A stretch of DNA of 64,000 nt from an uncultured virus (IMG/VR IMGVR_UViG_3300038365_000169) (lineage: Duplodnaviria; Heunggongvirae; Uroviricota; Caudoviricetes): IMG/VR virus record IMGVR_UViG_3300038365_000169; one strand, 5' to 3'. Each line of letters opens with the position of its first letter. Positions within the stretch are counted from its first letter, which is position 1. Positions 1 to 64,000 of the stretch are shown in pieces. Both the position numbers and the translations under genes were made by a program. The notes under the pieces are model-generated. The model was not told the DNA's origin, made no database searches, and saw nothing but the letters and a program-made list of their open reading frames with translations.

Positions 1-804
1 CGTCTTGCCCTAACTGTGGACGGCCACCTCACCTACTGCACCGCATCAGAGGAGAGAATCGGCAAGGGCCGATGCAACCATGTCACCCATCAAAGGGACA
101 ACGAAAGCCAGCAGCAGTTTGTGGAGCGCATCAGCATACTGGAGGCTGATGACGTAAAGCGCGTCAAGCAGGAGCAGAAGGCTGTTGCCAAGAGCAACCA
201 GGGCATACTCAGCTGGATCAAAAACCTAGGCTCCCCAAGGGTTCCAGCATCACTGGAGGCTGACAAGAGCCTTTCCGAGCAGGAGAGGCGTCTTGCAGCT
301 GACCGCTTATTGGCCGCCAAGTTCGAAAGGCTGGACCTGGAGGGCGAGGGTGAACCAGAGCCCCTGGTGGACCATGAGTCTGTGGTGATAGACATTGAGT
401 CCAGGTTTGTCAACTTCTTTTACGACGAAACGCACTATGTGCATCTGACCCATATGCGTTCCTGCGACACACCGGAGGAGAACATGGAGGCCATCAAGCA
501 GGCGGTGCAGGAGATCACACTATGGAACGAATGGGGTTTTGACAAGATTGCCGTTCAACTGCAGCTGCTGCATGGGTTCATACTTGACCCAGAGGTGCAT
601 GCCGAGATCAAGGGCATAGGGGTCGGGTTGGAGTTTGAGTACTATGACTTCAGAAACCCCGAGTTAAACAAGATTGCCGCCAAGTTTGAGGAAATAAGGG
701 ACCAACTCCCCATCATGGTGGACCATGTCACACCTGCCGCCATAGACCAGCTGCATGGCGCTCTTTTGGCTGCCGGCCTTCTGGAGCAGCTTGCGGGTCT
801 ATAG
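1..804 (+). CDS. Hypothetical protein with N-terminal Cys/His tag shared with RNAP set-2 subunits (probably 5'-partial)
   Basis: Frame is open from base 1: RLALTVDGHLTYCTASEERIGKGRCNHVTHQ, matching the N-termini of 24101..26416 and 21799..23991. Confidence 0.75.
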   Translation, partial: RLALTVDGHLTYCTASEERIGKGRCNHVTHQRDNESQQQFVERISILEADDVKRVKQEQKAVAKSNQGILSWIKNLGSPRVPASLEADKSLSEQERRLAADRLLAAKFERLDLEGEGEPEPLVDHESVVIDIESRFVNFFYDETHYVHLTHMRSCDTPEENMEAIKQAVQEITLWNEWGFDKIAVQLQLLHGFILDPEVHAEIKGIGVGLEFEYYDFRNPELNKIAAKFEEIRDQLPIMVDHVTPAAIDQLHGALLAAGLLEQLAGL

Positions 805-1053
805 CTTCATCGCTTCCTCCAGGGTGACCCCATACTCCTCCAGCAGAAACTGCTCTGCTTCGTCCATAAAGTTGTCTACTGCGTCATTTATCATGGCGTT
901 TCTGGATATGCTGGTGCCGTTAATCCTGGCAACAGCCTCCTTTATGGCGTCCAAATGTTCGATAGCATCCTCCTTTAGATAAACGGCAACCTGCTTGCTT
1001 TTGCCCTTGCGCTCCATCTCCATAAGGTTTTTCAAGCTCTTCTCCAGAACCAT
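799..1053 (-). CDS. Ribbon-helix-helix (CopG/Arc-like) DNA-binding protein
   Basis: 84 aa; KQVAVYLKEDAIEHLDAI...ISRNAMINDAV strand-helix-helix pattern. Confidence 0.55.
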   Translation of the reverse strand: MVLEKSLKNLMEMERKGKSKQVAVYLKEDAIEHLDAIKEAVARINGTSISRNAMINDAVDNFMDEAEQFLLEEYGVTLEEAMKL

Positions 1054-1205
1054 TCACCTGCCCTTCATTATTTCTTAATAGTTCATTGTATTGGCCTGAT
1101 GTTAAACGACCAATGAATGCAATATTACGTAGATTTTAACCTTATATTTGCTGATATATACCTTGCTCTGATGGTTTTAGGTGATGCTCTGACGAACCAT
1201 TTGCA

Positions 1206-1643
1206 TTATTCAACTTCGAGTTCAACCTCTCTACGTATGCGAAGCCTCGTGTTCACACTAAGGCTGTTTGACTGTATTACGCCAGGTATGATCGAAGCGT
1301 CATTTCTCTGGGTGGCAAGAATGCAATGCATGCCGGAGCTTCTTCCCAGCTGTGTGATGGACTTTATCAGTCCAACGATCTCCTGCTTTAGTGCATCCTC
1401 CTCCTTGCCCTCAAGGGTCTTTACCCCGGAGGGTTCTATGAGCTCCGCACACTCGTCCAGCACGCATAGGCACCTGGGGCCGATGTCGTCCGAATATACC
1501 CTTCTGTACTGCGTCTTCCCCAGTGGTACAAAATTTTCGCACCCGGGAAGCCGTATCTGAAGGCCTAAAGGTTTTATCCTCTTTACATGCTCCGCTTGAT
1601 CAACCTCTGCTTCTCTCTTGCTCTTGAGACCAAACATTAGCAT
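1206..1643 (-). CDS. FtsK/SpoIIIE-like ATPase fragment (Walker B part) with intein-N-like C-terminal tail
   Basis: LCVLDE Walker B; QLGRSSGMHCILATQR FtsK motif; no Walker A; ends IQSN-SLSVNTRLRIRREVELEVE*. Confidence 0.75.
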   Translation of the reverse strand: MLMFGLKSKREAEVDQAEHVKRIKPLGLQIRLPGCENFVPLGKTQYRRVYSDDIGPRCLCVLDECAELIEPSGVKTLEGKEEDALKQEIVGLIKSITQLGRSSGMHCILATQRNDASIIPGVIQSNSLSVNTRLRIRREVELEVE

Positions 1644-2062
1644 TCACCTCCTTTTAACATACATTTAAGCATCTGCTTGAATTTTCTTTCGCCAACCGTA
1701 TATGACTTTGGATCACAGTTTGGGAACAATATAAGGCTGCCGTCTAGCAATATGCTGTACTGCTTAAAAACTTTGTCATATATTAATACCACATCCTCTG
1801 GACTGCTGGATGAGTATCTTTCAAAAATGTACTTAACTGCAAAATTGCGGTCATCTATATCCCTTAAAAGTAAGTTGCTTCCCACCGCAACCTCTAAAAA
1901 TTTTACAACCCTCTTGGCAAACTTGGATAACCTGTCCATGCTAATTTTCTTGATAACCCATTGAACCACTAGGGTGGCAACAGAGCCTAGAACCACCAAT
2001 AAAAGGTCCTTTAATATCTCTAAGTCAAAATTTTGTGCAATAAAATTTAACAATGACCTCAT
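1637..2062 (-). CDS. Hypothetical membrane-anchored protein (AT-rich)
   Basis: 141 aa, one hydrophobic segment near N-terminus, overlaps neighbours in operon. Confidence 0.55.
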   Translation of the reverse strand: MRSLLNFIAQNFDLEILKDLLLVVLGSVATLVVQWVIKKISMDRLSKFAKRVVKFLEVAVGSNLLLRDIDDRNFAVKYIFERYSSSSPEDVVLIYDKVFKQYSILLDGSLILFPNCDPKSYTVGERKFKQMLKCMLKGGEC

Positions 2063-2506
2063 CTACATCTTCCCCACCATCTCAAATCTTCCGTCCAAAA
2101 GTACAGGTGCCATTAAGCCATTTATTTCGTCCTTAAACACCATTTGAGTGATTGGTTTGCACAGATAAATGCCCTTTCCGTGTAAGTATGCGTCATACAT
2201 CTCAAGGAAGGTAGCACCGCCAATATAGCCTGATTCTGGTTCGTCTTCGAAGTTTACCACCAGAACAGCATCACATGCTAGAATTTTCTGGTGGTTTTCT
2301 TGATGCATAAGCCTTTTGAAGACAAGATGACCCTCAACTCCCCTATTTTTGGCCTCAAACTCAGCATAGGGGTTTTCAATGCTGTTGGGCAGCTGAACTT
2401 GATGACCGTTGGCCTCAAGAATCTGCACAACAAAACCCACATGTTTGTAGTTTTTCTTGCTGCATATGACAAATATGTTCAATGTGTTACCTCCTTTCAC
2501 ACGCAT
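2063..2506 (-). CDS. Nucleoside 2-deoxyribosyltransferase-like protein
   Basis: ILACDAVLVVN...GYIGGATFLEMYDAYLHGKGI pattern typical of this fold. Confidence 0.55.
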   Translation of the reverse strand: MRVKGGNTLNIFVICSKKNYKHVGFVVQILEANGHQVQLPNSIENPYAEFEAKNRGVEGHLVFKRLMHQENHQKILACDAVLVVNFEDEPESGYIGGATFLEMYDAYLHGKGIYLCKPITQMVFKDEINGLMAPVLLDGRFEMVGKM

Positions 2507-2518
2507 GGCATGTTACCT

Positions 2519-2734
2519 TTACACTAAAGCGTGCAGAACTCCCTCATTTAGGGCGGCCAGGTTTCTCTCCACCAGGCTGTATACAAGCTCCCCGGCATAG
2601 TTGGGAGAAACCTGTAGATGCTTTCCTAGCTCGTTAATGCCGATTCTGTTGTCAAATTCCTTGATGCACATGAGCGCCACCACTGCCTCCGGTCGGAGGT
2701 TGGACACCCTGGCAGCTATCATTCCGTAGTCCAT
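2519..2734 (-). CDS. Small winged helix-turn-helix protein
   Basis: IGINELGKHLQVSPNYAGELVYSLVERNL. Confidence 0.55.
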   Translation of the reverse strand: MDYGMIAARVSNLRPEAVVALMCIKEFDNRIGINELGKHLQVSPNYAGELVYSLVERNLAALNEGVLHALV

Positions 2735-2755
2735 TTCAAAAATGCACCCCTTTCA

Positions 2756-3571
2756 TTATAGTACGTCCACCATTTGGTCCACCCATATGGCCTTGCCGCC
2801 ACCGGTGGAACCTAGCGTTAGGCACTGCGGTGCGGATGGTAGCCTTAATGTTTCCGCATGCTCCCCATCCTCTGAAATGTAGCTGCTGAATCCCATTTCC
2901 TTCTGGTCAGCAAGGTTCCAGCATATCTCCACATTGCCGCCGCCTAAACCCAAAGGTATCCATCCGGCAGGTCTGTAGTCACTGCCTGGAAAGTTGGCTA
3001 TGGAAGGTGGCTTGGGGAGGCCCTTATAGATTAGCTGCCTGTTTGGTGCGTCATGCTCGCTCGTCCACTGCAGCTCGGGAAAGTACTTGTTTAGGCTGTA
3101 CTGCGTGTATATGATGCTGTTGTCGTTTATCTTTAGCCCCGGAACGGAGGTGTCAATTACGATGCTGTTCACCACATGAATCTTCCTGTCCTCCTCAAAT
3201 TTGAAGGGGGTGTTGGCAAAGTCGATATCCTCCACACCTACCGCTCCAAAAATGTCCGCCATGGACTGGTATAGCTTGATGATTTGGTCGTGCTCATGCT
3301 GTATCTTCTTCTCGCGGTTGTTGTTCACTATGATAAGTACCATCAGATAGACCGCTCCAACCACCAGTGAGACCAACAGCATCCTGCCCTGAAATAGCGG
3401 TATCTTGGGCAGCAAAATCTGAAAAAGTATGGATGAGACAAAACACAGGAATATCACCAAAGAGTCGCTTCTGCCAAACTCTAGGGTGCTGTCCGTTGGT
3501 GCTGCCTCATTCTTCTTGTTGGTGATGGTCACTGTGAGCAGCAGTGCCAGCACAAATAGTGCAACTATCAT
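2756..3571 (-). CDS. Membrane-anchored FtsK/SpoIIIE (TcpA-like) N-terminal fragment ending at Walker A plus 11-aa intein-N-like tail
   Basis: 3 TM segments; WIPLGLG; PQCLTLGSTGGGK then AIWVDQMVDVL-stop. Confidence 0.7.
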   Translation of the reverse strand: MIVALFVLALLLTVTITNKKNEAAPTDSTLEFGRSDSLVIFLCFVSSILFQILLPKIPLFQGRMLLVSLVVGAVYLMVLIIVNNNREKKIQHEHDQIIKLYQSMADIFGAVGVEDIDFANTPFKFEEDRKIHVVNSIVIDTSVPGLKINDNSIIYTQYSLNKYFPELQWTSEHDAPNRQLIYKGLPKPPSIANFPGSDYRPAGWIPLGLGGGNVEICWNLADQKEMGFSSYISEDGEHAETLRLPSAPQCLTLGSTGGGKAIWVDQMVDVL

Positions 3572-3610
3572 CTCTGTTCATCTCACCTCCGCTTAAAAAT
3601 AAAGCACACA

Positions 3611-4417
3611 TCACTGCATGATGTGCCTAAGTACCTCCTCCGTGAGGCCCTTTAGGTACTGGTCCTCAGCTTTCTGCTCAAGGCACTCCTGAACCAGCTG
3701 CTTGAACAATGGGTTGCTGCTGTCGGTTTTGCCGTCCACATACTGCATCATCAGCTGCTTGGCGTACTCCTTCGTGTATATCTTGCTCTCATGTGTTTCC
3801 ACAAGATTCAGAATGGTCTGCTTGCACACATAGTCGAGAACCTTTAGCGCAATGTCTCCCTCAACCTGCTGCATTGGTACCTTCACAAAAACCTCAGGTT
3901 GATGTGATTCGATATGCTCCTCTTGCCCCTTTTGCTGCTCGGCTTGTACCTCCACCTCTGGTTCCACCAAAGGTGGTCTGCCACGAGGTCTCTTCGGTTC
4001 CTCAGGTAGCTCAGGTAGCTTGGGGTCTGGATCTGGTGCAACCACAACTGGCCTGCCTCGACCGCGACGAACTGGTTCGCCTTGATCCACATCCAGTAAG
4101 CCCTTTACCTTTGTGATGTCGTCTAGACCCTGCTCGCCATCATCCGCTTGATTTAAGGCCACTGGGTCAACATGGGTTTGCACCAGTTGCTCCCTTTTGC
4201 CGACCTGAATTTGGGCGTCCTGCTCCCTTTTGGCGGCCATGGCGGCAAGAAGGTCAACGTCCTCCTCATCCTCTATTGGTACCAGGCTGCCGTCCAATAC
4301 GTCCTCTATTGGCAGCCCGTCAGCATCTGGGTTGTTGCCGTAGTCCAAACCTGGACGCTGAACCATCTTGGGTTCCTTGGATGGGTCCAGCTTCTGCATA
4401 AATTTTTCGTTTGGCAA
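3611..4417 (-). CDS. Acidic protein with two AT-hook motifs
   Basis: RRGRGRP and KRPRGRPP in an acidic, Pro-rich region. Confidence 0.6.
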   Translation of the reverse strand: MPNEKFMQKLDPSKEPKMVQRPGLDYGNNPDADGLPIEDVLDGSLVPIEDEEDVDLLAAMAAKREQDAQIQVGKREQLVQTHVDPVALNQADDGEQGLDDITKVKGLLDVDQGEPVRRGRGRPVVVAPDPDPKLPELPEEPKRPRGRPPLVEPEVEVQAEQQKGQEEHIESHQPEVFVKVPMQQVEGDIALKVLDYVCKQTILNLVETHESKIYTKEYAKQLMMQYVDGKTDSSNPLFKQLVQECLEQKAEDQYLKGLTEEVLRHIMQ

Positions 4418-4459
4418 GACTTAACCTCCCTTCGCTAGTGCCGCTTGGCATCATTAGCT

Positions 4460-4843
4460 TTAAAATTTGTTGTAAAATACGCTGTTTAAAATGCGTAGGT
4501 CGTTCTTGCAGAAGTCTATCTGCTGGTTTATCATGCTCATGCCAGCTGCAAGAGCCTTCTGCTGTGCCTCTAAGGCCACATATTCGTTATCAGAGGACAG
4601 AAGGGTGTTTACCCTGGTGTTCTCGGTGGCGGCCCTCTCTGTGGCCCTCTTGGCGATCTCGGATATCTCCCGTGTGACCTCCATGTACTTGCCCTGTATG
4701 TCGTCAAGCAGCTCCAGAAGCTGATGCCAGCTCTTTCTTGACTTGTTTATCTGCTCCTGCAGCAGTGTGCGGTCGTTGACGTCCAGCTCGTCATAGTTTA
4801 TCTTGTGCTGTTCAACGCCGTAGCTGACCAACCAGTTTAGCAT
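4460..4843 (-). CDS. Coiled-coil protein, possibly UvsY-like recombination mediator
   Basis: 127 aa, helical; VNTLLSSDNEY...IDFCK loosely recalls T4 UvsY; good RBS. Confidence 0.35.
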   Translation of the reverse strand: MLNWLVSYGVEQHKINYDELDVNDRTLLQEQINKSRKSWHQLLELLDDIQGKYMEVTREISEIAKRATERAATENTRVNTLLSSDNEYVALEAQQKALAAGMSMINQQIDFCKNDLRILNSVFYNKF

Positions 4844-4881
4844 GATGCGTCACCTCCTTCATCTTTCTAGCAGATCTGGAC

Positions 4882-5100
4882 CTATTTCCAGGGCAGCTGT
4901 ACGTTGACCAGAATGACGGCTGCTAAGATGAGAACGCCGATGGCAATGCCAACTATGATCAGTGCTTTGTTTGCTGCTTTGTTCTGGAAAAGCTTCGGGC
5001 CGGTGCTTTCCTCTTCGACCTTCTTCACGTAGCTGGAGCTTTCCTCCTGGATTTTGGGGTTCTCCTCCCCATTGCTTTGCTTGTTCAGCTTCAATGCCAT
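4882..5100 (-). CDS. Small protein with C-terminal TM helix
   Basis: ALIIVGIAIGVLILAAVILV; RBS AAAGGAG. Confidence 0.6.
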   Translation of the reverse strand: MALKLNKQSNGEENPKIQEESSSYVKKVEEESTGPKLFQNKAANKALIIVGIAIGVLILAAVILVNVQLPWK

Positions 5101-5118
5101 TTTGATTTTCTCCTTTCA

Positions 5119-5670
5119 TTATGTGACTATTTCAAAGGAATTTTCCTTTTGGTCCCCTTTTTTGTTACGTTCCCTCTTGCCAAGGTTTAGAACGTCCAAA
5201 GTTGCCTCTTCCTCCTCAGCTCCCTCCTTGGATAGGTTGAAAAGCCCTGCAGCCTCCTCCTGTTGCATCTGCTCCATTCCCTTGACGTCAGAGCTCTCCT
5301 CGGCATCTATGTCGATTAAACCTAACATTTTGTCACCGGGCTTGGGTGGCTGTATGTCCATCTCCTCAGGCATTGGGCTGTTATACCTTCTGAAGTCCTG
5401 AAGAACGACATTTTCAACCACCTCCTCTGTGTCCGGAAGTTCGATGGAGGACATCTCTATGTGCATCCTGCGGCATTCATCCTCAAGCTTGGCGTTGCGT
5501 GCCTTTAACCTTTCGCACTCTTGAACCTTCTCCACCAAACGTTCGTTTAAACGCCCTATAACGTCCTCATACTGCTCAATGGCTTTTTCCACCTCAGGCG
5601 GGTAGTAGCCCCAATCCCTGGACTTGGAAAACTTGACGTAATTCTCAGGTTTTAGTTTCATACCACCCAT
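5119..5670 (-). CDS. DivIVA/GpsB-like coiled-coil protein
   Basis: N-terminal FSKSRDWGYYPPEVEKAIEQ resembles DivIVA F-x-K-x-x-RGY-x-x-x-EVD, followed by coiled coil. Confidence 0.6.
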   Translation of the reverse strand: MGGMKLKPENYVKFSKSRDWGYYPPEVEKAIEQYEDVIGRLNERLVEKVQECERLKARNAKLEDECRRMHIEMSSIELPDTEEVVENVVLQDFRRYNSPMPEEMDIQPPKPGDKMLGLIDIDAEESSDVKGMEQMQQEEAAGLFNLSKEGAEEEEATLDVLNLGKRERNKKGDQKENSFEIVT

Positions 5671-5703
5671 CCTTTCGCTATTATATATTAAGCCCCACTT
5701 GAG

Positions 5704-6927
5704 CTAGCTCATGATCTGGTCCAACGCTGCGTTCACCTTTTGGTTCTTGTCAAATACGTCCCATTCGCTGTAAAATTCCGCTCTTTGCACGGAGTCAGTG
5801 ATGACCCCAAAGGTGGCTACAACATTGGCCTGCTCGGATAGCATGTTGTAAATGGTCTTGTTCATGGGGTTTCCAGGAAGCATCTGGGTGATGACTATGT
5901 TGAGGTGCGGAGCAATCTCGTCGTCGGGTGAAAATACATTTCTGCCCTGCTCGTCCTTAGATGATATTTCGCCCTTTAAACGCCCAATTTGCTTGGTCAC
6001 AGAGTTTACGCTCTTGATGGAGGTGGTGGTGATCAGTATGATCTTGTCAGCACACTTGTAGACGTAGCTGATGGGTCGAAGGTTTACATAGTCAATCCCC
6101 GTGTCAAATACCACCACATCATAGTTTTCGATGCAGTTGCTGATGACGTTTAACCAGAATGCATCGTCATTTATTCTGGAGTTGTTGCTGGGTGCTAGAT
6201 AGAAGTCTACGTTCTGTGGGAACGCCTTGGGCCCATGCACGCAGAACTCACGCATGGTGCGGAAGTCCTTATAGCCCTTCTGATACTCGGTATAGTACTT
6301 TCGAATGGTGGGTTGCACCTTGTGGATGGAAATGCCCACCTGGCCGTCAATGATGTCAAAGTCAATTAATGCAATCTTTTGATGGGGATGTGTTTTGGCG
6401 TACCTGTAGGTGCTGATGATGGCTGTGAAGGTCTTGCCTGTACCGCCCTTGGATGAGCCAAACACAAATACCTTAGCGCCCTGCCCGCCAGAGCTGGAGG
6501 TGGAATCCACCAAAAGGCTCTTGATTTCCTTCTCCATGTCTCCGCTGTCAACCTCATCCTGCACGCCGAACCCCATGTCGGGAATTTCGATGCGTGATGC
6601 CTGCTTTGCCTCCTGATTGCCTCCGCCCACTGATGGTGCTGCTACAGGCTGTGATGTGGGTTGCCCGGCTGCATATGTGCTCCAGTCCTGAATTCTGGCA
6701 GGATCGCACCAGTTTGGGCAGGCGCCGGTTAGGGAGAAAAATCCGATTTGTTCGTCCCCAGCCTCTGCACAGTCCATATATACATCCTCATTCATGTCAT
6801 GAATGTTGATCATCAATTTGTCATTGACGTCCAGTCCCTCCTCAGAGAAAGCCTGACGGACGAAATCATCATATGACAAATGCCTTTCATTTCTGCCCTT
6901 GACGGCATTCCTGGATACAATGATCAT
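5704..6927 (-). CDS. MinD/ParA-family ATPase (CpaE/TadZ-like pilus localisation protein)
   Basis: Deviant Walker A SSKGGTGKT, LIDFD, VVVFDTG; adjacent to CpaB-like gene. Confidence 0.75.
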   Translation of the reverse strand: MIIVSRNAVKGRNERHLSYDDFVRQAFSEEGLDVNDKLMINIHDMNEDVYMDCAEAGDEQIGFFSLTGACPNWCDPARIQDWSTYAAGQPTSQPVAAPSVGGGNQEAKQASRIEIPDMGFGVQDEVDSGDMEKEIKSLLVDSTSSSGGQGAKVFVFGSSKGGTGKTFTAIISTYRYAKTHPHQKIALIDFDIIDGQVGISIHKVQPTIRKYYTEYQKGYKDFRTMREFCVHGPKAFPQNVDFYLAPSNNSRINDDAFWLNVISNCIENYDVVVFDTGIDYVNLRPISYVYKCADKIILITTTSIKSVNSVTKQIGRLKGEISSKDEQGRNVFSPDDEIAPHLNIVITQMLPGNPMNKTIYNMLSEQANVVATFGVITDSVQRAEFYSEWDVFDKNQKVNAALDQIMS

Positions 6928-7050
6928 ATACTACCTTCCTTTCTGTATGCATTCCTTCCTGAGCCAGGAAAGATAGCTCCCTAAAATTTTCATGCTGCCT
7001 ATAAGACAGAAACCTTAGCCCAAATGAAGCTCAAGATTTAGGCAAAGCTC

Positions 7051-8088
7051 CTAGGGTGATGATGTTACAGGAGGTGACTCCTGAGGGTTGTTTTCTTCAT
7101 TCTGCTCCTGTGTGTCTAATTCGAGGTTGCTGCTAGTGGAGGGTGATGTCTGTGGTTGTTCCCACCTGTACCCGTTTTCCTCCATCCATTTCTTCTTGGC
7201 CTCTTCAAGCTTCTTTAGCTTCTCTTCGTCCAAATTGCGCACCACCTGGCCGTCATCACCAGTGATTTCCTTCACAATGCTCTGACCCTGAGCGTCCATA
7301 AGACCCTGAATTTCGGAGTATGTCATGAGGTCCAATAGCGGAGGATTCTCGTTGTTCCATACCGGTGCAAGGTTCATCCATAGCTCAAGATATTTCTGGG
7401 ATAAAACTAACTTTTGGTAGTCTGCATAGCTTAATGCGACAATATAGTATGCGTCACCAGAGTTGCTGTCATCCTCGGTGATGGCCGCTAGCATGTTGTT
7501 GTCCTCACTGGATAGGCTGGAGTCTGTCTCCAGTATCTTTACGTTGGCAAGAATCCAATATACCTGCAACCCGTCCGCTCCATATGAATGCTCGGCAACT
7601 GGCCCCAAAGCATCCTTCATTCTGTACAGTGAGTCCCCGGTGGAGGTTCCTGCTGATGACCCGGTGGTCCTCTGTACCCCTAAAATGTCCACTGTGTCAC
7701 CTGCTGTGATTAATCCGCCAACCGCCCTTTCGTTGGGCATGCTGATGGCTGTTACAATATAGTCGTCAGGTACTGACACGCCGTATACAACGTCATCCCA
7801 TGATATCATGACGTCAGTCATGTATAGAAACTGCCCTGGTTGTGCGTTAATTTTTAGCTTCTGCCCCACCATGGATGATATGTCCGTGATATAGCCGGTT
7901 GGTGTGTTCACAGGTACCTGTATGACGCTCAGCATGGATGCGTCAATGCGCTCGCCGGCACGTATCTCCTGGCTGGGAACCACAGCGTTCACCGTTCGCG
8001 TGGAGCGAACTAGGACGAAGCTGACCACGCCAAAAAGAATCGCTCCCACCAGCAGCAGGCTGATGAAAAGATAGTTCTTACGCTTCAT
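7051..8088 (-). CDS. Flp pilus assembly CpaB/RcpC-like SAF-domain protein
   Basis: N-terminal TM; SAF-like EIRAGERIDASML; AVGGLITAGDTVDILG typical of CpaB. Confidence 0.75.
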   Translation of the reverse strand: MKRKNYLFISLLLVGAILFGVVSFVLVRSTRTVNAVVPSQEIRAGERIDASMLSVIQVPVNTPTGYITDISSMVGQKLKINAQPGQFLYMTDVMISWDDVVYGVSVPDDYIVTAISMPNERAVGGLITAGDTVDILGVQRTTGSSAGTSTGDSLYRMKDALGPVAEHSYGADGLQVYWILANVKILETDSSLSSEDNNMLAAITEDDSNSGDAYYIVALSYADYQKLVLSQKYLELWMNLAPVWNNENPPLLDLMTYSEIQGLMDAQGQSIVKEITGDDGQVVRNLDEEKLKKLEEAKKKWMEENGYRWEQPQTSPSTSSNLELDTQEQNEENNPQESPPVTSSP

Positions 8089-8104
8089 TCAATAAACTCC
8101 TTCC

Positions 8105-8764
8105 CTAGGCTATAACGTCATAGCCCTTTGATGTGATGGTGATCAGGCTGCTGTAGTTGCTGCTGCCAGCATGCCAGTTAAATACACCCAATGGGTTCAT
8201 CACCTTAAACTCCACTGATACTGATATTACGGCATTTGCGGCAATTTTGGCCCCAGTCTGCCCGGAGCCAAAGTTTAGCGGTTTGCTGCTTTGAACCGTA
8301 ATTTTGTCCACTTGGACATATGGGAGTATGAACTGGTCGCCAATCATATTCAAGGTGCCGTCCCTGCCCGTAATGTCCAGTGCAAAGTATGTACCGGCAC
8401 GCAGATACCTGCTCTCCGGTATGCATACCACCTGGCCTTCCGTTAAAAATTGGCCCGGAATCTGCTCGGCATACCTGCTCTGTGGTCCCTCCTGCATCTT
8501 GCATGTGTATATCTGCGGAAATATGTAGTTTCCGGAGCCTGGATTGTAGTAGGTGTCCACAGCTACCTGATAGCCTGACTGACGCATGTTCATTTGATGG
8601 GCTATCGAGGTGGCGATGTTGCCGTATGCTATATAGGCGAGCACCATAAACAAAAAGTACAGCAGAAGCAGAAAGGTGCCAAAAATAAGCGGTAAAAGAA
8701 TGGTGGTCTCTATCGCTGTGCTGCCGTCATGTTCCTCCTTTAGAAGCTTTTTAAGATTGTTCAT
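8105..8764 (-). CDS. TadE/TadG-like pseudopilin
   Basis: EEHDG|STAIETTILLPLIF prepilin cleavage pattern with E at +5 and hydrophobic helix. Confidence 0.7.
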   Translation of the reverse strand: MNNLKKLLKEEHDGSTAIETTILLPLIFGTFLLLLYFLFMVLAYIAYGNIATSIAHQMNMRQSGYQVAVDTYYNPGSGNYIFPQIYTCKMQEGPQSRYAEQIPGQFLTEGQVVCIPESRYLRAGTYFALDITGRDGTLNMIGDQFILPYVQVDKITVQSSKPLNFGSGQTGAKIAANAVISVSVEFKVMNPLGVFNWHAGSSNYSSLITITSKGYDVIA

Positions 8765-9258
8765 AGCAACCTCCCAGCCTTCATTATTGAGGTAACACTC
8801 ACCTGCATGGACAAACCAATGCCTCCCCTTTCCAAGGAGTCATACATGTTAAAGTTTGTACCATTGGTGGGGTTGTTAACTATCCCAATGCCTCTCCAGA
8901 AGGGCGGCAAGTGATAGACAATCCTAACGGTCACGAGGTCACCATCATTCGCTATTTTAGCGGGTGACCCAGTAATGGTTGCATTAAACTCTGGAACTAT
9001 TAGATTCAGCTGGCTTTGTGCGTTGTCAACCAGCTTAGCGCCTCCCACGTTAACCCTGTAGGCGTTTGTGTCCATGCCGCCCCACCTGGCAGCCTCCGCA
9101 GCAGTGGAGGTCATCACCGTGTTCATGAATCTTTGCCCGTTCATCACCATCATGGCGAAAAGAATCAAAAAGAAAAAGGCAAACATCATCACCAGGGTGC
9201 ATAGCACCTCAAACGTTACCGCAAACCCCGCGTGCTCCTCCTGCAAAACTTTTCTCAT
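8761..9258 (-). CDS. TadE-like pseudopilin
   Basis: EEHAG|FAVTFE..., TM helix, AAEAARWGG, VTVRIVY. Confidence 0.7.
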   Translation of the reverse strand: MRKVLQEEHAGFAVTFEVLCTLVMMFAFFFLILFAMMVMNGQRFMNTVMTSTAAEAARWGGMDTNAYRVNVGGAKLVDNAQSQLNLIVPEFNATITGSPAKIANDGDLVTVRIVYHLPPFWRGIGIVNNPTNGTNFNMYDSLERGGIGLSMQVSVTSIMKAGRLL

Positions 9259-9274
9259 GCCGTCACCTCCTCAC

Positions 9275-10138
9275 CTATAGCATGTTTACAATCTGTATTA
9301 CCAATGGTACCATCAAGCATATGATGACAGTTACCATTAAAAATGGCAATGAAAAAATGGTGGCCTTGCTGCTCACCCCCGATAGTGTTTTCTCCACCGC
9401 AAGGTCCTGTGTGTTTATGATGAACTGGCGTAGAGAGTTTAACTCCTCCTCTGGAAATTCGCCAGTTTTTGACATGTTAAAGACAATCTGGGTGATCTCT
9501 CGGGGTACCGAAAATGGGTAGTACCTTTCCACATATGGGTCAATTTGGTCCGTTGACCACTTCCTGTAAAAATCGTCAAATCCCTGAATCAGCTCCAGAT
9601 TATGCGGCGCGTGCTCCTGAATGTATATTTTGGTGTTCATGAATGCCTTGGCTGGAGCGTAAAGCATGATGTTGTGCTTGATGACCCATATGAACTCGTA
9701 CATCTTGTTCCACTCAACCTCACGCTCGTCACCAATGGCCCTGTAGTAGTACATGGGGTAGTACCAGCATAAAAAGCCCAAACATATGCATAAAAAGCCA
9801 AGCTGCCAGGTCATGACAGCAAGTAGCACGGACCCTGCAACCGTAAGTGATACCAAACCGGCATAGCGTATGAACTGAAAGGTGGTTAGAGTCATCCCCC
9901 ATGGGTTCTTTGCCCTGTTGAATATCATCTCAAGCTTGCCCATGGGTATCACTGAGCCAAGCTGCTCCACTAGCTCGCTGTGGTTCCATCTGTTGATTAT
10001 GCCCTTGTACTTTTTGCTCTTCCTCTCCTCCGCCTGCTTCTCTGCAGCTCTTTGCTTCAGTATGGCGTAAAGGAGCAGGCACATGACGAACACGCAAACA
10101 AACACAAAAAGAAGCAGCATCAGCCTGTCCTTGCTCAT
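9275..10138 (-). CDS. TadC-like pilus inner-membrane platform protein
   Basis: N-terminal TM, central TM pair, C-terminal TM; position in tad cluster. Confidence 0.55.
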   Translation of the reverse strand: MSKDRLMLLLFVFVCVFVMCLLLYAILKQRAAEKQAEERKSKKYKGIINRWNHSELVEQLGSVIPMGKLEMIFNRAKNPWGMTLTTFQFIRYAGLVSLTVAGSVLLAVMTWQLGFLCICLGFLCWYYPMYYYRAIGDEREVEWNKMYEFIWVIKHNIMLYAPAKAFMNTKIYIQEHAPHNLELIQGFDDFYRKWSTDQIDPYVERYYPFSVPREITQIVFNMSKTGEFPEEELNSLRQFIINTQDLAVEKTLSGVSSKATIFSLPFLMVTVIICLMVPLVIQIVNML

Positions 10139-10156
10139 TCCCTCAACCTCCTCTCC

Positions 10157-11008
10157 TTAAAATATGGTCTTGACGGTGTCCTTCTGCAGCTTGTAGATCA
10201 AAAATTTGAATAGGCCGAAAAGACCTAAAACCAGCGTGGCAACTATATAGCCTCCAAACCCCATCCAAAAGCTGTAGGTCTGCCCGAATGAAATCGCAAT
10301 CAATATCGGAACTCCAAAATAGTAGCTGAGCATGATGGGCTTGATTTCGCCAATTCTGGCCATAAAGCTGTTGTAATAAACCTGCTTCTGCGCGTAGTCC
10401 TTGGATAGCTCGTTCAGAATGTAGGTGTAGTCATTTATGCCCTTTTCCTCATTATATTTTGCTATGTCATAAATGTCCACTATCTGCCTTAAATGGGTCT
10501 CAAGCTTGTACTCTGGATCGAACCGATGTTCGTAAAACTCTGCAAGCTCAACATCCCTAGAGTACTCTATGTACCCAAGAAGTGACTGGTCCGCAGAGTT
10601 GCCGCTGCTGATGTGCGGCACAAAATAGTTGATAAAGTTTACAATGCGGCTGATGTTCGTGATGCCGCTCTCGTATATGATCTTTCTGTATGAGTCCTCG
10701 GCTAGCAGAATGATTAGCACTGCGCCAAACGCTAGAATGGTTAAGCCTCGCAGTGTTAAGAAGCTTAACGCCAGCAGGGTGGCAACCACCACCCTCTCCA
10801 CGTATATCACCGCTGTGCCGTTCTCCGGCCTTAGATGAAGCTTTTCCAGCAGCAGATGCTCAAAGAAAAGAAGCTTCATGTCGCTCTGGCGGTTCTCTGT
10901 GATGATGATGTCCAGCCGCTTGCGCTTCTCCCAGCCGCTCAGAGCTAGGAAAACAACCACAAAATAGGTTAATATGGCAATAATTAGCATTACTGTGGTA
11001 AGATTCAT
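10157..11008 (-). CDS. TadB-like pilus inner-membrane platform protein
   Basis: TM pattern; ISSGNSADQSL resembles the TadB L-x-x-G-x-S motif; two C-terminal TMs. Confidence 0.55.
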   Translation of the reverse strand: MNLTTVMLIIAILTYFVVVFLALSGWEKRKRLDIIITENRQSDMKLLFFEHLLLEKLHLRPENGTAVIYVERVVVATLLALSFLTLRGLTILAFGAVLIILLAEDSYRKIIYESGITNISRIVNFINYFVPHISSGNSADQSLLGYIEYSRDVELAEFYEHRFDPEYKLETHLRQIVDIYDIAKYNEEKGINDYTYILNELSKDYAQKQVYYNSFMARIGEIKPIMLSYYFGVPILIAISFGQTYSFWMGFGGYIVATLVLGLFGLFKFLIYKLQKDTVKTIF

Positions 11009-11026
11009 GATCCCCCTCCTGTCGGC

Positions 11027-12328
11027 CTAGCTGTCATATGGCTGCAAATGGCCGTTGCTGTAGTTTATGGTGTACTTGGATTCGTCCCTGGGACCCTCCC
11101 GGTTCTTCATGGTCTTAAGGTTTATTAGGGCAATTTCTCCGCTCTTTCGCTCACGGACCTCCTCCAACCCGATGACAATATCGGTGTCCGCCTCTATGGT
11201 GGAGCTGCCGAAAAGGTCCGTCAGAAGAAGCCCACGCTCCGTGCTTACACGTGAAACTTGGCTGCCTGCTACAATCACCGTGCCGGTACGTGTGGCAAGG
11301 TTTTTTAGCTCCCTGGTCAGTGTGCGGACGCTCTCCCATTCGTTTTGGTCGGCATACCTTAGAAGCTGCAAATAGTCCAAATATACCATCTTATACTTGT
11401 TTTGTTTGATTTGTTCTTCAACGTCAGTAAGAATGCTGTCCGCACTGCTCTTGGATGTGACGTAAAGCTGCAGGTTCTTGTTGAGACGTGAAAAACCCCG
11501 GGACTGCTTTGCCTCATTCATGGCATTCTTGAACCCTTCGACATCCAAAAGGCCGTGTTCGTCCGTAAACCGTTCACGTATGTTTTCCTTCATGAAGTAG
11601 TTCATAAGACGCTCGTTGATCTGCTTCTTGTTCATCTCAAGGGATAAGTATAGGCACTTGATGCCCTCCACCGCATTGCAGCTGCCAAGATGTAGCATGA
11701 AAAGGCTCTTGCCTACGCCTGGTCTGGCTGCGACAATGACAAAGTTTCCTGGTTCAAAACGTATGATGCGGTCTAAGTCCCTTAAACCGGTGGTCATCTC
11801 GGATTTCTGCTTCTCACCCTCGATTTCTATTTCGTCCAATGTGACCACGCCATCCCTCATCAGAAGCTGTGGGATCTTGGGTCGCACGGCAAGCTTTTCT
11901 GCGAATGATAGGTCTGTTCTGTCTATGGCCTCAATGGCCTTCTGGAACTCTGCCCAGATGAAATGAAACATTATGTCCTCAGCTAGCTCCATGGGGACAT
12001 GCGTCTCCAGAACCTTCTCCAGCCAGAGGTCCATAATTTCCCGCTCTTTGGCGTTTGGACGCTGTGAGTTGCGCATTTTGACGCCGTTGATCATGGACAG
12101 CCTGCGCTCCTCAGGATTGTCCCATTCCTTGCCGGACATCTCTGTCGCCCACTTTTTGACGAATGAAACGAAATTCGTAAAAACCCCATCTATCAAAATG
12201 TTGGTGTCAGAGGATATTGCGTCGAATATTTCCAGGAATCTGTCCAGCTCCTCCTGGTCGTAGTACAGAACGGACGAGGCAAGTTCTACCTCCAGCCCGT
12301 CCAACTTTCCCTTTCTTGGACGGCTCAT
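11027..12328 (-). CDS. dnaB: DnaB-like replicative helicase (start moved to MSRPRK behind the RBS; ORF track start is 12391)
   Basis: AARPGVGKS, LSLEM, YLDYLQL, SQVSR, IEADTD, KNREG. Confidence 0.9.
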   Translation of the reverse strand: MSRPRKGKLDGLEVELASSVLYYDQEELDRFLEIFDAISSDTNILIDGVFTNFVSFVKKWATEMSGKEWDNPEERRLSMINGVKMRNSQRPNAKEREIMDLWLEKVLETHVPMELAEDIMFHFIWAEFQKAIEAIDRTDLSFAEKLAVRPKIPQLLMRDGVVTLDEIEIEGEKQKSEMTTGLRDLDRIIRFEPGNFVIVAARPGVGKSLFMLHLGSCNAVEGIKCLYLSLEMNKKQINERLMNYFMKENIRERFTDEHGLLDVEGFKNAMNEAKQSRGFSRLNKNLQLYVTSKSSADSILTDVEEQIKQNKYKMVYLDYLQLLRYADQNEWESVRTLTRELKNLATRTGTVIVAGSQVSRVSTERGLLLTDLFGSSTIEADTDIVIGLEEVRERKSGEIALINLKTMKNREGPRDESKYTINYSNGHLQPYDS

Positions 12329-12357
12329 GCGGGATTTACACCCCCTTTCATTGTCTA

Positions 12358-12801
12358 CTACTTGTACATGCTGTGCACAATGCACGTGCACTTGTCACTT
12401 TTGCATCTTACGCACTTGAACCTCCACTTCCAGTTCTGGTCGTGAAGAAACTCCTCACGGAAGTTGAGGCTCTTTAAATAGTCCACCGCACTGTGCGTTC
12501 TGCCGTCCTTTTCCTTGTAAAAAATGAACTGCACATGGTTCCCCATCCAGAAGTTGCAGCAGTACACCATAACGGTGGTTAGGTCCTTGTCATTCTTGAA
12601 GTGTATATACTTGATGTGACAGACCCTGACCTCATCTATGTTCTTTAGCTCAAAAACCACAAAGGAGCCATTCTTGGTGAAGACGTAGCCGTTGAGGTTG
12701 ATGTTGGAGCTAAAACCAACTCCGTTATCCTCATCGATTACGCTCCTAATTTCGTCCTTCGTCATACGTCCCCTCCTCTTTATGAAAGACACCACGGCCA
12801 C
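12358..12801 (-). CDS. Hypothetical protein with C-terminal Cys cluster
   Basis: CVRCKSDKCTC; true start probably downstream (MTKDE). Confidence 0.5.
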   Translation of the reverse strand: MAVVSFIKRRGRMTKDEIRSVIDEDNGVGFSSNINLNGYVFTKNGSFVVFELKNIDEVRVCHIKYIHFKNDKDLTTVMVYCCNFWMGNHVQFIFYKEKDGRTHSAVDYLKSLNFREEFLHDQNWKWRFKCVRCKSDKCTCIVHSMYK

Positions 12802-12852
12802 GGTGAGGGCGAACCCCTATGGCTATGGTAGCTTGAATGCTGGCCATCCACA

Positions 12853-13884
12853 TTACATTCCGGCCTCCTTTACGATCTCCTGAAATTCCTCATAGTAGCA
12901 TGGATGGTCCCTCTTTATGAAGTCCCAAAATCCGACCATCGGAGCATCATTTTGGCGCTGGGTCATGTTTCCGTCCAATGTGGACACAGAAAGATTCATG
13001 ACCTTATGTAGCGCCTTTTTATATACGCTTTCGTCAACATCAGCCATTGAGCCGCTATATGAAATGCTGTATATGGGTGGTGGTAGCTCGTTGGCGTTTA
13101 CCACATTCTCAAGAGTTTCGTTTAAATTGCTGGTGTGTATGCTATAAACGGATGGTGCGTTCTCCAGATGAATTCTCTCCAGTGACTTGGATTCGGTGTC
13201 ATACATCCATACGGAGGGTTTGGCGTCCATCTGCATGCCAGCGTTGAAAGCGGCTGCGGAGGGCATAAGGGAGCCAGGTGTTAAAACCTTCACCTTGCCC
13301 ATCCCAACCATGTTTGGTAGATGGACATGACCGCATACCACCAGGTCAAAGTTTTTGGCCACCACCTGGGGTAACCCGTACTCCTCGTTCCTCTCACCAC
13401 CTACCTCCAGATAGCCATGAGCCATCAGTATGTTGAGCTTGCTTCTGTCAAGCAACCTGCTCACCTTGGCAAATGACTCTGCGTTTAGCTGGCCGTATGG
13501 TATGCAGAAAAGCTGAATGTTGGGGTTCAGGTCGAACACCCCAAACTCTGTGACAAATGAAACCTTGCCTCCTTCATCCCTTAGAACGTCAAAGCTGTGA
13601 TAGCCGTTGGACTCCGCTAACTTGCTGAAATCGTGATTTCCGCCCAAAACAAAGGCTGGTACCTTCAGATGGGCTAATTCCTTGGATACTATAATGGCGT
13701 CCACATCTGGATTTGGTCCGTCATATAGGTCACCAGCAAGAAGAATGCAGTCTGCATCCTGAAGCTTGACTAGTGCCTCCCTGAAGCATTTGTAGTTTTG
13801 GAGTTTAAACATGTTTTGATGCCCAACTTGCCTTCTGAATCGTCTTTCGCCTAGATGGCTGTCAGACATTATGCCAACCTTCAT
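12853..13884 (-). CDS. sbcD: SbcD/Mre11 metallophosphoesterase nuclease
   Basis: SDSHLG, AGDLYD, GGNHD, MAHG, GHVH. Confidence 0.88.
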   Translation of the reverse strand: MKVGIMSDSHLGERRFRRQVGHQNMFKLQNYKCFREALVKLQDADCILLAGDLYDGPNPDVDAIIVSKELAHLKVPAFVLGGNHDFSKLAESNGYHSFDVLRDEGGKVSFVTEFGVFDLNPNIQLFCIPYGQLNAESFAKVSRLLDRSKLNILMAHGYLEVGGERNEEYGLPQVVAKNFDLVVCGHVHLPNMVGMGKVKVLTPGSLMPSAAAFNAGMQMDAKPSVWMYDTESKSLERIHLENAPSVYSIHTSNLNETLENVVNANELPPPIYSISYSGSMADVDESVYKKALHKVMNLSVSTLDGNMTQRQNDAPMVGFWDFIKRDHPCYYEEFQEIVKEAGM

Positions 13885-13901
13885 TCATTCTCCTCCTTTC
13901 T

Positions 13902-13920
13902 CCCTTATATAAAACAAATT
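13902..13920 (-). promoter_or_regulatory. Conserved upstream motif AATTTGTTTTATATAAGGG
   Basis: Directly upstream of the sbcD RBS. Confidence 0.45.
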
Positions 13921-13929
13921 TAACGGAGC

Positions 13930-14490
13930 TTAAACCTTTCTGGTCTTCCTCCAGTACTCGGCCATGCTCCATTCAACCAAACCCGTTGCTTCAAGCTCCA
14001 CCATCTTGGGAAAGTGTAAAACCTCCTCAATCTTGAAGATCCCTGCATCCTCAAGGGAGTCAAATTCGACCTCAGCATACATCCACTTGCTGTGAAGATT
14101 CTTGTCAATCACACCCATGTGCAGGTCAACATTCCTTTCAAGTGCATTGCTGAACACCGAAGCAACTGAATAGTCCTTCTGTATGGCTTCTGCGTTTACA
14201 AGCCCCAAAAGTGCCTCAAATTGCTCCTCTGATAGCTCAAACTCTATCTCATTTCTCTTTATGGAGCAGGGAGACTTGATGGTAAGCTTGCACATTTCAC
14301 ACATTGAAGATTCCACTGAAGTTTTTCTTGTTATGCGAACCTCTGGGCAAACAGAAAGGTATGCTTGCTCTATGGTAAAGTGTCTGCTTCTATCAATGGT
14401 GGGAAGCGCTCTCATTATCCATTTTCGCTCTATTTCAATCATTGTTTTATTTATGCCCATAGATACCTCCAAATCTAGAATTCCTGCCAT
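13930..14490 (-). CDS. CYTH-domain protein
   Basis: EIERKW, EQAYL, EVRI, EIEF, AEVEF. Confidence 0.8.
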   Translation of the reverse strand: MAGILDLEVSMGINKTMIEIERKWIMRALPTIDRSRHFTIEQAYLSVCPEVRITRKTSVESSMCEMCKLTIKSPCSIKRNEIEFELSEEQFEALLGLVNAEAIQKDYSVASVFSNALERNVDLHMGVIDKNLHSKWMYAEVEFDSLEDAGIFKIEEVLHFPKMVELEATGLVEWSMAEYWRKTRKV

Positions 14491-16070
14491 GTTTGGTCAT
14501 GGGTGATGACAAAAATTTGCGTTTTCTGCAGCGATAGAAACCTCTGCACCTCCTCAAGATTTTCCCTGTCAAGAGCCACAAATGTTTCGTCAAAAAGTAA
14601 TGGTATGTCAGGAACAAAAATGTTGTGTATGGCGAAAAGAAGTGACAGTGCAACCATGGTTTTCTCGCCGTTCGATAACCTGCTGACCGGGAGCATGTTG
14701 AGCGCAAAGTCCTCATTTTCAACCACAACAACAAATTCCTTTCCGTAGATTGCAATCTGCTTGTAGCGGTTGTTTATGTTCGCAAGGTACTGGCCGGCCT
14801 TTGCCATCAGCTGCTCGGTGTAGCTCTGTGTGGCCTCCTCCACCCATTCCTTTACGACCTCCATCTTGCACTTCCAGTCCAAAATGTCAGCCCTTAAACC
14901 CTCTATACGCTTTAGGCCCTCCGCCTGCCTTTCCGCAAGAGTTCTCTGGCTCTGTAACCTGTTGAACTCCTCCCATAGCTTGCTGTTTTCCTGGTCAAAT
15001 TCGTCCAACGTTTCCTTCCAGTTTAAGCAGGCATTTAACGCACGCTGTGCGTCCTGCCACTGCTCGTATAGCTGAACCCTTTCAGGTGTGCAGGAGCCAG
15101 CAACCTCCAGATCCTTCCTTAGGTTTTCGATCTTGAGCTCGGATCTGCCCGCCAGTGATAGCTCGTCCTGTAGGGCTTTTTTGTGGCTTTGGTCAAAATT
15201 TCCGCCGCAGACCACACACTTGCCGGATTTTTCGCTGGCCTCAAGAATTTTGAGCAGCTCCACTGATGAAAATGCGGAGTATATGCTGTCACGTTTGGAC
15301 ATTTCCTCCGCTAGCGCTTCCTTCAGCTGCTTGATCTTGCCGTGCAACCTTTTGAACGCCGGTATGTCTACATTCTTCACAAGCTCTGGAGCGTCCTTAA
15401 GAAGCTCAAGCTCCTGAGCAGCCTTCTCGGCCAACCTGGCCTTGGCCACATCGCTCTCCTTTACGGCGCTTTGGGACTTTAACCTGCCCTCCAGTAGCTC
15501 TAGATCCGCTGCAATCTGCTTGGCGTCAAGAATCTCGCCTGGGTTGTATCCGTTCACCTCACGGTTGGCTCTGTATATCTTGCCGGTGTACTCGGCTATG
15601 ATCCTGTTGGGGTCCTGCAGGGCATCCTCAAGAATGGCCTCCGTGAAGAACTTGGCGGAAAGTGTGTCGCTGGACACCAGATTGGTCGTCCAGAGTATGG
15701 AAAGAACCTTCATGTTGATGGTGTTGGCGAACCATGCGTCAAGACCCTTTACATTTTCCACCACCACCATTTCGTTTACCCTTAGCACAGCCTGCGTGGC
15801 AACACCGCCAAAAATCCTTTCAACCTCCATTTGGTCACCGCTGTGCTCAAATTGTAGGCATATGCGGCAGGGCTTTTTGTCGCTATAACGCACGGTGTTT
15901 AGGTTAAAGCCCACAGGAGGTTTGCCCGTGATGGCAAAAAATACTGCCTCAAAAATGCTGGACTTTCCTGTGCCGTTTCTGGCGTTTATGAGCTCATGTT
16001 CCTGAAAGTCGAAGCTTTTCCTCTTGTGGTAGCATTTCCAGTTTTCCACCTCTAGATGGTTTAAAATCAA
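14475..16070 (-). CDS. sbcC: SbcC/Rad50 SMC-like ATPase
   Basis: NGTGKSS Walker A, CVVC zinc hook, LSNGE signature, LLFDE, ITHD. Confidence 0.88.
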   Translation of the reverse strand: MILNHLEVENWKCYHKRKSFDFQEHELINARNGTGKSSIFEAVFFAITGKPPVGFNLNTVRYSDKKPCRICLQFEHSGDQMEVERIFGGVATQAVLRVNEMVVVENVKGLDAWFANTINMKVLSILWTTNLVSSDTLSAKFFTEAILEDALQDPNRIIAEYTGKIYRANREVNGYNPGEILDAKQIAADLELLEGRLKSQSAVKESDVAKARLAEKAAQELELLKDAPELVKNVDIPAFKRLHGKIKQLKEALAEEMSKRDSIYSAFSSVELLKILEASEKSGKCVVCGGNFDQSHKKALQDELSLAGRSELKIENLRKDLEVAGSCTPERVQLYEQWQDAQRALNACLNWKETLDEFDQENSKLWEEFNRLQSQRTLAERQAEGLKRIEGLRADILDWKCKMEVVKEWVEEATQSYTEQLMAKAGQYLANINNRYKQIAIYGKEFVVVVENEDFALNMLPVSRLSNGEKTMVALSLLFAIHNIFVPDIPLLFDETFVALDRENLEEVQRFLSLQKTQIFVITHDQTWQEF

Positions 16071-16088
16071 TCAGCCCACCTCCTCCCA

Positions 16089-17384
16089 TTAAACTATAAC
16101 TCCGTACTTCATCTTTAATATGCGCTTGGCCTTGTCGGGCAGTATGCTGGGGTTGTCCAGCTCGCCCCTTACGATGGCCAGAAGCTTGCTCTTTTCGTCC
16201 AGCTCGCCCTCAACACTCTTGAGCAGCTCTGGTCTGCTGAATAGCCAGCTTTCTGCCTCCGCAAGTGAAAAGTTCTTCACCTTGCATACAGCCCGTAATA
16301 CGGCAATTTTGTTGTACTCAGGCGTTATCTTGTATATTTCAGCAATGTCCTCCAAAGCGCCATGCTCCACCGCAAACTCCAAAGCGGGAACTGGGTTGCT
16401 GTATATCTTGCGAAGCCCTTCCTCACCCATGTCCTTTAAGACGTCATATGGGTCCTTACCGTGCGGAAATACCAGTGCAAATACATGCGTGATGTCATGA
16501 CGCACTGTGAGATATATGATGTTTTTGACCATTGTGCCGATGCCGGCACCGTCTCCATCCATGGCCAGATATATGTCCTCAACGGGAAGTATGAGGTCCC
16601 AAATGTTGTTGCTGTTGCTGGTGCCGCATACGCCCACAGTGTACCTTATGTCTATTCTTACGAATGCAATGGCGTCCTTAGGGCCCTCACAAACTACCGC
16701 TTTTTTGCTCTTTCTGATCTCATTTCCGGCCATGTGAAGGTTGTAAAGATTATGGCATTGTGCTATAAGTGAGTCCTTTATGGCGCTATGCTTCCACTTG
16801 GATGCTGGAAACCCTGGCCTGATGTCCTTCCATTTGCCCGTCACGGGGTCCTGCTCATGCAGTTCGTCCACACGTCTCTTGGTGAAGCCAAGAATCATGC
16901 CGGTCTTGCTGGTCAGCGGTAGCACCACATATCTGTCCCTGGCGTCATAGCCGATCTCCTGCGGGAAAAAGTCCCTTTGAAGGGACTGTGCCTCCACTGG
17001 TGCGCTTTGCATCGCATGAAGGTATAACTCCCATTCCTTCTTCAGCTGTGAGCTTTTGCCGTCAAACTTCATTTTGATGCCGCTGATGTCCACATGATAA
17101 AGGTCCGCTATCTTTCTGACAGCCTCCATAAATCCGGTGTTGTAGTAGGTCTCCACAAAGGATATGCCGTCACCCTTTACACCGCAGCTGCCCGCATAGC
17201 ACCTGTAAAAATCCTCCTCTATCTGAAGCGATGGTGTTGCGTCGTCATGAAAGCAGCACTTCACCACAGAACCCTGAAAGTCACTCTTCTTGTATATGCC
17301 AAGGTCGATGGCCATCTGCCTGACCGAAATCTCCTCATGTATGGCATTCTTAAACTCGTCTAAATCATCATATGATGGCCTCAT
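16089..17384 (-). CDS. dnaG: DNA primase
   Basis: CHC2 finger CCFHDDATPS...CYAGSC; TOPRIM VCEGPKDA, MDGDGAG, KDPYD. Confidence 0.92.
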   Translation of the reverse strand: MRPSYDDLDEFKNAIHEEISVRQMAIDLGIYKKSDFQGSVVKCCFHDDATPSLQIEEDFYRCYAGSCGVKGDGISFVETYYNTGFMEAVRKIADLYHVDISGIKMKFDGKSSQLKKEWELYLHAMQSAPVEAQSLQRDFFPQEIGYDARDRYVVLPLTSKTGMILGFTKRRVDELHEQDPVTGKWKDIRPGFPASKWKHSAIKDSLIAQCHNLYNLHMAGNEIRKSKKAVVCEGPKDAIAFVRIDIRYTVGVCGTSNSNNIWDLILPVEDIYLAMDGDGAGIGTMVKNIIYLTVRHDITHVFALVFPHGKDPYDVLKDMGEEGLRKIYSNPVPALEFAVEHGALEDIAEIYKITPEYNKIAVLRAVCKVKNFSLAEAESWLFSRPELLKSVEGELDEKSKLLAIVRGELDNPSILPDKAKRILKMKYGVIV

Positions 17385-17385
17385 G

Positions 17386-17871
17386 CTATGCGCTCTCCTT
17401 TCTATACCTCTCCATCAGTGCGTTGCTCTGCTGGGTGGCCACGTAGTCTGCAAAAACATTGCCCAGATTGTTCTCATGGCCGCGTATGTGGTTGAACTCC
17501 ACATTAACGCCAAACTCCACCTCAAAAAGCTTCATGGAGCCAACAATGCTTTGGGCCGCAAGATAGTTCTCGCTCTCATTTACGTTGTACTCATGAGGTG
17601 CACGTTGAAACCCCTTTATGATCTGAATGCTGGTCTTGGAGTCCGTGGTGATTAAGACTGTTTTGTCACCGTTGACTATCTCCTCAACCATCTTCCTGCG
17701 GTATGCCTTTAGGTTCAGTAAAAGGTCACGTATGGCAAAAATTTCGGCGTTTATGTTCGAACCGCCCACCTTGGACTTGGCCACAAGAACCCCAGTTTCG
17801 CACACAGCGGACCATCCAATGAAAAAATTGTTAACTGAGCCCACACGTGAGCCGTCCGTCCAAAACTCCAT
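17386..17871 (-). CDS. rnhA: Ribonuclease HI
   Basis: WTDGS, NINAE, TDSK, HIRGH...GNVFADYVA. Confidence 0.85.
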   Translation of the reverse strand: MEFWTDGSRVGSVNNFFIGWSAVCETGVLVAKSKVGGSNINAEIFAIRDLLLNLKAYRRKMVEEIVNGDKTVLITTDSKTSIQIIKGFQRAPHEYNVNESENYLAAQSIVGSMKLFEVEFGVNVEFNHIRGHENNLGNVFADYVATQQSNALMERYRKESA

Positions 17872-17877
17872 GCCCTC

Positions 17878-18117
17878 TCATTCTCCCTTCTTTTTGCTGA
17901 TGCTCTTCACCAAGCGGTCCAACCTCTTGGATAACCCCTGATAGCGCTTTCTCTCCTCCGAACCAGCTGGTGACTGGTCTCGAAGCTGCCTGACCTCAGC
18001 ATCCAGGTCCCTTATGTTTATCTTGGTGAATTCCTCCAACCCGCGGAGCTTGCTGCTTACGGTCCTCTCAAGCTCCATTATCTTGCTTTCGATATCCTCA
18101 TTGCAGTCGCGCCTCAT
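17878..18117 (-). CDS. Hypothetical small coiled-coil protein
   Basis: 79 aa, overlaps operon neighbours. Confidence 0.45.
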   Translation of the reverse strand: MRRDCNEDIESKIMELERTVSSKLRGLEEFTKINIRDLDAEVRQLRDQSPAGSEERKRYQGLSKRLDRLVKSISKKKGE

Positions 18118-18505
18118 AGCTTAGGACCCTCTTTCCTTTCATGTAGCATTGATATAGATCAATGGCATCTTGCCGCGCATTTCCGGCATGCTCTCGACCA
18201 AGCATCTCTTGAGTAATGGCCGCAATTTTAATGCGTCTATCCAAGGCTCCCATGAGATATGATGCCACATCAGTGAAGCAAATGAAATTTCCTCTCATTG
18301 CTGTAAAGATTTGCATATGATGGCGCTCAAGGTAAGATGGCATAAAGTAATGCCAAAATACAAACATTTCAGTACCATCCCCTGTAGCAAATGGAGCAAG
18401 CACATCAATGGACGTGCCATCGGCAATAATGCTACCGTCTCGAACCACAGCAACCTCAGTCACCGGTCCATTGAGTCCATCAGTTTCAAAGTCAATAAAT
18501 ATCAT
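18098..18505 (-). CDS. Small DEDDh 3'-5' exonuclease
   Basis: FIDFETDG, CFTD, HAGNARQDA. Confidence 0.7.
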   Translation of the reverse strand: MIFIDFETDGLNGPVTEVAVVRDGSIIADGTSIDVLAPFATGDGTEMFVFWHYFMPSYLERHHMQIFTAMRGNFICFTDVASYLMGALDRRIKIAAITQEMLGREHAGNARQDAIDLYQCYMKGKRVLSYEARLQ

Positions 18506-18518
18506 ATGGGTGCTCCCT

Positions 18519-18537
18519 CCCTTAAATTAAACAGGTA
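18519..18537 (-). promoter_or_regulatory. Conserved upstream motif TACCTGTTTAATTTAAGGG
   Basis: Heads the exonuclease-RNase H-primase-SbcC operon. Confidence 0.5.
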
Positions 18538-18543
18538 AAGCAC

Positions 18544-18568
18544 TGGAGGTGCCACCTGGACACCTCCA
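18544..18568 (-). terminator. Inverted repeat, candidate terminator
   Basis: TGGAGGTG...CACCTCCA just downstream of 18598..20577. Confidence 0.4.
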
Positions 18569-18597
18569 ACACTCTTTCGTTTGTCAAATTTTACGCA

Positions 18598-20577
18598 CTA
18601 GCCTATGTTGCCTCCCACCGTCTTGCTGAGGAACCTGCCGTATAGAATCGGCTGATAGGCTGTGTCCCAAACCTCAGAAACCCAAAAGTCCTCATTCTTC
18701 CAGTTTTGCCCCAGGTATGGCCCCAGCTGTGCTGGTGAGTTTACCCCGGCTGCTCCGGTAAATATGGGGGCTGCGCCGCCAACACGAACCATGGTGTAGT
18801 AGTGTGCGCCATAGTCATAGTAAATGCCCATGCTGAACTCTGAATGCCAGCAGTTCATCAGTATCGGCCTGCCAAGAATGTACTCCCCTACCTTGATGTT
18901 TTTGAAGCCAAATTGGTCGCCACGCCACCCGGGTAGCTTGGTGAGAATATCTGTGTCCGCATACTCATGCCCAGCCTCTATGAGGGAGCTGCTGCCGTCA
19001 CCCTTGCCTGCGCCGCTCACATACATCTCAGCACCGTAGTAAAGCTGAATGTTTAGGTCGCCACGTGCGCCTATTTGGTTCCTCATGGACTTGCTGTTCC
19101 CCTCGGTTATCACCTGGTATGGTCTGCTGGCAAGTATGTCAATACCGTCCTGCGCTGCCGTTGGTATGCCGAATTGGTTGTTGTTTAACGTCAGCTTGAA
19201 CGGTGCGTTTACGTTTACATCCAGGGTTTGCAGCGGTGCGATGTTGGGGTAGGTCTCCGTCTGTCCGTTGTCCACAGCACCCAGTATGTAGCCATATCCG
19301 TCCCTTCCGTAGTTTCCATACTCTGACGGAGTCATGTTTCTCTCCACGCTTAGCTCTAGAGGTAGGTACTCCATGTAGTACGGATGGGGTGGTGTGTACC
19401 TGAAGATGGTGGTCACGCTCGATGATGACTTGCTGAGCTGGTCGTACTCATAATGGTCAAAAACTTGATAGGAATACCAATGGTCGTTCCCTTCGTCATC
19501 CGTCCAGTAGTCCCACTCGGTGCGGTAAACCTCCCTCTCCTGGTAGGTGGCCTGTGAGGCCTTTATGAGATGTGTGAAGCTGTACTCCCTGTACTTGCTC
19601 TCATACTCCACAGGATACTCCGTTACTGTGTTGAAGTAGTTGTACCAGTTTGAGCCGCCCACACGGTTTGAACTGCCATATATGTTCTCTGTGCTTCTCC
19701 TTACAGTGCCGTTTTGCTCCACATATATCAGGGTTGTGTTGGGGTCTGCAGATGGTGGAGGTGGGACTACTGTGTCAAATTTGACCAAGCCCATCCCTAG
19801 ATACTGCCTGATGTTTGAGTTGCTGTTTATTCCGTTGGTGTTGATGCCGGATGGTGGCTTTAAAAGTCCCAGCCTGTCGTCAGGATCATTCGTATTGCTG
19901 TCAAAAGCAAGAAACATGCCGTTAGGCACAATACCGGCTGTAACGCTGCCAAGCCAGGTTCTGAATGCCATTCCGCCCTCGCTCAGTATGGCGAACTCGG
20001 TGGCTGTTAGAGCGTAAAACTGGCCGGATAGCTTCACCACAGCCATTGGCTCCACCAGTATCTTGTACTTTCCCTCACCGTTGGTTAATGTCGCTACACT
20101 TAGGCCACACCCGGTTGCAGAAATCCATTGGTTGATTGTATTTTCGCCAGTGAAAAAGGCTATTAGTTGTGCTTGTGACTTGCCCCTCCACTGAAAATCT
20201 GTTATCTCTGGAGAATAGGCAGCTGTGCTTAGGCTTAACGCTCCAGGATTGTTTCGTAGCTGTATCTTGTTGCTGTAGTTTCCGTTGTGAAAAATTATTC
20301 CATTCCACCCTGACCATCCGTTGTCCTGATTTACAGACTTGGGCATCATGTAGTCTGCAGCATGGCCCACAATGGAACCGTTTGTCTTGTCCACAAATGA
20401 GACACGATAGCCGGTTGCGTCCGTTCTCCAGTAGCTTACCCTGTTATCAGTATTTCCGGCGCTTCCGCCACCGGTGTCCACATTTCCATCACCGGTGGCA
20501 AAAGCTTCCGTGCTGAACCCAAGTGAAAGCAACAGAATCAAAAGTATAGATATTATTCGCTTCCTCATAAATTCCAC
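18598..20577 (-). CDS. Secreted/surface protein of Firmicutes conjugative-element type
   Basis: Signal peptide ending AFA; GDGNVDTGGGS...YW...GYRVSFVD N-terminus resembling clostridial ICE surface proteins. Confidence 0.6.
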   Translation of the reverse strand: MEFMRKRIISILLILLLSLGFSTEAFATGDGNVDTGGGSAGNTDNRVSYWRTDATGYRVSFVDKTNGSIVGHAADYMMPKSVNQDNGWSGWNGIIFHNGNYSNKIQLRNNPGALSLSTAAYSPEITDFQWRGKSQAQLIAFFTGENTINQWISATGCGLSVATLTNGEGKYKILVEPMAVVKLSGQFYALTATEFAILSEGGMAFRTWLGSVTAGIVPNGMFLAFDSNTNDPDDRLGLLKPPSGINTNGINSNSNIRQYLGMGLVKFDTVVPPPPSADPNTTLIYVEQNGTVRRSTENIYGSSNRVGGSNWYNYFNTVTEYPVEYESKYREYSFTHLIKASQATYQEREVYRTEWDYWTDDEGNDHWYSYQVFDHYEYDQLSKSSSSVTTIFRYTPPHPYYMEYLPLELSVERNMTPSEYGNYGRDGYGYILGAVDNGQTETYPNIAPLQTLDVNVNAPFKLTLNNNQFGIPTAAQDGIDILASRPYQVITEGNSKSMRNQIGARGDLNIQLYYGAEMYVSGAGKGDGSSSLIEAGHEYADTDILTKLPGWRGDQFGFKNIKVGEYILGRPILMNCWHSEFSMGIYYDYGAHYYTMVRVGGAAPIFTGAAGVNSPAQLGPYLGQNWKNEDFWVSEVWDTAYQPILYGRFLSKTVGGNIG

Positions 20578-20587
20578 CTCTCACTCT

Positions 20588-21721
20588 TTAGTTCATATTT
20601 CCAATTGGTTTGCCAGGATCGCTGGCATCATTAGGATTGTCTCCAATATCAACTCCGCCGCCCTCATCCTTCACGTAGCCGTAGCCGGGAACGTAGATGT
20701 AGCCGGGTTTGTCACCCTCTGGGCCCTTTTCAACCGTATCCTTGTCGGAAGGCTTGTACTCGGGTTTGGCGGGCTGCACGGGTGCGGGCTTTGATGGGGT
20801 TGTGTTGGCAGGTGGCTGGGTCGGTGTAGGTGTTTCCTTTACCACCGGAGGTACCTCCTGAGGTCTTACGATGTCAAGCACCCTGTACTCATTGTTGATG
20901 TTGCCGATTAAGGCTTCATACTTAAGATTGTTCAGGGTGAACTTTACAACAAAGTTTACCTCAATCTTTAGGTCCTTGTTCGCAGCAAACTCCCTGTTGT
21001 TTCCAGCGTCAATGCTCCAGCCGGAAAGCTGGTTCACATCAGCGCTGTAGAGTCCGTATGCAACAAACCTCTGCAGAAGCAGATCCCCGCTGCGATACAC
21101 CCCAACAAGCTCGTTTTGGTAGAAAAGGTCCGTTCCGATGGAGCCTGCCACGTCATCAAACTTCAGCTCCGTTGCCTTCACCTGCTTGGTGGCCTCGTCA
21201 TATTGGTCCAAAGGGCTGGTTTTGCCGTCAGGTCCCAGAAAGACGCTTTTGATGTCCACTGCATTTTTGTCCGCATGCTCCAGAGCCTCGAGGACCTCCT
21301 TTAGCTGCTCGCCGGAGTGCTCCCTATTCAGCCCCTTGTCCAGCTCCTGCTTGGCATACTTGACCGTGTTCTTCACCAGCTCAATTAGGCTTTTCTCGTC
21401 AGTTTTGATGGTGGTGTAGCTTACAACCTCCTGTACAGGGTCGTTCTCGGGGGTGCTTCCCTCCACCGGAATCTGCTCCAGCTCGTTCCCTTCGTCCTGC
21501 TGGTTGACATCCTTAACCATGCCGGGCTGCTCACCACTCTGGCTCTGGTTGGCTCCGTCGGGGCCACCGGCGAACATGGCACCGATGCCTCCGTTGGTGA
21601 GCCCCACAAAAAGGGCGATAGCCACCACAACCAGCAAGCAGGAGAGTCCAATGATTAGATACTTTTTGTTGATCTTCTCCCAAAAGCTAACGTTTGGGTT
21701 CTTGTTGTCCACAATCTTCAT
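20588..21721 (-). CDS. Membrane-anchored protein with Pro-rich linker and DUF6550-like C-terminus
   Basis: N-terminal TM; PTPTQPP linker; GYIYVPGYGYVKDEGGG...IGNM. Confidence 0.55.
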   Translation of the reverse strand: MKIVDNKNPNVSFWEKINKKYLIIGLSCLLVVVAIALFVGLTNGGIGAMFAGGPDGANQSQSGEQPGMVKDVNQQDEGNELEQIPVEGSTPENDPVQEVVSYTTIKTDEKSLIELVKNTVKYAKQELDKGLNREHSGEQLKEVLEALEHADKNAVDIKSVFLGPDGKTSPLDQYDEATKQVKATELKFDDVAGSIGTDLFYQNELVGVYRSGDLLLQRFVAYGLYSADVNQLSGWSIDAGNNREFAANKDLKIEVNFVVKFTLNNLKYEALIGNINNEYRVLDIVRPQEVPPVVKETPTPTQPPANTTPSKPAPVQPAKPEYKPSDKDTVEKGPEGDKPGYIYVPGYGYVKDEGGGVDIGDNPNDASDPGKPIGNMN

Positions 21722-21798
21722 AACTATTCCTCCTTATGCTGTTTGTTATGTTAAAACGGCCCCTATTGCACCATGAAGTGGCAGAGGACCCGTGTCCA

Positions 21799-23991
21799 TT
21801 AGTTTATTATTTGGTTTGCTGCATCCGTGTCAAGCCTTTGCTTGACGGGTCTGGTTAGGGTGCCATATCCGGAGCTGAGCTCCACAGCTTTGAATATGTT
21901 GTTCGCATTCCCAACGGCACCTATGGAAACAACATCAGCCCTCTCGCCCTCCTCCACTGGACGCAGCCCGTTCTTGTCCCTCTTGTAGGAGGTCATCTTC
22001 TTCGCTATCATCTGCAGGTTGAAATCATCCTGCTTGATGTTGGATTCCTCATACTGCCTCTTTAACCCCTCGTACAGAATCTTTCGCATCTCCTCCGTGG
22101 TGTGTGCCTCTCGCATCTCCTGCACTATCGGGCTGGTGCCCCATCCGTCCAGTGTGGCCATGATGATGGCTGCGGAGCTCTGCTTGCTCATGGATGCCAT
22201 GGTGCCGGTGTTGTGGGAAAGAAATGGGCCCACGTCATACACCCCGGTGTTGGTGGTGATGCATCTAACCCTGATGGGTTCGGCGCCAAACCTTTCAATG
22301 AACTCCAGTGGAACATGGGCGCCATATGGTGTGGCAATGTCCACCTCATGACCCTGGTTGACAGCCTCCATTAGCTCCTCTGCACATACCCAGCTGTCAT
22401 CCTCACCTGCCCCCACATCATTGCGGATCTCCTTGCTGACCTCAAACTGACCGTTCATCCTTTGGCCGTTTTTGTCATAGACATCTGCCATCACCAGATG
22501 GGTGTCAGAGCAGACAAGCTCAGCGCCAGATGCTACCATTCTGTAGCCAACCCTGAGGTCCCAGTCTGTTATGTCTAGAACCAGTGCACCGTTTGGGAAC
22601 TGGTCACCAAGCTCCAGCTCGGACCATGAGATGGTTAACGTTTTGCCCTTTCTGCTGATGTCAACCTCCTGATTCTCCCATATGGGGTGCTTCAGCTCCA
22701 TGCTGGCCTGCGTTAGGCCCTCTGAAAGGTTGGTGCTGATGACACCTCCAACCAGCTGGCCCTCCCTTACCACCTCCCCACCCTTGGTCATATGAGCGCA
22801 ATGAACGCATACATGACCGTTGGGAAGCTTGCAGTGCATGGCGTCCACATAGGGGCCACCGCAGTCAGACATCACCTGTGTGTCAGAAACTGCATAGAAA
22901 AGCTTTCTGGCCGTGTTGTGATGCACCATACCGTTGGTCTCGTAGAACCCGGTGTCGGTGCTGATGCAGCGAACAACCTCAACCCCAGCGTCCACAACGT
23001 CAAGTAGCTCCCTTTGCGTGCTGAGAAGAATTTTGGCCCCATGCTGATGCATGAATAAAATGTCCTCCGCGCACACCCAGTGGTTGTCGTCCTCGCCTAT
23101 GGCCTCACGTGCTCTCTTGCTGGCGGCTAGGTTCTCCACCCTCTCGCCGGCAATGATGATGTCGGCTAGAACCAGATGGTCATATGAAACCGTAACGGGA
23201 AGGCAGTCCATTACCTTTAGGGTCACGCACTGCTTCTCCTGCCAGTCACGTATCTCCTCCACGACAGAGCCGTCCTCAAACTGGTCCCCAACGTTTATGT
23301 CGGACCAAAATACGCTCCCAAGCTGTCCGTCCTCCAAAATGCCCACCTGGCTGTTCCTTGATATGCAGTAACCAGGTTTGCTGGTGCCGACACCCTTGGT
23401 GATCATGGCGATGCGTGCGTAGTACTGCTTGGCAAAGTACTCCCTTTCGGTTAAACCCTGCGCATAGCTGTGCTTTACGTCCACCATTTCGCCGTTATGT
23501 GTGGGAGTTTGGCCCACCTTGTCAAACATCTGGGTGATGGCGGATGTGCTGCCGCCCACACCGTACTTGTGCAGGTTGGTGAAGTATAACTTGTTTTTAA
23601 CATTTGTGTCCTCATATTCCTCCTCCCGGATGGGTAATGAGAACACAGGTGCGGCGTTAAAACCGATCTTGGATATTTCGTCAATCTGCTCAGGTGAGAG
23701 ATCTGCCATGACCTCCCTAAAGTTTTCCTTGGTAACCTTGCAGCCTGCAATTTCGTCAATTTGCTTCGCCAGCTGGTCTACCTCCTTCTGCGTGATCTCC
23801 CTGGCTACAGCAGCAGAGTCAAAAGTTCCGTCATCATGAGCTCTTTCCCCAATGCGTTTGACGAAATCCTCAGGGCTCTCACCAGCTTCCTGATGGGCAA
23901 CATGGTTGCACCTGCCATGACCCCGTAGCTCGGGAGGAGAGGTGCAGTAGGTCAGCTCGCCGTTAACGTTCAACGCTAAGGTTTTTTTCAT
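21799..23991 (-). CDS. RNA polymerase beta'-like C-terminal subunit (set 2) with N-terminal Cys/His tag and two mini-inteins
   Basis: SYAQGLTEREYF...AR...TSKPGY^TARKL (bridge helix); CVHC; GVISTNLSEGLTQASMELKH^TG (trigger loop); about 420 aa after splicing. Confidence 0.85.
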   Translation of the reverse strand: MKKTLALNVNGELTYCTSPPELRGHGRCNHVAHQEAGESPEDFVKRIGERAHDDGTFDSAAVAREITQKEVDQLAKQIDEIAGCKVTKENFREVMADLSPEQIDEISKIGFNAAPVFSLPIREEEYEDTNVKNKLYFTNLHKYGVGGSTSAITQMFDKVGQTPTHNGEMVDVKHSYAQGLTEREYFAKQYYARIAMITKGVGTSKPGYCISRNSQVGILEDGQLGSVFWSDINVGDQFEDGSVVEEIRDWQEKQCVTLKVMDCLPVTVSYDHLVLADIIIAGERVENLAASKRAREAIGEDDNHWVCAEDILFMHQHGAKILLSTQRELLDVVDAGVEVVRCISTDTGFYETNGMVHHNTARKLFYAVSDTQVMSDCGGPYVDAMHCKLPNGHVCVHCAHMTKGGEVVREGQLVGGVISTNLSEGLTQASMELKHPIWENQEVDISRKGKTLTISWSELELGDQFPNGALVLDITDWDLRVGYRMVASGAELVCSDTHLVMADVYDKNGQRMNGQFEVSKEIRNDVGAGEDDSWVCAEELMEAVNQGHEVDIATPYGAHVPLEFIERFGAEPIRVRCITTNTGVYDVGPFLSHNTGTMASMSKQSSAAIIMATLDGWGTSPIVQEMREAHTTEEMRKILYEGLKRQYEESNIKQDDFNLQMIAKKMTSYKRDKNGLRPVEEGERADVVSIGAVGNANNIFKAVELSSGYGTLTRPVKQRLDTDAANQIIN
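22210..22686 (-). mobile_element. Mini-intein 2 (159 aa, Pro1 start) in beta' trigger loop
   Basis: Starts PIWENQEV; block B CSDTHLV; ends VRCITTNTGVYDVGPFLSHN then Thr; removal restores MELKH-TG. Confidence 0.82.
22915..23367 (-). mobile_element. Mini-intein 1 (151 aa) in beta' bridge helix
   Basis: Starts CISRNSQV; block B VSYDHLV; ends VRCISTDTGFYETNGMVHHN then Thr; removal restores GY-TARKL; no endonuclease domain. Confidence 0.88.
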
Positions 23992-24100
23992 GCTTTATTG
24001 CACCTTCCTTTCCTAATGCTACCCTCATATGAAGGTTTGCATGAACAATACTCCTGTTTATAATGTTATATTTTACGTTCATAGATGATTCCCTTTCGCA

Positions 24101-26416
24101 CTAGTTCCAGTTTACACCGGTCATATCGACGCCTATGGAATGAAGCAGAGAGTTTAACTTCTGATGTGAGTCATAGGCCTCCTGGTGCCTTAAATAGTTG
24201 AGAATTTTGAGCCTGTCTGCGTCCGTAGATAGCAGAATAGCCTCCATTTCGCCCAATCGAACGCCCTCATACTCCTTGGTCCCGGAAAGCTCGTCTGCAT
24301 GTGAGCTCAGTGTTTTCTCGGCTATATGGTTCAACCTCATGACATACTCCACACCCGCTGTTGCTTCCACCTTCTTGCCGTTGGCAACCACTGTGCTGGT
24401 GCGGTTTATGCTGGGCTTGCCGTCAGAGTCTACATGAAGACCAACCTTGGCCGCTCCCTCATTGCATTCAAGCACCTGGCCAAGATTCTTCCTGCCAACC
24501 ACCCCAAGAGGGGTCATCACGATCTCTGCGGGTACTAACTTGCCGGTGCTTTCGTCCAAAATATGTGGCATCTCCTTGTCGGGTACCACCCTTGCCACCA
24601 CGCTTTTGCCGCCATGACGGTTGCTTAGCTTGTCGCCAACGGACATGGCATAGACGGTTTCCACCTCAAATGAGTCCTCTCCGACGCTCTTTACCACACC
24701 GCCGTACTTGACCTCGGTGCCGCCAATTTGCATCTTGCGCTCCAAACGTTGTCCAACCTTAAGAATGCCTAGATCCCTTTGGTCAAAACACCTGTACTGC
24801 TGAACTTGAACCGTGCCCATCTTGGCAGCAGCTGACTCAGAAATTTTAACCGCATCCTCAAAGCAGTCCTTGTCTGAGGTGTATGCCACCCTTAGGTTGG
24901 TTCCAATCTTGGCGCCCCTGATTTTCTCCCAGGCAGGTGTGGTCACTATTGGGTCCTCGCCACCCACTATCGGGCAGGCTTGGGTTAGATGCGCACAGGC
25001 CATGTTGGCACGTGATGGGTCGTCATGAAGCTTGTATGGAATGAAGTCGGATGGTGAAAGTGTGTCACCCTCTGGCTTCCTGTGAAGAAACCTGTCCTTT
25101 CCAATGTAGCCGCCAGATGCGCATGCCGTTAAGCCGACATTTTTGCCGCTGGATGCTACTAATGGGTCTATAATGCCCTCATGGCTGGGATGTGGAAGGC
25201 GAAGCTCATATGGAGCGCTGTCCTTGCTGTACCCGCCACGTCCGGTTAAGGAAATCTTCTGTGCCTGTGTGAGCGCAGAAATGGGGTTTAGGCTTTCGGC
25301 ATTTTGAACGTTGCTTCTGCCGACAAGGTCCTTTTTGATGTTTTCCGTTAGGTTTCTTTGGTAGAACAGTGGAAGTGTCTCCTCCAGCTGTTGCTCCGTA
25401 TACTCACCCTTGGCCTGGGGCTCGTTAACAACATTTCCCGCCTCACGAACCCTTCTTTGCTTCTCAAGATTTGTGCGGAATGTAACCCCCATACGGCGCA
25501 TTTGAAGCGCTATTTGCTCCTGAACCATGTCCTCATATCTGACCAACTGGCGCTTGCTGATGTCGCCAATTTCGTCCGGAGGAAGGCTTTTGAACTGGTC
25601 AAGATTTTCCTTTAGGTCTGGAAACCTCTCCAGAGCAACAGGGTCAATGTTGTCCAAAGCCCATATTTGGCCGCTCTCCAGGCCGGCGGTGTTTCCCGTC
25701 TTCCAGTAGTTTAAAACAGTTTCCTTAGGAACCACCTTGCCGTATATCTTTATGCCCTCAGCATCTGGATCCTTTGGTATCACCATGGCAACATGCCCGC
25801 TCTGCTGCTTGATGACAACATTCTCCGGATATGAGACCACACCTGCATTTCGCTGCTCAAGAACGGGTAAAACCCTCCATTTGCTGCCGTTGATGCTGAT
25901 GGTTCCGTCCTCCGCAACCACCGGTACCTCACCAAAGTCCACCTCATATATCTTGCCTCGAAAGCGGTACCTGGCCATTAATGCGTATGAGTTTTTGCCC
26001 TCAGTTAGTGACTGCTGGAAGTCCACCATCTCTGCCTCCTCCCATGTGCCGTCGCGCTTGCTGCCGATGACAAATGGGTTCTGAATGCTGCTGACAACCT
26101 CCTTCCAGTCTGGATCCCTTGCTATGCCGTACTCTGACACTAACTTAACGGTTAGCTCGGTGTTGTCAGGGATGGCCTTTACGGCCTTTAAGTGCTCCTC
26201 CATGCTGTACTGAAAAACCCTCTGATTCTTGGGGTTGCCAGACTCCTCGCCGTCCTGAGCGATGTCATTCTGTATGCTATCTATAAATTCATCAACGGAC
26301 TGCCCGTCCTGCTGATGGGCAACATGGTTGCATCGGCCACGCCCGCGAAGCTCTGGAGGGCTGGTGCAGTACGTTATGCGACCGTCCTCAGTTAGTGCTA
26401 ATACCTTGTTAGCCAT
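24101..26416 (-). CDS. RNA polymerase beta-like subunit (set 2) with N-terminal Cys/His tag
   Basis: NPISALTQ..ISLTGRGG, HPSHEGIIDP, HDDPSRANM...QACP, FEDAV, GDKLSNRHGGKSVV, PLGVVGRKNLGQVLE, RLNH, RLGEME. Confidence 0.9.
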   Translation of the reverse strand: MANKVLALTEDGRITYCTSPPELRGRGRCNHVAHQQDGQSVDEFIDSIQNDIAQDGEESGNPKNQRVFQYSMEEHLKAVKAIPDNTELTVKLVSEYGIARDPDWKEVVSSIQNPFVIGSKRDGTWEEAEMVDFQQSLTEGKNSYALMARYRFRGKIYEVDFGEVPVVAEDGTISINGSKWRVLPVLEQRNAGVVSYPENVVIKQQSGHVAMVIPKDPDAEGIKIYGKVVPKETVLNYWKTGNTAGLESGQIWALDNIDPVALERFPDLKENLDQFKSLPPDEIGDISKRQLVRYEDMVQEQIALQMRRMGVTFRTNLEKQRRVREAGNVVNEPQAKGEYTEQQLEETLPLFYQRNLTENIKKDLVGRSNVQNAESLNPISALTQAQKISLTGRGGYSKDSAPYELRLPHPSHEGIIDPLVASSGKNVGLTACASGGYIGKDRFLHRKPEGDTLSPSDFIPYKLHDDPSRANMACAHLTQACPIVGGEDPIVTTPAWEKIRGAKIGTNLRVAYTSDKDCFEDAVKISESAAAKMGTVQVQQYRCFDQRDLGILKVGQRLERKMQIGGTEVKYGGVVKSVGEDSFEVETVYAMSVGDKLSNRHGGKSVVARVVPDKEMPHILDESTGKLVPAEIVMTPLGVVGRKNLGQVLECNEGAAKVGLHVDSDGKPSINRTSTVVANGKKVEATAGVEYVMRLNHIAEKTLSSHADELSGTKEYEGVRLGEMEAILLSTDADRLKILNYLRHQEAYDSHQKLNSLLHSIGVDMTGVNWN

Positions 26417-26470
26417 AACTCAATCCCCTTTCTATAGCAGTAATTTTATGTTATATTTGAAGCACTATTC

Positions 26471-28258
26471 TCACTTATGGTCGTCTCCAAATATCAGCGA
26501 CTCAAGGCTGTCGTCAGCCTGCTTGTTGGACTTCGACTCGTCCCCAGAAATGCGCAGCTTTAGTGGCTTCCTTGGTGCCTCCTGCAGGTTGCCCTCCACT
26601 AACTGGTCATCCTGCTTGTGGCTCTCAACCTCCTGCAGATGCCTCAGTACCTCAGCCTCAGATTCTGTAATTTTGCCCTCCATCAAGTCTGCAAATTCCT
26701 CACGGTAGCTGCGGTCCATCTGTGGTACCTCACGCGAAATGGACCTTGAAACACCGGCATTTTGCTTCCTGGAAAGCCCCTGATCAAAGATGTAGGGTTC
26801 AAACCTGAAAACCTCACTCGTTATCTTTCGGTTCAAAGTGGGGTACTTGGAGATATAAATGGCCGTTGGCTTTCTGCCCTTCTCTGGGTCAGGCTTGCGT
26901 AGATTCATCAAAACAGCCTCAATGTCAGCCAGCTGCACGCCCGCAAACTTTTCGGCCGTATTTCTAGTGGCCCCTGAATAGACAATAAATGTGTTTATAG
27001 TGCCTAAAATGCTGTTTAAATAGGCTTCGTTCGTCTGTATGACAATTTGGTTGATGTCCTGCATGGAGAGTGTCGTTGCTATGCGGGCGGAGCGTCCTTT
27101 TTCCAATATATCCTTAATAATAAACGGGTTTTCCAGAGTGCCAAATTCGTCCACATATAGAAAGGTGTTGCTTCTGGGCGGTACATTTGTGAATTCGTCC
27201 AAAAGATCCCTAAAAAGCAGTGAGGAGAAGCTGGTTGCTATCTCCCTGTTGGAAGATATGAAGCTGACCACCAGAAGAAATTTGCTGTTCTTTAACCTGT
27301 CCAATGCCAGCGTCTTTTCGTTTTGAAAGGTAAACATTTTGTCCAGGGAGCTGGTGACCAAAATCTCCAGAAGCTTGCTAACCGTCGTGTATGCGTCATA
27401 TTCGTTATTAGCTGCCTGGTATCTCTTCATGTACTGGTAGTACTCGTATGTGTATGATATCTGGCTGACATCCTTGCCCTGCATTTCGGCCTTTTTGACC
27501 ATCTCGGCATATCTGTGGCTGAACTCCTGGATGGTCTTCTGCAGCAGTAGCTGCGTGGACGTCTTGTAGTGTGCGTCTGAACCGTCCAAAGACCACTTTC
27601 TCATGTTCATAACGCCCTCTATGCGCCCGGCATTGTTCAAATTTCTGAGTGGGTCATAGTTAAAGTTGCTGGCCCCGGAGGATAGGTTGTAAACCTCATA
27701 ACCGTTGTTCAATGCGTATCTCTCCAGCTTGGCAATCTCCTTGGGGTCGCCCTTGTAGTCTGCAAATATGATGGAGTCCCCGTGCGCTATGTTCTGCCTC
27801 ATTAATGACATTATGCCGTAGGTCTTCCCGGAGCCGGTGCTTCCGCTGATTAATGTGCTGCCGGCAGCTGCAATTTCGCTGGATATGATGGCGGCACCGT
27901 TGTACTTCAGCTGGTAGCTGTTGTATGGTAATACCCTACCAATGACCCTATTAGCCTTGCTTTTGTCCACGGCTATGGGCTTCAGTAGGTTAAAGATCAA
28001 CCTAAGGGAGAGGACCCTTCCAGTGAAGTCATAGGAGATTCTGTTGGCAATGACCAGATAAAGGGTCATGCTCAACGTTGCCGCAGCAAACCATAGCGCG
28101 GAGGTCCAGAAGGAATCCAACGCATTCACCCTGTACCATAGCACAACCGTTATGGGCAAAACTATGGACAAAGTGAACATTCTAGTGCATTTACGGCATA
28201 GAATTAGCGCCATAATGTAGGTTAAAAATATGACCAATGCATGCACCAATTCGTACAC
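26471..28258 (-). CDS. VirD4/TraG-like type IV coupling protein
   Basis: N-terminal TMs, GSTGSGKT, DYKGD, YDPL, YVDEF, KGRSARI..TLSMQDINQ. Confidence 0.8.
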   Translation of the reverse strand: MYELVHALVIFLTYIMALILCRKCTRMFTLSIVLPITVVLWYRVNALDSFWTSALWFAAATLSMTLYLVIANRISYDFTGRVLSLRLIFNLLKPIAVDKSKANRVIGRVLPYNSYQLKYNGAAIISSEIAAAGSTLISGSTGSGKTYGIMSLMRQNIAHGDSIIFADYKGDPKEIAKLERYALNNGYEVYNLSSGASNFNYDPLRNLNNAGRIEGVMNMRKWSLDGSDAHYKTSTQLLLQKTIQEFSHRYAEMVKKAEMQGKDVSQISYTYEYYQYMKRYQAANNEYDAYTTVSKLLEILVTSSLDKMFTFQNEKTLALDRLKNSKFLLVVSFISSNREIATSFSSLLFRDLLDEFTNVPPRSNTFLYVDEFGTLENPFIIKDILEKGRSARIATTLSMQDINQIVIQTNEAYLNSILGTINTFIVYSGATRNTAEKFAGVQLADIEAVLMNLRKPDPEKGRKPTAIYISKYPTLNRKITSEVFRFEPYIFDQGLSRKQNAGVSRSISREVPQMDRSYREEFADLMEGKITESEAEVLRHLQEVESHKQDDQLVEGNLQEAPRKPLKLRISGDESKSNKQADDSLESLIFGDDHK

Positions 28259-28265
28259 CTCCCCA

Positions 28266-29267
28266 TTAGAATTTGGGAGACGGGATCACAAACTCCAGCA
28301 GCTCCGTTCTGCAGGTGCCGGTCCCTCCCACCTTTTCGTGGGCCTCCCTGATGTATGCGGCAATCGATGATCCGTTGCATAACCAGTAAACAGACCCGAA
28401 TTTGTTGTTGTCCTTATACCTGAGCATGGCTTCCTCATAGTCTGCCTTTTTGTTGCTTAATTCCACCTCTATGGCAATGGAGCGTGATCTGCCCTGGTCA
28501 CGAATGACAGGTATGATTAGGTCGGGAATGTGAAACTTGAAGTCCTTTTTGACCTCCCCGGTGTTGTCCACTTTTTTTACAAGGCTGAACATGCTGAAGT
28601 CCCGTAGCTCAGACGTGAGCCTTTCGCCGTTTTTTATGCCCTCATTTATGTCATGCTCCACCTGCATTATTTTGTTATATTGGCTGAATAGCTTGGGGTT
28701 TCTGAAGTCCTCCTCGCCTATGATGTTGGTGCCAGGTATCTCTCCGTCAAACCCTAGCTCGCTTATCCTTGGCATCACGGGCTCCCTGTCCAATATCTCG
28801 GAGTAGCCGGCCATAACCTCAAACATGACCAGCTCCTCGCATATGCTGTGACGTAGGGTGTTGAATGGTATGTTGCAGTACCTGTATGGTGGCTGCCTGA
28901 ACATCTGGAAAAGAGCATGGGTGGGACGCAGGTACTCCCCGGTAACCTCAGCTTCCTTCCATACTATTCCGAGTTGAACCCATTTGTCCACCATTTCGTC
29001 CACCTCTTGCTCGTTACCTGCAAGCTTAAACCCGTAGCTGTAAAACCTCCTTACAAGCCACATGGGCACAAAAAGAAACTTCATGATGACCGTAAGAACC
29101 ACTTCGTCAAAAGCTGTCAGGTCCACGCTTACCAGGGAGGTGGAGTAGGTGATAACAGCCCCATTTTTTCTTACAGAGGGTATGGACCTATGGTACCTGC
29201 TTCCCCATGTGTTATTTCTTGCGTTCCTGGTGCCTGCCAATATCTCCTCCGGACCCAAGCTTTTCAT
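28266..29267 (-). CDS. Replication-relaxation (Replic_Relax)-like protein, candidate relaxase
   Basis: wHTH-like N-part, LRH, IPDLII...IAIEVELSNK...Y...VYWLC; directly upstream of the coupling protein. Confidence 0.55.
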   Translation of the reverse strand: MKSLGPEEILAGTRNARNNTWGSRYHRSIPSVRKNGAVITYSTSLVSVDLTAFDEVVLTVIMKFLFVPMWLVRRFYSYGFKLAGNEQEVDEMVDKWVQLGIVWKEAEVTGEYLRPTHALFQMFRQPPYRYCNIPFNTLRHSICEELVMFEVMAGYSEILDREPVMPRISELGFDGEIPGTNIIGEEDFRNPKLFSQYNKIMQVEHDINEGIKNGERLTSELRDFSMFSLVKKVDNTGEVKKDFKFHIPDLIIPVIRDQGRSRSIAIEVELSNKKADYEEAMLRYKDNNKFGSVYWLCNGSSIAAYIREAHEKVGGTGTCRTELLEFVIPSPKF

Positions 29268-29283
29268 TGCACTTCACCTCCCA

Positions 29284-30129
29284 TTATACCTCCAAAGGCC
29301 CCATTTCAAGGCCGTAATAGTCCTCAGTTTCGTTCTTCTTGCGCCACTTGTCCTTCTCCCTCTGCCACTTGCGGACCAACCTTTCCTCAAAGGCCTGGTC
29401 AAGAGCTATGTTCCTCTCGCGGAGCTCCTCCATCTGCTTCTTCAGTATGTCAGCAAGCCTGCGTGTGTCGTACATGGCGTTATGTGCATGCATGTTTACG
29501 TCCAAACCGTACCTTAAACCAACATCCTCAAGGTTATGCTTTACCTTTATGCCGTCCTCCTCAAAGTGAAAAATCCTGTCCACCGTTAGGGAGTCTATAA
29601 ACAGCACATGCTTGCTCTTGGTGAAGGTCTTGAGCACATGGTTAATTTGGTCAATTTCCATCGTGCTGAGCTCAACCTCACCCTCCACATACCCTCCACC
29701 AGGTACCCCCTCAGGAACGTAACGGTTGCACATCCACTGCAGGTTGGACCGCATCATGTTTATGTCAAAGGAGCTGTTAAAAGCGCTTAAGCAGTGCACA
29801 CCGCGGTCCTCACGTCCGTCCATAAATGCCTTGATCCAGCTGTGCATATGCGCAATAACCTTTGCTGGATGGTATGAGTTAGGGCCGGTTTGAAGCATCT
29901 CAAGTGTGATGCCATGCACCTTTTGGCTCTCCTCCGGAATGGCGAACTTAACCCCCGGTACTAAGGTCCAGTTTAAAAGCTCATAAAATTCGGATGTGTC
30001 CCCATTTTGGTCGTCCCACATGACCGCGCCAATTGATATCACAAAATCCTTTTTAAAGTTAAAACCGGTGGTTTCAACGTCAAAAATTAACCAGTTCATA
30101 AAATCCTCCTCTATGTCAGGTAGGCGCAT
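29284..30129 (-). CDS. DEDDh 3'-5' exonuclease (DNA Pol III epsilon-like)
   Basis: IFDVETTG, AFNSSFD, FIDSL, HNAMYD. Confidence 0.85.
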   Translation of the reverse strand: MRLPDIEEDFMNWLIFDVETTGFNFKKDFVISIGAVMWDDQNGDTSEFYELLNWTLVPGVKFAIPEESQKVHGITLEMLQTGPNSYHPAKVIAHMHSWIKAFMDGREDRGVHCLSAFNSSFDINMMRSNLQWMCNRYVPEGVPGGGYVEGEVELSTMEIDQINHVLKTFTKSKHVLFIDSLTVDRIFHFEEDGIKVKHNLEDVGLRYGLDVNMHAHNAMYDTRRLADILKKQMEELRERNIALDQAFEERLVRKWQREKDKWRKKNETEDYYGLEMGPLEV

Positions 30130-30180
30130 TACGCCCAGCCATCAGCCTATGTAGTTTCTTTCAAGCTTTCCCTGCACTGG

Positions 30181-32118
30181 CTATGATGTGTTTACATCTG
30201 CATGTAAGCCTAAATACCTCTTGCCTATCATGCCATAAAGCAATGGGTCATACTCCCAAGGTAGTAACTTGTTTCGACCATACCTATTAGTATACCCACC
30301 ATTAATAATAATGAAATCTCTTATAAGATAAGTGTTAAAGTTGGAATTAACATAAATATTAAAAGGTACACAAAAAGCAGAATGCCTTACCCTGTCAATC
30401 AAAGCTTTTTGAACCAAAAGATACATTTTGATAATTTTGACGTAAAGACTGGCATCAGCATTCTTAACATGAAATAGGCTTTGGTAGTATGAAATGGGCT
30501 TCGCTAACCCGTTCTCGTTAAGATGACCCTCACGCTTTAACCGTGCATACACGCGCTTGAACCTGCAGGCGTATGATAGAATGGTGTGGTCATCTGAGGA
30601 CCTGTAGCTGGGCACCATCCAAATGGTGCGGATGCTGGAAGCTTCTGCCGCATCACTTATGCCAGTGGTGGATGCAGGGATGGATTTTGTCGCTCTCCAT
30701 TCCCTTATGCTTCCATAGAGGCGAAAGTGTGTTAAATACAATGCAGAACATACAGCATGATAAAGATCATCAAGTCCATGGTCTTCCTGAAACCATTTCT
30801 CAAGGTTTAACTTTATCCAGTCCAATGATTCGTTCGTAACCAAGCTGCGAACGTTCTCAAGAATGTTGAAGCCGCCCAAATGTAAAAATATGTTTGCAAG
30901 AGCGGTCTCAGCAGAGTTTTCCTCATACAGTGGTACCCTTATGGTGTGCTCCTTGACAGGCTCGCTTCTCTTATGCCCCACAAATTTTATCTCTGCAAAT
31001 TTGCCCATTTTGTCCATGCTCATGCCCTTAAATGCGTCAAAAAATTCCCGGTTTAGCGGCTGAAAGTTCAACTTGAACACCCTGCTGTCACCAGCATCAA
31101 AGGCCTCTGGTTCTAAACCGCCTGACTCCCTCCAGCTGACAACTGAGTCCCTGGTGCTTTCGAACTCCTCACGGGACATAGGCTCCTGAATGTCGCATTG
31201 GTCAAATAGCTGGCTTGAAACCACCCTTTCATACTCTAACTCCCGTATGCTGTCAATGCCTAAAGCGCATAGATAGTTGAACAACGTGACATTTCTGCTC
31301 CCGCACTTTATGGCGTTCCAGTTGATGTTTCGCTTGCTTTTGAAGCCCCCTTGGCGTTTAAATGTGTTTAAATTCATGTACCAGTTTACCAACCTGCGGT
31401 TGTAGCGCTGCATGGTTTTGCATAGGTTTCTCTCTAGATGCTCCCCGGCCTTTAGGGATAGAACCCTCTCCACATGCTCGCGTTCAAACCCAGCAGCTAC
31501 CGCTAGGTCAAACAGTGACAGTGGCTTCTGCTCAAATTTTTCCACCTTAAATAGCTCGCTGCGGTAGTTTTTGAACATATGACCCTTAAAGTTTGGATCC
31601 GCACCAACCATCCTGGTGACAGCCAAACGTGCCTGATGGTAGAGTGCCACACGTTCCACAAACTGGGACTGTAAGCTTTCCGCCAACTCGTACACCAGCT
31701 GTGCTCCCCACCTCTTGGGTAGCTTTACCTCATCACCCTTGGTGAAGTACCTGCCAACCTCGAAGTCCGTAAATTCTGTGCGGTTTTTGATGACATACTT
31801 GGGCTTTCCAAGAAGAGCCTCTATCCTGTTAATTCCGCTTTGAAGCATGCCCTCCAGCTCTAGGTCAGTTTTGCCCTTTACATGCTCCTCGTCAAAGTCA
31901 AAGTCAAAAACAACCTCATTGGTGAACCATAAGTGGGTTCTCTCGTACTGTATGTTTCCGTTCTCATCCTTAACCATCTTGGACATGAACACACGGCTCT
32001 CCACAGCATAGTACTGCTCTAGATGGCTGTAATGGTTGAAGGCAACAGGATGCCTGAATATTCTGTCGCTCTTGCTGTTCATTACGTCACGTGTTGCTAT
32101 ATAGCTGACATTTTCCAT
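30181..32118 (-). CDS. Putative AEP-superfamily replicase/Rep with PriCT-1-like domain
   Basis: VVFDFDFD acidic motif; GSRNVTLFNYL PriCT-like motif. Confidence 0.45.
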   Translation of the reverse strand: MENVSYIATRDVMNSKSDRIFRHPVAFNHYSHLEQYYAVESRVFMSKMVKDENGNIQYERTHLWFTNEVVFDFDFDEEHVKGKTDLELEGMLQSGINRIEALLGKPKYVIKNRTEFTDFEVGRYFTKGDEVKLPKRWGAQLVYELAESLQSQFVERVALYHQARLAVTRMVGADPNFKGHMFKNYRSELFKVEKFEQKPLSLFDLAVAAGFEREHVERVLSLKAGEHLERNLCKTMQRYNRRLVNWYMNLNTFKRQGGFKSKRNINWNAIKCGSRNVTLFNYLCALGIDSIRELEYERVVSSQLFDQCDIQEPMSREEFESTRDSVVSWRESGGLEPEAFDAGDSRVFKLNFQPLNREFFDAFKGMSMDKMGKFAEIKFVGHKRSEPVKEHTIRVPLYEENSAETALANIFLHLGGFNILENVRSLVTNESLDWIKLNLEKWFQEDHGLDDLYHAVCSALYLTHFRLYGSIREWRATKSIPASTTGISDAAEASSIRTIWMVPSYRSSDDHTILSYACRFKRVYARLKREGHLNENGLAKPISYYQSLFHVKNADASLYVKIIKMYLLVQKALIDRVRHSAFCVPFNIYVNSNFNTYLIRDFIIINGGYTNRYGRNKLLPWEYDPLLYGMIGKRYLGLHADVNTS

Positions 32119-32140
32119 CCTGCTGACCTCCTTTACCCAT

Positions 32141-32368
32141 TTATTTTAGATGTTCCACTGCCCTCTGCAGCAGGGTCTCCACCGGCTCAAGCATCTCCTC
32201 AAGCTCAAAATGAACCTTTTTCATGATTTCGTTCTCCACCCTTAGAAAATAGTCATATCCGTTTGAACCGCTGGATTGTACAACAGCCTTTACTCCGTCG
32301 CATTTCAACAAAAGGTCGTATAACTTGCGGCCGTTCATGTCCATTATTTGGTATTGGTTTTTGGCCAT
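32141..32368 (-). CDS. Hypothetical protein
   Basis: 75 aa, GGGAGG RBS. Confidence 0.55.
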   Translation of the reverse strand: MAKNQYQIMDMNGRKLYDLLLKCDGVKAVVQSSGSNGYDYFLRVENEIMKKVHFELEEMLEPVETLLQRAVEHLK

Positions 32369-32380
32369 ATCAAACCCTCC

Positions 32381-33127
32381 CTATGCATCTACCTTAAGGA
32401 CAGCTTGGCAAAATACACCATGAAGTGCGCCTAAATGTTCGTATGTTTCCGCCGGCTTGCGGTCCAAACTTAGCCTTTTCTTGGGGAATTTTTCCTCTAA
32501 AAGAGGTAATGATGCGATCCATTCGTCCTGCAGGGGAAGCCCAAGTTCCCCATGAAACTTCATTACAGCTCCATTGTACTCCTCCCGATGCTCGTTGTTC
32601 AGCATGGGTCTTACCTCTGTGCAGTATGGGTCAAGGCTTTCATTGCTGATGCCCTTTAGTACCTCACTGGCTGCCTTATAGCCCTGTACCGCCTGATCTA
32701 GTGTGATTTCGCTCTCTAGCTCAACAAGCCCCATATGGGAGCGGAAAGCGTCCCCATACTCCTTTGAGGATGGTAAGCATGGTTGCTGCCTGTAGAATGA
32801 GCTGTTGCTTTCTGCCCATTTTTTCTTCATGGACTCAAGTTCGACAATTTTGACCCTAAAAACCTCTGCATATAGAGCCTTAGCCTTCTCAACCACAGCA
32901 GGAGGTACGCCAAAACCCTCAGAGAGCCTTATCACATCATTTTTCTTGTCCAAACGCTCTATCTGCTGCTGAAACCACTCCTTGGCGAGGTTGGCAAAAA
33001 CATAGGCCATATATGGGTCATATGCATCACCTTGGACAAATTTGCCCAAAAATTCGTTAATGTTGGAATTATCGCTCAAAGCATTCATGTTGCTCTTAAC
33101 CTCCTCAATCCCTCCATGATCGGTCAC
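32381..33127 (-). CDS. Hypothetical protein
   Basis: Long ORF co-oriented with neighbours; start probably at MNALS behind GAGGAGG. Confidence 0.6.
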   Translation of the reverse strand: MTDHGGIEEVKSNMNALSDNSNINEFLGKFVQGDAYDPYMAYVFANLAKEWFQQQIERLDKKNDVIRLSEGFGVPPAVVEKAKALYAEVFRVKIVELESMKKKWAESNSSFYRQQPCLPSSKEYGDAFRSHMGLVELESEITLDQAVQGYKAASEVLKGISNESLDPYCTEVRPMLNNEHREEYNGAVMKFHGELGLPLQDEWIASLPLLEEKFPKKRLSLDRKPAETYEHLGALHGVFCQAVLKVDA

Positions 33128-33219
33128 TGAAAGTGTAACCGATCGCCTTATGCAAATTGCTGTTTGGCAGGAGCCTGATGCTAGTCAGACTCCCACTTTA
33201 TCCTTAACTTTATCAGCTG

Positions 33220-33450
33220 CTAGGCCCGCATACCCTCCAGACAGTTAAATACCTGCCCGTCCTCTGCAAACCTGAACTGCACCCTGTTTATACCGTTCTC
33301 TGTTGTGGTCATCAGAACGCAGCCATCCTCGTCGTAAAATTCTGTGGTTTCGCCGAATGTTTCGTAGCCGGCGCACTTCCTGTAGATGCTTACGATGTTG
33401 CTGATAAACTCATTATCAACGCTTTTGTTTTCTACCATCATGTTTTGCAT
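33220..33450 (-). CDS. Hypothetical protein
   Basis: 76 aa, AAAGGTGG RBS. Confidence 0.5.
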   Translation of the reverse strand: MQNMMVENKSVDNEFISNIVSIYRKCAGYETFGETTEFYDEDGCVLMTTTENGINRVQFRFAEDGQVFNCLEGMRA

Positions 33451-33563
33451 GGTTTAGCCACCTTTCTTCTTCATATATGAACCTCCATTCATTTTCCGCA
33501 CGCCCTCCAGCAATGCGGGTTATTTTGAGAATCACCTTACGATGTTATTATATGTTTCTGCTG

Positions 33564-34172
33564 TCATGACATCATGATCATGTAGGGCATCATGACAGAG
33601 ATCGGCATGAACATCGGAATGATGGAAATTTTTGTACCTTTCACCAGGTCCCTAATCTTCTGCTTACCGATGATCACCCTTTTCATCACCATGAACATGA
33701 ATATGATCAAGTAAACTATGGCACCCATCAGCAAGAAACCCAAGGATTTATACCAAAACGCGGTAATTCTTATTGTTACGGTCTCAGGCGGCAAAATGGT
33801 CCACAGCCAGACGGAGTAGCAGATCCCCATGGACGCCAACGCGGTCAGCAAATCAATGTCTGCCTTACCCATGAATTTATCCTTATTGAGCTTAATGTTA
33901 ATGAACAGCATGAAGAACCAAAGCGGAATGGAGATCGCAAGGTACCATTTCATAGCCTTAAGGTCATTGCAGTTATAGAACAGGGAAACAATGAGCGGGC
34001 AGACAATGGTCAAACCCGACGCAATCAGCATCTTCCAGAAGGTCACAGACCTCCTTTTGATATCTATGATGGACACCCAAAGCAAGCCAGCAAAGATTAT
34101 AACCATCGCAATGGTCACAGCGGTGGCTCTGGGCGCATTCGTTTGAAACATTTGGATCAAGCCATCAAACAT
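33564..34172 (-). CDS. A24-family prepilin peptidase (TadV/CpaA-like)
   Basis: Polytopic membrane protein; SIIDIK and MGKADIDLL catalytic Asp motifs; IPMF..I C-terminus. Confidence 0.75.
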   Translation of the reverse strand: MFDGLIQMFQTNAPRATAVTIAMVIIFAGLLWVSIIDIKRRSVTFWKMLIASGLTIVCPLIVSLFYNCNDLKAMKWYLAISIPLWFFMLFINIKLNKDKFMGKADIDLLTALASMGICYSVWLWTILPPETVTIRITAFWYKSLGFLLMGAIVYLIIFMFMVMKRVIIGKQKIRDLVKGTKISIIPMFMPISVMMPYMIMMS

Positions 34173-35412
34173 GCTTTCCTCCCTCCTTCTTGTATAAATT
34201 TACTAACTGTGATATATGTGTGACCTCCCTGCCGTCCAGGGTGCCGTTGTTAATTTTGCCGTTTAAACGTATCTCACCCTTTGCTTTGACCACCTCTGAT
34301 TTGCCGTAGTATGAGCTTAATATGCTGTTGGCCATGGCTAGCTCCACAGATATGTCGTCAGTGTAAAGCCCGTTGCTGACCGCTACATATATGTCCTTGG
34401 CATTCAGATTTAGCCTGCTGTAGTATGAGAGTATCCCCACCAGCTGAATTAACCTGTTTTGGTTGTATCCGTTGCTCTTCCTCATGCCAAATGAGCTCTG
34501 TGAGTCTGCTACCAGAGCCTCAATGGCTATGGTCATCACCTTATGGCCGAATCTGGTCTCGGTGTATGTGGCACCAACCTCACTTTCGGGGTTCATATGG
34601 TCCACATCTACCTCAACAAAGCCGTCAGCTCTGTGCTGAAATACCGCAACAGAGCCAATCTCGCCGTACCTGTTCTTGGATGATGTTGCTATGATGTTGG
34701 AGGAAACCTCAGAACGCTCCAAATGCATCACAGTGTCCACTATGTGTATGATGGAGTTCATACCGGTGATTTCCCCCGCTCTGGTTACCTGGCTGGTGAT
34801 GACCGCCACCTTGTTCGTCTCCTTCACCACCTTGGTGATTTGGTTGGCGAATTTGGCCACAATGGCGTAGCCAACACCAAATTCGATTCCGTTCAAGGAG
34901 TCCACAATTACAAGCCTGCCGTCAAAGGTTCTGATTGCCTCCAAAATGGCCTGGATGCTGGTGCTGTTCATGATGCGCACCCTTCTGTTTGCCTTGATGC
35001 GTAGCGCGCGTTGGTTCACCTGCTTGAAGTTTTCCTCCGTGCTGATGTAGAGCGTTCCCTCGTCAGCTATGGACATGCACAGGGTGCTTTTGCCGACCCC
35101 GGGTGATGCCCCCATTAGGCAAACTTGGGCCTCCACAAACCCCTTGGCGGAGGATATGATGGCGTTCAAGCCGGGGTAGCGGGTTGCAACCACCGCTTCC
35201 TCCTCAGCTTCGTCAGGATTGATGGAACGAATTTCGTTAACTATGGGAGGTCCGTTGTACTCGAATCCAACCTGATGAAATGCATTGTTGGTTTGGCTGT
35301 TAGGTTCATCTTCTGATACCTCTACTCCAGTTCCATCCCTGCACTTTGGGCAAAGACCAAAATATCTTGGTTGCTCATAGCTGCAAATATCGTTATTGCA
35401 TCTCCAACTCAT
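34165..35412 (-). CDS. radA: DNA repair protein RadA/Sms
   Basis: C4 zinc finger, GASPGVGKSTL, STEE, VDS, KNRYG, Lon-like C-terminus. Confidence 0.88.
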   Translation of the reverse strand: MSWRCNNDICSYEQPRYFGLCPKCRDGTGVEVSEDEPNSQTNNAFHQVGFEYNGPPIVNEIRSINPDEAEEEAVVATRYPGLNAIISSAKGFVEAQVCLMGASPGVGKSTLCMSIADEGTLYISTEENFKQVNQRALRIKANRRVRIMNSTSIQAILEAIRTFDGRLVIVDSLNGIEFGVGYAIVAKFANQITKVVKETNKVAVITSQVTRAGEITGMNSIIHIVDTVMHLERSEVSSNIIATSSKNRYGEIGSVAVFQHRADGFVEVDVDHMNPESEVGATYTETRFGHKVMTIAIEALVADSQSSFGMRKSNGYNQNRLIQLVGILSYYSRLNLNAKDIYVAVSNGLYTDDISVELAMANSILSSYYGKSEVVKAKGEIRLNGKINNGTLDGREVTHISQLVNLYKKEGGKHV

Positions 35413-37481
35413 GGTAGCTTGATCACCTCCATCTCCTTTATGTCAAAGTCGTAGATAAAAATTTCACCGCGCTTCTTGATGAATGGCGAGTACACCAACG
35501 TCATCTTAACCAGTGAGTTTTTAACCAGCCTTCTGGCGTCCTCCACGAGAGGGCCGGTGGCGTATAAGATGTCTGAACAGTTGTTAAAGTGGAGGGTTAG
35601 CTTCACAGACCTGCCGTTGCCGTAGGTGAATGAGTCCTCCACCAGGGCATAGATGTCATAAAATGTGTTCCTTCTTTCATCAGAATAGTACTCCCTCATG
35701 TAGCTCTTTAGATGGTTGCACATCAGGTCGTATGCCTTCTCACCCCTGCCATTCTCATATGCCTTGCTTTTGATGTTGTTTAGCTGTGTTTCAAGCATGC
35801 TGTAGTCAATGTCCGGTAGGTCCGAAAGTAGGCCGTTTCTGACAGCTTTGAACTTTTTAAGGTCATATCCCACCTTTTGGGCACGTACCTCATCGTTGCT
35901 CTCTGGGTAAAAGAACACTGAGTTGGGCTCACCGCGTGCGCGACGAACTTTTACCTCTATGACCCCCTTTTCGTTCTTGCTCCAGTCAACTATGCCCTCG
36001 CAAAGCTTTAATCCGTCCAAAATTTGCTCCAACCTGTTGAACTTGACCCCAGGAGGCTCCATAAATAGTGCCTGCTTCTTGGCCTTGGATAGAAGTGTGG
36101 TGGCAAGCTCCGCTAGACCCAGCCTGTTGCCGCTTAGCCTGTCACATACGCCCTGATATATCAGGTTGGCAACAGGTATCTCTTCATCAAAAAGAAATGA
36201 AACATAGCTGTCAAAACTTTTTTCAGCCTCTATTGGTATCCAGAGGGTTGCGCGCTTATGCCCGTTATGCTCCTCCTCGGTGATTTTAAACCTCTTTTCC
36301 CCCATTGTTTCAATGTTGGGGTAGTTCATACGTATGCCAAGCTCCTTGCACTTGGCCATGGCCAGCGCATAGTTTTCCTTGGTGCCGTCGTTCAAGCAGT
36401 ACTCAAGAACGTCATTTTTCTGGTAGGTCCATAGCTTGGCTGTCGCATATCCTATGATGGCATATGCAACACTATGGCTCTTGTTGAATGCATAGTGCGC
36501 GAAACCGGCTAATGCCTCCCAAACCTTCTCGGGGTCGCCAGCTTGGTTCCAGTTCCTGATGAAGGGTTCCTTCCACTGTGCCAGAATTTCGTCATCCTTC
36601 TTGCCCATGGCCCTTCTGATCTCATCAGCTTCCGTCATGGTGAAGTTGGCGCAGTCCTGACATATTCTCATTACGTCCTCCTGGAATATAACCAGGCCAA
36701 CGTGCTCCTCACCAAATGCCTTCTTCAGCACCACAGAAAGAATTTTCTCCTCATCCGTGAACTGTGGGTCCTCACCGGTCTTTATCCTGATGTACTTCTC
36801 CACAAAGCCGGCCTCAATGGGACCGGGTCGCCAGAGTGCTATGATGTCAGCAATTGCAAGTATGTTCCTGGGCTGGGTGCTGACCGCAATTCTGTTCATC
36901 CCGGGTGAGCCCATTTGGAAAACAAAATCGTTATCACCATTGCATATGGTCTGGTAGACGTTTGGGTCATGAACGTCATTCCAGTCATAGTCAATGCCGT
37001 AAAAATGCTGTATCATGTCCATCGTGGTGACGGTTAGTATGTCATATTTGATGTACCCAAACTTTTCCAGGTCTGAACCGTTAAACATGACGGTGCCGTC
37101 ACGAACAGGTACCGGCGCCTCTCCATCTATCATGATGACGCCAGATGCAGCTGTGGACTTGTTGTATGGTATTTTGTTGTACCTGTAGCAGAAGCCCATC
37201 TTGGCCTCCACCATGTCCCAGTGGTCCTCCCAGTCGAACTCGAACATCTCGCAGGCACCCTTTAACCATCCGGTGTAGGTTTTTTCCTCCAATTTGTCCG
37301 AAAACTCCTTGGTGATGCGGTTTACATCCTCATATGCTATGCCGTACCACTTCGCAACATTCTTGAAAAGTACCAAGGTGGTGGCGCGTACCTCATTCTG
37401 GATGTATCCTGCAAAGGTAAAGTCCCCACGCTCCACCAGCTTGTTCATTATCATGTTCCTGGATGACTCCATGCACTTCAC
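35409..37481 (-). CDS. dnaE: DNA polymerase III alpha, C-terminal fragment
   Basis: AASGV, IKYDIL, VFQM, ALWRPGP, IFQEDVM, ADEIRRAMGKK, YAFNKSHSVAY. Confidence 0.9.
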   Translation of the reverse strand: MKCMESSRNMIMNKLVERGDFTFAGYIQNEVRATTLVLFKNVAKWYGIAYEDVNRITKEFSDKLEEKTYTGWLKGACEMFEFDWEDHWDMVEAKMGFCYRYNKIPYNKSTAASGVIMIDGEAPVPVRDGTVMFNGSDLEKFGYIKYDILTVTTMDMIQHFYGIDYDWNDVHDPNVYQTICNGDNDFVFQMGSPGMNRIAVSTQPRNILAIADIIALWRPGPIEAGFVEKYIRIKTGEDPQFTDEEKILSVVLKKAFGEEHVGLVIFQEDVMRICQDCANFTMTEADEIRRAMGKKDDEILAQWKEPFIRNWNQAGDPEKVWEALAGFAHYAFNKSHSVAYAIIGYATAKLWTYQKNDVLEYCLNDGTKENYALAMAKCKELGIRMNYPNIETMGEKRFKITEEEHNGHKRATLWIPIEAEKSFDSYVSFLFDEEIPVANLIYQGVCDRLSGNRLGLAELATTLLSKAKKQALFMEPPGVKFNRLEQILDGLKLCEGIVDWSKNEKGVIEVKVRRARGEPNSVFFYPESNDEVRAQKVGYDLKKFKAVRNGLLSDLPDIDYSMLETQLNNIKSKAYENGRGEKAYDLMCNHLKSYMREYYSDERRNTFYDIYALVEDSFTYGNGRSVKLTLHFNNCSDILYATGPLVEDARRLVKNSLVKMTLVYSPFIKKRGEIFIYDFDIKEMEVIKLP

Positions 37482-37540
37482 CCCTTTCTTAATTTAGTCG
37501 AGCATGCATTAGCTCTTGTAAACTTATTGTTGCACTTCTT

Positions 37541-37560
37541 CCCTTATATTAAGCAGGTTT
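37541..37560 (-). promoter_or_regulatory. Conserved upstream motif AAACCTGCTTAATATAAGGG (candidate element-specific promoter)
   Basis: Near-identical copies at about 60497, 54894, 18519 and 13902, all just upstream of minus-strand genes. Confidence 0.6.
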
Positions 37561-37577
37561 ACTGCCTAGCTCTATGC

Positions 37578-38852
37578 TTAGGGATTAGCAATTGATGAAA
37601 AGTCCAAGTCAATGTCAGGATAACCTGGTCTGCCTGGGTTAAGAAATCTTTCGAAGTATAACCCGTACTCCAATGGGTCAATTTTGGTGATTCCCAGAAG
37701 GTTGCATATTTCGCTGCCCGCGCCGGAGCCACGGCCTGGTCCGCATAAAATGCCAAGCTCCCTTGCAACATTGATAATGTTCAAAACCTTGATGAAGTAC
37801 TGGCTGAAGCCCTTGCTGTTTATCACCTCAAGCTCATATTCGTACCTTTCAAGGCTTTCCTGTTCCCTCTCGGTGCCCTTTCTGAGATGCTCCCAGCCCT
37901 CATTACAAAGCCTTCTTAGCTCCTCCTCGCAGTTTATCAAAGGCTTGGCATGTGGAAAGTCAAAGCTGTCACACATCCCTTCCACAATTTTGATGTTTTC
38001 CAGCGCTTGGTCCAAATAGGGTACAATTCTGTCATCCTGAACTAGGCCGTAAAATTCGCTTTCATCCATCATGTGGCAGTTTTCCCGAAAGCTCTCTATT
38101 GCTTTGGCTGCAAATATGTTGCAGAAAAGTCTGTAGTCCATCTTGTCGATCTTGTTCACATACCTGCAGTCGTTCACAGCAACCAAAGGAATGCTTAAGC
38201 TGAGGAAGAGCTCCACCATCTCAAGGGATGTGTCAATCTCCACCTTGCCGAATAGATTGTCCCCGAATGCTTCTAGGTACCCCTCAAGTGCAAGCTTGGC
38301 ACCATTCTGATTCCCATGTGACATCATGTATTGAAGGTCACTGTCATAACCACCTGCTAAACAGACCAATCCGTTGGCATGGTCAAAAATGTCCTGCTTT
38401 AGTGACAGATACTCGTCGTCAAACATGAATGACTGGCTGTTGTAAATTTCAAATAAATTCTTGAGTCCGCTCATATTTCTGGCCAATAATGTGACCACAT
38501 GAAACGGCACTGGGTCCACTGTCTCTAGCTCCTGAAGCTCCCTTTGGATCCTTATTTTGTCCTCATCCGTTGTTCGCTTCAGGTTCATTTCGTTGTTTAA
38601 AGCCCTTTTACGCTCTAAAACAGCGTATGAGGATATTTCGTCCCCAGGATGCATCATGGCGTCCAAACCCTGAATGAACTTCATGCCGGCCTTTTTGGCC
38701 ACCATTGCGCCCTTTATGCACTCCGTTAGGCTGTTTTGGTCCGTGATGCAGAAAGCGGTCTCCCCCATTTCCTGGGACCTTTTGGCTATCTGCTCCACAT
38801 ATGCTATGGATTGCTTGTAGCTGTACACGCTATGACAGTTTAAATGTAGCAT
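37578..38852 (-). CDS. dnaE: DNA polymerase III alpha, N-terminal fragment (PHP domain and first palm motif)
   Basis: HLNCHSVYS, ITD, GPGRGSGAGS, LYFERFLNPGRPGYPDIDLDF then stop. Confidence 0.9.
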   Translation of the reverse strand: MLHLNCHSVYSYKQSIAYVEQIAKRSQEMGETAFCITDQNSLTECIKGAMVAKKAGMKFIQGLDAMMHPGDEISSYAVLERKRALNNEMNLKRTTDEDKIRIQRELQELETVDPVPFHVVTLLARNMSGLKNLFEIYNSQSFMFDDEYLSLKQDIFDHANGLVCLAGGYDSDLQYMMSHGNQNGAKLALEGYLEAFGDNLFGKVEIDTSLEMVELFLSLSIPLVAVNDCRYVNKIDKMDYRLFCNIFAAKAIESFRENCHMMDESEFYGLVQDDRIVPYLDQALENIKIVEGMCDSFDFPHAKPLINCEEELRRLCNEGWEHLRKGTEREQESLERYEYELEVINSKGFSQYFIKVLNIINVARELGILCGPGRGSGAGSEICNLLGITKIDPLEYGLYFERFLNPGRPGYPDIDLDFSSIANP

Positions 38853-39929
38853 TTAGCCGTCCTCCTCTGTGTATACTTTGTCTAAAACTTCAATTTCGAT
38901 TGGTATGGTCTTTTGTACGTTCTTTTCGTCCATTCCCTTGCTTTTGAGCCATGTCTGGCATCCCCACTTGATGTGGCAGCTGCCGCAGTAGCGCATGTAT
39001 GAGCACTCAAAACGCTTGGTCTCCCTGGCTTTCTTGATATGCTCCAAATGGTTCATGGTTTGCTCTAAAACCTTGGACTGCTGAACCAGTGAGTGAACGT
39101 CCATTTCAACATTCCTTAGGCTCTTGGTGTATGCACCGGGGCAGGATAAAATTACCTTTTTGACCGTCTCGCCGTACTCTGCTTCAGCTCCCCACTTGTA
39201 GTAGATCATCTGGGGTAGGTATCCATGCTCCCCAAGTAGGTACGGGTTGGGATCACCCTCACCAGTTTTGTAGTCCACCACACAGAGCCCTATGTTGCGA
39301 ACGTCAATGCGGTCCATCTTTAGGTACATTGGAACGCCAACGTCCACCCCAAGCGGTCTGATGTTGGTCTTGATGAAAATCTCGGTGGCCACCTGTAGCT
39401 CCCTATGGTTCATTGGTCCGCCAAGATAGTCGTCTGAGTCCCAGTAGCCCTCAACATGGAGTAAAACGTCCTTCTCGCGCTCAAATTGCTCGTCCTTTAT
39501 GACGGTTTCCTTGGTGATTCTGTCCAGCTCCACCTTGGTTCTAACCTCACCGTTATAGAAGGACTCCATGATGTTGTGGAATGTCCTGCCCACTGATGTG
39601 GCCGTGCCGGTTTTCTCACGAAATAGCTTTCCGACCAAATATCCGGCGGGACATAGGTCAAAAGACTTCATGGCGGATGGTGAGATGTACCCGCCGGATG
39701 TGGAGTTTAAAATGTGCTGGAGTGGATGGGTTCTGCCCAAGTTTTCCGCCTGAAATTTCTCCGACTGCATGCTGATGAATGACACTATGTCCCTATACAG
39801 CTGGGAGGCGTCAATTATGCCGTTCTCCTGATGTATCTCTGACCTAAATATTACAACGTCCTGCTTCTCTGGCTTGCCGCTAACCTCTTCAATTTTGCTC
39901 TCTGGTAATTCCTGTGCATGATTGTCCAT
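38853..39929 (-). CDS. PD-(D/E)XK nuclease, AddB/RecB/Cas4-like with 4-Cys cluster
   Basis: ISPS..FDLCP, GRTFH, DRID, VDYKTG, Q..YY, C..YCGSC....C. Confidence 0.8.
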   Translation of the reverse strand: MDNHAQELPESKIEEVSGKPEKQDVVIFRSEIHQENGIIDASQLYRDIVSFISMQSEKFQAENLGRTHPLQHILNSTSGGYISPSAMKSFDLCPAGYLVGKLFREKTGTATSVGRTFHNIMESFYNGEVRTKVELDRITKETVIKDEQFEREKDVLLHVEGYWDSDDYLGGPMNHRELQVATEIFIKTNIRPLGVDVGVPMYLKMDRIDVRNIGLCVVDYKTGEGDPNPYLLGEHGYLPQMIYYKWGAEAEYGETVKKVILSCPGAYTKSLRNVEMDVHSLVQQSKVLEQTMNHLEHIKKARETKRFECSYMRYCGSCHIKWGCQTWLKSKGMDEKNVQKTIPIEIEVLDKVYTEEDG

Positions 39930-39943
39930 AATTGTTCCCTCCT

Positions 39944-40855
39944 TTATGCATCATTCCCATATGTGTAGTTATATCTGCACTGAAACTCAAAAAGTGCATT
40001 GCGGTACAGGTCAGCGGGAATGCTCCTGTTGGGAGGTGAGTACGCTACATCCTTCCGTAGGTCGAGTCCGTTTGGAATGACCAATGGGTCATAGGTGGAA
40101 AGTACATCCCCATGAAGCTCTGTGATCTTTCGGCATGCAATATTGATCTTGCTGCCCTCATAAAGAATGGACCTTAGGATCACAGGTCTGTTGTAGAAGC
40201 GTAAGCATATCATCCTGTTGGGGATGGGAACTCCCTCCTTGGTGCACTCCACAGCAAAAGCTTCATGGTATCGATCTCCTTCTAACACTACCGAACTGTC
40301 AGTTGAGTTGTCGTTCGGTCTCCGGATGACCTTCACCAACATCTGCTTGTAGAGCATCTCCTTCTCCTTTACGTCGGGAAACTTCATGCTTTGCAGGGAT
40401 AGCTCACCGTCTATAAAGTCCACCAGCTTGCCCTTGCCCTGCAGCTTTACCTTCGCGCATACCAGTGCGTTTATCTTGTCCCTATAGCCTAACTTGCCGT
40501 ATACCTCTCGGAATTTTTCGTCAGTTTTGACCAAACCTGCGTTTAAAAGTAGGTTTATCTCGTGCATAAACCTTACTGATATCGTTGGGTCGTACTCTGA
40601 ACGTACCCCGCAGAAGTATAGCATCTCCGCTGATCCATCCACAATTTTCATTACGTTCTTTTGAACGATGGTTAGGACGGGTTCCTTGGGCTTTATGGCC
40701 TTGGCATATCTATGGTCCACATCCACCCCGCTTTCCTGAAGAACCTCTAGCATCTCGTCACGGAATGCGCACACCTGTGTGAGGTCACTGCAGTAGCTGG
40801 CCTGACCCTTTAGTCGCTCATATAGCTCTTTTTCCTTGATTTGAACCTCTATCAA
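39944..40855 (-). CDS. Hypothetical protein, possible RecG-wedge-like OB fold
   Basis: LRFYNRP....L..G..I...P...AYS.....LYR resembles the RecG wedge region; no helicase motifs. Confidence 0.35.
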   Translation of the reverse strand: MIEVQIKEKELYERLKGQASYCSDLTQVCAFRDEMLEVLQESGVDVDHRYAKAIKPKEPVLTIVQKNVMKIVDGSAEMLYFCGVRSEYDPTISVRFMHEINLLLNAGLVKTDEKFREVYGKLGYRDKINALVCAKVKLQGKGKLVDFIDGELSLQSMKFPDVKEKEMLYKQMLVKVIRRPNDNSTDSSVVLEGDRYHEAFAVECTKEGVPIPNRMICLRFYNRPVILRSILYEGSKINIACRKITELHGDVLSTYDPLVIPNGLDLRKDVAYSPPNRSIPADLYRNALFEFQCRYNYTYGNDA

Positions 40856-40874
40856 GCTGTCACCTCCCTTACTT

Positions 40875-42416
40875 TTATATAAAAGGTTCTACCGGACCGT
40901 TTTTCTCCCGACGTATGTTCATAGCTATGCCATGACGGTAAAAGTTGAAGCAGTGCTTGACCATATAGCCGTGCTTCTCTATGCGGTCGTCAAATATGCT
41001 CACCACACCCTTGCTGTCCCTATCCCTCCATAGGCGCCCGGAGGACTGCAGAATGTCGTTTTGTGTCTTGGGAATGGTGAACCCCTTCCATGGGTTAAAT
41101 CCGTTCTTTCCGTTGTTGGTCAGATAGTCCTGCATCGCTCTGGCCTTGTCATTCCAGTTGGGAAATGGAATTCTGTTGAGGCAGACAAAATTTAGGTTTG
41201 GTATGTCTATGCCCTGAAAAAGTGCCCTTGATCCGCATAAAACAAGCTTTTTCTCTGGGTCAGCCTTTAGGAATTCGTCTAAGTCGGTCACCATGTGGTA
41301 GCCCCTATGGCCGTCACACTCCAGTGCCATCTGCACGTCATGGTTGGTGGTGGAAAGGCATAGACCTCGAACAAGACCCTTTTCGTTCACATAGTCCAAA
41401 AACTCTAAATATGCTACCTTAAAGTCCTCCCTGGGTAGGGCAATAAATTCACTTTGGCTGTAGTCACAGAACTGCTCCCTCTCCCTGTAGGTGTTGTTGC
41501 GGCTGCAGCCAAACATCTTCAGGGTGAACTCGTCCATGGTGGCGGACATTAGCAGTGTTTTGGGTCTTTTCATCTCGAACTCATGGTAGAAGTAGCTGAT
41601 GCTGTAGCATCCCTCGTCCGTTTCGATCCAGTTGTTGGGTGCGGGTCTGGTCTCAAAAAACTGCCGTGCAAGCTCCCTGGTGTGCCCCTTTAGCGCATTC
41701 ACTAGAGCGTCCACCTGTGACTGTGGAAGTGGTTTTCCGTTCATAATGTTGCTTTTTACCAGCATGTTCATTGGTGGTTTTAACTTGTTGATGGCGACCT
41801 CAATCTTGGCAAGGTCATTTTTGTCTAGCTCCAATGATATCCAAGAGTCATAAAAGGATGAAAATGTGTGTGCTTCATCCACCACCAGTAGGTTGCAGTT
41901 GTTGAAGGTGCCCAGCTCCTGATGCGCAAGATAGGTGCTGTGGTTTGTTATGACCACATATCCGGCCTCTCCTGATATCTTTGAGCATAAGCTTCTGTAC
42001 TCCTTTATGGTGAAGGGGCAGAACTGCTCCAGTGGGTCATCATGTTCAACATCCAGATGGTTGTGCTTGGTGCCGCATAAATGCCTTTCAAGTGTGAATG
42101 GTTTAAAACCCTCCATCTCTAGGCCGTCCTCCACCCACTGCTTGGGGCAGTTTAAAGCCTTTGAGCCGATCAAAACCAATGGCTTTAGGCCCATCTCCAG
42201 AGCTCTTTGCTCCATTAAGAATACCAGATTGTTGAACCCTGTGGACACCACAACATTGCTCAATGGGTTTTTCTCCAGCCACCTTTTGGCAACCTCAAGA
42301 ATTACATAGGTTTTGCCGGAGCCGGTGGGGCTTTCGACAGCCACAGTGTTGGCAGTTTCCAAGCATGTTTCAGCAAAATGCTGCTGAATTTGTTGATATT
42401 TACGTAGAACTATCAT
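40875..42416 (-). CDS. DinG/XPD-like SF2 helicase
   Basis: ESPTGSGKT, ITNH, VDEAH, SAT, QGIDIP, RIPFP, QSSGRLWR. Confidence 0.85.
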   Translation of the reverse strand: MIVLRKYQQIQQHFAETCLETANTVAVESPTGSGKTYVILEVAKRWLEKNPLSNVVVSTGFNNLVFLMEQRALEMGLKPLVLIGSKALNCPKQWVEDGLEMEGFKPFTLERHLCGTKHNHLDVEHDDPLEQFCPFTIKEYRSLCSKISGEAGYVVITNHSTYLAHQELGTFNNCNLLVVDEAHTFSSFYDSWISLELDKNDLAKIEVAINKLKPPMNMLVKSNIMNGKPLPQSQVDALVNALKGHTRELARQFFETRPAPNNWIETDEGCYSISYFYHEFEMKRPKTLLMSATMDEFTLKMFGCSRNNTYREREQFCDYSQSEFIALPREDFKVAYLEFLDYVNEKGLVRGLCLSTTNHDVQMALECDGHRGYHMVTDLDEFLKADPEKKLVLCGSRALFQGIDIPNLNFVCLNRIPFPNWNDKARAMQDYLTNNGKNGFNPWKGFTIPKTQNDILQSSGRLWRDRDSKGVVSIFDDRIEKHGYMVKHCFNFYRHGIAMNIRREKNGPVEPFI

Positions 42417-43480
42417 GGCCCCTTTCCCTCCTCCACTGAGTATTGGTTCATGGCAATCTGAAGCTTTAGGGAGCGGTCCTCAAACTGTCCCGCATTTAGT
42501 ATCTTCTCAAATGCTCTGTTGGTGGGTGCAAAAATGTAGGCGCCAAAAAGATTTCCGCTTCTGTTGATGGAGCCCACCAGAGATGCCACAAATGGCCCCT
42601 CCTCGTCAAATCTGATCCTGGACATCAATGCAATCTCATAGAACCTGGAAGATACCTTGTCACCCTTTAGGTCCTCCACCAGCTCGTTTATCCATGCGGA
42701 AATGGACTCCCAGTTGTAGCCACCGCTGTATCCGCCCGTTAAGGTGTCATTTACGTCCTTCTTTCTGCCCTTGTTCATGGAGTTTAAAGCGCTCTGTGTG
42801 GCATGCTCAGTTACCATTAAAGCGGTGAACACCCCCACATTATGAACACCCCCTGGTAACGCCCCTGCACATCTTTTGCATATGCCGCGCATCTTGCCTG
42901 CAACTCTGGCGTCCTCCGCTGTGTGGGGAAAGCTGGCGCATGAGAGAGGGGATCGGACATGAACCTGTTCAAGTTCTTTCTCCCCACATATTTGCACAAA
43001 TTCGTCAAACTTCATGCGTACATGTGACTTAAGTTCGTTCACCCAGTTGTACCTGATGCGATAGTCATAAAGCTCCTGGTTGATCTCTGATAGCCTCATT
43101 CGCACGCCCTCGCTGTCACAGCTCTTGGACACAATGGTGAAGTCATCCGCTGATGCCATCAGCAGCTTGTAAAAATAACCAGCCTTGGATATATCCGTGT
43201 TGTTTGAACTCATCACCGACTGGATGAAGGCGGCGCTTTCGCCCTCGTCATAGCTGGCACCCTGACGGTGTGCCATGTCTAAAAAGTCCTTTTCATTGTT
43301 AAAAAAGTCAAAGATCATCTGCATCTGGCTGTTATGCCCGGTTCTTATGAACTCGGCTATGTCACCCACTGTGGGTATAACCTCCTTCTGCCACAGATGC
43401 TCACCCAGCATTTGGTTGACCTGGAGGTACTCCTCCCTTCCGAGATGCTCGCACATCTCGAGTCCCTTCTTCAGGTTCAT
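42413..43480 (-). CDS. RNA polymerase beta'-like C-terminal subunit (set 1)
   Basis: DISKAGYFYKLL (bridge helix), VRSPLSC, GICKRCAG, VGVFTALMVTEHATQSAL (trigger helix). Confidence 0.82.
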   Translation of the reverse strand: MNLKKGLEMCEHLGREEYLQVNQMLGEHLWQKEVIPTVGDIAEFIRTGHNSQMQMIFDFFNNEKDFLDMAHRQGASYDEGESAAFIQSVMSSNNTDISKAGYFYKLLMASADDFTIVSKSCDSEGVRMRLSEINQELYDYRIRYNWVNELKSHVRMKFDEFVQICGEKELEQVHVRSPLSCASFPHTAEDARVAGKMRGICKRCAGALPGGVHNVGVFTALMVTEHATQSALNSMNKGRKKDVNDTLTGGYSGGYNWESISAWINELVEDLKGDKVSSRFYEIALMSRIRFDEEGPFVASLVGSINRSGNLFGAYIFAPTNRAFEKILNAGQFEDRSLKLQIAMNQYSVEEGKGP

Positions 43481-43498
43481 CTACATCATCACCCCTTC

Positions 43499-44965
43499 CT
43501 ACCTTTCATCCCTTAAATAAAATAGGTTTTCCAGAAGTCCCTCGTCAGCCGCAAATATGAAGTCCTCCACAATATGATTGCGTACGGTTCCATTTGCATA
43601 GTTCATATGGCTTCTGCTGGGCAGAATGCGCTTGGCCTCCTCAATGGCGGCAAAAGAGTAAAGAGCAACCTCAAGAAGAACGTCGCCATCCACGTCTGCA
43701 TTCATGCCGTCCATCATGATGGGGTTCATCCCCACGCATCGAAGGCCCATTGTGTCTATTCCGTCCCATTCACCCGTTTCAGGGTCTATTTCCACCCCTT
43801 GACCCCATTTTTCCACATCGCCATAGTTTGGACTTTTTGGGTCAATCCATCTCATCTGTCTGATGTTGCAGTATCTTTCGTTATGCTTCAGGCATAGGTC
43901 TGTGCCCTCGGTTTTGCCCACTGGATATATGCTGGCTATTCTGGGCTTCATGGCCACAATGGAGGCATGGTTGATCGTAGGCGGTCGGTTGACCAAAAGA
44001 ACCATGTCACCCTCCACGAGATGCCTGTTGACCTCCTCCATGTTTCCGCCGTACTTTTTGAATAGATAGGGGTACAATGTTTCCACCAATGTGTCACCTA
44101 TGATGATTACGTCCTCGTGAACGTCATGACGGTTAACAAGGGTGGCGCGCACAGCACCGGAAATTGGATGTGATATTATCTCACCCTTTAGAATCGAGTA
44201 CTCTACGTCCTGAAGCTCCGCAAATAGCTTGTCAAGAATCTGGTGGTAAAGATCACTTATGACCCGATAGGCTGATAGCAGGTATAAGGGTCTGCCCTTT
44301 GCCAGCTCCTCCATCTCCAGTGCGTTGTTGATGCGCTTGATGATGGTGGAATATAGGTCATTTATGGGGGTTATAAAAGGGTTTGCGCTGCTTATTACCA
44401 TTGGCCTGAAGATGGTGTGTGGTACGCTTAACCAGTCCACCATGCTTTCCTTGATCCAAGACTCGCTAACACCCACATGCCGCAGTGCATCCACGCCAAT
44501 AAGTGTCCTATCGCCCTCAAACTGCAAGGGGTCAAGGCCCTCATCAACATCCATTATCTCGTAGCTGTCCTGGTCGACATATACAAATGAGCGGTACTCG
44601 GCAATGCTCTTGATTTGCTCCACGGTGGCCTTTATGCGCCTGTTCCATTTGCCGTCATCATTTCGATGTGACTTGTCCCAATCAGCAAACGCTACACTGC
44701 ACCAGCAGCAAAGCTCGATATAGAAGTCCGGCATGCTCTTGGGGTCCACAACACGAGTGCCGCAGATGTCACACACTCCCTCGTCAGTTTTTAGGCCGCA
44801 GTCGCACCTGTATAGGTTGCCAAATACCCTCTTGGAAAAGATCCCCTCGTCATGATAGACGAGTGAGTCAACCTTTTGGCGCCTGTGCGGCTCAAGAATA
44901 AGATGGGATGTTACTCGGTTGCCCTCCATCTTATGAATTTTCATCCTGGAAACCTTTACATTCAT
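43499..44965 (-). CDS. RNA polymerase beta'-like N-terminal catalytic subunit (set 1)
   Basis: GIFSKRVFG..YRCDCG...CDICG zinc finger; FRPMV; INDLY; NRPPT; catalytic NADVDGD. Confidence 0.92.
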   Translation of the reverse strand: MNVKVSRMKIHKMEGNRVTSHLILEPHRRQKVDSLVYHDEGIFSKRVFGNLYRCDCGLKTDEGVCDICGTRVVDPKSMPDFYIELCCWCSVAFADWDKSHRNDDGKWNRRIKATVEQIKSIAEYRSFVYVDQDSYEIMDVDEGLDPLQFEGDRTLIGVDALRHVGVSESWIKESMVDWLSVPHTIFRPMVISSANPFITPINDLYSTIIKRINNALEMEELAKGRPLYLLSAYRVISDLYHQILDKLFAELQDVEYSILKGEIISHPISGAVRATLVNRHDVHEDVIIIGDTLVETLYPYLFKKYGGNMEEVNRHLVEGDMVLLVNRPPTINHASIVAMKPRIASIYPVGKTEGTDLCLKHNERYCNIRQMRWIDPKSPNYGDVEKWGQGVEIDPETGEWDGIDTMGLRCVGMNPIMMDGMNADVDGDVLLEVALYSFAAIEEAKRILPSRSHMNYANGTVRNHIVEDFIFAADEGLLENLFYLRDER

Positions 44966-44986
44966 GCTCTCCCTCCTTAGATGTTT

Positions 44987-47242
44987 TTAGAATAGGTCAA
45001 TCTGCTCATCCGTTAGCATTCTCTGCAGCTGGACAAGCTCATGCCTGATGTTTCCACTCATGCCGGTTCCGATGTTAAACTCGAACCCTATGGTCTTCAG
45101 TATGTTGAAGAACCTGAGTGAGTTTGCAGGCTCAGGATTGATCATGCCCGTTCTCTGCATCTCCTGAATCTGGGCAAGTGAGTCATGATGCTTGCTGATG
45201 GACCTCACATCAATCTCGTTCATCACGTTGAATAAACCGCGTGATGCTAGATTTAATAGCTCCATCTCGCCAAACTTGAGCATCCTGGCATAGTTGCTCT
45301 TGATGTAGCTGTGGCTCTGCTTGCCGCATGCGTCATGGTCTAAACGGAGGATTACATTGATGCCCACCGGTTTGACGCTGCTCTTCCCACCGAAAAGAAC
45401 CACGCTCTTTTTGGAGAATTCTGCCATCTCCTCGCTGTACATCTCCACGGCATCCAAAATGTTGTCTACATCCTCATGGCCTGTGGCAGAGGCCCATGCC
45501 TCGAAAAGCTGCCCTAAGCTCCTTCGGCGGTACACCGATAGGCCGGAAACGATGATGTCGAAAGGTCCCGCAGGAAAGCTTCCAACCGCTTCAGCTAAGC
45601 AGGGCATCTCATGGTCCTCCAGTATGAGTGATACCACACCCTTGGAGCCATGCAGGTTGGTTAGCTTGTCACCAACAGAGAAGGGAACGTCAGCCTCAAC
45701 CACCACCCACTCATAGCTTAAGGACTGAATCTTGATGTTTCTGTAGTTATTGCACATTGTGGAGCCTACCAGCTCCATCAGGTCCTCCACAGCCATAAGA
45801 TCGCCTTCAACATACTTGTCCGCAAGCTTGTGGTATGACTCCCTGCTGTTCAGGTGTATCTTTCTGGTCTTTTTGGACTTTAACCTTCTGGCAAATGAGC
45901 GTGAGATGATGATGCTGTCCCCAAAGTTAAAGCCCTTCCAGTCCCCAAAAACAATTCTTGCTGGTGTTTCATGCGTAAATGGGTCATTTTCGCCCATAGT
46001 GGGAACAGCCTGTGCGCGCAGCTTGGCGGTCATCATGATGCGCTTTGGTGCGTTGTTGCTGGAGAAGTTTGAGGAGGAAAGCACGCTTAGGTTCCTATGG
46101 ACGGTCCATTCGGGATGAACCGCAATGTCCCACATGTCCCTTAGCTTTCCGTCAATTAGGTTCCAAAGTTTGCCGTCCTCCACCTGCACGTCATCTAGAA
46201 GTAACCTGCTCTTTCCGGCGCTTTTGTTCGTGCTGGTCTTGAATGCGTCAAAAAATCTGTCGCTCTGGGTGAACATGAAGTTGCTGTTGAACTCATTCTT
46301 GTAGATTACGGTGCGTGAGTTTTCAAGTGCAAATAGGTCGTTAGAGGCAAGAACCAAATTGTTGGAACCGTTTCTGTCCAATGCGTCATTTCTCACGCGC
46401 TGCGCGGTGAACATTTTGACAATATTGATGGGTATGGATACCTTCATGATGGGGTTTGCAAACCTCTTGCTGCGACGCACCATGTTGAACATTTCGTCCA
46501 CACGTGTGAATCTGAAGTTATAAACCGCACAGGGGTCATGCTCTGGAAGAAGCCTCATGGCCTCCACAAAGTTCTCCCTGGTGAGCTCCTCAGGTTTCAG
46601 ATCCAACCATGCGGCTAACCATCCTCGGTTTAACTCCGTCATGCGATCCCATGGATCGAAATCATCAATTTTAACCTCGAATTCGCCTGAATTTATGCTA
46701 TAGATCCATGCCTTTTGGTAGTAGCATAGGTTGCCAACACGATAGATTAAACTGTAGTTCGCCATGGCAGTTATGCGTAAAACGTACCTGCTTTCGCCCA
46801 GATACCAGCATAAATCGTCAGGAACAGGGAGGTATGCCAGAGGTGCACGTTTGACCATTTGGTCCTTTTCGCCGTCCATTTTGTCCTGTGTGTACTGAAA
46901 GGTGGCGTAAAGGCATATGATGCCGGACTGGTCATAAACTAGCTCATAGGAGCCTGGAACCATCTTGTCCATGTCATTGCATTTGCCCTCCTGAAAGAGC
47001 GTTTTCAGCTCATTTTCGCCGTTGTTCCACAGCCTGTCAGCACATTCGTTGAGATGCCTCTGAACCGCATCTTGGTTGTGCCAGTTCGCAAGTGGTGTTA
47101 CGCCGAAATATCTCTCATTTTCAGCCTTCCAAATGTCCTTTTGGCGCTGCCACAGGTTGTTAATGTTGTGTATGCTCATTTCATCTCTCCTTTCTTCCCT
47201 AAGATTAAACAGGTTTAGCAGTTGTATGCCCTCAGAGTGCAA
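44987..47242 (-). CDS. RNA polymerase beta-like subunit (set 1)
   Basis: KRIMMTAKLRAQAVP, WKGFNFGDSIIIS, GDKLTNLHGSKGVVS, RRSLGQLFE, RLDH, KFGEME. Confidence 0.9.
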   Translation of the reverse strand: MHSEGIQLLNLFNLREERRDEMSIHNINNLWQRQKDIWKAENERYFGVTPLANWHNQDAVQRHLNECADRLWNNGENELKTLFQEGKCNDMDKMVPGSYELVYDQSGIICLYATFQYTQDKMDGEKDQMVKRAPLAYLPVPDDLCWYLGESRYVLRITAMANYSLIYRVGNLCYYQKAWIYSINSGEFEVKIDDFDPWDRMTELNRGWLAAWLDLKPEELTRENFVEAMRLLPEHDPCAVYNFRFTRVDEMFNMVRRSKRFANPIMKVSIPINIVKMFTAQRVRNDALDRNGSNNLVLASNDLFALENSRTVIYKNEFNSNFMFTQSDRFFDAFKTSTNKSAGKSRLLLDDVQVEDGKLWNLIDGKLRDMWDIAVHPEWTVHRNLSVLSSSNFSSNNAPKRIMMTAKLRAQAVPTMGENDPFTHETPARIVFGDWKGFNFGDSIIISRSFARRLKSKKTRKIHLNSRESYHKLADKYVEGDLMAVEDLMELVGSTMCNNYRNIKIQSLSYEWVVVEADVPFSVGDKLTNLHGSKGVVSLILEDHEMPCLAEAVGSFPAGPFDIIVSGLSVYRRRSLGQLFEAWASATGHEDVDNILDAVEMYSEEMAEFSKKSVVLFGGKSSVKPVGINVILRLDHDACGKQSHSYIKSNYARMLKFGEMELLNLASRGLFNVMNEIDVRSISKHHDSLAQIQEMQRTGMINPEPANSLRFFNILKTIGFEFNIGTGMSGNIRHELVQLQRMLTDEQIDLF

Positions 47243-47260
47243 TTCTCTGAGGATTTATGC

Positions 47261-48232
47261 TTAGCTATGCACGGTGTCAAGGGCAAAATTGCCCTTCGTG
47301 TGGGTGTTTGTGAGCTTCTCTATGCTCACTATTTTTTGGTCCTTCATGACGATGACATAGTTTAAAGACTTGGCAATGAAGTCATTAATTGCGTCCACAT
47401 TTTGGGTCTCTATTTGGCACAAAGCTCTTAACCTGGATAATGCTTTCATTGCGTCATCTCCATGCATCGTGCAGGCACCCCTGGTGCCGGATGCCATGTT
47501 TACCACAAACGGCCATGCCTCCCCACCCTTAAGCTCTCCAACAAAAATGGCGTCTAAACGCATTAGGTTGGACTGCTCCACAATGAAGCGTAACTTGCTC
47601 CTTTCGTCACTTTTGGGCGGAGGGCAGGTGATGCTGGTGCAGAGCTTGTTTGGGGGAATTAGCTCCAAAAACTCCTCTATAAGAACAATCTGCTCGTCCT
47701 TGCGTATGAATCTGTTGATCAAATAGTTCATCAGATAGGTCTTGCCGGAGCCTGATGGACCCACAATGATAAAGTTGCTATGCACGATTTGGTCAAATAG
47801 CTCGTCAGAAACTGTTGTGTTGTCCAGCTTGGATGGTGGTATCTTGGTGGTGGATATGGTGGGTGCTGGCAGCTGCACGAAGGGCTTCATGAAGGAAAAA
47901 ACTCTGGTCTTTATTCCCTCAATGATGATGCTTTGGCTGCAGTTGTCCCTTTCGTCCAAATTCATCTTTAAAAAGTTCTTGCAGAAGTCCCTATACTCCT
48001 CCTCTGAGTAGTTGGGAAACTCCATGGTTTTGAGCCTTTTGCCGGAGCAGCTCACCACCACCTCACCATACTCATACTTGATGCGTATGGTGGCGTATGC
48101 ATTTGATTTGATGGAAGCTACAAGAAACTCCTCCAGCCCCTCGTCAGCATCGTATGTGCCCTCTCCTGGACTCACATTGGTTTTCTCCAGTAGGTCCTGA
48201 GCCTGCTCAATGTTGCTTCTGTTTAGCCTCAT
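47261..48232 (-). CDS. CpaF/TadA/VirB11-family secretion ATPase
   Basis: GPSGSGKT, IEEFLEL, MRLDAIFVGELKG, CTMH. Confidence 0.85.
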   Translation of the reverse strand: MRLNRSNIEQAQDLLEKTNVSPGEGTYDADEGLEEFLVASIKSNAYATIRIKYEYGEVVVSCSGKRLKTMEFPNYSEEEYRDFCKNFLKMNLDERDNCSQSIIIEGIKTRVFSFMKPFVQLPAPTISTTKIPPSKLDNTTVSDELFDQIVHSNFIIVGPSGSGKTYLMNYLINRFIRKDEQIVLIEEFLELIPPNKLCTSITCPPPKSDERSKLRFIVEQSNLMRLDAIFVGELKGGEAWPFVVNMASGTRGACTMHGDDAMKALSRLRALCQIETQNVDAINDFIAKSLNYVIVMKDQKIVSIEKLTNTHTKGNFALDTVHS

Positions 48233-48251
48233 TTATTTCCACTCCCTTCCA

Positions 48252-49373
48252 TTAGATTTTCCGATATGCGTCATAAACGCTACCGCTTACCTGCTCCGGT
48301 ACATGCTCCCATATCTCCTTCACCTTACGCTCATCCATGAATATGAAGCAGTCCACAGCTGAATTTATTAAATTCCTCATGTCCTCTGGATTGATGTCCC
48401 TTTTGATGGACATAAAGACTATACGCTCTATGGCACGTCTGAAGCTGTTGGCATGTATGGTGGTGAGCACGGATATGGTCAAGGCGCTTTCCAAAATGTC
48501 CACAATTTCGTCCGTTCGGGTCTCGCCTATGATGACATGCGATGGGTTTTGGCGCAATGAAGCTGTGAAAAGCTCCTTAATCCCCTTATGGGAGTTTGTA
48601 ATGAGCGATATCGGTACGTCAATCTTGAGCTCGCTGGTGTCCTCTATGGTGCATAAGTTGCGCTTTTCCTCTAGCCTATGATTTCCCATGTACTTTAAAA
48701 GGGTGGTCTTGCCGGAGCCAACCTCCCCAAACACTATGCAGTTGCCCTGATACGCATACCTGTGTATCGCTTCAGCTTGTGTGGGTGACACCTCAATAGA
48801 CTTTAAGTATTTTTCTGGGTCAAAATTGAGGGTTTTGCTGATGGTCTGCTTTCTGACCACAATGATGGGAAATTTGCCGGTCAGCAGGCTGCTGTGTATA
48901 AGGTTAAATCGGAATAATCCGATCTCTGCGTCTAAAATGGGGTTCCCGGTGTCAAACTTTTTCTCCGATACAAACATAATGTTGTCTATAAAATGGTTTA
49001 CAAATTTTTCGTATAGGTCGAAAAGATGAGGAGGTACCTCCGTACGAATTATCTCCTCCACATCTGAAACCATGTATCCACCCCTATGAATCATGATGTC
49101 AGAAAAGTTCTCATGCAAAAGATAGGAAAATATGGTGAACGGGCCGCCAGCCTCCATCTTGATTAAAGCCTCTAGATATGGATCACTGGTCTCTATTTTG
49201 TCAAATAGCTCATCAACCACCGCTTGGACCTCTGATTTCTTGTTGTAAAACTTTCTGTCCACTGCGGTTCTTTCCCTGTACTTGGCCAAGATGACCTCAA
49301 CAGCCTCAAGCTTCTTTTTGTCATTTAAACCGTTGAGAATGTTCATAAAGTTGTCTTTTCTTTCTCTTTGCAC
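48252..49373 (-). CDS. CpaF/TadA/VirB11-family secretion ATPase (second paralog)
   Basis: GEVGSGKTT, IEDTSEL, LRQNPSHVIIGETR, TTIHANS. Confidence 0.88.
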   Translation of the reverse strand: MQRERKDNFMNILNGLNDKKKLEAVEVILAKYRERTAVDRKFYNKKSEVQAVVDELFDKIETSDPYLEALIKMEAGGPFTIFSYLLHENFSDIMIHRGGYMVSDVEEIIRTEVPPHLFDLYEKFVNHFIDNIMFVSEKKFDTGNPILDAEIGLFRFNLIHSSLLTGKFPIIVVRKQTISKTLNFDPEKYLKSIEVSPTQAEAIHRYAYQGNCIVFGEVGSGKTTLLKYMGNHRLEEKRNLCTIEDTSELKIDVPISLITNSHKGIKELFTASLRQNPSHVIIGETRTDEIVDILESALTISVLTTIHANSFRRAIERIVFMSIKRDINPEDMRNLINSAVDCFIFMDERKVKEIWEHVPEQVSGSVYDAYRKI

Positions 49374-49402
49374 TTAAACCCTCCTTTCCGCATTTATATA
49401 TG

Positions 49403-50212
49403 TTAAATCCTGAATCTTCTTCTTACGTTACTAAGGTCCAGGGAGGTACTTTCACGTTTAATCTGCATTTTTGACAGTGCCGTAACTGTCGAGAGATCTG
49501 TAGAAGGGTCACAACCTTCTACCCATGCATGCATGTATTCCACCAGGTCCTTGATGTGCACAGGCTGTACGTCTGACTGGTGCCAGTCCTTGTTCTTCCA
49601 TATGGCTGCCCCTCGTTGGTTTACTATCACAGCGCAGCCCTTTACGGAACGTACGTCACATCCGCATCTGTTGAAAACCCTTCTCCAAATGAAGGTGGAT
49701 GGGTGAAGCTCCAAAATGGCCTTTCCTCCCACAGCTACAAGGTTGTTTCCGTCCAAATATATTGGGACCTCAGGGTCCGTCATGATGTTCTTGGCGTCCA
49801 AAATTAGCACGTTGCGTCCGTATAGTGCAACAAAGTCTGAATCTGATATATAGTCATTCCCTCCTGAGTTTTGGTCAGGATCACTCAATGAGGCGAATAG
49901 AATTACGTCCTCAAGCCTTTCGTCATATTTGATGATTCTCTCAAAATACTCTGCTAATGTCTCCTCACCCTTTATGCCCGCCTTAACCTTTAATATGTCG
50001 GAGCGTATCTCTGCGTCGTCCACCATAAAGTCAAGCTTGCTCATGCCACCCTCCACAGCTTGAAGCTGTGACTCAAGATTTTTTAGGGTAAGCTTTAACC
50101 CCTCAGCAGGATTGCCAAAAACGCGGTTGCCTGCCTTTAGCCTGTTCATGGCCTGAAGGGCCAGCTGCTTGTCCTCCAATGATATGTTCTCAACATCCTT
50201 AACAAGTCGCAT
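49403..50212 (-). CDS. NERD-domain nuclease-like protein
   Basis: GIKGE; DSDFVALYGRNVLILDAKN. Confidence 0.65.
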   Translation of the reverse strand: MRLVKDVENISLEDKQLALQAMNRLKAGNRVFGNPAEGLKLTLKNLESQLQAVEGGMSKLDFMVDDAEIRSDILKVKAGIKGEETLAEYFERIIKYDERLEDVILFASLSDPDQNSGGNDYISDSDFVALYGRNVLILDAKNIMTDPEVPIYLDGNNLVAVGGKAILELHPSTFIWRRVFNRCGCDVRSVKGCAVIVNQRGAAIWKNKDWHQSDVQPVHIKDLVEYMHAWVEGCDPSTDLSTVTALSKMQIKRESTSLDLSNVRRRFRI

Positions 50213-50296
50213 TCACTTGCCCTCCTTTAATTACTTTATGCTTATAAACTTGCAGCATCATTATGCTAACGATAAGTTTTATGGTTAGCACATTAA

Positions 50297-50689
50297 TCAG
50301 CGTGGATGCACAAATTTGCCCTGAATGTAGTCAAAAACCCTTATTGGGTTGCCATATATTTTTGCCAAACGAAAGCTATGTTCCGTTCCTGGTGATTTTC
50401 CGTCCCAAAATGCAACTACACCTCGTTTTTCCTGCTGTGATACGAATTTGTGCATTTCCTCATTTCTTATATATCCGGCTCTTTTGCCGTACATGTCCCA
50501 TTGGGCGGGAAATACCCTCAGTGGGTAGCTTTTGCTTTTGGCATACATCTCAGCAAGGCTGTCCGCTCCCTTGGCACCACCTGCAACCACCGTTATCTCC
50601 ATGTGGTTCTCAAGTAACATGTCTAAAATTTTGCATAACAGATGGTAGTTCTGAAACCCCCTGCTTCCTACCACCAAGAGATAGAACAT
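50297..50689 (-). CDS. SLOG/YspA-like (DUF2493) protein
   Basis: VGSRGF, GGAKGADSLAE, AGYIRNEEM, FWDGKSPGT. Confidence 0.8.
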   Translation of the reverse strand: MFYLLVVGSRGFQNYHLLCKILDMLLENHMEITVVAGGAKGADSLAEMYAKSKSYPLRVFPAQWDMYGKRAGYIRNEEMHKFVSQQEKRGVVAFWDGKSPGTEHSFRLAKIYGNPIRVFDYIQGKFVHPR

Positions 50690-50741
50690 CTTTTACCCTC
50701 CGATCTTGACCACTCCTAAAAGTAGGTTTAATTAGAATAAA

Positions 50742-50783
50742 CAAAGCCCCAGTGCAAGTCAGATGACCTACAGAGGGGCTTTG
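50742..50783 (-). terminator. Inverted repeat after topoisomerase operon
   Basis: CAAAGCCCC...GGGGCTTTG followed by T-rich sequence on the minus strand. Confidence 0.55.
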
Positions 50784-50791
50784 CTGTCCAT

Positions 50792-52174
50792 CTAGCCTCG
50801 AATTTCGTCAAAAAATTTCTCCTGCGCCTCGATGACGTCATAGGCTTCCTGAATGATTACGTCCCCAATTGTCACGATCTTGTACCTTAGCTCCTTTACG
50901 GCGTCCTCCTGGCGCTTTCTGGCAATTTCGTTCTTCGCCAGATTCTCGGGCAGAAAGGTGCGTGCGGCCTGTGACAGCACCAATGATGCATCCTCCTCGC
51001 CTGTCTCTGGGAAAAGATGCACAAAATGATTGACAACATCCTCGCTCTTCCATTCAATCATCTTTTTCTCCGCAAACTCCTTGATTAGGTCTATGCGGTG
51101 GATCGCAGCCTCAGCGTCAGCAACCATCTTCATGAGTCGTGCAGTTACCACCTGTGACCTGTCCTCAAACCATTCCCTGGCAATGTCCACCAGTGTGCCC
51201 TCCACCATGGTGTCCTGAAGGTGGTCCCAGAAGTAAATTTGCTCCTTACGGGCATTTCTGAGGCTGTACTTGTTGTAGTCCTCAGGTTCCAAATAGCCGT
51301 GGGGAACCACAATCCAGGTTGGTCTGCCCCTGCCGGAGCCGTCAATCACCTGCTTGGTGGCCCTGGTGGGTAGCTTTGACATCAGTTTGGGCATTACGCT
51401 GTCAGGAGTGCTTTTGGGTGGTAGGTTGGTGATGACGTCATAGCGCCCCTTCTTGTTGAGGTCGTTCATGTCCACCCCCTCATGAACCACCGCCTCGTAG
51501 TATATGTAGCCGTTGCTCTCCTCGTACCAGGTTTTGCATCCGGTTACACAGGTGGGTTCAGGTTCTAAAATGTTCCGGTCCCATCCGTTCATCCTTAGCT
51601 CGTCAATCCATTCAACTATTTCGCGAGCATTTCTTTCCCCAATATAGCAGCTTTTGCCGGTTCCAATCGGGCTATGTCCGTTTATCAGCGCAAAGGGTAA
51701 TGGGCTGGAGATGTAGTCTGGCTGCTCGAGACCGGTGTCATCAGGTGAAACAGGAACAAAAGGAATGTCCCTATAGATGGCCGTCAGCAGTGGGGTGCCT
51801 GAAACGCTGGTGTACCTGGCTGCTGCGCCCTCATCACCAGGAGCGGAGCCAAAATGGCCAATTCCCTCCAAAATACGCACAGCTACCTGGCTTTTGTATG
51901 CGGTGGCAACGCCCTTTATGGAGGCCTCAATCGATGAGTCCCCATGGGGGTGGTACTTGGCTACCTCGCCCTTAAGCTCCGCCGTTTTGTGCTCGTCATA
52001 CTCCTTAATGCCCACCTTATAGGCGGCAAAAATGATCTTTCGAACGACCTCAGGTAGCTGTTCGCGTGCGTCAATGCTGTTCTTTCCGTTCTTGTTGCTG
52101 TACTCCCAATACCCGCGGTATCCGCTCTTGGAATGTATGAACTCAGAAACCGTCATGCTGGTAATTTTGCTCAT
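50792..52174 (-). CDS. Type IIA topoisomerase subunit A (GyrA/ParC-like, no beta-pinwheel CTD)
   Basis: YHPHGDSS, GHFGS, AAARYT catalytic Tyr; only 460 aa. Confidence 0.88.
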   Translation of the reverse strand: MSKITSMTVSEFIHSKSGYRGYWEYSNKNGKNSIDAREQLPEVVRKIIFAAYKVGIKEYDEHKTAELKGEVAKYHPHGDSSIEASIKGVATAYKSQVAVRILEGIGHFGSAPGDEGAAARYTSVSGTPLLTAIYRDIPFVPVSPDDTGLEQPDYISSPLPFALINGHSPIGTGKSCYIGERNAREIVEWIDELRMNGWDRNILEPEPTCVTGCKTWYEESNGYIYYEAVVHEGVDMNDLNKKGRYDVITNLPPKSTPDSVMPKLMSKLPTRATKQVIDGSGRGRPTWIVVPHGYLEPEDYNKYSLRNARKEQIYFWDHLQDTMVEGTLVDIAREWFEDRSQVVTARLMKMVADAEAAIHRIDLIKEFAEKKMIEWKSEDVVNHFVHLFPETGEEDASLVLSQAARTFLPENLAKNEIARKRQEDAVKELRYKIVTIGDVIIQEAYDVIEAQEKFFDEIRG

Positions 52175-52186
52175 GTTAACCCTCCT

Positions 52187-53938
52187 TTACTCTATAATCC
52201 AGCTTTTCCCGCCCTGTGAGAATGCATGGTCCAAATTTTCCCATGCGCTTTCGTCCCACTCAAACTTGACAAGCTCGCGTGTGCTTTCGTTCATGATGAA
52301 CTTCTCCACCTCATCAGCGGACATGCCGCCTAAACCCTTCAAAGTGGTGACATGATAGCCGGAAGGGCAGTCATTTGCGTTGTCCGACCACAGCGTCTCC
52401 CTGCCGCGCTTTTTGAACAGATAGTGGGGTGTGTGCACATAGTACACCTTTCCGTCCTCCAGCACCCTTGTGAAGCGCGCAAAAATGGCCAGTAGAAGGC
52501 TGGCAATATGGCTTCCGTCTGCATCTGCATCTACCGCTATGATGATGCGCTTGTACTTGGTGTAGATCACCGCATTTAGAATCTGCTTGACCACCTCAGC
52601 ATTCATGGCCTTCTGCATCTCAAGGTTCCAGCAGTTTAAGATCTTGCCCCTGAGCGCAATGCAGGCCTGGGTCAATGGGTTTCTTTGGCTTTTCAGCCCG
52701 GAAATGGCGCTGTATCCCTCCGCAATGATCAGCTCGGCATTCTCCGCCTCGCCCAAAGCGGGCCAAAACATGCTGGTGTCGCTGTCCTTGATGGCCTTGG
52801 CCATATAGTGCTTTTCGGCCTCCCTGTAGAAGTGCTTGTACACCTCACCGGACCGCTGAAAGGCGTTTGCTGCCTGGGTGTAGGGGAATCGTATCTTGGT
52901 CTTGGTTTGGTCCTGATAGGCGGGATAGTCCTTGGAAAGGTACTTGAAGCTGATGGGCACCGGCATGGAGATGCGGTAGTCCTGAATCTCAATGGGAATG
53001 TCATGTGTGTACCTGCTCACCACAGGTGCGCCCTGCACAACACTGTCGATCTTCATGTTGGGGTCCTTGGATAGCGCCACCGTCCATGGTCCGTCCTTGA
53101 CTAAAACAGCGCCATGCTCCTTGCATTGCTCCAACCAGTCCGGAAGGTAGTTTTCGCTGCCCTTGTCCTTGGTCCAGTGATGCGTATAAACCAAGCTGTT
53201 TGGGCTTAAGCTGTCGTCACTGTATAGCTCAAAAATCACGTCACCAGATATTAACTCGCTGGTGCGTATGCGTGTGTACTTTTCCAGCCAGGCTAAATCA
53301 GGTAAGCGGTCGGGGAAAAGTGGGCTTCTTTCGTCCCACTCGACATCCACCATAAATCCGTTCTCCCAGTATGGCTGAAACTCCATCATGAAGTCCTTTT
53401 TGTCCACAGGGTTCTCTATCATGTCCCCATAGATCTGAGCAACAGCTTCGTCACGGTCCGTAAATTGGCCGGGGAGTGCATCAATGTTGTTCATGCACTC
53501 CTGTGTGCCGCACAAAAATCCGTCTATAAAGCGGTAGCCTTTTACCCCATTGCCGTCCAATACAGCAATGGTAAAGCGCTTGGATGTGAAGTTTGCAATG
53601 GTGAGCCCGACACCGTTGGCGCCAAGGGATTCCTCAACACCCTCATAGTTGCTGGAGCTGAACATCTTGGTGCATGCAATCCAGAGGTGGGTTTTGTCGG
53701 TACCCTCCTTGACCTCCGTGCTGATGCCATGCCCGTTATCCATAACCTGCAAGCGGTTCTTGCCGATGCGTATGACGCACTTGTTGGCCCTTTGGCCGCG
53801 CTCATTGACCACATCGAGCTCGTTGTCAATAATCTCCTTGCGCACAATGCTGGCAGGGATGTCCATGCCGGCAAACATCGGCAATCGCTTCCGCGCAAGG
53901 CTTCTGTCGTCAATTGTTTCAATTTTTCTGCCTGCCAT
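52187..53938 (-). CDS. Type IIA topoisomerase subunit B (GyrB/ParE-like)
   Basis: EIIDNELD, DNGHGI, GANGVG, AEGYSA, LRGKILN, DADADGSHI, KGLG. Confidence 0.9.
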   Translation of the reverse strand: MAGRKIETIDDRSLARKRLPMFAGMDIPASIVRKEIIDNELDVVNERGQRANKCVIRIGKNRLQVMDNGHGISTEVKEGTDKTHLWIACTKMFSSSNYEGVEESLGANGVGLTIANFTSKRFTIAVLDGNGVKGYRFIDGFLCGTQECMNNIDALPGQFTDRDEAVAQIYGDMIENPVDKKDFMMEFQPYWENGFMVDVEWDERSPLFPDRLPDLAWLEKYTRIRTSELISGDVIFELYSDDSLSPNSLVYTHHWTKDKGSENYLPDWLEQCKEHGAVLVKDGPWTVALSKDPNMKIDSVVQGAPVVSRYTHDIPIEIQDYRISMPVPISFKYLSKDYPAYQDQTKTKIRFPYTQAANAFQRSGEVYKHFYREAEKHYMAKAIKDSDTSMFWPALGEAENAELIIAEGYSAISGLKSQRNPLTQACIALRGKILNCWNLEMQKAMNAEVVKQILNAVIYTKYKRIIIAVDADADGSHIASLLLAIFARFTRVLEDGKVYYVHTPHYLFKKRGRETLWSDNANDCPSGYHVTTLKGLGGMSADEVEKFIMNESTRELVKFEWDESAWENLDHAFSQGGKSWIIE

Positions 53939-54183
53939 TTAGTCAATCCTCCTTTAAACCTTTACTTTATATTTTATCATGTATGGCTCTTTCTAACATA
54001 GTCAAGAGCATTTAGAGATTAAAGATTTTGTTAGAATTATTGCACTATTTTCATGCATAATCACTGCCATTTATCAATGGTTATGACATTCATCCCCAGA
54101 TCTTCATCAAATGCTTAGCCATTATGACTTTCATCCTTAAAATTGCTCTAAACCATATGGGCTCATTATATCGGCTAAAGGCC

Positions 54184-54579
54184 CTAAGCTTCTGATACTG
54201 GTAGCCTGACATCATCATGATCTTTATCATTCAACAGAAAAACGCTAAGACCAAGATTTAGAGTCTTATATGCGTTAAGATGGTTCATTTTGAGCGTTTG
54301 GTCACTCATGCCGTGCCATAACTCCCCATAGGCTTCTGACTTTCTTTTGACCATTAGGGGCTCAAGATTTATCTTGGAAAGGTCATAACCTATGATGTAG
54401 CATTTGAAACCTCCCATAACATGGGGAACCTCCTCCATGCATTTAACCACAACATCGGCATCTATGCTTTCAAGCTTGGAAAATACAGGTGCTGAACGTG
54501 TGATGCCATTCTCGCAAAAGACACGTCCAACACCAAATATTCCGTTTAGGTCAAAAAACTTTACAAATAGGTCCTTCAT
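54184..54579 (-). CDS. Hypothetical protein
   Basis: 131 aa with RBS. Confidence 0.5.
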   Translation of the reverse strand: MKDLFVKFFDLNGIFGVGRVFCENGITRSAPVFSKLESIDADVVVKCMEEVPHVMGGFKCYIIGYDLSKINLEPLMVKRKSEAYGELWHGMSDQTLKMNHLNAYKTLNLGLSVFLLNDKDHDDVRLPVSEA

Positions 54580-54621
54580 TCATATGCACTCCCTTTCGCA
54601 CTTTAGTTAGACATCTACAGC

Positions 54622-54816
54622 TTACGCAAGCTTTAGGTTCTCGGCACCCGTTGCCTTGGACTGGAGTTCATTACTGTAGCGTACAAAAACATACCTGTCA
54701 TTGACTGAAGTGATCATCCCATATTCAATCTGGCTCTTGGAGCATCCCTCAAAAGGTTTGTATACCACCGAACGGCCGATGTTCTCCCTAGCCTCCTGTA
54801 ATGTCATTTTTCTCAC
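54622..54816 (-). CDS. Small hypothetical protein (SH3-like pattern)
   Basis: IGRSVVY...EYGMITSVNDRYVFVRY; GGAGG RBS. Confidence 0.55.
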   Translation of the reverse strand: MRKMTLQEARENIGRSVVYKPFEGCSKSQIEYGMITSVNDRYVFVRYSNELQSKATGAENLKLA

Positions 54817-54893
54817 CTCCTATGTGATTTTATGGTCGAATATGATTTTGAGATTCTTCAAGTTCTTTCTTAGGTTGGGCTGCCATTCTGCCT

Positions 54894-54914
54894 CCCTTAT
54901 ATTAAATAAGTTTT
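54894..54914 (-). promoter_or_regulatory. Conserved upstream motif AAAACTTATTTAATATAAGGG
   Basis: Intergenic, downstream of a hairpin; matches the other copies. Confidence 0.55.
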
Positions 54915-54990
54915 GCTGCTGGTATATGTTAGCTTCGTAACATGAAGCACAGATTTCATCATTATAAGTTTGCCTTTGAGCATAAATAGG

Positions 54991-55031
54991 CTTGGGCAGG
55001 ATAGAGCTATAACGCCCAAACCCTGCCCAAG
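54991..55031 (-). terminator. Inverted repeat after CoA-transferase operon
   Basis: CTTGGGCAGG...CCTGCCCAAG 10-bp stem. Confidence 0.5.
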
Positions 55032-55037
55032 TTACCG

Positions 55038-55706
55038 TTACCCTACATACTTTCCCTGCTCGGGGTCGTATTTTTCTAAAACCTTAAAGTGCTTGCCGTC
55101 AGGCTTGTACACACCCTTGTCTGTGATTACTAAGTCTACGCATCCTTCTCCGGTTAGGGGGAGGTTGCATCTGTTTACAAGCTTGGAATCACCATTTTTG
55201 TCGTTCTCCACCATGCATACCACCACATGGCGTGCACCCCGTACCAGAGCCATTGCCCCACCGGGTCCGGCAAGAACCTCCCCACCGCTGTCCCAGTTTG
55301 CCATGTCCCCGTTGGCTGCTACCTGAAATGCGCCTAAAAATGTTGCATATATTCTCTTGCTGTTGATGAATGCAAATGCGTCGGCCAACGTTAACGTGCA
55401 GGCACCGTTCTCCATGGGTTGGAATGGTATGCCGGCTGGATCCACATGATGCATGTCATAGTCCCCCTCAGGCTCCAAATGGCGCCCCATTCCGATGCAG
55501 CAGCTCTCACCCTGAAGAAGAACGTCATTACGTCCCTCCCTCTCTAGGGTTTTGATGATGTTAAGAGGAATGCCCCACCCCACATTCACCACCAGCTCTC
55601 CCTGCCCGTCCTTTGCGGGTGGAATCTCCTGATAGGCACGGTCACAGATGGCCTGGCGTACCCTATCACGCTCCTCCTTTGTCATGCTGTAATAGTTTAT
55701 TTCCAT
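55038..55706 (-). CDS. Family I CoA-transferase subunit B
   Basis: VNVGWGIP, LQGE, LGAFQVAANGDMANW, GPGGAMALV, LPLTG, VITDKGV. Confidence 0.85.
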   Translation of the reverse strand: MEINYYSMTKEERDRVRQAICDRAYQEIPPAKDGQGELVVNVGWGIPLNIIKTLEREGRNDVLLQGESCCIGMGRHLEPEGDYDMHHVDPAGIPFQPMENGACTLTLADAFAFINSKRIYATFLGAFQVAANGDMANWDSGGEVLAGPGGAMALVRGARHVVVCMVENDKNGDSKLVNRCNLPLTGEGCVDLVITDKGVYKPDGKHFKVLEKYDPEQGKYVG

Positions 55707-55709
55707 CCA

Positions 55710-56405
55710 TTATGCCTCCTCCCAGTTGGTTTTGACACCCTTGTCTGTTTCGCTCTTTACGTATCCCTTGAGGTACTGGCCGGGAATGTAGGTCTCGTCA
55801 TAGCCCACCGGCCCCAGCTGGTATGCCTCAGCGAAGCAGTGCGTGCTGCAGCGTGCAATGTCCATGCAGTTGTAGCTGGTGCCTGTGTATCCAACATTAA
55901 AGGTAACTGGATCTAAACGGTCCGCTACCACCAGCGATATGTCAGCATTTAAAGCTGCCTCAAAAACCATTGGTTCGCCACCTGCAGGTATAAAGGCGTT
56001 TGCCTTCATCCATCCTGGAAATCTTTTCTCTGTGCGGTAAAGCTTGGCATAGCTGGCTGGTACTGCAATGCCGGGTAGATGGTTGGCTCCGGCTTGAAGC
56101 TTGAAGGCAAGAATGTCCATCGGTAGAATCTCCACATAGTCCAAATATTCCTCCCAGTTGCGTGAAAGAATACCTAAATGTGAGGTTATCAGGCGGGTGA
56201 CCTTTCCGGCATGTATGAGATCTGCGACATCTCCGTCAGGATCATACACAGCGTTTGTTTCGTTAAAAATAACGGTTAAATCGTTTACATCGCTCTTTAG
56301 AAGCTCCTTAACCAAAAGCTTGGGGTAGTAGGCGGAGTCCACCCCTGAAATGGCGATGGTTTGGCCGCTGTATAGATGCTCCCTGAGTTCCACATTGTGC
56401 TTCAT
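55710..56405 (-). CDS. Family I CoA-transferase subunit A (divergent)
   Basis: SGQTIAISG, LTVI, GKVTRLITSHLG, LAFKLQAGA, ALNADISLV; adjacent to subunit B. Confidence 0.75.
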   Translation of the reverse strand: MKHNVELREHLYSGQTIAISGVDSAYYPKLLVKELLKSDVNDLTVIFNETNAVYDPDGDVADLIHAGKVTRLITSHLGILSRNWEEYLDYVEILPMDILAFKLQAGANHLPGIAVPASYAKLYRTEKRFPGWMKANAFIPAGGEPMVFEAALNADISLVVADRLDPVTFNVGYTGTSYNCMDIARCSTHCFAEAYQLGPVGYDETYIPGQYLKGYVKSETDKGVKTNWEEA

Positions 56406-56450
56406 GCTCTCGTTCCTTTCCTGATTTATTGCCCCTAAAATGGATAGGGG

Positions 56451-57509
56451 CTAGTGCTGTGTCATCTCCTTTTTGCGCTGCTCGGCAATGCGTAGTGCTT
56501 CAGCCTTGGCCTTCTCGCGCTCCTCCTGCTTGGTGTCAAAAGCGGCAATTGCCTCCTCACGTGCCTGACGCTCACGTAGTGTTGCTCCAAATCCGCAGAA
56601 TTTAAAGGATACATCGTTCTTTAGCACGCATATTGCAATTTTCTTCCAGCATGGGCTGTAGGACACATCCTCACGAAGTACACGCTGCTGGCACATAAAG
56701 TCCATATTTTTGATCTGCTCCTGCATGGGCAATGAGCATCTATAAACGTCAAAAAGTCTCTCTAAGGCATTCCATACGTTCTCCAGGCTGTATCTTTGGT
56801 CGGATGGGTCCCAAACAATCTCTGATAGAATGTCCAGACACTCCTGTTGATTCTCAGCATGAAGTGGAAAACCCTCTATTTGGGCCGTTTTCCAGTACTT
56901 CTCGTACTTTTTGGATGGGGGTCCCTTGAGCGCAATCTCCACCGCACATGGGATCCATGAGCCGTACTTGGTGTCGTCCACATGTCTTTCCAGAATGTAT
57001 GTGAGCATTTCGTCCTGTGTGACAACTGCCCCGTCCGTCATTTGGGCAAGCTTCCACATCCTGGTGAGCAAGGGGCTCTGCCAGACCATCCATCCAAGAT
57101 TTCCCATGTCTTGCATGACAACCTTTAGGCATAGATAGGCCTGATTTGAAAGGCTTTCCTGTGGATACTTTCCCACATGCACCTTCATGCGCTTGGAACC
57201 AGCTAACCTCTCTAGCTTCTTCCAGGAGTGCTCCCCGTCCCTCTCATAGTGGTCGTCCACCACGGATTTGGTAAAATCGCTAGGAAGCTCCGTAAGTACC
57301 TCTAAACCGTTTATATTTACCTCGGATATGGACCCATCCTTGCAGTTCCAATGCTCAAAACTGGTAAGTATTTTTTCGTGCCATATGTCACGTAAGCCGC
57401 CATTATTGCCGGTAGAATTTACCAGCATCAGAGCATAGTCACGCCATGTGATGTGTATTCTGTCTAGCTCATTAAGTTCACTCATCTGCTCTGCTGTCAA
57501 TTGTGGCAT
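56451..57509 (-). CDS. Hypothetical protein, paralog of 61394..62281 (start moved to MPQLT behind GGAGGTG)
   Basis: HITWRDYALMLVNST...YPQESL...WKKIAICVLKNDVSFKFCGF...RERQAREEA. Confidence 0.7.
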   Translation of the reverse strand: MPQLTAEQMSELNELDRIHITWRDYALMLVNSTGNNGGLRDIWHEKILTSFEHWNCKDGSISEVNINGLEVLTELPSDFTKSVVDDHYERDGEHSWKKLERLAGSKRMKVHVGKYPQESLSNQAYLCLKVVMQDMGNLGWMVWQSPLLTRMWKLAQMTDGAVVTQDEMLTYILERHVDDTKYGSWIPCAVEIALKGPPSKKYEKYWKTAQIEGFPLHAENQQECLDILSEIVWDPSDQRYSLENVWNALERLFDVYRCSLPMQEQIKNMDFMCQQRVLREDVSYSPCWKKIAICVLKNDVSFKFCGFGATLRERQAREEAIAAFDTKQEEREKAKAEALRIAEQRKKEMTQH

Positions 57510-58080
57510 GCACATGCACCTCCATTTCCTCAAACTCATTATGAACCCTTCCGTCCACCTTACCGCTGGAATTTTTAACAATCTCCACAAAGGAGAAGCT
57601 GTCAACTGATTCCTTTAGATGGTTAAAAAGTACGTATCCAACCGACTTATGCTTTATGTTGGACATGCCCATTATGTAAACCTCAGGTAGTTGAAGTGTA
57701 ATGATTATTTTGACGTCATACTTTAGCAGTAGGTCAAACAGTTTGGCGACCTCAAAGTCACCATAAAAACCAATTCCGTCCACCAGTAGGGTTTTGCCCT
57801 TGCCGTTCAGCTCAACCAGTAACCCCTCAAGGTCGGAGGCATTTCCCTTGGCAAGTGTCTTGGGGGCTAATACCCCTAACTTGTCAGAAAGTAGGCTGAG
57901 CTCCTCAAGTGAAATTTCGTTGGAGAATACATGGCATTCGTCCGTCTGCCCCACTAAAAGTGACAGTGCCGTTTTCCCGATGCCGGTCTGGCCGGCAACA
58001 ACTACCACCCTTTTGTCAAAGCATTTGATCATGTTAAGCTTAAGATAAAGTGACTCTAACTCCCTTAAATGGCGCCTCAT
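57478..58080 (-). CDS. Small P-loop NTPase (RecA/DnaB-like, degenerate)
   Basis: AGQTGIGKT, LLVDG, IIITLQL. Confidence 0.6.
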   Translation of the reverse strand: MRRHLRELESLYLKLNMIKCFDKRVVVVAGQTGIGKTALSLLVGQTDECHVFSNEISLEELSLLSDKLGVLAPKTLAKGNASDLEGLLVELNGKGKTLLVDGIGFYGDFEVAKLFDLLLKYDVKIIITLQLPEVYIMGMSNIKHKSVGYVLFNHLKESVDSFSFVEIVKNSSGKVDGRVHNEFEEMEVHVHATIDSRADE

Positions 58081-58116
58081 GGCAACCCTCCTCTCTTTGC
58101 TAATGTTCCCAAATGT

Positions 58117-58476
58117 CTAGCCTTTATTCCCCTGGATAAGTGCATAAAGACCAAGATAAAGCTCGTCAATCATGGCGTCAGCACCCTCCCCAAAAATAAC
58201 CCCTAGGTCCCTTTGAACCTCCTCAGGTTGAATGCGCTGCTTGTGCATTGCGCCCTCAACAACTCCCTTGACCATCTCTGGTTCGGCGCCCTTTGCGTCA
58301 AGAGAGGAAAGCAATATGTCCTCGACCATCATGTCAAAAGTGACCTGAATGTCCTCGCCCACTGATGGAATTTTGTCACCAACTCTGACGATCGTCTGGG
58401 CAAGTGACTGCAGCATGGAGAGGTACTTTTGCCCCTCAGAAATTCCATTTAATGGTGCAATGTTCATGTCGCTCAT
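58117..58476 (-). CDS. Hypothetical protein
   Basis: 119 aa, GGAGG RBS. Confidence 0.55.
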   Translation of the reverse strand: MSDMNIAPLNGISEGQKYLSMLQSLAQTIVRVGDKIPSVGEDIQVTFDMMVEDILLSSLDAKGAEPEMVKGVVEGAMHKQRIQPEEVQRDLGVIFGEGADAMIDELYLGLYALIQGNKG

Positions 58477-58544
58477 GTTAACCCTCCTTTGTAATATTAT
58501 GATGTATGTTCCCTTTTATATTTGTTATCATCCATAGCGTATAT

Positions 58545-58916
58545 TTACGCACATTTGCTCCATAAATACTCCAGCAATTCGAATGCGTTCTCCGCTAGAA
58601 GGTTCACAAAAATTTTCTCGCTGCTCCTGTACATTCTCTCCACCACAGGCCCATGCTCAACATTCACCCCGAATGCTAGAGGGCACAGCGTTGTTCCCTC
58701 CACGTTTATGGTGCTGAACTCTGATGCATGGAGCTCCACATATTCCTTTACGCGCTTCATGGTGATTTCGTCTGCTACAAAGGGTATGTAGATGGAGTGG
58801 GCACAGCTCTTCCCATGAGCTCCTACCTCACGGACCAGCTTGCTGTCCACAAAAAGGCTTTTGACCAGCTCCATGCCCATGGTGATGCCTCCCTCTTTTT
58901 CGTCCATTTGTGCCAT
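58545..58916 (-). CDS. Hypothetical protein
   Basis: ORF in operon; start probably MGMEL behind GGGAGG. Confidence 0.5.
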   Translation of the reverse strand: MAQMDEKEGGITMGMELVKSLFVDSKLVREVGAHGKSCAHSIYIPFVADEITMKRVKEYVELHASEFSTINVEGTTLCPLAFGVNVEHGPVVERMYRSSEKIFVNLLAENAFELLEYLWSKCA

Positions 58917-60467
58917 TTACTGCTGCATGCCGGCAAGGTCGCTTTTGTTCTCCTCCAGCCATTTCTTCAGGGGAAACCATGGCTTGCCCTTAAGCGCAGG
59001 ATCTTCGGTCCAAAACTCGTTACCCTCACGCCTGTATGGTATCCCCAGAAGCTCTAAGTAGTGCTCATATCGGTCTGAAAGCTCCTTGATCTGCTCGGGT
59101 GTTTTGCCCGCCTTGATGTGGTTATGCCCGTCCCAATGGCTGTCACGTGGCTTGGAAATTTTGAAGTATGAGCTACGGCTGAACTGAGCCATGAACTCCA
59201 CGTTGGAGAATCTTTGGTTGATTCGTCCGTACAGGTCGGGCTCTAAGGCCTTCACCGTGGCCACCTGCCTGATGGCAGCATAGTTTAAAAGTGAGCCGAC
59301 ACGTTGGTCCCCAATGCCGATGCCTGCTTCATACATCTTCTCATAGATGTCATTTACGTCCCAGTCTGTGGCGGACAGAAGACGCCATACATCAGCGGTG
59401 GTCATGTCAAACACCGGAGAGCATACGTTTACACCTTGATTCCTGCTGTAGTTTCCGGTGGTGTACTCACCCTGGGAAAGAATTACACGTCGGTCCAATG
59501 ATTCCTCCGCACGTAGTGATATGAGGCTGGTGGATACAAAGCCTCTCTCGTCTGCCTCCAAAAACCATACGTCGTACTTTAGGTCATACTCCTCCTCAAG
59601 ACGTCTTTTGATGGCTTCCTGCCCCACAAGATCGTCAGATGAGACCAAACGGGTCGTTTCGTAGAAGTATAGGGAGTAGTCGTCCTGCTCCTCCTTCTCA
59701 TGGCAGCCTGGCTTGAAGTTTTTCAGCATGGGTCCGCGTCCATAGTTTGAAACTGCAAGAACCTGCTGAAGTGGATTTCCGTCCTTTACGCCGAATAGCT
59801 GGTCCTCAGCCACATAGAAGCAGTGGTTGCTTTGGCGGTGAAATTCCTGAGCTTCTGACTTTAATGACTCCAGTGGTACAGGGTTGGACACGGCTAGATT
59901 CTCCACATGCACACAGTCAAACCCGTGAAGGTCCTCCCTGGTGGGCATGGGTTGAACCCACATGTCCATCTTGGATGGATCCCATGATATCAATATCCCG
60001 CTGTCAAAAGATACGCCGCTCTGCCATGCAAGAGGTAAGCATATCCAGTTGAACTCGACAAGATCTAACCCTTCTGGCCCCATGCGGCCTAGAAACCTCT
60101 TGGTGTAGTCGTTGGAGCTGGTCCAGCATACCTCTGCATCGGTCATCATGCCGTGCAGCCTTTTGCCGTACCATTTTTGGTCCAAAGGGTCCACCCCTTC
60201 CTTGCCGTACCTGTCCACCCCTGCCTCCACGCGAAGCTTGCGCAGATGGAGCTCTAAACAGGCTAAATTGGCGGAAAGAGTGCTGTCCTTGCCGGCAGAA
60301 AAGCCGAAAAATAGCCCGTTCCCTGATGTGAAGTCAAAAATTTTCTCTAAACGCTTTACTGCGGCAGCTATGGTGGTCTTGGGATGCTTCTCGCACCACT
60401 CATAGATGTTCCAGCCGGTGGGAATCATAGCTTCGCAGTTTTTGCGCTGAATTTCCTTAATGTCCAT
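58917..60467 (-). CDS. PAPS-reductase-like PP-loop protein (YbdN/IbrA/DUF3440-like)
   Basis: FSAGKDS, WICLP, SLRAEESLDR, SPVFDMTTADVW, QRVG. Confidence 0.75.
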   Translation of the reverse strand: MDIKEIQRKNCEAMIPTGWNIYEWCEKHPKTTIAAAVKRLEKIFDFTSGNGLFFGFSAGKDSTLSANLACLELHLRKLRVEAGVDRYGKEGVDPLDQKWYGKRLHGMMTDAEVCWTSSNDYTKRFLGRMGPEGLDLVEFNWICLPLAWQSGVSFDSGILISWDPSKMDMWVQPMPTREDLHGFDCVHVENLAVSNPVPLESLKSEAQEFHRQSNHCFYVAEDQLFGVKDGNPLQQVLAVSNYGRGPMLKNFKPGCHEKEEQDDYSLYFYETTRLVSSDDLVGQEAIKRRLEEEYDLKYDVWFLEADERGFVSTSLISLRAEESLDRRVILSQGEYTTGNYSRNQGVNVCSPVFDMTTADVWRLLSATDWDVNDIYEKMYEAGIGIGDQRVGSLLNYAAIRQVATVKALEPDLYGRINQRFSNVEFMAQFSRSSYFKISKPRDSHWDGHNHIKAGKTPEQIKELSDRYEHYLELLGIPYRREGNEFWTEDPALKGKPWFPLKKWLEENKSDLAGMQQ

Positions 60468-60496
60468 ACGTTACCTCCTTCATAAGTTTTATTGCT

Positions 60497-60517
60497 CCCT
60501 TATATTAAGCAAGTTTT
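60497..60517 (-). promoter_or_regulatory. Conserved upstream motif AAAACTTGCTTAATATAAGGG
   Basis: About 30 bp upstream of the 60467 start; matches the 37541 copy. Confidence 0.6.
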
Positions 60518-60538
60518 AGCAGATGCAGTTGCATGATT

Positions 60539-61042
60539 TTATGCACCATATTCCTCCGTTTCGGCCAAAAATGTCTCCACATCCTGGACGGCAATGCTTT
60601 CGCCAAGCTCCTCCATATACCCAACAATCCCGTCCACCGTCATCTCCACATGAAGAATTTCCTCCAGTAGAAATCTGAGGTTTTCAAGCTTTTCTGGGTT
60701 GGTGTCAAGCATTTTGGTCCTTATGCATCCTCCCAGTGATAGGTAGCTGATGCTTATGTTGAAAAATCTGTTGCTGCCATCATGAATGAACTCCAACCCC
60801 TCATAGTTGCTGATGTAGTCCAATGCATCGTCATTTATGTCGAGGCTGCACTCCATGCATATTTCCTTAATTTCGCCCTCAAGACGCGTAATGGTGTCAA
60901 TATCCTGAGTGGCAATTGCATCTATGCCGTTGAATATTAGCGCAGCACCTCCTACAACCTTTAGATATAGAGTGATGCCCCTGCGCTGAAGCATCCTGTC
61001 TAGGCCGTGAAGCCCCTCATATATTTCCTCCATGTGTTTCAT
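60539..61042 (-). CDS. Nucleotidyltransferase-fold protein
   Basis: VVGGAAL...ATQDID. Confidence 0.65.
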   Translation of the reverse strand: MKHMEEIYEGLHGLDRMLQRRGITLYLKVVGGAALIFNGIDAIATQDIDTITRLEGEIKEICMECSLDINDDALDYISNYEGLEFIHDGSNRFFNISISYLSLGGCIRTKMLDTNPEKLENLRFLLEEILHVEMTVDGIVGYMEELGESIAVQDVETFLAETEEYGA

Positions 61043-61054
61043 GGTTTAAACCTC

Positions 61055-61279
61055 CTATTCCTCCGTTTCATGCAACCTTCTGTATATTTGCTCGGACCTT
61101 TTGGCCATCTTGACCCTTAGCCCCTCTACCCTCTTCAGCTCCTCAGGGTTAAGCTTGTCCTTTCTGCCCTTAAGCTTGCTGTTGTATGAGATCATGCGGT
61201 GGTATGACTCCATAAAGTTCATGTATTCTCTCTCGAGACCCTCCATGTCCTTCTCGTTGCGAAACCTCTCATAGTCCAT
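61055..61279 (-). CDS. Hypothetical small helical protein
   Basis: 74 aa, AAAGGA RBS. Confidence 0.5.
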   Translation of the reverse strand: MDYERFRNEKDMEGLEREYMNFMESYHRMISYNSKLKGRKDKLNPEELKRVEGLRVKMAKRSEQIYRRLHETEE

Positions 61280-61393
61280 GGATATCTTCCTTTCGCCTAG
61301 TTTTTTATATTAGCCTAAGCCTAGATTGAATATAACAAGTAGATATGGTCATAATTTAACGTTTGGTAGAACGTTTTTATAAGGAGCGACAAA

Positions 61394-62281
61394 ATGAATG
61401 GTATGATTAATAATACGGAACATACAGAGTTATTAAGCATGGCCATAATACACACTACATGGCGTGATTATGCGCTTATGATGCTGAATTCCACCGCTGA
61501 TCCCTTGCGCTCCATCTGGAGGGAAAAGATCACCGCTAGCATCATAAGCTGTGAGTTTAAAGCACTTGCCCTCTCGGAGGGAAGCATTGCTGGTTTGGAA
61601 ATTATGGCCTCCTTGCCAAGATGGTTGACTGAAATGTGCTGTGATGACCATTGGTCTGACTTTGAAAAGCATGAGCGCATTCCCGGCTCCAAGCGCATAG
61701 CGGTTTGCTTGAGGCACTATCCACAGGAAAGCTTAACGCATGAGGCGTTCAAATGCATAGACTATCTAGTGGAGCACTGGGATGAGCTTGGCAGGGAGAT
61801 GGTGATGGGGACCCCATTGCTCAAAAGAATGTGGGACCTATCCCAATGGGCCAAGGGCGACTGTTTATATCCTGATGAGGTGCTCACCTACACCCTGGAC
61901 AAACCATTGGACCCCAAGATGGATGGCGGGTGGATAGACGCATCTTTGGATGTGTTTGAGAACGGCAGACCCAGCCACAAATGGGACAAATACTGGCTTT
62001 CGGACAAAATTGACTGGTTTCCGTTTGTGGGCAACAAAAATGACAGAATACGCAAGCTTTACTTTATGAACACCGCCAAGATTATGCTAAAGGAGGACAT
62101 GCTTGGATGCCCATCCTGGAAGAGGTTATGCATATGCATGCTGAAGAATGACATCAGCATGAAGTATGCCGGCTTCTCCATGACCTATAGGGAGCGATTA
62201 GCACGTGAGGCAGCAATGGAAGCTTTTGGCAATTTAGAGGGCAAGGCCAGAAAGATTGTGGAGGACCATTTAGAGGAATGA
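61394..62281 (+). CDS. Hypothetical protein, paralog of 56451..57509
   Basis: HTTWRDYALMMLNST...YPQESL...WKRLCICMLKNDISMKYAGF...RERLAREAA; AAGGAG RBS. Confidence 0.75.
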   Translation: MNGMINNTEHTELLSMAIIHTTWRDYALMMLNSTADPLRSIWREKITASIISCEFKALALSEGSIAGLEIMASLPRWLTEMCCDDHWSDFEKHERIPGSKRIAVCLRHYPQESLTHEAFKCIDYLVEHWDELGREMVMGTPLLKRMWDLSQWAKGDCLYPDEVLTYTLDKPLDPKMDGGWIDASLDVFENGRPSHKWDKYWLSDKIDWFPFVGNKNDRIRKLYFMNTAKIMLKEDMLGCPSWKRLCICMLKNDISMKYAGFSMTYRERLAREAAMEAFGNLEGKARKIVEDHLEE

Positions 62282-62293
62282 AAGATGTATGTA

Positions 62294-62315
62294 CAGGGGT
62301 CGGCTAAGACCCCTG
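62294..62315. terminator. Hairpin between convergent genes
   Basis: CAGGGGTC-GGCTAA-GACCCCTG. Confidence 0.5.
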
Positions 62316-62320
62316 CCTGC

Positions 62321-62638
62321 CTAAAATGTGGGCAGGTTGTAGAGTGCCTTGGTCGGGTCATCTGTGGGGTTTGCACGAAGAATTTCCGCTGGGTTGTCCC
62401 CGCGTGTGCGTCCAACATTCACACCCTGAATGCCCTTGGTCTTGGCGTACTCCACCGCTTCCTCCTTGCTGAGCTCCATGCCGTTGCTCAGCTTGTAGTC
62501 CGTTATGATGCCTGCTTCGGTCTTTCTGACGGCTACCACCGTAGGTTGCCCTTCATCCTTCGGTGCTCCATTATTTCTGTTGTAATAATTTTCCTGCCCG
62601 TTGGGCATGATTTCTTTACCATTAACGGTGTTTTGCAT
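62321..62638 (-). CDS. DUF3892-domain protein
   Basis: ITDYKLSNGMELSKEEAV...LRANP...LYNLP. Confidence 0.7.
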   Translation of the reverse strand: MQNTVNGKEIMPNGQENYYNRNNGAPKDEGQPTVVAVRKTEAGIITDYKLSNGMELSKEEAVEYAKTKGIQGVNVGRTRGDNPAEILRANPTDDPTKALYNLPTF

Positions 62639-62824
62639 CTTTAAATTCTCCTTTGTTTTTATTCATACGTCCTGGAGCTTGTCCATAAATGGACGTATGT
62701 ACCCCGCCTAGATGCGGGACAAAGGTTAGATCTCACCGCTATGATAATGAATCATGCCTATCCTCTTATATAGAACTAATGCTAAATTTTGGCCGAGATA
62801 TGGGCATGGGCATTAAACCATCTG

Positions 62825-63019
62825 CTAGAAATGATGCTTTATCCCGGCCTGCTGCATTATTACGTTTGCAATGTGCCTGGACTTTATCTTTCCGTCAACG
62901 GTAAAGTTAAGGTTGCTCTTGGGGCTGAACCATATGTCATGGTCACCCTTGCCATGCCTGACAAACTTGCAGCCATGCTCCTTGAGAACCTGTCTTACCT
63001 TCTTTTCGTACTCTGCCAT
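62825..63019 (-). CDS. hicA: HicA-family toxin
   Basis: LKEHGCKFVRHGKGDHDIW...IMQQAGI. Confidence 0.85.
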   Translation of the reverse strand: MAEYEKKVRQVLKEHGCKFVRHGKGDHDIWFSPKSNLNFTVDGKIKSRHIANVIMQQAGIKHHF

Positions 63020-63259
63020 CTACGCACGTAGCCTTTCTACCCTTTGTGACACAAAGCGAATGGAAGAGCCCGTTGGGTCAGTTATGCCGCAGTTAAGCTC
63101 CAAAAGCTCTGGCACTGCATTTTTGACCCTTTCCATGAGTGCATCAACAGAACCTGCCTCCATAGCTAGGCCCTTTACGTTTTCGCTGGTGGCGATCCAA
63201 ACATATGCTTCAGAGTCCCAGTTCAGATTAACCAAATATTCCATAAAGATCACCTCCAT
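63020..63259 (-). CDS. HicB-like/DUF1902 antitoxin
   Basis: WDSEAYVWIATSENVKGLAMEAGSVDALMERV...PELL; directly upstream of hicA. Confidence 0.8.
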   Translation of the reverse strand: MEVIFMEYLVNLNWDSEAYVWIATSENVKGLAMEAGSVDALMERVKNAVPELLELNCGITDPTGSSIRFVSQRVERLRA

Positions 63260-63322
63260 ATTTTTCTTGACTTATACATTATATGGAACTAATGTCAAAG
63301 CAAATGATTTGCAGTATGCCAG

Positions 63323-63841
63323 CTATGCTAAAATCTTAAAGTCTGGGTTCTCAAGCTGTAGCAGCGATAGCTTTATGTCTAATCCGGCAGAATATCCGGC
63401 TAATGAGCCGTTTTTGCCCACCACCCTATGGCAGGGGACAAAAATAATCAGAGGGTTTCTGCCTATGGCAAAGCCTACAGCCCTTAGATGCATGCCCTTG
63501 CCGTTGGCCTGAGAAACCTCCTTGCCAACATCTAAATAGTTGGATGTTTTCCCGTAGCCTATGCTTGATACAGCCTTCCATACCTGCATCTGATACTCCG
63601 TTCCCTGAACCAGCAATGAAACGTCCTTTAGATTGGGGTTCTTACCGTCAAAATATAGGTCAAGCCAGCTCTTTGCGGCGCATATGGCGTGGTCGTCACC
63701 TTGCACTAAATCTCCCTGAAGCACCTTGCTTTCGTTTAGCTGACCCTTAAAGCATGCTCCAACAAGATTCATTCCGTTTGAAACCAACATGATGTCTCCA
63801 AGTGGGGATTCGTACCTAGACACTGATAGCCTTTGAACCAT
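63323..63841 (-). CDS. ogt: Methylated-DNA--protein-cysteine methyltransferase
   Basis: SPLG, GTEYQMQVW, RAVG..NP, active site PCHRV. Confidence 0.92.
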   Translation of the reverse strand: MVQRLSVSRYESPLGDIMLVSNGMNLVGACFKGQLNESKVLQGDLVQGDDHAICAAKSWLDLYFDGKNPNLKDVSLLVQGTEYQMQVWKAVSSIGYGKTSNYLDVGKEVSQANGKGMHLRAVGFAIGRNPLIIFVPCHRVVGKNGSLAGYSAGLDIKLSLLQLENPDFKILA

Positions 63842-63844
63842 AGC

Positions 63845-64000
63845 CTATGCCATCTCCTTGAGCCCAAGAAGATCATATATTTTGCCATGCTCCCATGTTC
63901 CAACGGCTTTCAGCTCTCCATCGACCTCAAAGGCTCTGTAGAACCTGCTGTCAAAACCGTATAAAGCGCTACCAGGCTTGCCGGATGCAAGAGCTGCTCC
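63845..64000 (-). CDS. C-terminal end of an unknown CDS (partial)
   Basis: Open minus frame from window edge: GAALASGKPG...LLGLKEMA*. Confidence 0.45.
   Translation of the reverse strand, partial: GAALASGKPGSALYGFDSRFYRAFEVDGELKAVGTWEHGKIYDLLGLKEMA

What the first reader, a model, noticed from the sequence alone, without database searches (positions are those of the whole stretch)
1..26416. Shared N-terminal Cys/His tag on both set-2 RNAP subunits and an unrelated protein: candidate delivery or assembly signal
Seen: three otherwise unrelated proteins begin with the same module of about 45 aa: LALTEDGRITYCTSPPELRGRGRCNHVAHQQDGQSVDEFIDSI (beta, 26416), LALNVNGELTYCTSPPELRGHGRCNHVAHQEAGESPEDFVKRI (beta'C, 23991) and LALTVDGHLTYCTASEERIGKGRCNHVTHQRDNESQQQFVERI (base 1). 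The consensus C-x11-C-x-H-x2-H suggests zinc binding. Set-1 subunits lack it, and the tagged RNAP genes lie directly downstream of the relaxase-like and VirD4-like genes. Inference: the tag marks proteins for co-transfer into the recipient (or packaging), so that a pre-made RNAP starts early transcription. This would be a conjugative analogue of a virion RNAP.
Basis: partly seen in the sequence, partly recalled or inferred. Interest (0 to 1): 0.95.

Follow-up and report, generated by a model that had tools for sequence, protein, structure and literature searches.

The report
Shared zinc tag on plasmid polymerase
A previously undescribed 50-residue zinc-binding label sits at the very start of one of two RNA polymerases, and of many unrelated enzymes, encoded by giant plasmid-like elements from fermentation microbiomes; it most likely addresses these proteins to the element's DNA-transfer machine, but that has not been shown.

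Summary
Set-2 RNAP beta (24101-26416, -), set-2 beta'C (21799-23991, -) and an unrelated 267-aa protein (1-804, +) start with the same ~50-aa module, C-x11-C-x-H-x2-H. Set-1 RNAP lacks it. The module matches nothing in Pfam, PHROGs or the PDB.

A profile search found 344 cluster representatives at E<=0.001. Among the best 150, the module starts within the first 10 residues in 148. The rest of the protein falls into at least 44 unrelated groups.

The surroundings look like a Gram-positive conjugative giant plasmid, not a tailed phage. A VirD4-type coupling protein lies directly upstream, with Tad/VirB11-like genes nearby. Distant complete relatives carry VirB4 and sortases but no capsid or portal.

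Best reading (0.4): an address label read by the transfer apparatus, so that a ready-made polymerase and effectors enter the recipient with the DNA. Binding and transfer are untested. An in-cell docking module or a particle-packaging signal remain open.

The parts
26267..26416 (-). N-terminal CCHH tag (residues 1-50) of set-2 RNAP beta
   Evidence: Translation. HMM 110 bits. AF2 model with pLDDT 85: strands 5-9, 14-17 and 31-34, helix 41-56.
24101..26416 (-). Set-2 RNAP beta subunit (771 aa), tagged
   Evidence: Pfam RNA_pol_Rpb2_6 at 7.4e-13 and Rpb2_3 at 4.1e-08. Tagged orthologs at 37-49% identity.
23842..23991 (-). N-terminal CCHH tag of set-2 beta'C
   Evidence: Translation. HMM 109 bits.
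21799..23991 (-). Set-2 RNAP beta' C-terminal half (730 aa), tagged, with two intein-like insertions (aa 210-361 and 437-597)
   Evidence: The 441-aa ortholog P0004 without the insertions aligns in three blocks. Tagged orthologs carry Rpb1_5 (for example P0051, 6.8e-15). The window protein itself is weak on Rpb1_5 (E 0.25).
1..141 (+). N-terminal CCHH tag of the third carrier (5' cut by the window edge)
   Evidence: Translation. HMM 106 bits. Ortholog start seen in L018.
1..804 (+). Tagged protein of unknown function (P0003, 267 aa seen)
   Evidence: No Pfam, PHROG or NCBIfam hit. Orthologs P0046 (61%) and L018 (59-68%). Weaker tagged paralogs in tandem arrays in L003, L004, L009 and L014.
26471..28258 (-). 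VirD4/TraD-type coupling protein (T4CP), directly upstream of tagged beta
   Evidence: TrwB_AAD_bind 41.7 bits (cut-off 20.5) and TraG-D_C 29.3 bits (cut-off 22). NCBIfam TraD and VirD4-like hits below their cut-offs. Two N-terminal hydrophobic segments. Invariant Walker A G-x2-G-S-G-K.
28266..29267 (-). Conserved 333-aa partner of the T4CP; predicted winged-helix domain plus a PD-(D/E)XK-like C-terminal part
   Evidence: 50 homologs, none with a Pfam domain. Also found next to the T4CP in G002. AF2 pLDDT 87.8. Winged-helix matches at VIA Z 6-7.2 over residues 31-182. Weak Foldseek rows for FokI, BspD6I and SfsA, E 5e-3 to 4e-2.
42413..47242 (-). Set-1 RNAP, untagged: beta 44987-47242, beta'N 43499-44965 (NADVDGD), beta'C 42413-43480
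   Evidence: Pfam Rpb2_6 and Rpb1_2. Sequences read. No tag by HMM. Set-1 beta is 27% identical to set-2 beta over 291 aligned positions of the C-terminal core. Set 1 is the set shared with G002.
26446..26458 (-). Exact 13-mer AAATATAACATAA, 30 nt upstream of the beta start codon
   Evidence: One of only two exact matches to AAATATAACATWA in the window.
24061..24073 (-). Exact 13-mer AAATATAACATTA, 70 nt upstream of the beta'C start codon
   Evidence: The second of the two exact matches.
5704..11008 (-). Tad-like pilus or secretion cluster: TadZ/ParA-like, CpaB, TadE-like, and two polytopic membrane proteins
   Evidence: AAA_31, RcpC/SAF and a weak TadE hit. TIGR03177 pilus_cpaB at 8e-15. Hydrophobic segments.
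47261..49373 (-). Two VirB11/TadA-like secretion ATPases
   Evidence: T2SSE at 7e-15 and 1.9e-22. Best NCBIfam hits are VirB11 and TrbB, below cut-off.

Best explanation
The module is a new, autonomous, roughly 50-residue zinc-knuckle domain: a beta-hairpin, a C...C-x-H-x2-H site, a third strand and a helix, followed by a variable polar linker. It serves as a common address label.

It is fused to the extreme N-terminus of otherwise unrelated soluble proteins of a lineage of giant plasmid-like elements. These elements are conjugation-type, encode their own RNA polymerases, and come from Gram-positive-type hosts in fermentation microbiomes.

The most likely receptor is the element's own transfer apparatus, meaning the VirD4-type coupling protein encoded directly upstream, or an adaptor of it. 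Each tagged polypeptide would then be exported into the recipient cell together with the DNA. The tagged set includes the three pieces of the second RNA polymerase, SF2 helicases, Fic and HipA-like enzymes and repeat proteins. The delivered polymerase would reassemble and transcribe the first genes, and the untagged set-1 polymerase would take over later.

Shown: the domain, its strict position, the diversity of its carriers, its restriction to set 2, and the conjugation-type context. Inferred: zinc binding, the receptor, export, and the early-transcription role.
For: (1) Promiscuous label. 344 representatives match at E<=0.001 and 225 at E<=1e-10. 148 of the best 150 carry the tag within their first 10 residues. 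The cargo of the 125 carriers of at least 140 aa, compared from residue 61 on, falls into 44 BLASTP clusters, 29 of them singletons.

(2) Cargo types. Of 135 carriers scanned, beta'N 14, beta'C 5, beta 3, SF2 helicase 6, HEAT 13, DUF3232 6, HipA_C 3, Fic 2, DUF4116 2, AbiEii 1, BRCT 1, and 77 with no family. This mix resembles what phages and conjugative elements send ahead with their DNA (PMC5512222, abstract passage).

(3) Every RNAP subunit carries its own tag. That is expected if each polypeptide is handled singly. Set 1 is equally split but carries none.

(4) Carriers are soluble. Only 3 of 144 have a hydrophobic 19-residue window.

(5) Tagged genes form tandem arrays with gaps of a few bases (L003, L004, L006, L009).

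(6) The tag is better conserved than its cargo. For beta, window versus L002, the tag is 69% identical and the whole protein 45%. dN/dS between the window copies is 0.15-0.38.

(7) Context. The T4CP lies directly upstream. Tad/VirB11-like genes are present. The relative L002 has tagged beta next to an AAA_10 VirB4-like ATPase and a weak TcpE hit. Distant relatives G001-G004 have VirB4-like AAA_10 in 4 of 4, and Phage_capsid and Phage_portal in 0 of 4. G002 also has sortases, LPXTG-type adhesins and FtsK-like ATPases.

(8) The same cargo family occurs with and without the tag. Window ORF 32381-33127 is untagged, while P0116, P0124 and L015:3139-4065 are tagged.

(9) Precedent from the literature. 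A conserved folded domain on diverse T4SS effectors binds VirD4 (PMC8740702, abstract). Conjugative T4SSs move plasmid proteins into recipients (PMC8406263, start of abstract in the listing). An N-terminal T4SS signal has been reported in Legionella (PMC10100965, title in the listing).
Against: - No tool result shows binding to the coupling protein, export or zinc.
- The best-known T4SS signals (XVIPCD, BID) are C-terminal.
- A paper title in the listing says conjugative T4SS substrates must unfold (PMC5826034). A zinc-stabilised domain and 730-770-aa polymerase pieces would therefore have to unfold, refold and reassemble in the recipient.
- The four relatives with a 35-40% identical T4CP and a VirB4-like ATPase (G001-G004) have no tagged proteins. 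Each has only one stand-alone ORF of about 95 aa with a similar C-x2-C...C-x-H core. This transfer system therefore works without the tag.
- No relaxase, no VirB4 and no set-2 beta'N were found inside this 64-kb window. The conjugative nature of this particular element rests partly on relatives.
- The tagged gene in L015 has no T4SS gene within its 10-kb contig.
- Some cargo (helicase, BRCT, HEAT) would fit an intracellular nucleic-acid machine equally well.
- The single NlpC/P60 carrier (P0045) begins like a beta'N and may be a chimeric assembly.
Confidence: 0.4

Rival explanations
1. In-cell docking or tethering module. The tag binds one common hub inside the cell that made it, such as a scaffold protein, the element's DNA or a replication-transcription factory. 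This collects the split set-2 polymerase, helicases and accessory proteins in one place. Nothing is transferred.
For: Small zinc knuckles commonly mediate protein-protein or nucleic-acid contacts (general knowledge). All pieces of a split enzyme carry the tag. Helicase, BRCT and HEAT cargo fit a nucleic-acid machine. Relatives with the same T4CP need no tag. Those relatives keep a stand-alone ~95-aa protein with a similar core, which could be a relic of such a hub system.
Against: Set-1 polymerase is equally split and manages without a tag. Fic, HipA-like and AbiEii-type enzymes, and at least 44 unrelated cargo groups, are hard to place in one complex. The strict position at residue 1-10 in 148 of 150 carriers is not required for a docking domain.
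Confidence: 0.25
2. Particle-packaging signal. The element is really a virus-like agent with a capsid that the searches did not recognise. The tag loads proteins into the particle, and the FtsK/HerA-type ATPases act as the packaging motor. This would be the direct analogue of the virion RNA polymerase of jumbo phages.
For: Two split multisubunit RNAP sets, one of them virion-borne, are the hallmark of some jumbo phages (PMC7598289, start of abstract in the listing). IMG/VR files the relatives of the T4CP as viral, two of them with terminal repeats. N-terminal address peptides load ejection proteins into phage heads (listing titles and abstract starts of PMC5694885 and PMC7411985; the mechanism itself is recalled). 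The replication genes are phage-like by PHROGs.
Against: No capsid, portal, sheath or true terminase hit appears among the ORFs of the window scanned with Pfam and PHROGs, nor among 131 ORFs of at least 170 aa of the complete 230-kb relative G002. Phage_capsid and Phage_portal are found in 0 of 4 relatives, while the controls ring. The VirB4-like ATPase, T4CP, sortases and adhesins point to conjugation. The tag is absent from 50,697 phage records by tblastn and from IMG/VR. No prohead protease or conserved cleavage motif after the tag was noticed (by eye).
Confidence: 0.15
3. Regulatory N-terminal module. The tag is a zinc- or redox-sensitive switch, a degron or a chaperone handle. It keeps potentially harmful proteins (a second polymerase, Fic, kinases) inactive or short-lived until a signal arrives.
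For: Several carriers are potentially toxic to the producing cell (Fic, HipA_C, AbiEii). In the arrays no separate immunity-type genes lie between the tagged genes. Degrons typically occupy an N-terminal position (general knowledge).
Against: A folded, highly conserved 50-residue domain (pLDDT 85) is more than a degron needs. HEAT and DUF4116 repeat proteins and polymerase subunits have no obvious need for such control. This reading is also compatible with the delivery reading as a secondary role.
Confidence: 0.1

Closest known systems
XVIPCD domain of Xanthomonas-type T4SS effectors (X-Tfes)
   Same: A conserved, folded domain is shared by effectors with different enzymatic parts. It is recognised by the all-alpha domain of VirD4 and is needed for translocation (PMC8740702, abstract read). 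Here too, one conserved domain sits on many unrelated proteins of an element that encodes a VirD4-type protein.
   Different: XVIPCD is C-terminal, about 120 residues, has no Cys/His site, and serves interbacterial killing in Gram-negatives. The tag is N-terminal, about 50 residues, CCHH, comes from a Gram-positive-type element, and its cargo includes RNA polymerase. There is no sequence or fold relation, and binding is untested.
Fic-BID effectors (Beps) of Bartonella, derived from conjugation systems and toxin-antitoxin modules
   Same: A Fic enzyme is joined to a T4SS delivery domain that evolved in a conjugative setting (PMC5675462, title and start of abstract in the listing; the architecture itself is recalled). 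Two tagged Fic proteins were found here.
   Different: BID is C-terminal and unrelated in sequence, and its targets are eukaryotic cells.
Virion versus non-virion multisubunit RNA polymerases of jumbo phages (phiKZ, AR9 type)
   Same: There are two sets of split beta/beta' subunits. One is delivered with the genome for early transcription and the other is made later (PMC7598289, start of abstract in the listing).
   Different: In phages the delivery vehicle is a capsid, and no shared Cys/His tag on the subunits is known to me (recalled, not searched in that paper). Here no capsid genes were found and the context is of T4SS type.
Polyvalent proteins of phages and conjugative elements
   Same: [quoted passage not shown]
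   Different: There, many domains are strung in one giant polypeptide and cut by zincin-like peptidases. Here, many separate proteins each carry the same small tag.
Protein transfer by F-like plasmid pED208 ('conjutome')
   Same: A conjugative T4SS moves plasmid-encoded proteins (ParA, ParB, SSB, PsiB and others) into recipients (PMC8406263 and PMC11288057, starts of abstracts in the listing).
   Different: The abstract starts seen mention no common tag domain. The proteins are small and include no polymerase.
Inocle giant plasmid-like elements of oral Streptococcus
   Same: They are giant and circular, carry VirB4 and VirD4 in all contigs, and encode sortase A, LPXTG proteins and DNA polymerase III alpha (PMC12340149, passages). 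The distant relative G002 shows the same feature set.
   Different: The likeness to G002 is by gene content only and was not tested by sequence. The paper's main text has 0 occurrences of 'RNA polymerase'. G002 has no tagged proteins and only one polymerase set. The window element has 48% GC against 33% and shares proteins with G002 at only 22-43% identity.
Capsid-targeting N-terminal peptides of phage internal and ejection proteins (T4, SPN3US)
   Same: An N-terminal address on proteins that travel with the DNA (listing titles and abstract starts; the mechanism itself is recalled).
   Different: Those peptides are short, unfolded and removed by a prohead protease. No such protease or capsid was found here.

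Membership tests
Multisubunit RNAP beta subunit (carrier 24101-26416) | Rpb2 domain 6 (catalytic double-psi beta-barrel region) and domain 3 | tested here: met
   PF00562 48.8 bits (cut-off 23.4) and PF04565 33.7 bits (cut-off 21).
Multisubunit RNAP beta' C-terminal half (carrier 21799-23991) | Rpb1 domain 5 region | tested here: inconclusive
   The window protein scores only E 0.25, 11.2 bits (cut-off 28.5). Tagged orthologs reach 55.7 bits (P0051), and P0023 is 54% identical to the window protein over 385 residues. Two insertions disrupt the window copy.
Type IV coupling protein (VirD4/TraD/TrwB) for 26471-28258 | N-terminal membrane anchor, Walker-type NTPase domain, all-alpha/DNA-binding domain region | tested here: met
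   Two hydrophobic segments at residues 1-19 and 53-71. Invariant G-x2-G-S-G-K. TrwB_AAD_bind and TraG-D_C above their Pfam cut-offs. NCBIfam TraD and VirD4-like models are hit only below their cut-offs.
T4SS effector delivery domain (XVIPCD/BID kind) | One conserved domain shared by effectors with unrelated functional parts | tested here: met
   44 cargo clusters among 125 carriers; Pfam spread.
T4SS effector delivery domain (XVIPCD/BID kind) | Direct binding to the coupling protein | not testable with these tools
   Needs a pull-down, ITC or NMR. No usable computational answer was obtained (see Tried and rejected).
T4SS effector delivery domain (XVIPCD/BID kind) | Required for contact-dependent translocation into a target cell | not testable with these tools
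   Needs a mating or translocation assay.
T4SS effector delivery domain (XVIPCD/BID kind) | C-terminal position of the domain | tested here: not met
   The tag starts within residues 1-10 in 148 of 150 carriers.
Classical C2H2 zinc finger or any curated Zn-binding Pfam family | Match to a curated profile; spacing C-x2-4-C-x12-H-x3-5-H (spacing recalled) | tested here: not met
   No Pfam family covers the tag in the 3 window proteins at E<=1 or in 135 carriers at E<=1e-4. The spacing here is C-x11-C-x-H-x2-H.
   No Pfam, PHROG or NCBIfam hit. No PDB sequence relative. The model shows a winged-helix part (Z 6-7.2) and only weak nuclease-type rows for FokI, BspD6I and SfsA (E 5e-3 to 4e-2). Rep_trans and Relaxase families are found in 0 of 4 relatives. 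The Replic_Relax search rang nowhere, controls included.
Tailed phage (Caudoviricetes) as the nature of the element | HK97-type major capsid protein, portal, large terminase | tested here: not met
   None among the window ORFs scanned. Only P-loop-level 'terminase' rows appear, for T4CP, VirB4-like and FtsK-like ATPases. PF05065 and PF04860 are found in 0 of 4 relatives while the controls ring. Unrecognised capsid folds are not excluded.
Gram-positive conjugative T4SS element | VirB4-type ATPase plus T4CP plus cell-wall hydrolase plus relaxase | tested here: inconclusive
   The T4CP is in the window. A VirB4-like AAA_10 is seen only in relatives: L002 and 4 of 4 of G001-G004. Hydrolases are present in G002. 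No relaxase was recognised anywhere. The rest of the window's element was not available.
Intein (insertions in beta'C) | Insertion absent from orthologs, N-terminal Cys/Ser, C-terminal His-Asn followed by Cys/Ser/Thr | tested here: inconclusive
   Both insertions are absent from P0004 and are homologous to each other (31%, E 2e-22). Both end H-N before T. The first starts with C and the second with P. No intein or Hint Pfam hit at E<=1.

The most novel reading that the evidence does not exclude
A conjugation-type (T4SS) apparatus of a giant Gram-positive plasmid-like element exports a complete second RNA polymerase into the recipient cell. It does so piece by piece, together with helicases and Fic- and kinase-type effectors. 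Every polypeptide is addressed by the same N-terminal zinc-knuckle tag. This would be a conjugative counterpart of the virion RNA polymerase of jumbo phages, and the first folded, N-terminal, domain-type substrate signal of a monoderm T4SS.
Probability: 0.3. Interest if true: 0.95.

Novelty: new variant of a known kind. Interest (0 to 1): 0.8.

Why it matters
If the label is a transfer signal, it would show that conjugative elements can make themselves independent of the host's transcription machinery, as some phages do, by sending a polymerase ahead.

It would also give a simple sequence rule for listing the whole 'injected proteome' of a class of uncultivated giant plasmids. At least 344 protein clusters carry the label, and among the best 150, 77 of the 135 carriers scanned have no known family. 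That would open substrate recognition in Gram-positive T4SSs to study, for which I know of no domain-type signal (recalled).

Even if the transfer reading is wrong, the tag is a large, well-defined, unannotated domain family. Its carriers mark a functional set: the second polymerase plus accessory and effector proteins. It also defines a lineage of polymerase-encoding giant plasmid-like elements that no isolate genome in the searched collection contains.

Tried and rejected
**Complex prediction.** T4CP (48-row alignment) plus Zn plus tag (52-row alignment) gave 'no answer', score 0.00 in both runs, and the controls were not folded. I take it as neither for nor against binding.

**Fold searches with the tag model.**
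- Foldseek against the PDB: best E 1.2.
- VIA-align wide: best Z 3.5, ribosomal L9-type rows.
- BFVD viral library: best E 0.29.
- No usable match in any of them.

**PDB sequence search.** The tag profile gave 0 hits at E<=10. The 333-aa protein's profile gave only a chance-level row.

**ESM Atlas.** The tag's best score was 0.79, to N-terminal RpoB fragments. The P0003 cargo's best score was 0.79, with restriction-endonuclease-like rows at 0.76-0.78. All are below the level that shuffled proteins reach, so I did not use them.

**Collections with no relative.**
- The tag: no match in phage records, plasmid records, IMG/VR or species-representative genomes.
- The beta profile: none in the genomes. 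Its one IMG/VR hit (L021) is an unrelated fused beta-beta' phage polymerase without a tag.
- DNA of 21000-27000: no megablast match in phage records.

**Weak loci.** L019 and L020 (E 2e-4 and 3e-4; the match is internal in L019) were not counted as carriers.

**Other dead ends.**
- Sigma-70-like promoters are not enriched around the tagged genes: 14 found against 16.8 expected.
- No tRNA and no Rfam family in the window.
- The large gap upstream of the untagged ORF 32381-33127 holds no tag remnant.
- Earlier scan notes held nothing on this genome or this sequence. The two notes returned by words concern other elements.
- A conserved cleavage motif after the tag was looked for by eye only and not found.

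Full report
**1. The observation**

Beta runs 24101-26416 on the - strand and is 771 aa, with Rpb2 domains 6 and 3. Beta'C runs 21799-23991 on the - strand and is 730 aa. The third protein runs 1-804 on the + strand; 267 aa are visible and its 5' end is cut by the window edge.

An ortholog of the third protein in locus L018 begins M-E-K-R-LALT, so only about three residues are missing. A regex and an HMM over all six frames find these three copies and no fourth in the 64 kb.

The set-1 subunits are beta 44987-47242, beta'N 43499-44965 (with NADVDGD) and beta'C 42413-43480. None carries the tag. Set-1 beta and set-2 beta are distant paralogs, 27% identical over 291 aligned positions of the C-terminal core.

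The similarity is not a recent duplication. Between the three DNA copies synonymous sites are saturated: dS is 1.1-1.9, or not computable for one pair. dN is 0.29-0.44.

**2. The module is a large, unannotated domain family**

No Pfam or PHROG family covers it. A first word-based search found it on a 441-aa beta'C without insertions (P0004) and on a 485-aa beta'N with DFDGD (P0005).

I built a profile of five tags (A1) and ran it over 1.84 billion cluster representatives. It returned 344 proteins at E<=0.001 and 225 at E<=1e-10. The lengths of the best 150 range from 49 to 785 aa.

Among the best 150:
- The tag starts within the first ten residues in 148. The exceptions look like mis-called starts or a read-through of two genes.
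- C-x(9-13)-C-x-H-x2-H is present in 147, with x11 spacing in 146.

In a 52-row alignment C29, H31 and F44 are invariant. L6, A7, G12, T15, Y16, C17, G25, G27, R28, N30 and H34 are at least 90% conserved.

AlphaFold2 on that alignment gives a confident small fold, mean pLDDT 85. It has a hairpin (strands 5-9 and 14-17), a third strand (31-34) and a helix (41-56), then a low-confidence linker.

No solved or viral predicted structure resembles it: Foldseek PDB best E 1.2, VIA-align best Z 3.5, BFVD best E 0.29. No PDB sequence matches the profile. Zinc binding is inferred from the four conserved ligands and was not measured.

**3. What carries it**

I scanned 135 of the 150 best representatives against Pfam, leaving out the 15 shorter than 100 aa.

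| Pfam family | Carriers |
|---|---|
| Rpb1_2 (beta'N) | 14 |
| HEAT | 13 |
| SF2 helicase | 6 |
| DUF3232 | 6 |
| Rpb1_5 (beta'C) | 5 |
| Rpb2_6 (beta) | 3 |
| HipA_C | 3 |
| Fic | 2 |
| DUF4116 | 2 |
| NlpC/P60 | 1 |
| BRCT | 1 |
| AbiEii | 1 |
| DUF6745 | 1 |
| no family | 77 |

The NlpC/P60 protein (P0045) starts like a beta'N and may be a chimeric assembly.

I then scanned 77 proteins against PHROGs: 76 of the 77 without a Pfam family (P0011 left out), plus P0003. Of these, 71 had no hit, and none of the six hits covered the tag.

After cutting off the first 60 residues, the 125 carriers of at least 140 aa fall into 44 single-linkage BLASTP clusters, 29 of them singletons. Only 3 of 144 carriers of at least 80 aa have a hydrophobic segment.

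In metagenome loci the tagged genes often sit in tandem arrays with gaps of a few bases: three in L004, three in L006, two each in L003 and L009. Many of these are paralogs of the window's third protein.

One cargo family occurs both ways. Window ORF 32381-33127 is untagged, while its relatives P0116, P0124 and L015:3139-4065 are tagged. No tag remnant lies upstream of the window copy.

**4. What kind of element this is**

Nearly all genes in the window lie on the - strand. Beside the two polymerase sets, the window encodes the following:
- A replication kit: split Pol III alpha, two DnaB-like helicases, primase, RNase H, SbcCD and a two-subunit type II topoisomerase.
- A VirD4/TraD-type coupling protein at 26471-28258, directly upstream of tagged beta. 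It has two N-terminal membrane segments, a Walker A motif, and TrwB_AAD_bind and TraG-D_C above their Pfam cut-offs.
- Two VirB11/TadA-like ATPases at 47261-49373.
- A Tad-like set: CpaB, a TadE-like protein, a TadZ-like protein, two polytopic membrane proteins and a weak prepilin-peptidase match.

No capsid, portal, sheath or genuine terminase was found. No relaxase and no VirB4 were found in these 64 kb.

The rest of the element could not be read because no genome is held. No isolate genome in the species-representative collection holds the tag or the tagged beta. The relative L002 has a tagged beta followed by RecA, a weak TcpE hit and a VirB4-like AAA_10 ATPase at 105.6 bits.

The coupling protein has 35-40% identical relatives on IMG/VR records of 117-332 kb, two of them with terminal repeats. 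I read one in full: G002, 229,868 bases, 33% GC, 207 of 209 called ORFs on one strand.

G002 shares with the window the T4CP, the 333-aa neighbour, the TadZ-like protein, the set-1 polymerase pieces, the primase and a nuclease. It also has the following:
- A VirB4-like ATPase and two FtsK-like ATPases.
- Two sortases.
- SpaA, Cna_B and GbpC-type adhesins.
- An NlpC/P60 protein and a lysozyme-type protein.
- No capsid, portal or tail-sheath hit among 131 ORFs of at least 170 aa.

Across four such records:
- AAA_10 is present in 4 of 4.
- Phage_capsid and Phage_portal are present in 0 of 4, with the controls ringing.
- Each has one polymerase beta.
- None has a tagged protein. Each has only one stand-alone ORF of about 95 aa whose C-x2-C...C-x-H core resembles the tag. 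Profile E is 3e-5 to 7e-4, and the G002 ORF is 57% identical to the P0003 tag over 23 residues.

In gene content G002 resembles the 'Inocle' giant plasmid-like elements, which have VirB4 and VirD4 in all contigs plus sortase A, LPXTG proteins and Pol III alpha (PMC12340149, passages). I did not test that likeness by sequence. That paper's main text does not mention RNA polymerase.

So set 1 belongs to the shared backbone. Set 2 and the tag together are an addition in the window's lineage.

**5. The neighbour called 'relaxase-like'**

The 333-aa protein at 28266-29267 is a conserved companion of the T4CP. It has 50 homologs at 38-99% identity and none has a Pfam domain.

Its model is confident, pLDDT 87.8. 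Residues 31-182 align with winged-helix DNA-binding proteins at Z 6-7.2, a middling level. Foldseek gives only weak rows for FokI, the BspD6I nicking enzyme, SfsA and Can2, at E 5e-3 to 4e-2. By eye the C-terminus carries a D...E-x-E...K pattern.

It is not a recognisable relaxase. A DNA-binding nuclease beside the coupling protein could still do the nicking, but that is inference only. Rep_trans and Relaxase families are absent from the four relatives. The Replic_Relax search rang nowhere, controls included.

**6. How it most likely works**

The tag behaves as an address label. It is strictly N-terminal, autonomous and followed by a linker. It is better conserved than its cargo: for beta, 69% in the tag against 45% overall between the window and L002. 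It is attached to dozens of unrelated soluble proteins.

Every piece of one split polymerase has its own copy, while the other, equally split polymerase has none. That fits handling of single polypeptides better than assembly.

The cargo list (polymerase, helicases, Fic, HipA-like kinases, a nucleotidyltransferase and repeat proteins) resembles what phages and conjugative elements are thought to send in with their DNA (PMC5512222). The context is of T4SS type.

The closest worked example is the XVIPCD domain, which is shared by diverse effectors and bound by the all-alpha domain of VirD4 (PMC8740702, abstract). Conjugative transfer of plasmid proteins is documented for an F-like plasmid (PMC8406263, start of abstract in the listing).

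I therefore rank the readings as follows:

| Reading | Confidence |
|---|---|
| Transfer label read by the T4CP or an adaptor | 0.4 |
| In-cell docking or tethering module | 0.25 |
| Particle-packaging signal | 0.15 |
| Regulatory handle | 0.1 |

**7. What speaks against the transfer reading**

- Nothing here shows binding, export or zinc.
- The best-known T4SS signals are C-terminal.
- Substrates of a conjugative T4SS must unfold (PMC5826034, title in the listing). That is demanding for a zinc domain and for 730-770-aa subunits that must reassemble afterwards.
- Relatives with the same coupling protein have no tags.
- The window lacks VirB4, a relaxase and the set-2 beta'N.
- One tagged gene (L015) lies among ordinary-looking genes, including a GGDEF regulator and YdjM.

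**8. Novelty**

The domain family is new to Pfam, PHROGs and the PDB. My literature searches found no description of polymerase-encoding conjugative elements or of such a tag: six full-text searches and passages of four papers. Supplements were not read.

As a kind, a shared delivery or recognition domain on diverse proteins is known. This one would be a new variant: N-terminal, zinc-type, from a monoderm, and with polymerase among its cargo. If transfer is proven, the system as a whole would be without precedent.

Noticed in passing
window 21799-23991 (-), protein residues 210-361 and 437-597: Set-2 beta'C carries two homologous insertions of about 152 and 161 aa (31% identical to each other, E 2e-22). 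They are absent from the ortholog P0004. Both end in His-Asn before Thr. The first starts with Cys and the second with Pro. They look like mini-inteins, the second perhaps of a non-canonical class or inactive. Pfam shows no intein hit.
   Followed up: partly
window 26446-26458 and 24061-24073 (-): The 13-mer AAATATAACATWA has exactly two perfect matches in 64 kb. Both lie in the short gaps just upstream of the two tagged polymerase genes. With up to 2 mismatches there are 10 matches against 2.6 expected, and 0 of 100 shuffles reach 10. It is a candidate class-specific promoter. AT-rich boxes of similar look precede tagged polymerase genes in L001, L010 and L016 (by eye).
   Followed up: partly
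window 13901-13912, 18518-18529, 37540-37551, 54893-54904, 60496-60507 and others (-): The motif TAATATAAGGGA has 9 matches with up to 2 mismatches, all on the coding (-) strand. Three exact matches lie in intergenic gaps upstream of a separate Shine-Dalgarno sequence. The expectation is 4.4, and 1 of 100 shuffles reaches 9. It is a possible second promoter class.
   Followed up: partly
window 5704-11008, 33564-34172, 47261-49373 (-): A Tad-like pilus or secretion gene set lies scattered among the replication genes: TadZ-like, CpaB, TadE-like, two polytopic membrane proteins, a weak prepilin-peptidase match and two VirB11/TadA-like ATPases.
   Followed up: partly
window 56451-57605 (-), 58917-60467 (-), 61394-62281 (+): Three genes carry DUF3440 or PAPS-reductase-type domains. 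They lie beside two CoA-transferase subunit genes (55038-56405) and an O6-methylguanine-DNA methyltransferase gene (63323-63841).
   Followed up: no
window 35409-38852 (-): DNA polymerase III alpha is split into two adjacent genes. One carries PHP plus the NTPase start (37578-38852) and the other the finger domain onward (35409-37481).
   Followed up: no
window 32381-33127 (-); L015:3139-4065; P0116, P0124: The same cargo family occurs without the tag in the window and with the tag in relatives (27-30% identity over 130-211 aa). This shows gain or loss of the module.
   Followed up: yes
G002:C1:112996-113313 (L034), G003 (L041), G004 (L042), G001 (L043): Each of four distant giant relatives has one stand-alone ORF of about 95 aa whose N-terminal C-x2-C-x(11)-C-x-H core resembles the tag. 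It lies 10-19 kb upstream of the T4CP. It is a possible ancestor or partner of the tag.
   Followed up: partly
G002 (L029-L040): This is a complete 229,868-base record that IMG/VR files as viral. It has sortases, LPXTG-type adhesins, a VirB4-like ATPase, a T4CP, FtsK-like ATPases, one multisubunit RNAP, many HNH endonucleases and transposases, and no capsid or portal hit. It looks like a giant conjugative plasmid of the Inocle kind.
   Followed up: partly
window 18598-21721 (-): Directly downstream of tagged beta'C lie two genes without family hits. One encodes a 377-aa membrane-anchored protein with a proline-rich tail. The other encodes a 659-aa protein with a signal-peptide-like start.
   Followed up: no
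window 21500-29500: This stretch is held near-identically by DNA runs labelled fermentation metagenome or metagenome, from three studies. Two of the samples may be the source of this DNA.
   Followed up: no

Follow-up and report, generated by a model that had tools for sequence, protein, structure and literature searches.

Two ORFs that encode pieces of an FtsK-like ATPase lie on the minus strand of the window (the whole 64-kb stretch of DNA that was analysed), with three AT-rich ORFs between them. The features of this locus are listed below. The pieces of the ATPase are numbered according to the four-piece layout of relatives, which is described in a later section.

1206..1643, minus strand: FtsK/SpoIIIE-family ATPase piece 3 (ORF of 145 aa, or 143 aa from the ATG at 1637)
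1209..1265, minus strand: intein-like tail of piece 3, residues 127-145, with Ser at position 1 (alignment, matrix scores)
1305..1313, minus strand: TQR sensor, residues 111-113 (ORF translation, alignment A1)
1452..1472, minus strand: Walker B strand, residues 58-64, with D63 and E64 (alignment A1)
1644..1653, minus strand: strong Shine-Dalgarno sequence before the ORF 1206-1643 (read from the sequence)
1637..2734, minus strand: three inserted ORFs, AT-rich, between pieces 1 and 3 (ORFs, GC content)
1637-2062, minus strand: inserted ORF of 141 aa with a membrane helix (ORF)
2063-2506, minus strand: inserted ORF of 147 aa, resembling nucleoside 2-deoxyribosyltransferase (ORF)
2519-2734, minus strand: inserted ORF of 71 aa, weak MarR-like winged helix (ORF)
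2756..3571, minus strand: piece 1, 271 aa, with membrane helices, N-domain and P-loop (ORF)
2759..2791, minus strand: 11-residue tail of piece 1 after the P-loop lysine (ORF, relatives)
2792..2812, minus strand: P-loop of piece 1 (ORF translation)

The rest of the window is also nearly all minus strand. It encodes DnaB, a primase, a DNA polymerase III alpha in two ORFs, topoisomerase subunits, several RNA polymerase beta/beta'-like ORFs, two T2SSE ATPases, an RcpC/CpaB-like protein and a TrwB-like coupling protein, a gene content that suggests a large phage or an element like one. The stretch is present in fermentation metagenomes of three studies, and relatives are found on contigs with a length of 144-250 kb.

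The translation of the ORF 1206-1643 consists of a variable leader, a beta-rich stretch, the Walker B strand, the TQR sensor, the motif IQSN and the intein-like tail, which is followed by the stop. The initial annotation had described a stand-alone ORF with Walker B and LATQR but no Walker A, ending in IQSN and a tail. This was confirmed in the translation, in which there is no P-loop and 19 residues separate IQSN from the stop codon. D63 and E64 were invariant in the 26 sequences of alignment A1, and LATQR was found only once across the six frames of the window. Translation probably starts at ATG 1643 or at ATG 1637. The second of these codons shares bases with the TAA of the ORF 1637-2062 upstream, an overlap that suggests coupled translation of the ORF 1206-1643.

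Kinship with FtsK was analysed by profile searches and alignment. The Pfam family PF01580 (FtsK_SpoIIIE) scored 15.6 bits on the ORF 1206-1643, under the cut-off of 24, and PHROG 1358 ('FtsK/SpoIIIE-like') matched it with an E-value of 9e-12. Three full-length relatives (P0081, P0075 and P0069) align along the whole ORF, and P0081 (78 bits) and P0069 (65 bits) lie above the PF01580 cut-off. Two features of FtsK/SpoIIIE proteins, Walker B and TQR, are present in the ORF 1206-1643, and the P-loop (2792-2812) is on a separate ORF. The ORF 1206-1643 is a piece of an FtsK-like enzyme, not a whole member of the family. When phage GenBank records were searched by tblastn, this ORF matched 22 records with distant FtsK-like sequences (31-38% identity over about half of the length), and no match was obtained with the N-fragment 2756-3571. 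No relative was found in IMG/VR by scans with both fragment proteins and alignment A1, and the GTDB genomes yielded one weak locus only (L017).

The GC content of the stretch between the two fragments is 0.37-0.43, as compared with about 0.50 around it, in agreement with the three unrelated, partly AT-rich ORFs that had originally been noted there. In L001, the closest relative with DNA context (64% identical to the ORF 1206-1643, alignment A4), pieces 1 and 3 are only 3 nt apart. This indicates that the three ORFs of the window are an insertion, i.e. a passenger cassette between pieces 1 and 3. Searches of the three ORFs against Pfam, PHROGs and NCBIfam gave nothing solid and nothing like a homing endonuclease. 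The likeness to nucleoside 2-deoxyribosyltransferase (Atlas feature score of 0.95) is a lead only, and a PDB sequence search with the ORF 2063-2506 gave no match. Flanking repeats were not found at the borders of the insert, and promoter and terminator scans remained at chance level. The possibility that the three ORFs are a disguised piece 2 was rejected, as no profile matched them.

The tail of the ORF 1206-1643

The first 12-15 residues, approximately, of the tail are intein-like and are followed by an acidic extension that is not conserved, as is the case for the last five residues. One question raised by the initial annotation was whether this tail is the normal N-x-x-x-R stretch of FtsK proteins. 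In a MAFFT alignment that included intact homologues, it was placed on the intein starts of P0069, L004, P0023 and P0020, and not on that stretch or on any other part of the native continuation. A matrix of intein starts was built from 28 contiguous inteins of the tail's family (positions 2-12, with no tails included), and the tail of the window scored +6.2 bits on it, a score that was reached by only 9 of 10,000 shuffles of the tail. Scores on this matrix were positive for 23 of the 27 tails defined below and negative for the other 4, and 13 native continuations scored from -26 to -40. A second matrix was built from the 13 native FtsK continuations, with offsets of 0-5 allowed. On this native matrix the tail of the window scored -7.0 bits and the tails as a whole scored from -4.8 to -21.5, versus +36 to +43 for the native sequences. 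The tail is homologous to intein starts and, judged from these comparisons, it is the putative N-terminal piece of an atypically split intein (S1 site).

The tail had originally been likened to the start of 'intein 1', which is located at about 23367 (minus strand) within a different gene, the ORF 21799-23991. This comparison did not hold, since the likeness does not go beyond that of a generic block A and the tail appears to belong to a different intein family, of the class 3 type. It is the tail of the N-fragment 2756-3571, not that of the ORF 1206-1643, that resembles an 'intein 1' type start.

The layout of piece 3 is conserved in relatives. Intein-free short forms like that of the window were found in a metagenome scan (L001, L002, L003 and L006, 138-142 aa). 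A word-index search, which covered only proteins longer than 254 aa, provided 25 further relatives of 257-468 aa, with 40-75% identity (alignment A1). These longer relatives are the same stand-alone piece 3, lengthened by an intein: 19 of the 25 contain an intein with Pro at position 1 (Pro1) immediately before TQR, where the copy of the window has none, and four contain another intein type a few residues after that site. A short tail after the conserved Asn, as in the ORF of the window, terminates 22 of the 25. Two others (P0020 and P0023) continue past the equivalent of IQSN into an intein body and stop inside the intein, without its last block; when the intein body of P0023 was used as query, no protein other than P0023 was retrieved. 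The tail of the window, those of the four loci and those of the 22 proteins make up a set of 27 (26 besides the window). In all 27 the stop occurs 13-33 residues past the junction, and the first residue of the tail is Pro in 17, Ser in nine (the window included) and Cys in one.

The intein and its partner genes in relatives

A HMMER search with the N-fragment 2756-3571 among 1.84 billion representatives provided 58 relatives, 14 of which were examined in sequence. Two of the relatives, P0081 (597 aa) and P0075 (599 aa), are intact and free of inteins. P0069 (746 aa) is otherwise intact too, but about 145 extra residues are inserted directly after the equivalent of IQSN. This insert starts like the tails, its last two residues are His-Asn, and behind it come a Cys and native sequence. 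At the same site, native sequence continues in the proteins that lack the intein (P0081, P0075, P0090, P0095 and P0106).

The C-terminal 122 residues of P0069 were used for a search among shorter proteins, which gave 27 matches, 15 of them examined in sequence. Five of these are stand-alone partners of 250-256 aa (P0084, P0086, P0094, P0096 and P0101). They open with Met and a few basic residues and are in register with the P0069 intein from about the 17th residue onwards, a point that coincides in the alignment with the end of the tails. What follows in each is the remainder of the intein up to its terminal Asn, then Cys at +1 and the C-terminal part of the ATPase. P0084 is 100% identical to the end of P0069, indicating that the whole and the split forms of this intein occur in close relatives. 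The clade of the partners is distant from the window (its N-side pieces are 32-33% identical to the ORF 1206-1643, alignment A2), and a tblastn search for partner-like sequences in the loci of the closer clade (L001-L008, 1.9-20 kb long) found none.

The type of the intein was analysed with these partners. A profile of the five, searched against the PDB, matched the class 3 DnaB inteins 6rix and 6riy (E-value of about 4e-8) and 6bs8 (5e-6), and the matches began at residue 17 of the chain. An AlphaFold model of P0084 had block-mean pLDDT values of 64-92 for residues 1-133 and below 50 for the C-extein part. The same three structures were the top Foldseek matches of the model (6rix, 6bs8 and 6riy, with target TM-scores of 0.53-0.67), followed by the Prp8, gp41-1, VidaL (6vgv, 12th) and AceL NrdHF (6zgq, 13th) inteins. 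Five residues are invariant in the five proteins: His52 of block B, Trp54 two residues further on, Cys108 of block F, Asn132 at the end of the intein and the +1 residue, Cys133. The WCT signature of class 3 inteins consists of Trp at position 12 of block B, Cys at position 4 of block F and Thr at position 5 of block G; in the partner family, Thr precedes His-Asn in four of the five partners and in P0069. Profile, model and motifs indicate that the intein body of the partner family is predicted to be of the class 3 type, with the solved class 3 DnaB inteins as its closest counterparts. A complex prediction of residues 96-145 of the ORF 1206-1643 with a stand-in partner intein from the other clade gave scores of 0.00, 0.51 and 0.10.

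According to the accessible text of PMC2807308, a class 3 intein can do without a nucleophilic first residue, and the prototype of the class, which starts with Pro, splices. This accounts for the Pro that is found at position 1 of most tails. The same text reports Ser or Cys at position 1 in 3 of 37 WCT inteins, so the Ser1 of the window is compatible with class 3 membership.

Unrelated passenger genes occur between the pieces, and the same intein is whole in some phages and split in others.

Pieces of the ATPase in the window and in relatives

The N-fragment 2756-3571 ends 11 residues after the P-loop lysine. In 42 of its 58 relatives the P-loop was recognised by pattern, and 34 of these stop 9-17 residues past the lysine; these 34 tails begin with Ala (23), Ser (10) or Asp (one). 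Alignment alone does not separate the 11-residue tail of piece 1 from the native helix. The tail is most likely the N-piece of a second split intein that would belong to another family, given that the native helix is encoded again after the intein in L004, L008 and P0064. L004 consists of three adjacent genes, namely piece 1, an intein body with piece 2, and a piece 3 that runs into an intein. Piece 1 of L004 ends 14 residues after the P-loop lysine, and the middle gene encodes a leader, an intein body ending in His-His-Asn, a Ser and the native post-P-loop helix before its stop. The order in L008 and L002 is intein body with piece 2, an SSB-like gene and piece 3, and in P0064 the first intein (that between pieces 1 and 2) is contiguous.

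No signs of an intein were observed at the break between pieces 2 and 3, which is also present in intein-free relatives (P0073 and P0078 with P0090 and P0091). This indicates that the enzyme tolerates non-covalent assembly. As read from the gene sequences, the enzyme of these relatives would comprise four pieces, with two split inteins of different families, both with short N-pieces, and one intein-free break; at least four intein insertion sites were seen in the ATPase family. The initial proposal, that three or more genes together encode the ATPase and that orthogonal split inteins, non-covalent assembly or both unite their products, is therefore supported for the family as a whole, as far as its sequences can tell.

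The initial annotation had also stated that the segment between Walker A and Walker B and the C-terminal part of the ATPase are absent from the window, and two kinds of search agree with this. Only the two known fragments were found when the window was searched by tblastn with nine relatives, and none of the matches of the middle-piece, C-terminal-piece and intein-body profiles to the six frames of the 64-kb window was better than E = 0.85. Neither the arginine-bearing stretch of the ATPase nor a cognate gene with the remaining intein, the terminal Asn, the +1 nucleophile and the C-extein was found in the 64-kb window. The conserved strand that contains this Arg, located on the missing piece 4, presumably carries the arginine finger. 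L001 has pieces 1 and 3 adjacent with no piece 2 between them and, hence, a complete ATPase was not seen in the clade of the window. Since the partner genes are absent from the window, we infer the splicing of the ORF 1206-1643 product from homology, conservation and the needs of the ATPase fold.

Proposed assembly, alternatives and comparison with known systems

The explanation that we regard as probable is that the ORF 1206-1643 encodes the third of about four pieces of the ATPase, and that its tail is the first hairpin of a split intein that splices on piece 4. The enzyme would be a membrane-anchored ATPase of the FtsK/SpoIIIE family, to which piece 1 (2756-3571) would bring the membrane part and the P-loop, and piece 3 (ORF 1206-1643) the Walker B motif and the TQR sensor. 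As in relatives, piece 2 would supply the C-part of an intein and, after it, the helix and strands that lie between the two Walker motifs, and piece 4 would supply about 130 intein residues, the +1 Cys, the strand with the conserved Arg and the C-terminal domain. The tail of the ORF 1206-1643 would form the first beta-hairpin of an intein that is split right after this hairpin (the S1 site), and it would dock into the incomplete Hint fold of piece 4. In an intein of the class 3 type, the block F cysteine would attack the Asn126-Ser127 bond, the N-extein would move to the +1 Cys and the terminal Asn would cyclise, so that pieces 3 and 4 would become one chain. The second split intein, of another family, would join pieces 1 and 2, and pieces 2 and 3 would be held together non-covalently at the break without an intein. 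Partner genes in the genome of the window itself, and splicing there, are what the sequences of relatives would lead one to expect.

Alternatively, the tail might be the remnant of a former intein after a truncation of the gene, and the ORF 1206-1643 might be a relic or might have acquired a new role. This would agree with the fact that pieces 2 and 4 were found neither in the window nor in the short loci of the closest clade, and with the ends of P0020 and P0023 within the intein. However, the state of the genes argues against decay. The arrangement of the fragments is not an accident of assembly, since contigs of other runs and of a second study agree with it: one contig of another run covers positions 54-3560 without any difference, and contigs of the second study bridge both junctions of the insert. 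The P-loop, Walker B and sensor residues are intact, and the ORF 1206-1643 retains its strong ribosome-binding site and the overlapping stop and start codons. The ORF, the position of its stop and the tail are kept across the 27 sequences, at saturated synonymous sites. The decay of the fragments into pseudogenes, which had been named at the outset as a possible objection, was evaluated through dN/dS against L001, the only pair for which dS was computable. The values were 0.18 for the ORF 1206-1643 and 0.25 for the N-fragment, and they are rough because dS (about 1.9) is saturated. With a dN/dS of about 0.2 at saturated dS, the sequence comparison indicates that the ORF 1206-1643 is under purifying selection. 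Among strain variants (contigs with a depth of about 4-6), five of six were synonymous in the ORF 1206-1643, with none in the tail, and two of three in the N-fragment; in the two larger inserted ORFs, three of eight distinct variants were synonymous and one 7-nt deletion was present. We consider a remnant of this kind unlikely.

Another alternative is that the tail and the C-part of the intein only bind each other, holding pieces 3 and 4 together non-covalently without splicing. In P0073 and P0078 with P0090 and P0091, no intein is needed at the break between pieces 2 and 3, and the Pro1 of 17 of the 27 tails rules out the standard first step of splicing. Against this, all the catalytic residues tested (His and Trp in block B, Cys in block F, the final Asn and Cys at +1) are kept in the five partners, and the class 3 prototype splices with its Pro1, according to the accessible text of PMC2807308. 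Furthermore, contiguous Pro1 inteins of the same family as the tail are located inside the P-loop and directly before TQR in 24 relatives, and inteins at such positions must splice for the ATPase to work. Binding without splicing is thus a rather improbable outcome.

A further reading, in which the residues beyond the conserved Asn are ordinary FtsK sequence and a plain stop or a sequencing error truncates the gene, is very improbable: P0081 does have a T-R-hydrophobic motif three residues after the Asn that, shifted by three, is partly tail-like, but the tail scored far below native sequences on the native matrix and was aligned to intein starts by MAFFT, both the intein start and, further along, the native stretch are present in P0069, independent contigs of two further studies match the sequence across the stop of the ORF 1206-1643, and the frame downstream of 1206 does not encode the native C-terminal part.

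Within the preferred explanation, i.e. a split intein that splices pieces 3 and 4, a more far-reaching claim is put forward only tentatively. One FtsK-like motor would be assembled from four genes with the aid of two orthogonal split inteins with ultra-short N-pieces (11 residues, and about 12-15 functional ones), one of the inteins being the first natural class 3 intein split at S1, and a further break in the motor would have no intein. If this is true, the C-piece of the intein of the ORF 1206-1643 would hold the catalytic Cys together with the whole active site, and the N-piece would serve for docking only, as a hairpin in which Pro, Ser and Cys are all tolerated as the first residue. With its 11 residues, the tail of piece 1 would also be shorter than the natural record of 15 residues quoted in the accessible text of PMC13014065. 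Split inteins with short N-pieces are wanted for the semisynthesis and labelling of proteins, because a peptide of that size is accessible by chemical synthesis, and few natural ones are known. A class 3 version would have all of its chemistry on the large piece, and the peptide would need no nucleophile as its first residue. Such a split design is different and possibly more tolerant, and dozens of natural variants that begin with Pro, Ser or Cys are available in the family. The ATPase family also shows the extent of intein invasion and gene fission in one essential ATPase.

The natural atypically split inteins described in the accessible text of PMC13014065 and PMC11766414 have N-pieces of 15-37 residues. 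VidaL (16 aa) and PolB16 (15 aa, called the record) are split after beta-strand 2 (S1), and AceL-TerL (25 aa) and GOS-TerL (37 aa, Ser1/Cys+1) are split after the first helix. The ORF 1206-1643 resembles these four in the short N-piece at the end of the N-extein, in the large C-piece and in the phage or metagenomic origin of the genes. The S1 split of VidaL and PolB16 after beta-strand 2 corresponds to the point where P0084 and the other partners begin, and the Ser1/Cys+1 pair of GOS-TerL would also fit the window if its partner keeps the +1 Cys. The differences concern the class of the intein and the host protein. As far as these texts go, VidaL, AceL-TerL and GOS-TerL are class 1 inteins and PolB16 is a cysteine-less one, whereas the family of the ORF 1206-1643 has a class 3 signature and mostly Pro1. 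The host protein is an FtsK-like ATPase here and a terminase or polymerase there, and kinship with these inteins was compared by fold only.

The best matches of the partner body are found among class 3 DnaB inteins, represented by the Bethlehem DnaB intein of a mycobacteriophage (the Pro1 prototype), MchDnaB1 (6rix, 6riy) and Msm DnaBi1 (6bs8). Judged from the available parts of PMC2807308 and PMC7664689, the features in common are the block B Trp, the block F Cys and the Thr that usually precedes His-Asn and, for the 17 of 27 tails that begin with Pro, a non-nucleophilic first residue, which is Pro in the prototype. Unlike the intein of the ORF 1206-1643, which is split after about 12-15 residues and resides in an FtsK-like gene, the class 3 DnaB inteins are contiguous. 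The partners also differ in having a +1 Cys, which according to the available text of PMC2807308 is present in only one WCT intein without an N-terminal nucleophile. The AceL NrdHF intein is likewise metagenomic and split and uses the class 3 mechanism (PMC7891396, in the part available), but its break is located where endonucleases are usually inserted (98 + 48 residues, as given in the available part of PMC11766414) and not after the first hairpin. In the accessible text of PMC7891396 it is the only natural split class 3 intein described; no split form was present among 1701 class 3 inteins, and further atypical ones were expected.

The closest parallel for the host gene is found in the fractured genes of environmental phages (PMC2677866, in its accessible part), in which an essential gene is broken at an intein and the halves are set apart, with other genes between them. 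The locus of the window differs from them in that the gap between pieces 1 and 3, the place where piece 2 belongs, contains no recognisable homing endonuclease, and in that about four pieces make up the gene, which has inteins of two families and a further break without one. A natural class 3 intein split at S1 or an FtsK protein with a split intein was not found in the literature searched, which covered few subscription journals. Atypically split inteins and fractured phage genes are already known, whereas three aspects appear to be new: an S1 split in an intein of the class 3 type, a first residue that varies, and a host gene in four pieces.

Intein sites in relatives of the ATPase

Among the relatives P0001-P0029, P0042, P0063 and P0078, a single class-3-like intein family with Pro at position 1 occupies three sites of the same ATPase, which differ between phages: within the P-loop, directly before the TQR motif, and after the conserved Asn. 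Two further sites of this ATPase are taken by a second intein family.

The site before TQR is also where a second FtsK-like gene is broken in L006, a 183-kb relative. Its two ORFs are:

L006 12872-13705, first ORF, ending within the intein, past a block F-like stretch
L006 13780-14292, next ORF, with just 8 residues, ending His-Asn, before TQR

Judged from its sequence, the 8-residue start of the second ORF would be an ultra-short intein C-piece. The relatives P0020 and P0023 end similarly to the first ORF, at the site after the conserved Asn that is studied in the FtsK piece.

Other intein-bearing and divided genes in the window

Two inserts with intein matches were found in one further ORF, for which Pfam returned zero matches:

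21799-23991 (-), 730-aa ORF containing both inserts
~23388-22909 (-), insert 1 ("intein 1")
~22683-22189 (-), insert 2

Both inserts match the inteins of P0064, a relative with a contiguous intein after the P-loop, and of P0018, with E values of 1e-11 to 4e-24.

DNA polymerase III alpha is encoded in two ORFs separated by a gap of 96 nt:

35409-37481 (-), ORF
37578-38852 (-), ORF

The first of the two stops directly past a PDIDLDF-type motif. No intein-like ends were visible on these two ORFs, and the split looks like plain gene fission.

Passenger ORFs and the left end of the window

In the contig of one run (depth ~5), 7 nt are missing at position 1900, a loss that would frameshift the inserted 141-aa ORF, and non-synonymous variants are many in the passenger ORFs of the insert. 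This suggests that these ORFs are under weaker selective constraint than the FtsK pieces. One of them resembles nucleoside 2-deoxyribosyltransferase-family proteins (0.95 by language-model features), with no match in Pfam, NCBIfam, PHROGs or a PDB sequence search:

2063-2506 (-), 147-aa ORF

The assembly graph of the run that is probably the source contains a node of 77 nt (positions 7-83) that is twice as deep as the nodes around it; two contigs lead into it and two lead out. This means that the window's left end runs across a repeat, and that the sequence joined at 1-83 follows one of two alternative paths. The repeat is a stretch conserved at the start of the genes of one family, and a member of that family also adjoins the FtsK piece of L006.

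The tail of the N-fragment

The FtsK N-fragment ends in a short tail:

2759-2791 (-), 11 residues after the P-loop lysine

The same ending occurs in 34 of the 58 relatives, with Ala at position 1 in 23 of these 34. In sequence, the tail resembles the start of the "intein 1" type. If it were a working intein N-piece, its 11 residues would fall below the natural record of 15 residues given in PMC13014065.

Follow-up and report, generated by a model that had tools for sequence, protein, structure and literature searches.

Two split multisubunit RNA polymerases (msRNAPs) in one genome are a hallmark of the group 1 jumbo phages (PMC7824862). These phiKZ/AR9-type phages carry two paralogous and highly diverged msRNAP sets. 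Their β′ subunit is divided in two, the DxDGD barrel being in the N-terminal piece and the bridge helix and trigger loop in the C-terminal one; σ and α subunits are not recognised, and one of the sets may serve specifically when a new cell is entered. The cognate of β consists of two polypeptides in the nvRNAP and of three in the vRNAP, and injected polyvalent proteins with ART and GNAT domains are also described there. Among conjugative elements, the gut ‘Hodor’ megaplasmids possess replication, partition, T4SS and surface modules (PMC12934698), and the terms ‘RNA polymerase’ and ‘RNAP’ have 0 occurrences in the main text of that preprint. Among the papers listed in literature searches, none describes, judged by title and beginning of abstract, a bacterial plasmid-like element with its own msRNAP.

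The window analysed here is a stretch of 64,000 nucleotides from the IMG/VR record IMGVR_UViG_3300038365_000169 and represents about half of a ~123-kb contig. It shares with the phiKZ/AR9 phages the two diverged sets, the division of β′, the lack of a recognisable σ or α subunit and possibly the specialisation of one set for entry. In contrast to these phages, both sets have a single β chain of ~750 aa, set 2 carries an N-terminal domain that we call the tag, its β′C gene contains intein-like inserts, T4SS, partition and Rep-like genes are present with no virion genes in the parts examined, and set 2 is nearer in bit score to bacterial rpoB/rpoC profiles than to phage families. With Gram-positive conjugative plasmids and ICEs, the ‘Hodor’ megaplasmids included, the window and its relatives share genes for T4CP-like, TcpC, TrbL/VirB6-like and AAA_10/VirB4-like proteins, for wall hydrolases and for surface proteins that depend on sortase, as well as ParA/ParB and Rep-like genes, to which the window element adds a full replisome of phage-like type.

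Set 1 is a complete, untagged RNA polymerase in a replication module

The genes of set 1 and the adjoining replication genes are the following.

44987..47242, minus strand: set 1 β-like subunit, 751 aa, untagged, with matches to PF00562, phrog_3295 and rpoB
43499..44965, minus strand: set 1 β′N, 488 aa, with PF00623 and the catalytic NADVDGD
42413..43480, minus strand: set 1 β′C, 355 aa, with bridge helix, Zn cluster and trigger loop, identified by profile and fold
34165..42416, minus strand: replication/repair block with XPD-like helicase, PD-(D/E)XK nuclease, split DnaE (PHP/NTPase and finger) and RadA-like genes

The initial annotation had proposed five RNAP genes in the window, and all five ORFs, these three and the two of set 2 given below, were recovered on the minus strand with their subunit identities supported by Pfam, NCBIfam, profile and Foldseek comparisons. 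Set 1 β matched PF00562 (RNA_pol_Rpb2_6, E 3.4e-13) in Pfam and phrog_3295 (E 2.9e-13) in PHROGs, scored 43.5 bits against the NCBIfam rpoB model (equivalog cut-off 896) and has the β barrel motif GDK..HG.KG at residue 524. The PF00623 (RNA_pol_Rpb1_2) match of set 1 β′N reached 27.0 bits (cut-off 25.3), and its catalytic NADVDGD occupies residues 422-428 (DNA 43682-43702). Set 1 β′C as a single sequence did not match any family in Pfam, PHROGs or NCBIfam. A profile built from 32 family members aligned it with PDB β′ chains over the region from bridge helix to trigger loop (best E 2.8e-11; E 2.2e-7 for this stretch alone), and its AlphaFold2 model (pLDDT 79.3, pTM 0.67) retrieved β′ chains in Foldseek (E 7.5e-7, prob 1.00). 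Set 1 is complete, consisting of untagged β, β′N and β′C, and it lies within a replication module, the replication/repair block being located downstream of it.

Set 2 carries an N-terminal tag on every subunit

The window contains two of the three genes of set 2.

24101..26416, minus strand: set 2 β-like subunit, 771 aa, with N-terminal tag and matches to PF00562, PF04565 and rpoB
26258..26416, minus strand: N-terminal Cys-Cys-His-His tag of set 2 β, about 50 aa, tag HMM E 2.2e-29
21799..23991, minus strand: set 2 β′C, 730 aa (420 aa without its two inserts), with the tag at 23842-23991

Set 2 β matched PF00562 (E 7.4e-13), with a score above the Pfam cut-off as in set 1 β, and PF04565 (Rpb2_3, E 4.1e-8), scored 112 bits against NCBIfam rpoB (equivalog cut-off 896) and has the GDK..HG.KG motif at residue 594. 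Set 2 β′C weakly matched cyanobacterial β′ as far as the bridge helix (E 0.0074), and its intein-free orthologue in a relative (L033:5233-6495) matched RNA_pol_Rpb1_5 (PF04998, E 2.5e-19) and reached 59 bits with the rpoC profile. The initial annotation had found a single β′N; a second one, with the catalytic NADHDGD, was found outside the window as P0227, a tagged protein of 500 aa with PF00623 that scored 100.5 bits against rpoC. P0227 is encoded on a sibling contig of 123,431 bp, its longest, and its sources and contig count equal those of the cluster of the window’s β. These matching contigs and sources suggest that P0227 is the set 2 β′N of the window’s element. Tagged β′N genes are also present in the relatives L038 and L030. 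Thus every set 2 subunit, and no set 1 subunit, begins with a Cys-Cys-His-His domain of ~50 aa.

The two sets were then compared with each other and with cellular enzymes. The β subunits are 27% identical over about 300 aa, the β′N subunits 22% over 147 aa (E 0.006), and the β′C profiles align at just 73% probability. Both sets retain the catalytic signatures, namely GDK..HG.KG in β and DxDGD, bridge helix and trigger loop in β′, and they are mutually divergent and only remotely alike. The strong divergence from cellular RpoB/RpoC noted initially was borne out, and with scores of 43-112 bits against cut-offs near 900, neither set is a copy of host rpoBC. The region shared with cellular and phage RNAPs is short and extremely diverged, and the comparison used profile bit scores, by which set 2 was closer to the bacterial rpoB/rpoC profiles than to the phage families (112 vs 91, 100.5 vs 85.5 and 59 vs 39 bits). 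An α, omega or σ family was not detected at E<=0.01 among the 61 window proteins (Pfam), in line with the initial annotation, which had recognised neither α nor σ.

The set 2 β has 60+ orthologue clusters of 698-790 aa each, and the families of set 1 β′C and set 2 β have the same longest contigs (144,417; 97,918; 134,871; 291,455 bp), so the two sets are found together on large contigs throughout a family of 60+ clusters. They may represent two new and very compact RNAP lineages, with ~1,600 aa in set 1 and ~1,690 aa in spliced set 2, whereas the bacterial rpoB and rpoC family models span roughly 2,500 aa (profile lengths 1096-1238 and 1147-1459). Such compact lineages would be good subjects for structural and evolutionary studies of how cellular RNAP arose.

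Tagged genes adjoin type IV secretion genes

The following features in the window are related to conjugation, pili or replication initiation.

26471..28258, minus strand: T4SS coupling-protein-like (T4CP-like) ATPase, directly upstream of tagged β, identified by Pfam and synteny
28266..29267, minus strand: 333-aa protein upstream of the T4CP-like gene, with a Replic_Relax-like lead
30181..32118, minus strand: 645-aa protein with a DxDxD stretch and a weak plasmid Rep/primase lead
47261..49373, minus strand: two secretion ATPases of VirB11/TadA type with PF00437, immediately upstream of set 1
5704..11008, minus strand: Tad/Flp-like pilus genes, namely ParA/TadZ-like, CpaB/RcpC, TadE-like and two membrane proteins

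The VirD4-like gene of the initial annotation was confirmed by TrwB_AAD_bind (41.7 bits, cut-off 20.5) and TraG-D_C (29.3 bits), both above the Pfam cut-offs, with the NCBIfam TraD/VirD4 models below theirs. For the relaxase-like genes also claimed, no relaxase family matched any window protein in Pfam or NCBIfam, and what persists is a Replic_Relax-like lead for the 333-aa protein, which falls at 0.94 in an Atlas cluster with PF13814 on 16% of its members. Orthologues of this protein occur in L033, L032 and L023, and the gene order of 333-aa protein, T4CP and tagged gene is the same in 4/4 loci. The 645-aa protein was linked by the Atlas (0.88) to Replicase/RepB_primase clusters, a lead of the same kind. 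The assignment of the Tad pilus genes is tentative: RcpC (29.8 bits, cut-off 28.8) and T2SSE (PF00437, 55 and 79.9 bits in the two secretion ATPases) are above the Pfam cut-offs and SAF was also found, but most scores are below the curated cut-offs, including TadE (17.1 bits), AAA_31 (25.3 bits), Peptidase_A24 (prepilin peptidase), CpaB TIGR03177 (54.8 bits vs 71) and the NCBIfam VirB11/TrbB/TadA models. TadB/C and Flp pilin were not identified in the window with Pfam or NCBIfam.

VirB4 and VirB6 were not found inside the window. Relatives contain AAA_10 (VirB4-like; L007, L006 and L023), TrbL (VirB6-like; L007) and TcpC (L004 and L007). Tagged genes adjoin T4SS genes, the T4CP in the window and TcpC, VirB6-like and VirB4-like genes in relatives. 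Sortase/LPXTG pilin, wall hydrolase, ParA/ParB and Rep-like genes are distributed across the window and its relatives. Scans of the window for tRNA and Rfam families returned nothing. A 14-mer motif considered as a promoter was rejected: its 10 matches (<=3 mismatches), all on the minus strand, compare with 4.45 expected and are reached in 3/100 shuffles, several of them overlap ribosome-binding sites, and the motif is absent from 46 loci.

Virion genes and the jumbo phage alternative

As the initial annotation had stated for capsid and tail, Pfam and PHROGs scans of the 61 window proteins gave no credible match to capsid, terminase, portal or tail. Virion families were likewise absent from 114 proteins encoded in the 99 kb read of a distant relative of 183,731 bp (Pfam, PHROGs) and from 98 proteins of other relatives (Pfam only). 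Two matches were discarded: the terminase match of the T4CP-like ATPase covers the P-loop only, and the protein matching a tape-measure PHROG is a chemoreceptor. These scans concern relatives read in part, and Pfam and PHROGs overlook many structural proteins of jumbo phages. About half of the window’s contig and 46% of the 183-kb relative lie beyond the sequence covered, and virion genes may be located there.

Outside the family, curated phage and plasmid collections contained no relatives beyond remote RNAP matches. IMG/VR scans with P0004, P0002 and alignment A1 revealed no relative of β or β′N and one match to the tag only, and genome contigs searched with the β alignment gave 42 pattern matches and no relative. 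One family member is annotated as ‘hypothetical protein’ on a 140,471-bp contig in the genome of an Enterococcus isolate.

These data bear on whether the element instead belongs to a new lineage of jumbo phages or phage-plasmids and has its virion module elsewhere, in which case the tag would be a capsid-packaging signal, set 2 the virion RNAP and the other tagged proteins would be ejected with the DNA. The hallmark pair of split msRNAPs fits this alternative, as do the matches of the RNAP subunits to phrog_3295, 24349, 2986 and 2987, the Atlas neighbours of the 333-aa protein, mostly labelled ‘Viruses, Uroviricota’, a tagged protein in a 398-kb IMG/VR record (CheckV completeness 100), and another with an NlpC/P60 wall hydrolase domain resembling virion-associated lysins. 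However, 61 + 114 proteins contain no head, packaging or tail PHROG bar the two discarded matches, while TcpC, VirB6/TrbL-like, VirB4-like AAA_10, T4CP-like, sortase/LPXTG pilin, ParA/ParB and Rep-like genes are present. It also has against it that IMG/VR holds no relative of β or β′N, that one member is on a 140-kb contig of a cultured isolate, and that β is one polypeptide rather than the two or three of the phiKZ type (PMC7824862). We consider this phage alternative rather unlikely. The best reading is a plasmid-like conjugative-type element, of which other contig parts could hold virion genes, and the best explanation assigns it to Bacillota-type bacteria of fermentation microbiomes, with its own replisome and two split msRNAPs. 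The plasmid-like two-RNAP replicon of the initial annotation is thus upheld in its two divergent sets and conjugation-type genes, and its two-stage transcription stays conjectural.

The tag defines a new N-terminal protein family

A third tagged gene is located at the edge of the window.

1..801, plus strand: tagged gene with its 5′ end truncated at the window boundary, 267 aa read, tag HMM E 1e-22

This protein did not match any Pfam, PHROG or NCBIfam family. The tag HMM detected 3 tagged ORFs in the window and 8 across the 99 kb read of the 183-kb relative. A search of 1.84 billion representatives gave 386 protein clusters headed by the tag (E<=1e-3); for 149 of the 150 best, the tag begins no later than residue 9. 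The AlphaFold2 model of the tag (pLDDT 88.9) shows three strands and a helix with four Zn-type ligands. Foldseek returned nothing for this model at E<=0.001 (best E 1.1), the tag profile found nothing below E 0.56 among PDB sequences, and Pfam at E<=10 gave chance-level rows only. The strictly N-terminal tag defines a new protein family of 386 clusters. Among the 123 tagged proteins scanned there are 20 RNAP subunits, 14 HEAT proteins, 4 SF2 helicases, 3 Fic, 2 HipA_C, 1 NlpC/P60, 1 BRCT and 4 DUF proteins, and 74 have no family; of those from the loci, 18/34 contain DUF4116.

One possibility is that the tag acts as a small zinc knuckle binding nucleic acid, by which proteins are tethered to the element’s DNA or RNA. 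Its Cys-Cys-His-His ligand pattern agrees with this, and the tagged protein in the IMG/VR phage, where the tag occurs once, weakly matches an HNH endonuclease family, with a score below the cut-off (E 0.0044), so that a nucleic-acid-binding or packaging role fits this protein as well as delivery does. Such a tether is nevertheless very unlikely, since the tag resembles no known DNA-binding family, its N-terminal position in 149 of the best 150 would be unusual for a generic binding module, and the fusion to a wall hydrolase would be hard to account for.

Alternatively, the element may be plasmid-like and the tag an assembly or recruitment handle, unrelated to delivery, for the split subunits of set 2 and its accessory factors, which would be the helicase, HEAT and DUF4116 repeat proteins and modifying enzymes. 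Repeat proteins are typical scaffolds, and their place among the tagged proteins would suit a handle, as would the tag’s presence on all three set 2 subunits and on no set 1 subunit and its confident modelling as a small three-strand and helix unit with four Zn-type ligands. The SF2 helicases among the tagged proteins are reminiscent of the helicase associated with the RNAPs of jumbo phages (PMC7824862). Yet 74/123 tagged proteins are without a known domain, the effector-like enzymes Fic, HipA_C and NlpC/P60 have no obvious role with a polymerase, tagged genes of the 183-kb relative adjoin T4CP/T4SS genes and not one another, and set 1 assembles without such a handle. A pure handle is, in our view, unlikely.

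Proposed delivery of set 2 with DNA

Returning to delivery, we give about even chances to the explanation we prefer, a ~123 kb plasmid-like conjugative-type element with a resident set 1 and a tagged set 2 that is likely delivered, resulting in two-stage transcription. Set 1 would be the resident enzyme, responsible for transcription of the element within its host, and set 2 a specialised second polymerase sharing a handling signal with an effector-like cargo of SF2 helicases, Fic, HipA-like kinases and repeat proteins. This signal would most likely direct delivery into a new cell together with the DNA, and a delivered set 2 would parallel the packaged virion RNAP of the phiKZ/AR9 phages, leading to two-stage, host-independent transcription. 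Against this explanation, the barrel motif of set 1 β has Leu at the position occupied by Arg in set 2 β. Most known T4SS signals lie at the C terminus, and the N-terminal position of the tag argues against it as a T4SS delivery signal. A complex prediction that paired the tag (51 rows) with the T4CP-like protein (4-row alignment), run without controls, scored 0.00 and gave no verdict either way.

The stronger form, in which a conjugative plasmid-like element ships a whole msRNAP together with helicases, Fic/HipA-like and repeat proteins along with its DNA under a new ~50-aa N-terminal zinc knuckle as the address label, is tentative and on balance doubtful. If true, the element would begin to be transcribed ahead of the host polymerase and independently of it, the conjugative equivalent of the injected virion RNAPs of phiKZ or N4. 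With a polymerase, helicases, Fic, kinases and a wall hydrolase, the tagged set resembles host-takeover and anti-defence proteins. Compared with the proteins that phages and conjugative elements deliver alongside their DNA, such as the N4 vRNAP, polyvalent proteins and T4SS effectors, the predicted cargo would comprise numerous individual proteins that all have the same domain at the N terminus. Two split msRNAPs per mobile genome, until now a mark of jumbo phages, would here characterise plasmid-like elements of 60+ clusters, and viruses would then no longer be alone in using host-independent transcription in bacteria. The tag family provides a ready list of candidate co-handled proteins of large conjugative elements.

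Intein-like inserts interrupt set 2 β′C

The set 2 β′C gene contains two inserts at catalytic elements.

22915..23367, minus strand: insert 1, a putative mini-intein in the bridge helix, 151 aa, residues 209-359
22210..22686, minus strand: insert 2, intein-like, just after the trigger-loop His, 159 aa, residues 436-594

Insert 1 begins with Cys and ends with His-Asn followed by Thr (+1); it is present in 7/15 aligned orthologues and exactly absent in 8/15. Insert 2, a paralogue of insert 1, has Pro at residue 1 and the same His-Asn end followed by Thr, and was found in 1/15 aligned orthologues, the window’s copy. L030 has a split form at the insert 2 site that starts with Ser, and in relatives the β′C gene is in two or three pieces with the breaks inside the inteins. 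Block-B and block-F-like motifs are legible in the inserts. Residue 1 varies (Cys, Ala, Pro, Ser) and the block-F-like Cys is constant in every copy read out, a combination that may resemble class 3 inteins. The inserts share with the inteins of RNAP and information-processing genes, including naturally split ones, their location in the most conserved catalytic motifs, the intein-free orthologues and the His-Asn + Thr junction. Unlike known inteins, they vary at residue 1, neither matched a Pfam family at E<=1e-3, Hint/intein models included, and their matches among PDB sequences (E<=5) contained no intein and none was significant. Contigs of 4 DNA runs over 18001-38000 had no joints, and thus no insert-free allele is present there. 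Set 2 β′C would first shed one or two inteins by protein splicing, and in some relatives it would be joined from two or three gene products. Judging from the sequence, inteins and split inteins in the bridge helix and trigger loop may make this a natural RNAP catalytic subunit that needs splicing for assembly. The two inserts in 21799..23991, the tag on both set 2 genes and the tagged gene at 1..801 (plus strand) are features that the initial annotation had not listed.

Two divergent multisubunit RNA polymerases

Nearly every gene of the window (G+C 45-53%) belongs to one block of 60 kb that is read from the minus strand. All five RNA polymerase (RNAP) ORFs named in the initial annotation were found, with exact coordinates, and they fall into an untagged set 1 and a set 2 whose subunits begin with a shared tag. 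Scans covered 61 window proteins with Pfam, a subset of 42 with PHROGs and a subset of 44 with NCBIfam.

RNAP genes of the window and their profile matches
44987..47242: set-1 beta, 751 aa; RNA_pol_Rpb2_6 (E 3.4e-13), phrog_3295 'RNA polymerase beta subunit' (2.9e-13), bacterial rpoB (43.5 bits)
43499..44965: set-1 beta'N, 488 aa; RNA_pol_Rpb1_2 (27.0 bits, just over the curated cut-off of 25.3)
42413..43480: set-1 beta'C, 355 aa; no match as a single sequence in the Pfam, PHROGs and NCBIfam scans
24101..26416: set-2 beta, 771 aa; Rpb2_6 and Rpb2_3 (Pfam), rpoB (112 bits)
21799..23991: set-2 beta'C, 730 aa; alone matches beta' weakly

The set-1 beta'N carries NADVDGD at residues 422-428. Relatives of the set-1 beta'C formed 61 clusters in a collection of 5.8 billion proteins, and a profile of 32 of them matched the part of bacterial beta' chains that runs from the bridge helix to the trigger loop. 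A protein A tag in the matched construct accounts for some of the significance of the best match (E 2.8e-11); the RNAP stretch alone gave 2.2e-7, with dozens of other beta' chains at 1e-7 to 1e-3. An AlphaFold2 model of this subunit (pLDDT 79.3, pTM 0.67) also matched beta' chains in Foldseek (E ~1e-6, prob 1.00). Since beta, beta'N and beta'C were each matched to RNAP families or chains, set 1 is a complete trio of about 1,600 aa in total.

The set-2 beta'C alone matched a cyanobacterial beta' at E 0.0074, reaching the bridge helix, and rpoC at E 3e-4; the match is weak because two inserts interrupt the protein. An insert-free orthologue from a related locus (L033:5233-6495) matched RNA_pol_Rpb1_5 at E 2.5e-19 and rpoC with 59 bits. 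The second beta'N with a DxDGD motif, for which the initial annotation had proposed a search, is absent from the window, and a candidate was found outside it. A search with the tag profile yielded many tagged proteins carrying PF00623, among them P0227, a 500-aa protein with NADHDGD that scored 100.5 bits against bacterial rpoC versus 85.5 bits against phrog_2987. The longest contig of P0227 is 123,431 bp, and its three sources are those of the cluster of the window's set-2 beta (contigs of 123,228 and 123,431 bp). P0227 is probably the set-2 beta'N of the window's element or of a near-identical sibling, encoded off the window's DNA. Two related loci, L038 and L030, also carry tagged beta'N genes with DxDGD-type motifs.

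The two sets had been described as divergent from each other and from cellular RpoB/RpoC, and both statements held. Sets 1 and 2 share 27% identity over about 300 aa in beta and 22% over 147 aa in beta'N (E 0.006), and their beta'C profiles match with 73% probability; judged by sequence, they are not recent copies of each other. Divergence is moderate in set 2, which bacterial profiles match with slightly higher scores than phage profiles do. It is much greater in set 1, and both kinds of profile are at a similar distance from that set. All of these scores are an order of magnitude under the equivalog cut-offs, therefore neither set is a copy of host rpoBC.

The set-2 beta family comprises 60+ clusters, down to 33% identity. 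Its longest contigs (144,417; 97,918; 134,871 and 291,455 bp) are shared with the list for set-1 beta'C, indicating that both polymerases are carried as a conserved feature of the family, and not by chance on the window's contig. One family member is annotated in an Enterococcus isolate genome (140,471-bp contig), and curated phage and plasmid collections, searched with tblastn, contained no relatives beyond remote RNAP similarity.

Predicted inteins in the set-2 beta'C

The inserts were mapped by aligning the window's set-2 beta'C with 14 orthologues. Insert 1 (151 aa, residues 209-359) lies inside the bridge helix, begins with Cys and ends with His-Asn followed by Thr; it is present in 7 of the 15 sequences and cleanly missing in the other 8. 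The paralogous insert 2 (159 aa, residues 436-594) directly follows the trigger-loop His, starts with Pro, also ends in His-Asn before Thr, and occurs among the 15 only in the window's copy. Neither insert matched a Pfam family or, by sequence, a solved intein, so their reading as inteins, with splicing as a prediction, rests on this anatomy, on their sporadic presence and on split forms in relatives. Fermentation-metagenome runs from three studies contain the window's DNA; a single run yielded a 71-kb contig about 99% identical to the window over 18001-38000 with both inserts present.

The tagged beta'C of a 92.6-kb relative consists of three separate genes (L030:9965-10693, L030:15279-16031 and L030:4236-5201; also in L027), broken about 11 and about 14 residues into the two inteins, with short N-fragments that start with Ala and Ser. 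A 183-kb relative has two adjacent pieces (L031:9992-12481), the N-fragment starting with Pro. These broken genes look like atypically split inteins, for which protein trans-splicing would be needed to produce the subunit.

An N-terminal tag shared by set 2 and other proteins

The first 50 or so residues are common to the set-2 beta and beta'C. A tag HMM found three ORFs in the window, the third, besides these two, being 1..801 on the plus strand; related loci supplied dozens of further copies. Cys, Cys, His and His positions are invariant or near-invariant in an alignment of 51 copies, and the predicted fold comprises three strands and a helix (pLDDT 88.9), with no match in Pfam, PDB sequences or Foldseek (best Foldseek E 1.1). 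Given its conserved Cys and His residues, the tag could be a nucleic-acid binder, a reading that we consider improbable.

Of the 386 clusters that a HMMER pass over 1.84 billion representatives found at E<=1e-3, 263 also passed E<=1e-10. In 149 of the 150 top-scoring ones, the tag starts no later than residue 9. After removal of 27 proteins under 150 aa from these 150, the remaining 123 were scanned for cargo (Pfam E<=1e-5). RNAP subunits account for 11 beta'N, 5 beta'C and 4 beta; the other cargo comprises 14 HEAT proteins, 4 SF2 helicases, 3 Fic, 2 HipA_C, 3 DUF3232 and one each of BRCT, DUF6745 and NlpC/P60, and 74 are without a family. The 34 tagged proteins from the loci include 18 with the DUF4116 repeat, often encoded in tandem, 4 RNAP subunits, 2 HEAT proteins and 1 NlpC/P60 protein, with 9 lacking a family. 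The tag is strictly N-terminal and family-specific, carried by one RNAP set and an effector-like list of cargo. That it is an assembly handle is unlikely.

Several single tagged genes were also noted. P0230 (L034:54-1286), from a single 1.5-kb contig, has the tag and the initial ~200 residues of a beta'N of set-2 type, fused to an Ig-like region and a cell-wall hydrolase of the NlpC/P60 kind. P0145 (246 aa) has the tag twice, in two matched stretches (E 3e-49). The sole copy in a phage-classed IMG/VR record of 398,101 bp belongs to a protein of 388 aa (L001:9986-11149) that weakly matches HNH endonuclease; the tagged beta family has no relative in that record. A contig of 71,313 bp from another run matches window positions 26312-26338, where the beta gene encodes its tag, with each of its two ends; tag-coding DNA seems to be repeated among paralogous genes closely enough to break assemblies.

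Genomic context of the two polymerases

The window encodes a full, phage-like replisome (split DnaE, DnaB, DnaG, topoisomerase II, SbcCD, RNase H, exonuclease and RadA). It also encodes a type IV secretion system (T4SS) coupling protein (T4CP)-like ATPase that exceeds the Pfam cut-offs, two VirB11/TadA-type ATPases and CpaB/RcpC, with weaker TadE, TadZ and peptidase matches. A ParA-like protein is present as well, as are PAPS-reductase/ParB genes of IbrA/IbrB-like type.

Genes next to the tagged polymerase
26471..28258, minus strand: T4CP-like gene
28266..29267, minus strand: 333-aa protein; Replic_Relax-like lead, nearest Atlas clusters labelled viral
30181..32118, minus strand: 645-aa protein; weak plasmid Rep/primase lead

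In 4/4 loci that have the T4CP-like gene, it follows the gene for the 333-aa protein and precedes a tagged gene. In two relatives (L007 and L004) the tagged beta gene comes after TcpC and a TrbL/VirB6-like gene, and AAA_10/VirB4-like, SLT, sortase and LPXTG pilin genes lie near it in relatives. The two complete catalytic sets keep different genomic company, a replication module for set 1 versus a T4SS neighbourhood for set 2.

The absence of visible capsid and tail genes was confirmed: the 61 window proteins (Pfam; PHROGs on 42) include no head, packaging or tail family. Nor do 98 proteins of other relatives (Pfam only), or 114 proteins in 99 kb from a relative of 183,731 bp, bar two matches. 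One of these, to terminase, is a T4CP-like ATPase matched through its P-loop only; the other, to tape measure, is a chemoreceptor. A phage whose virion genes lie in unseen parts is, in our view, the less likely reading but one of some weight.

We favour a plasmid-like, conjugative-type element in which set 1 would transcribe the resident copy, and set 2 and the remaining tagged proteins would be handled jointly; delivery with the DNA into a new cell is the simplest form of such handling. Such delivery would follow the same logic as the phiKZ/AR9 virion RNAP, as described in PMC7824862. The Hodor preprint (PMC12934698) presents a large conjugative element that reads similar in kind; its main text contains neither 'RNA polymerase' nor 'RNAP', and its supplements might list such genes. 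Among the titles and abstract openings of the other papers searched, we found neither a plasmid-like element of bacteria that encodes a multisubunit RNAP of its own nor the tag.

Neither of two proteins encoded directly downstream of the tagged RNAP genes (18598-21721) has a family match: one (659 aa) has a hydrophobic, signal-like segment at its N-terminus, and the other (377 aa) is membrane-anchored and Pro-rich. DNA polymerase III alpha is split into adjacent ORFs within 35409-38852, an ORF of 424 aa for the initial part with PHP and NTPase, and one of 690 aa for the remainder from the finger on. Three PAPS-reductase/DUF3440 (IbrA-like) genes occupy 56451-62281; ParB-like partners are present in relatives, and the 183-kb relative has several copies of these gene types. 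Two intergenic regions that precede genes share an exact 16-base repeat (37538-37553 and 60494-60509, minus strand). Looser 14-mer copies (<=3 mismatches) are all on the coding strand, 10 versus 4.45 expected, several overlapping ribosome-binding sites, and the 14-mer is missing from relatives; the motif could be an element-specific promoter or merely reflect start-region bias. Cargo-like genes at 54970-56405 and 63323-63841 encode two CoA-transferase subunits and an O6-methylguanine-DNA methyltransferase.
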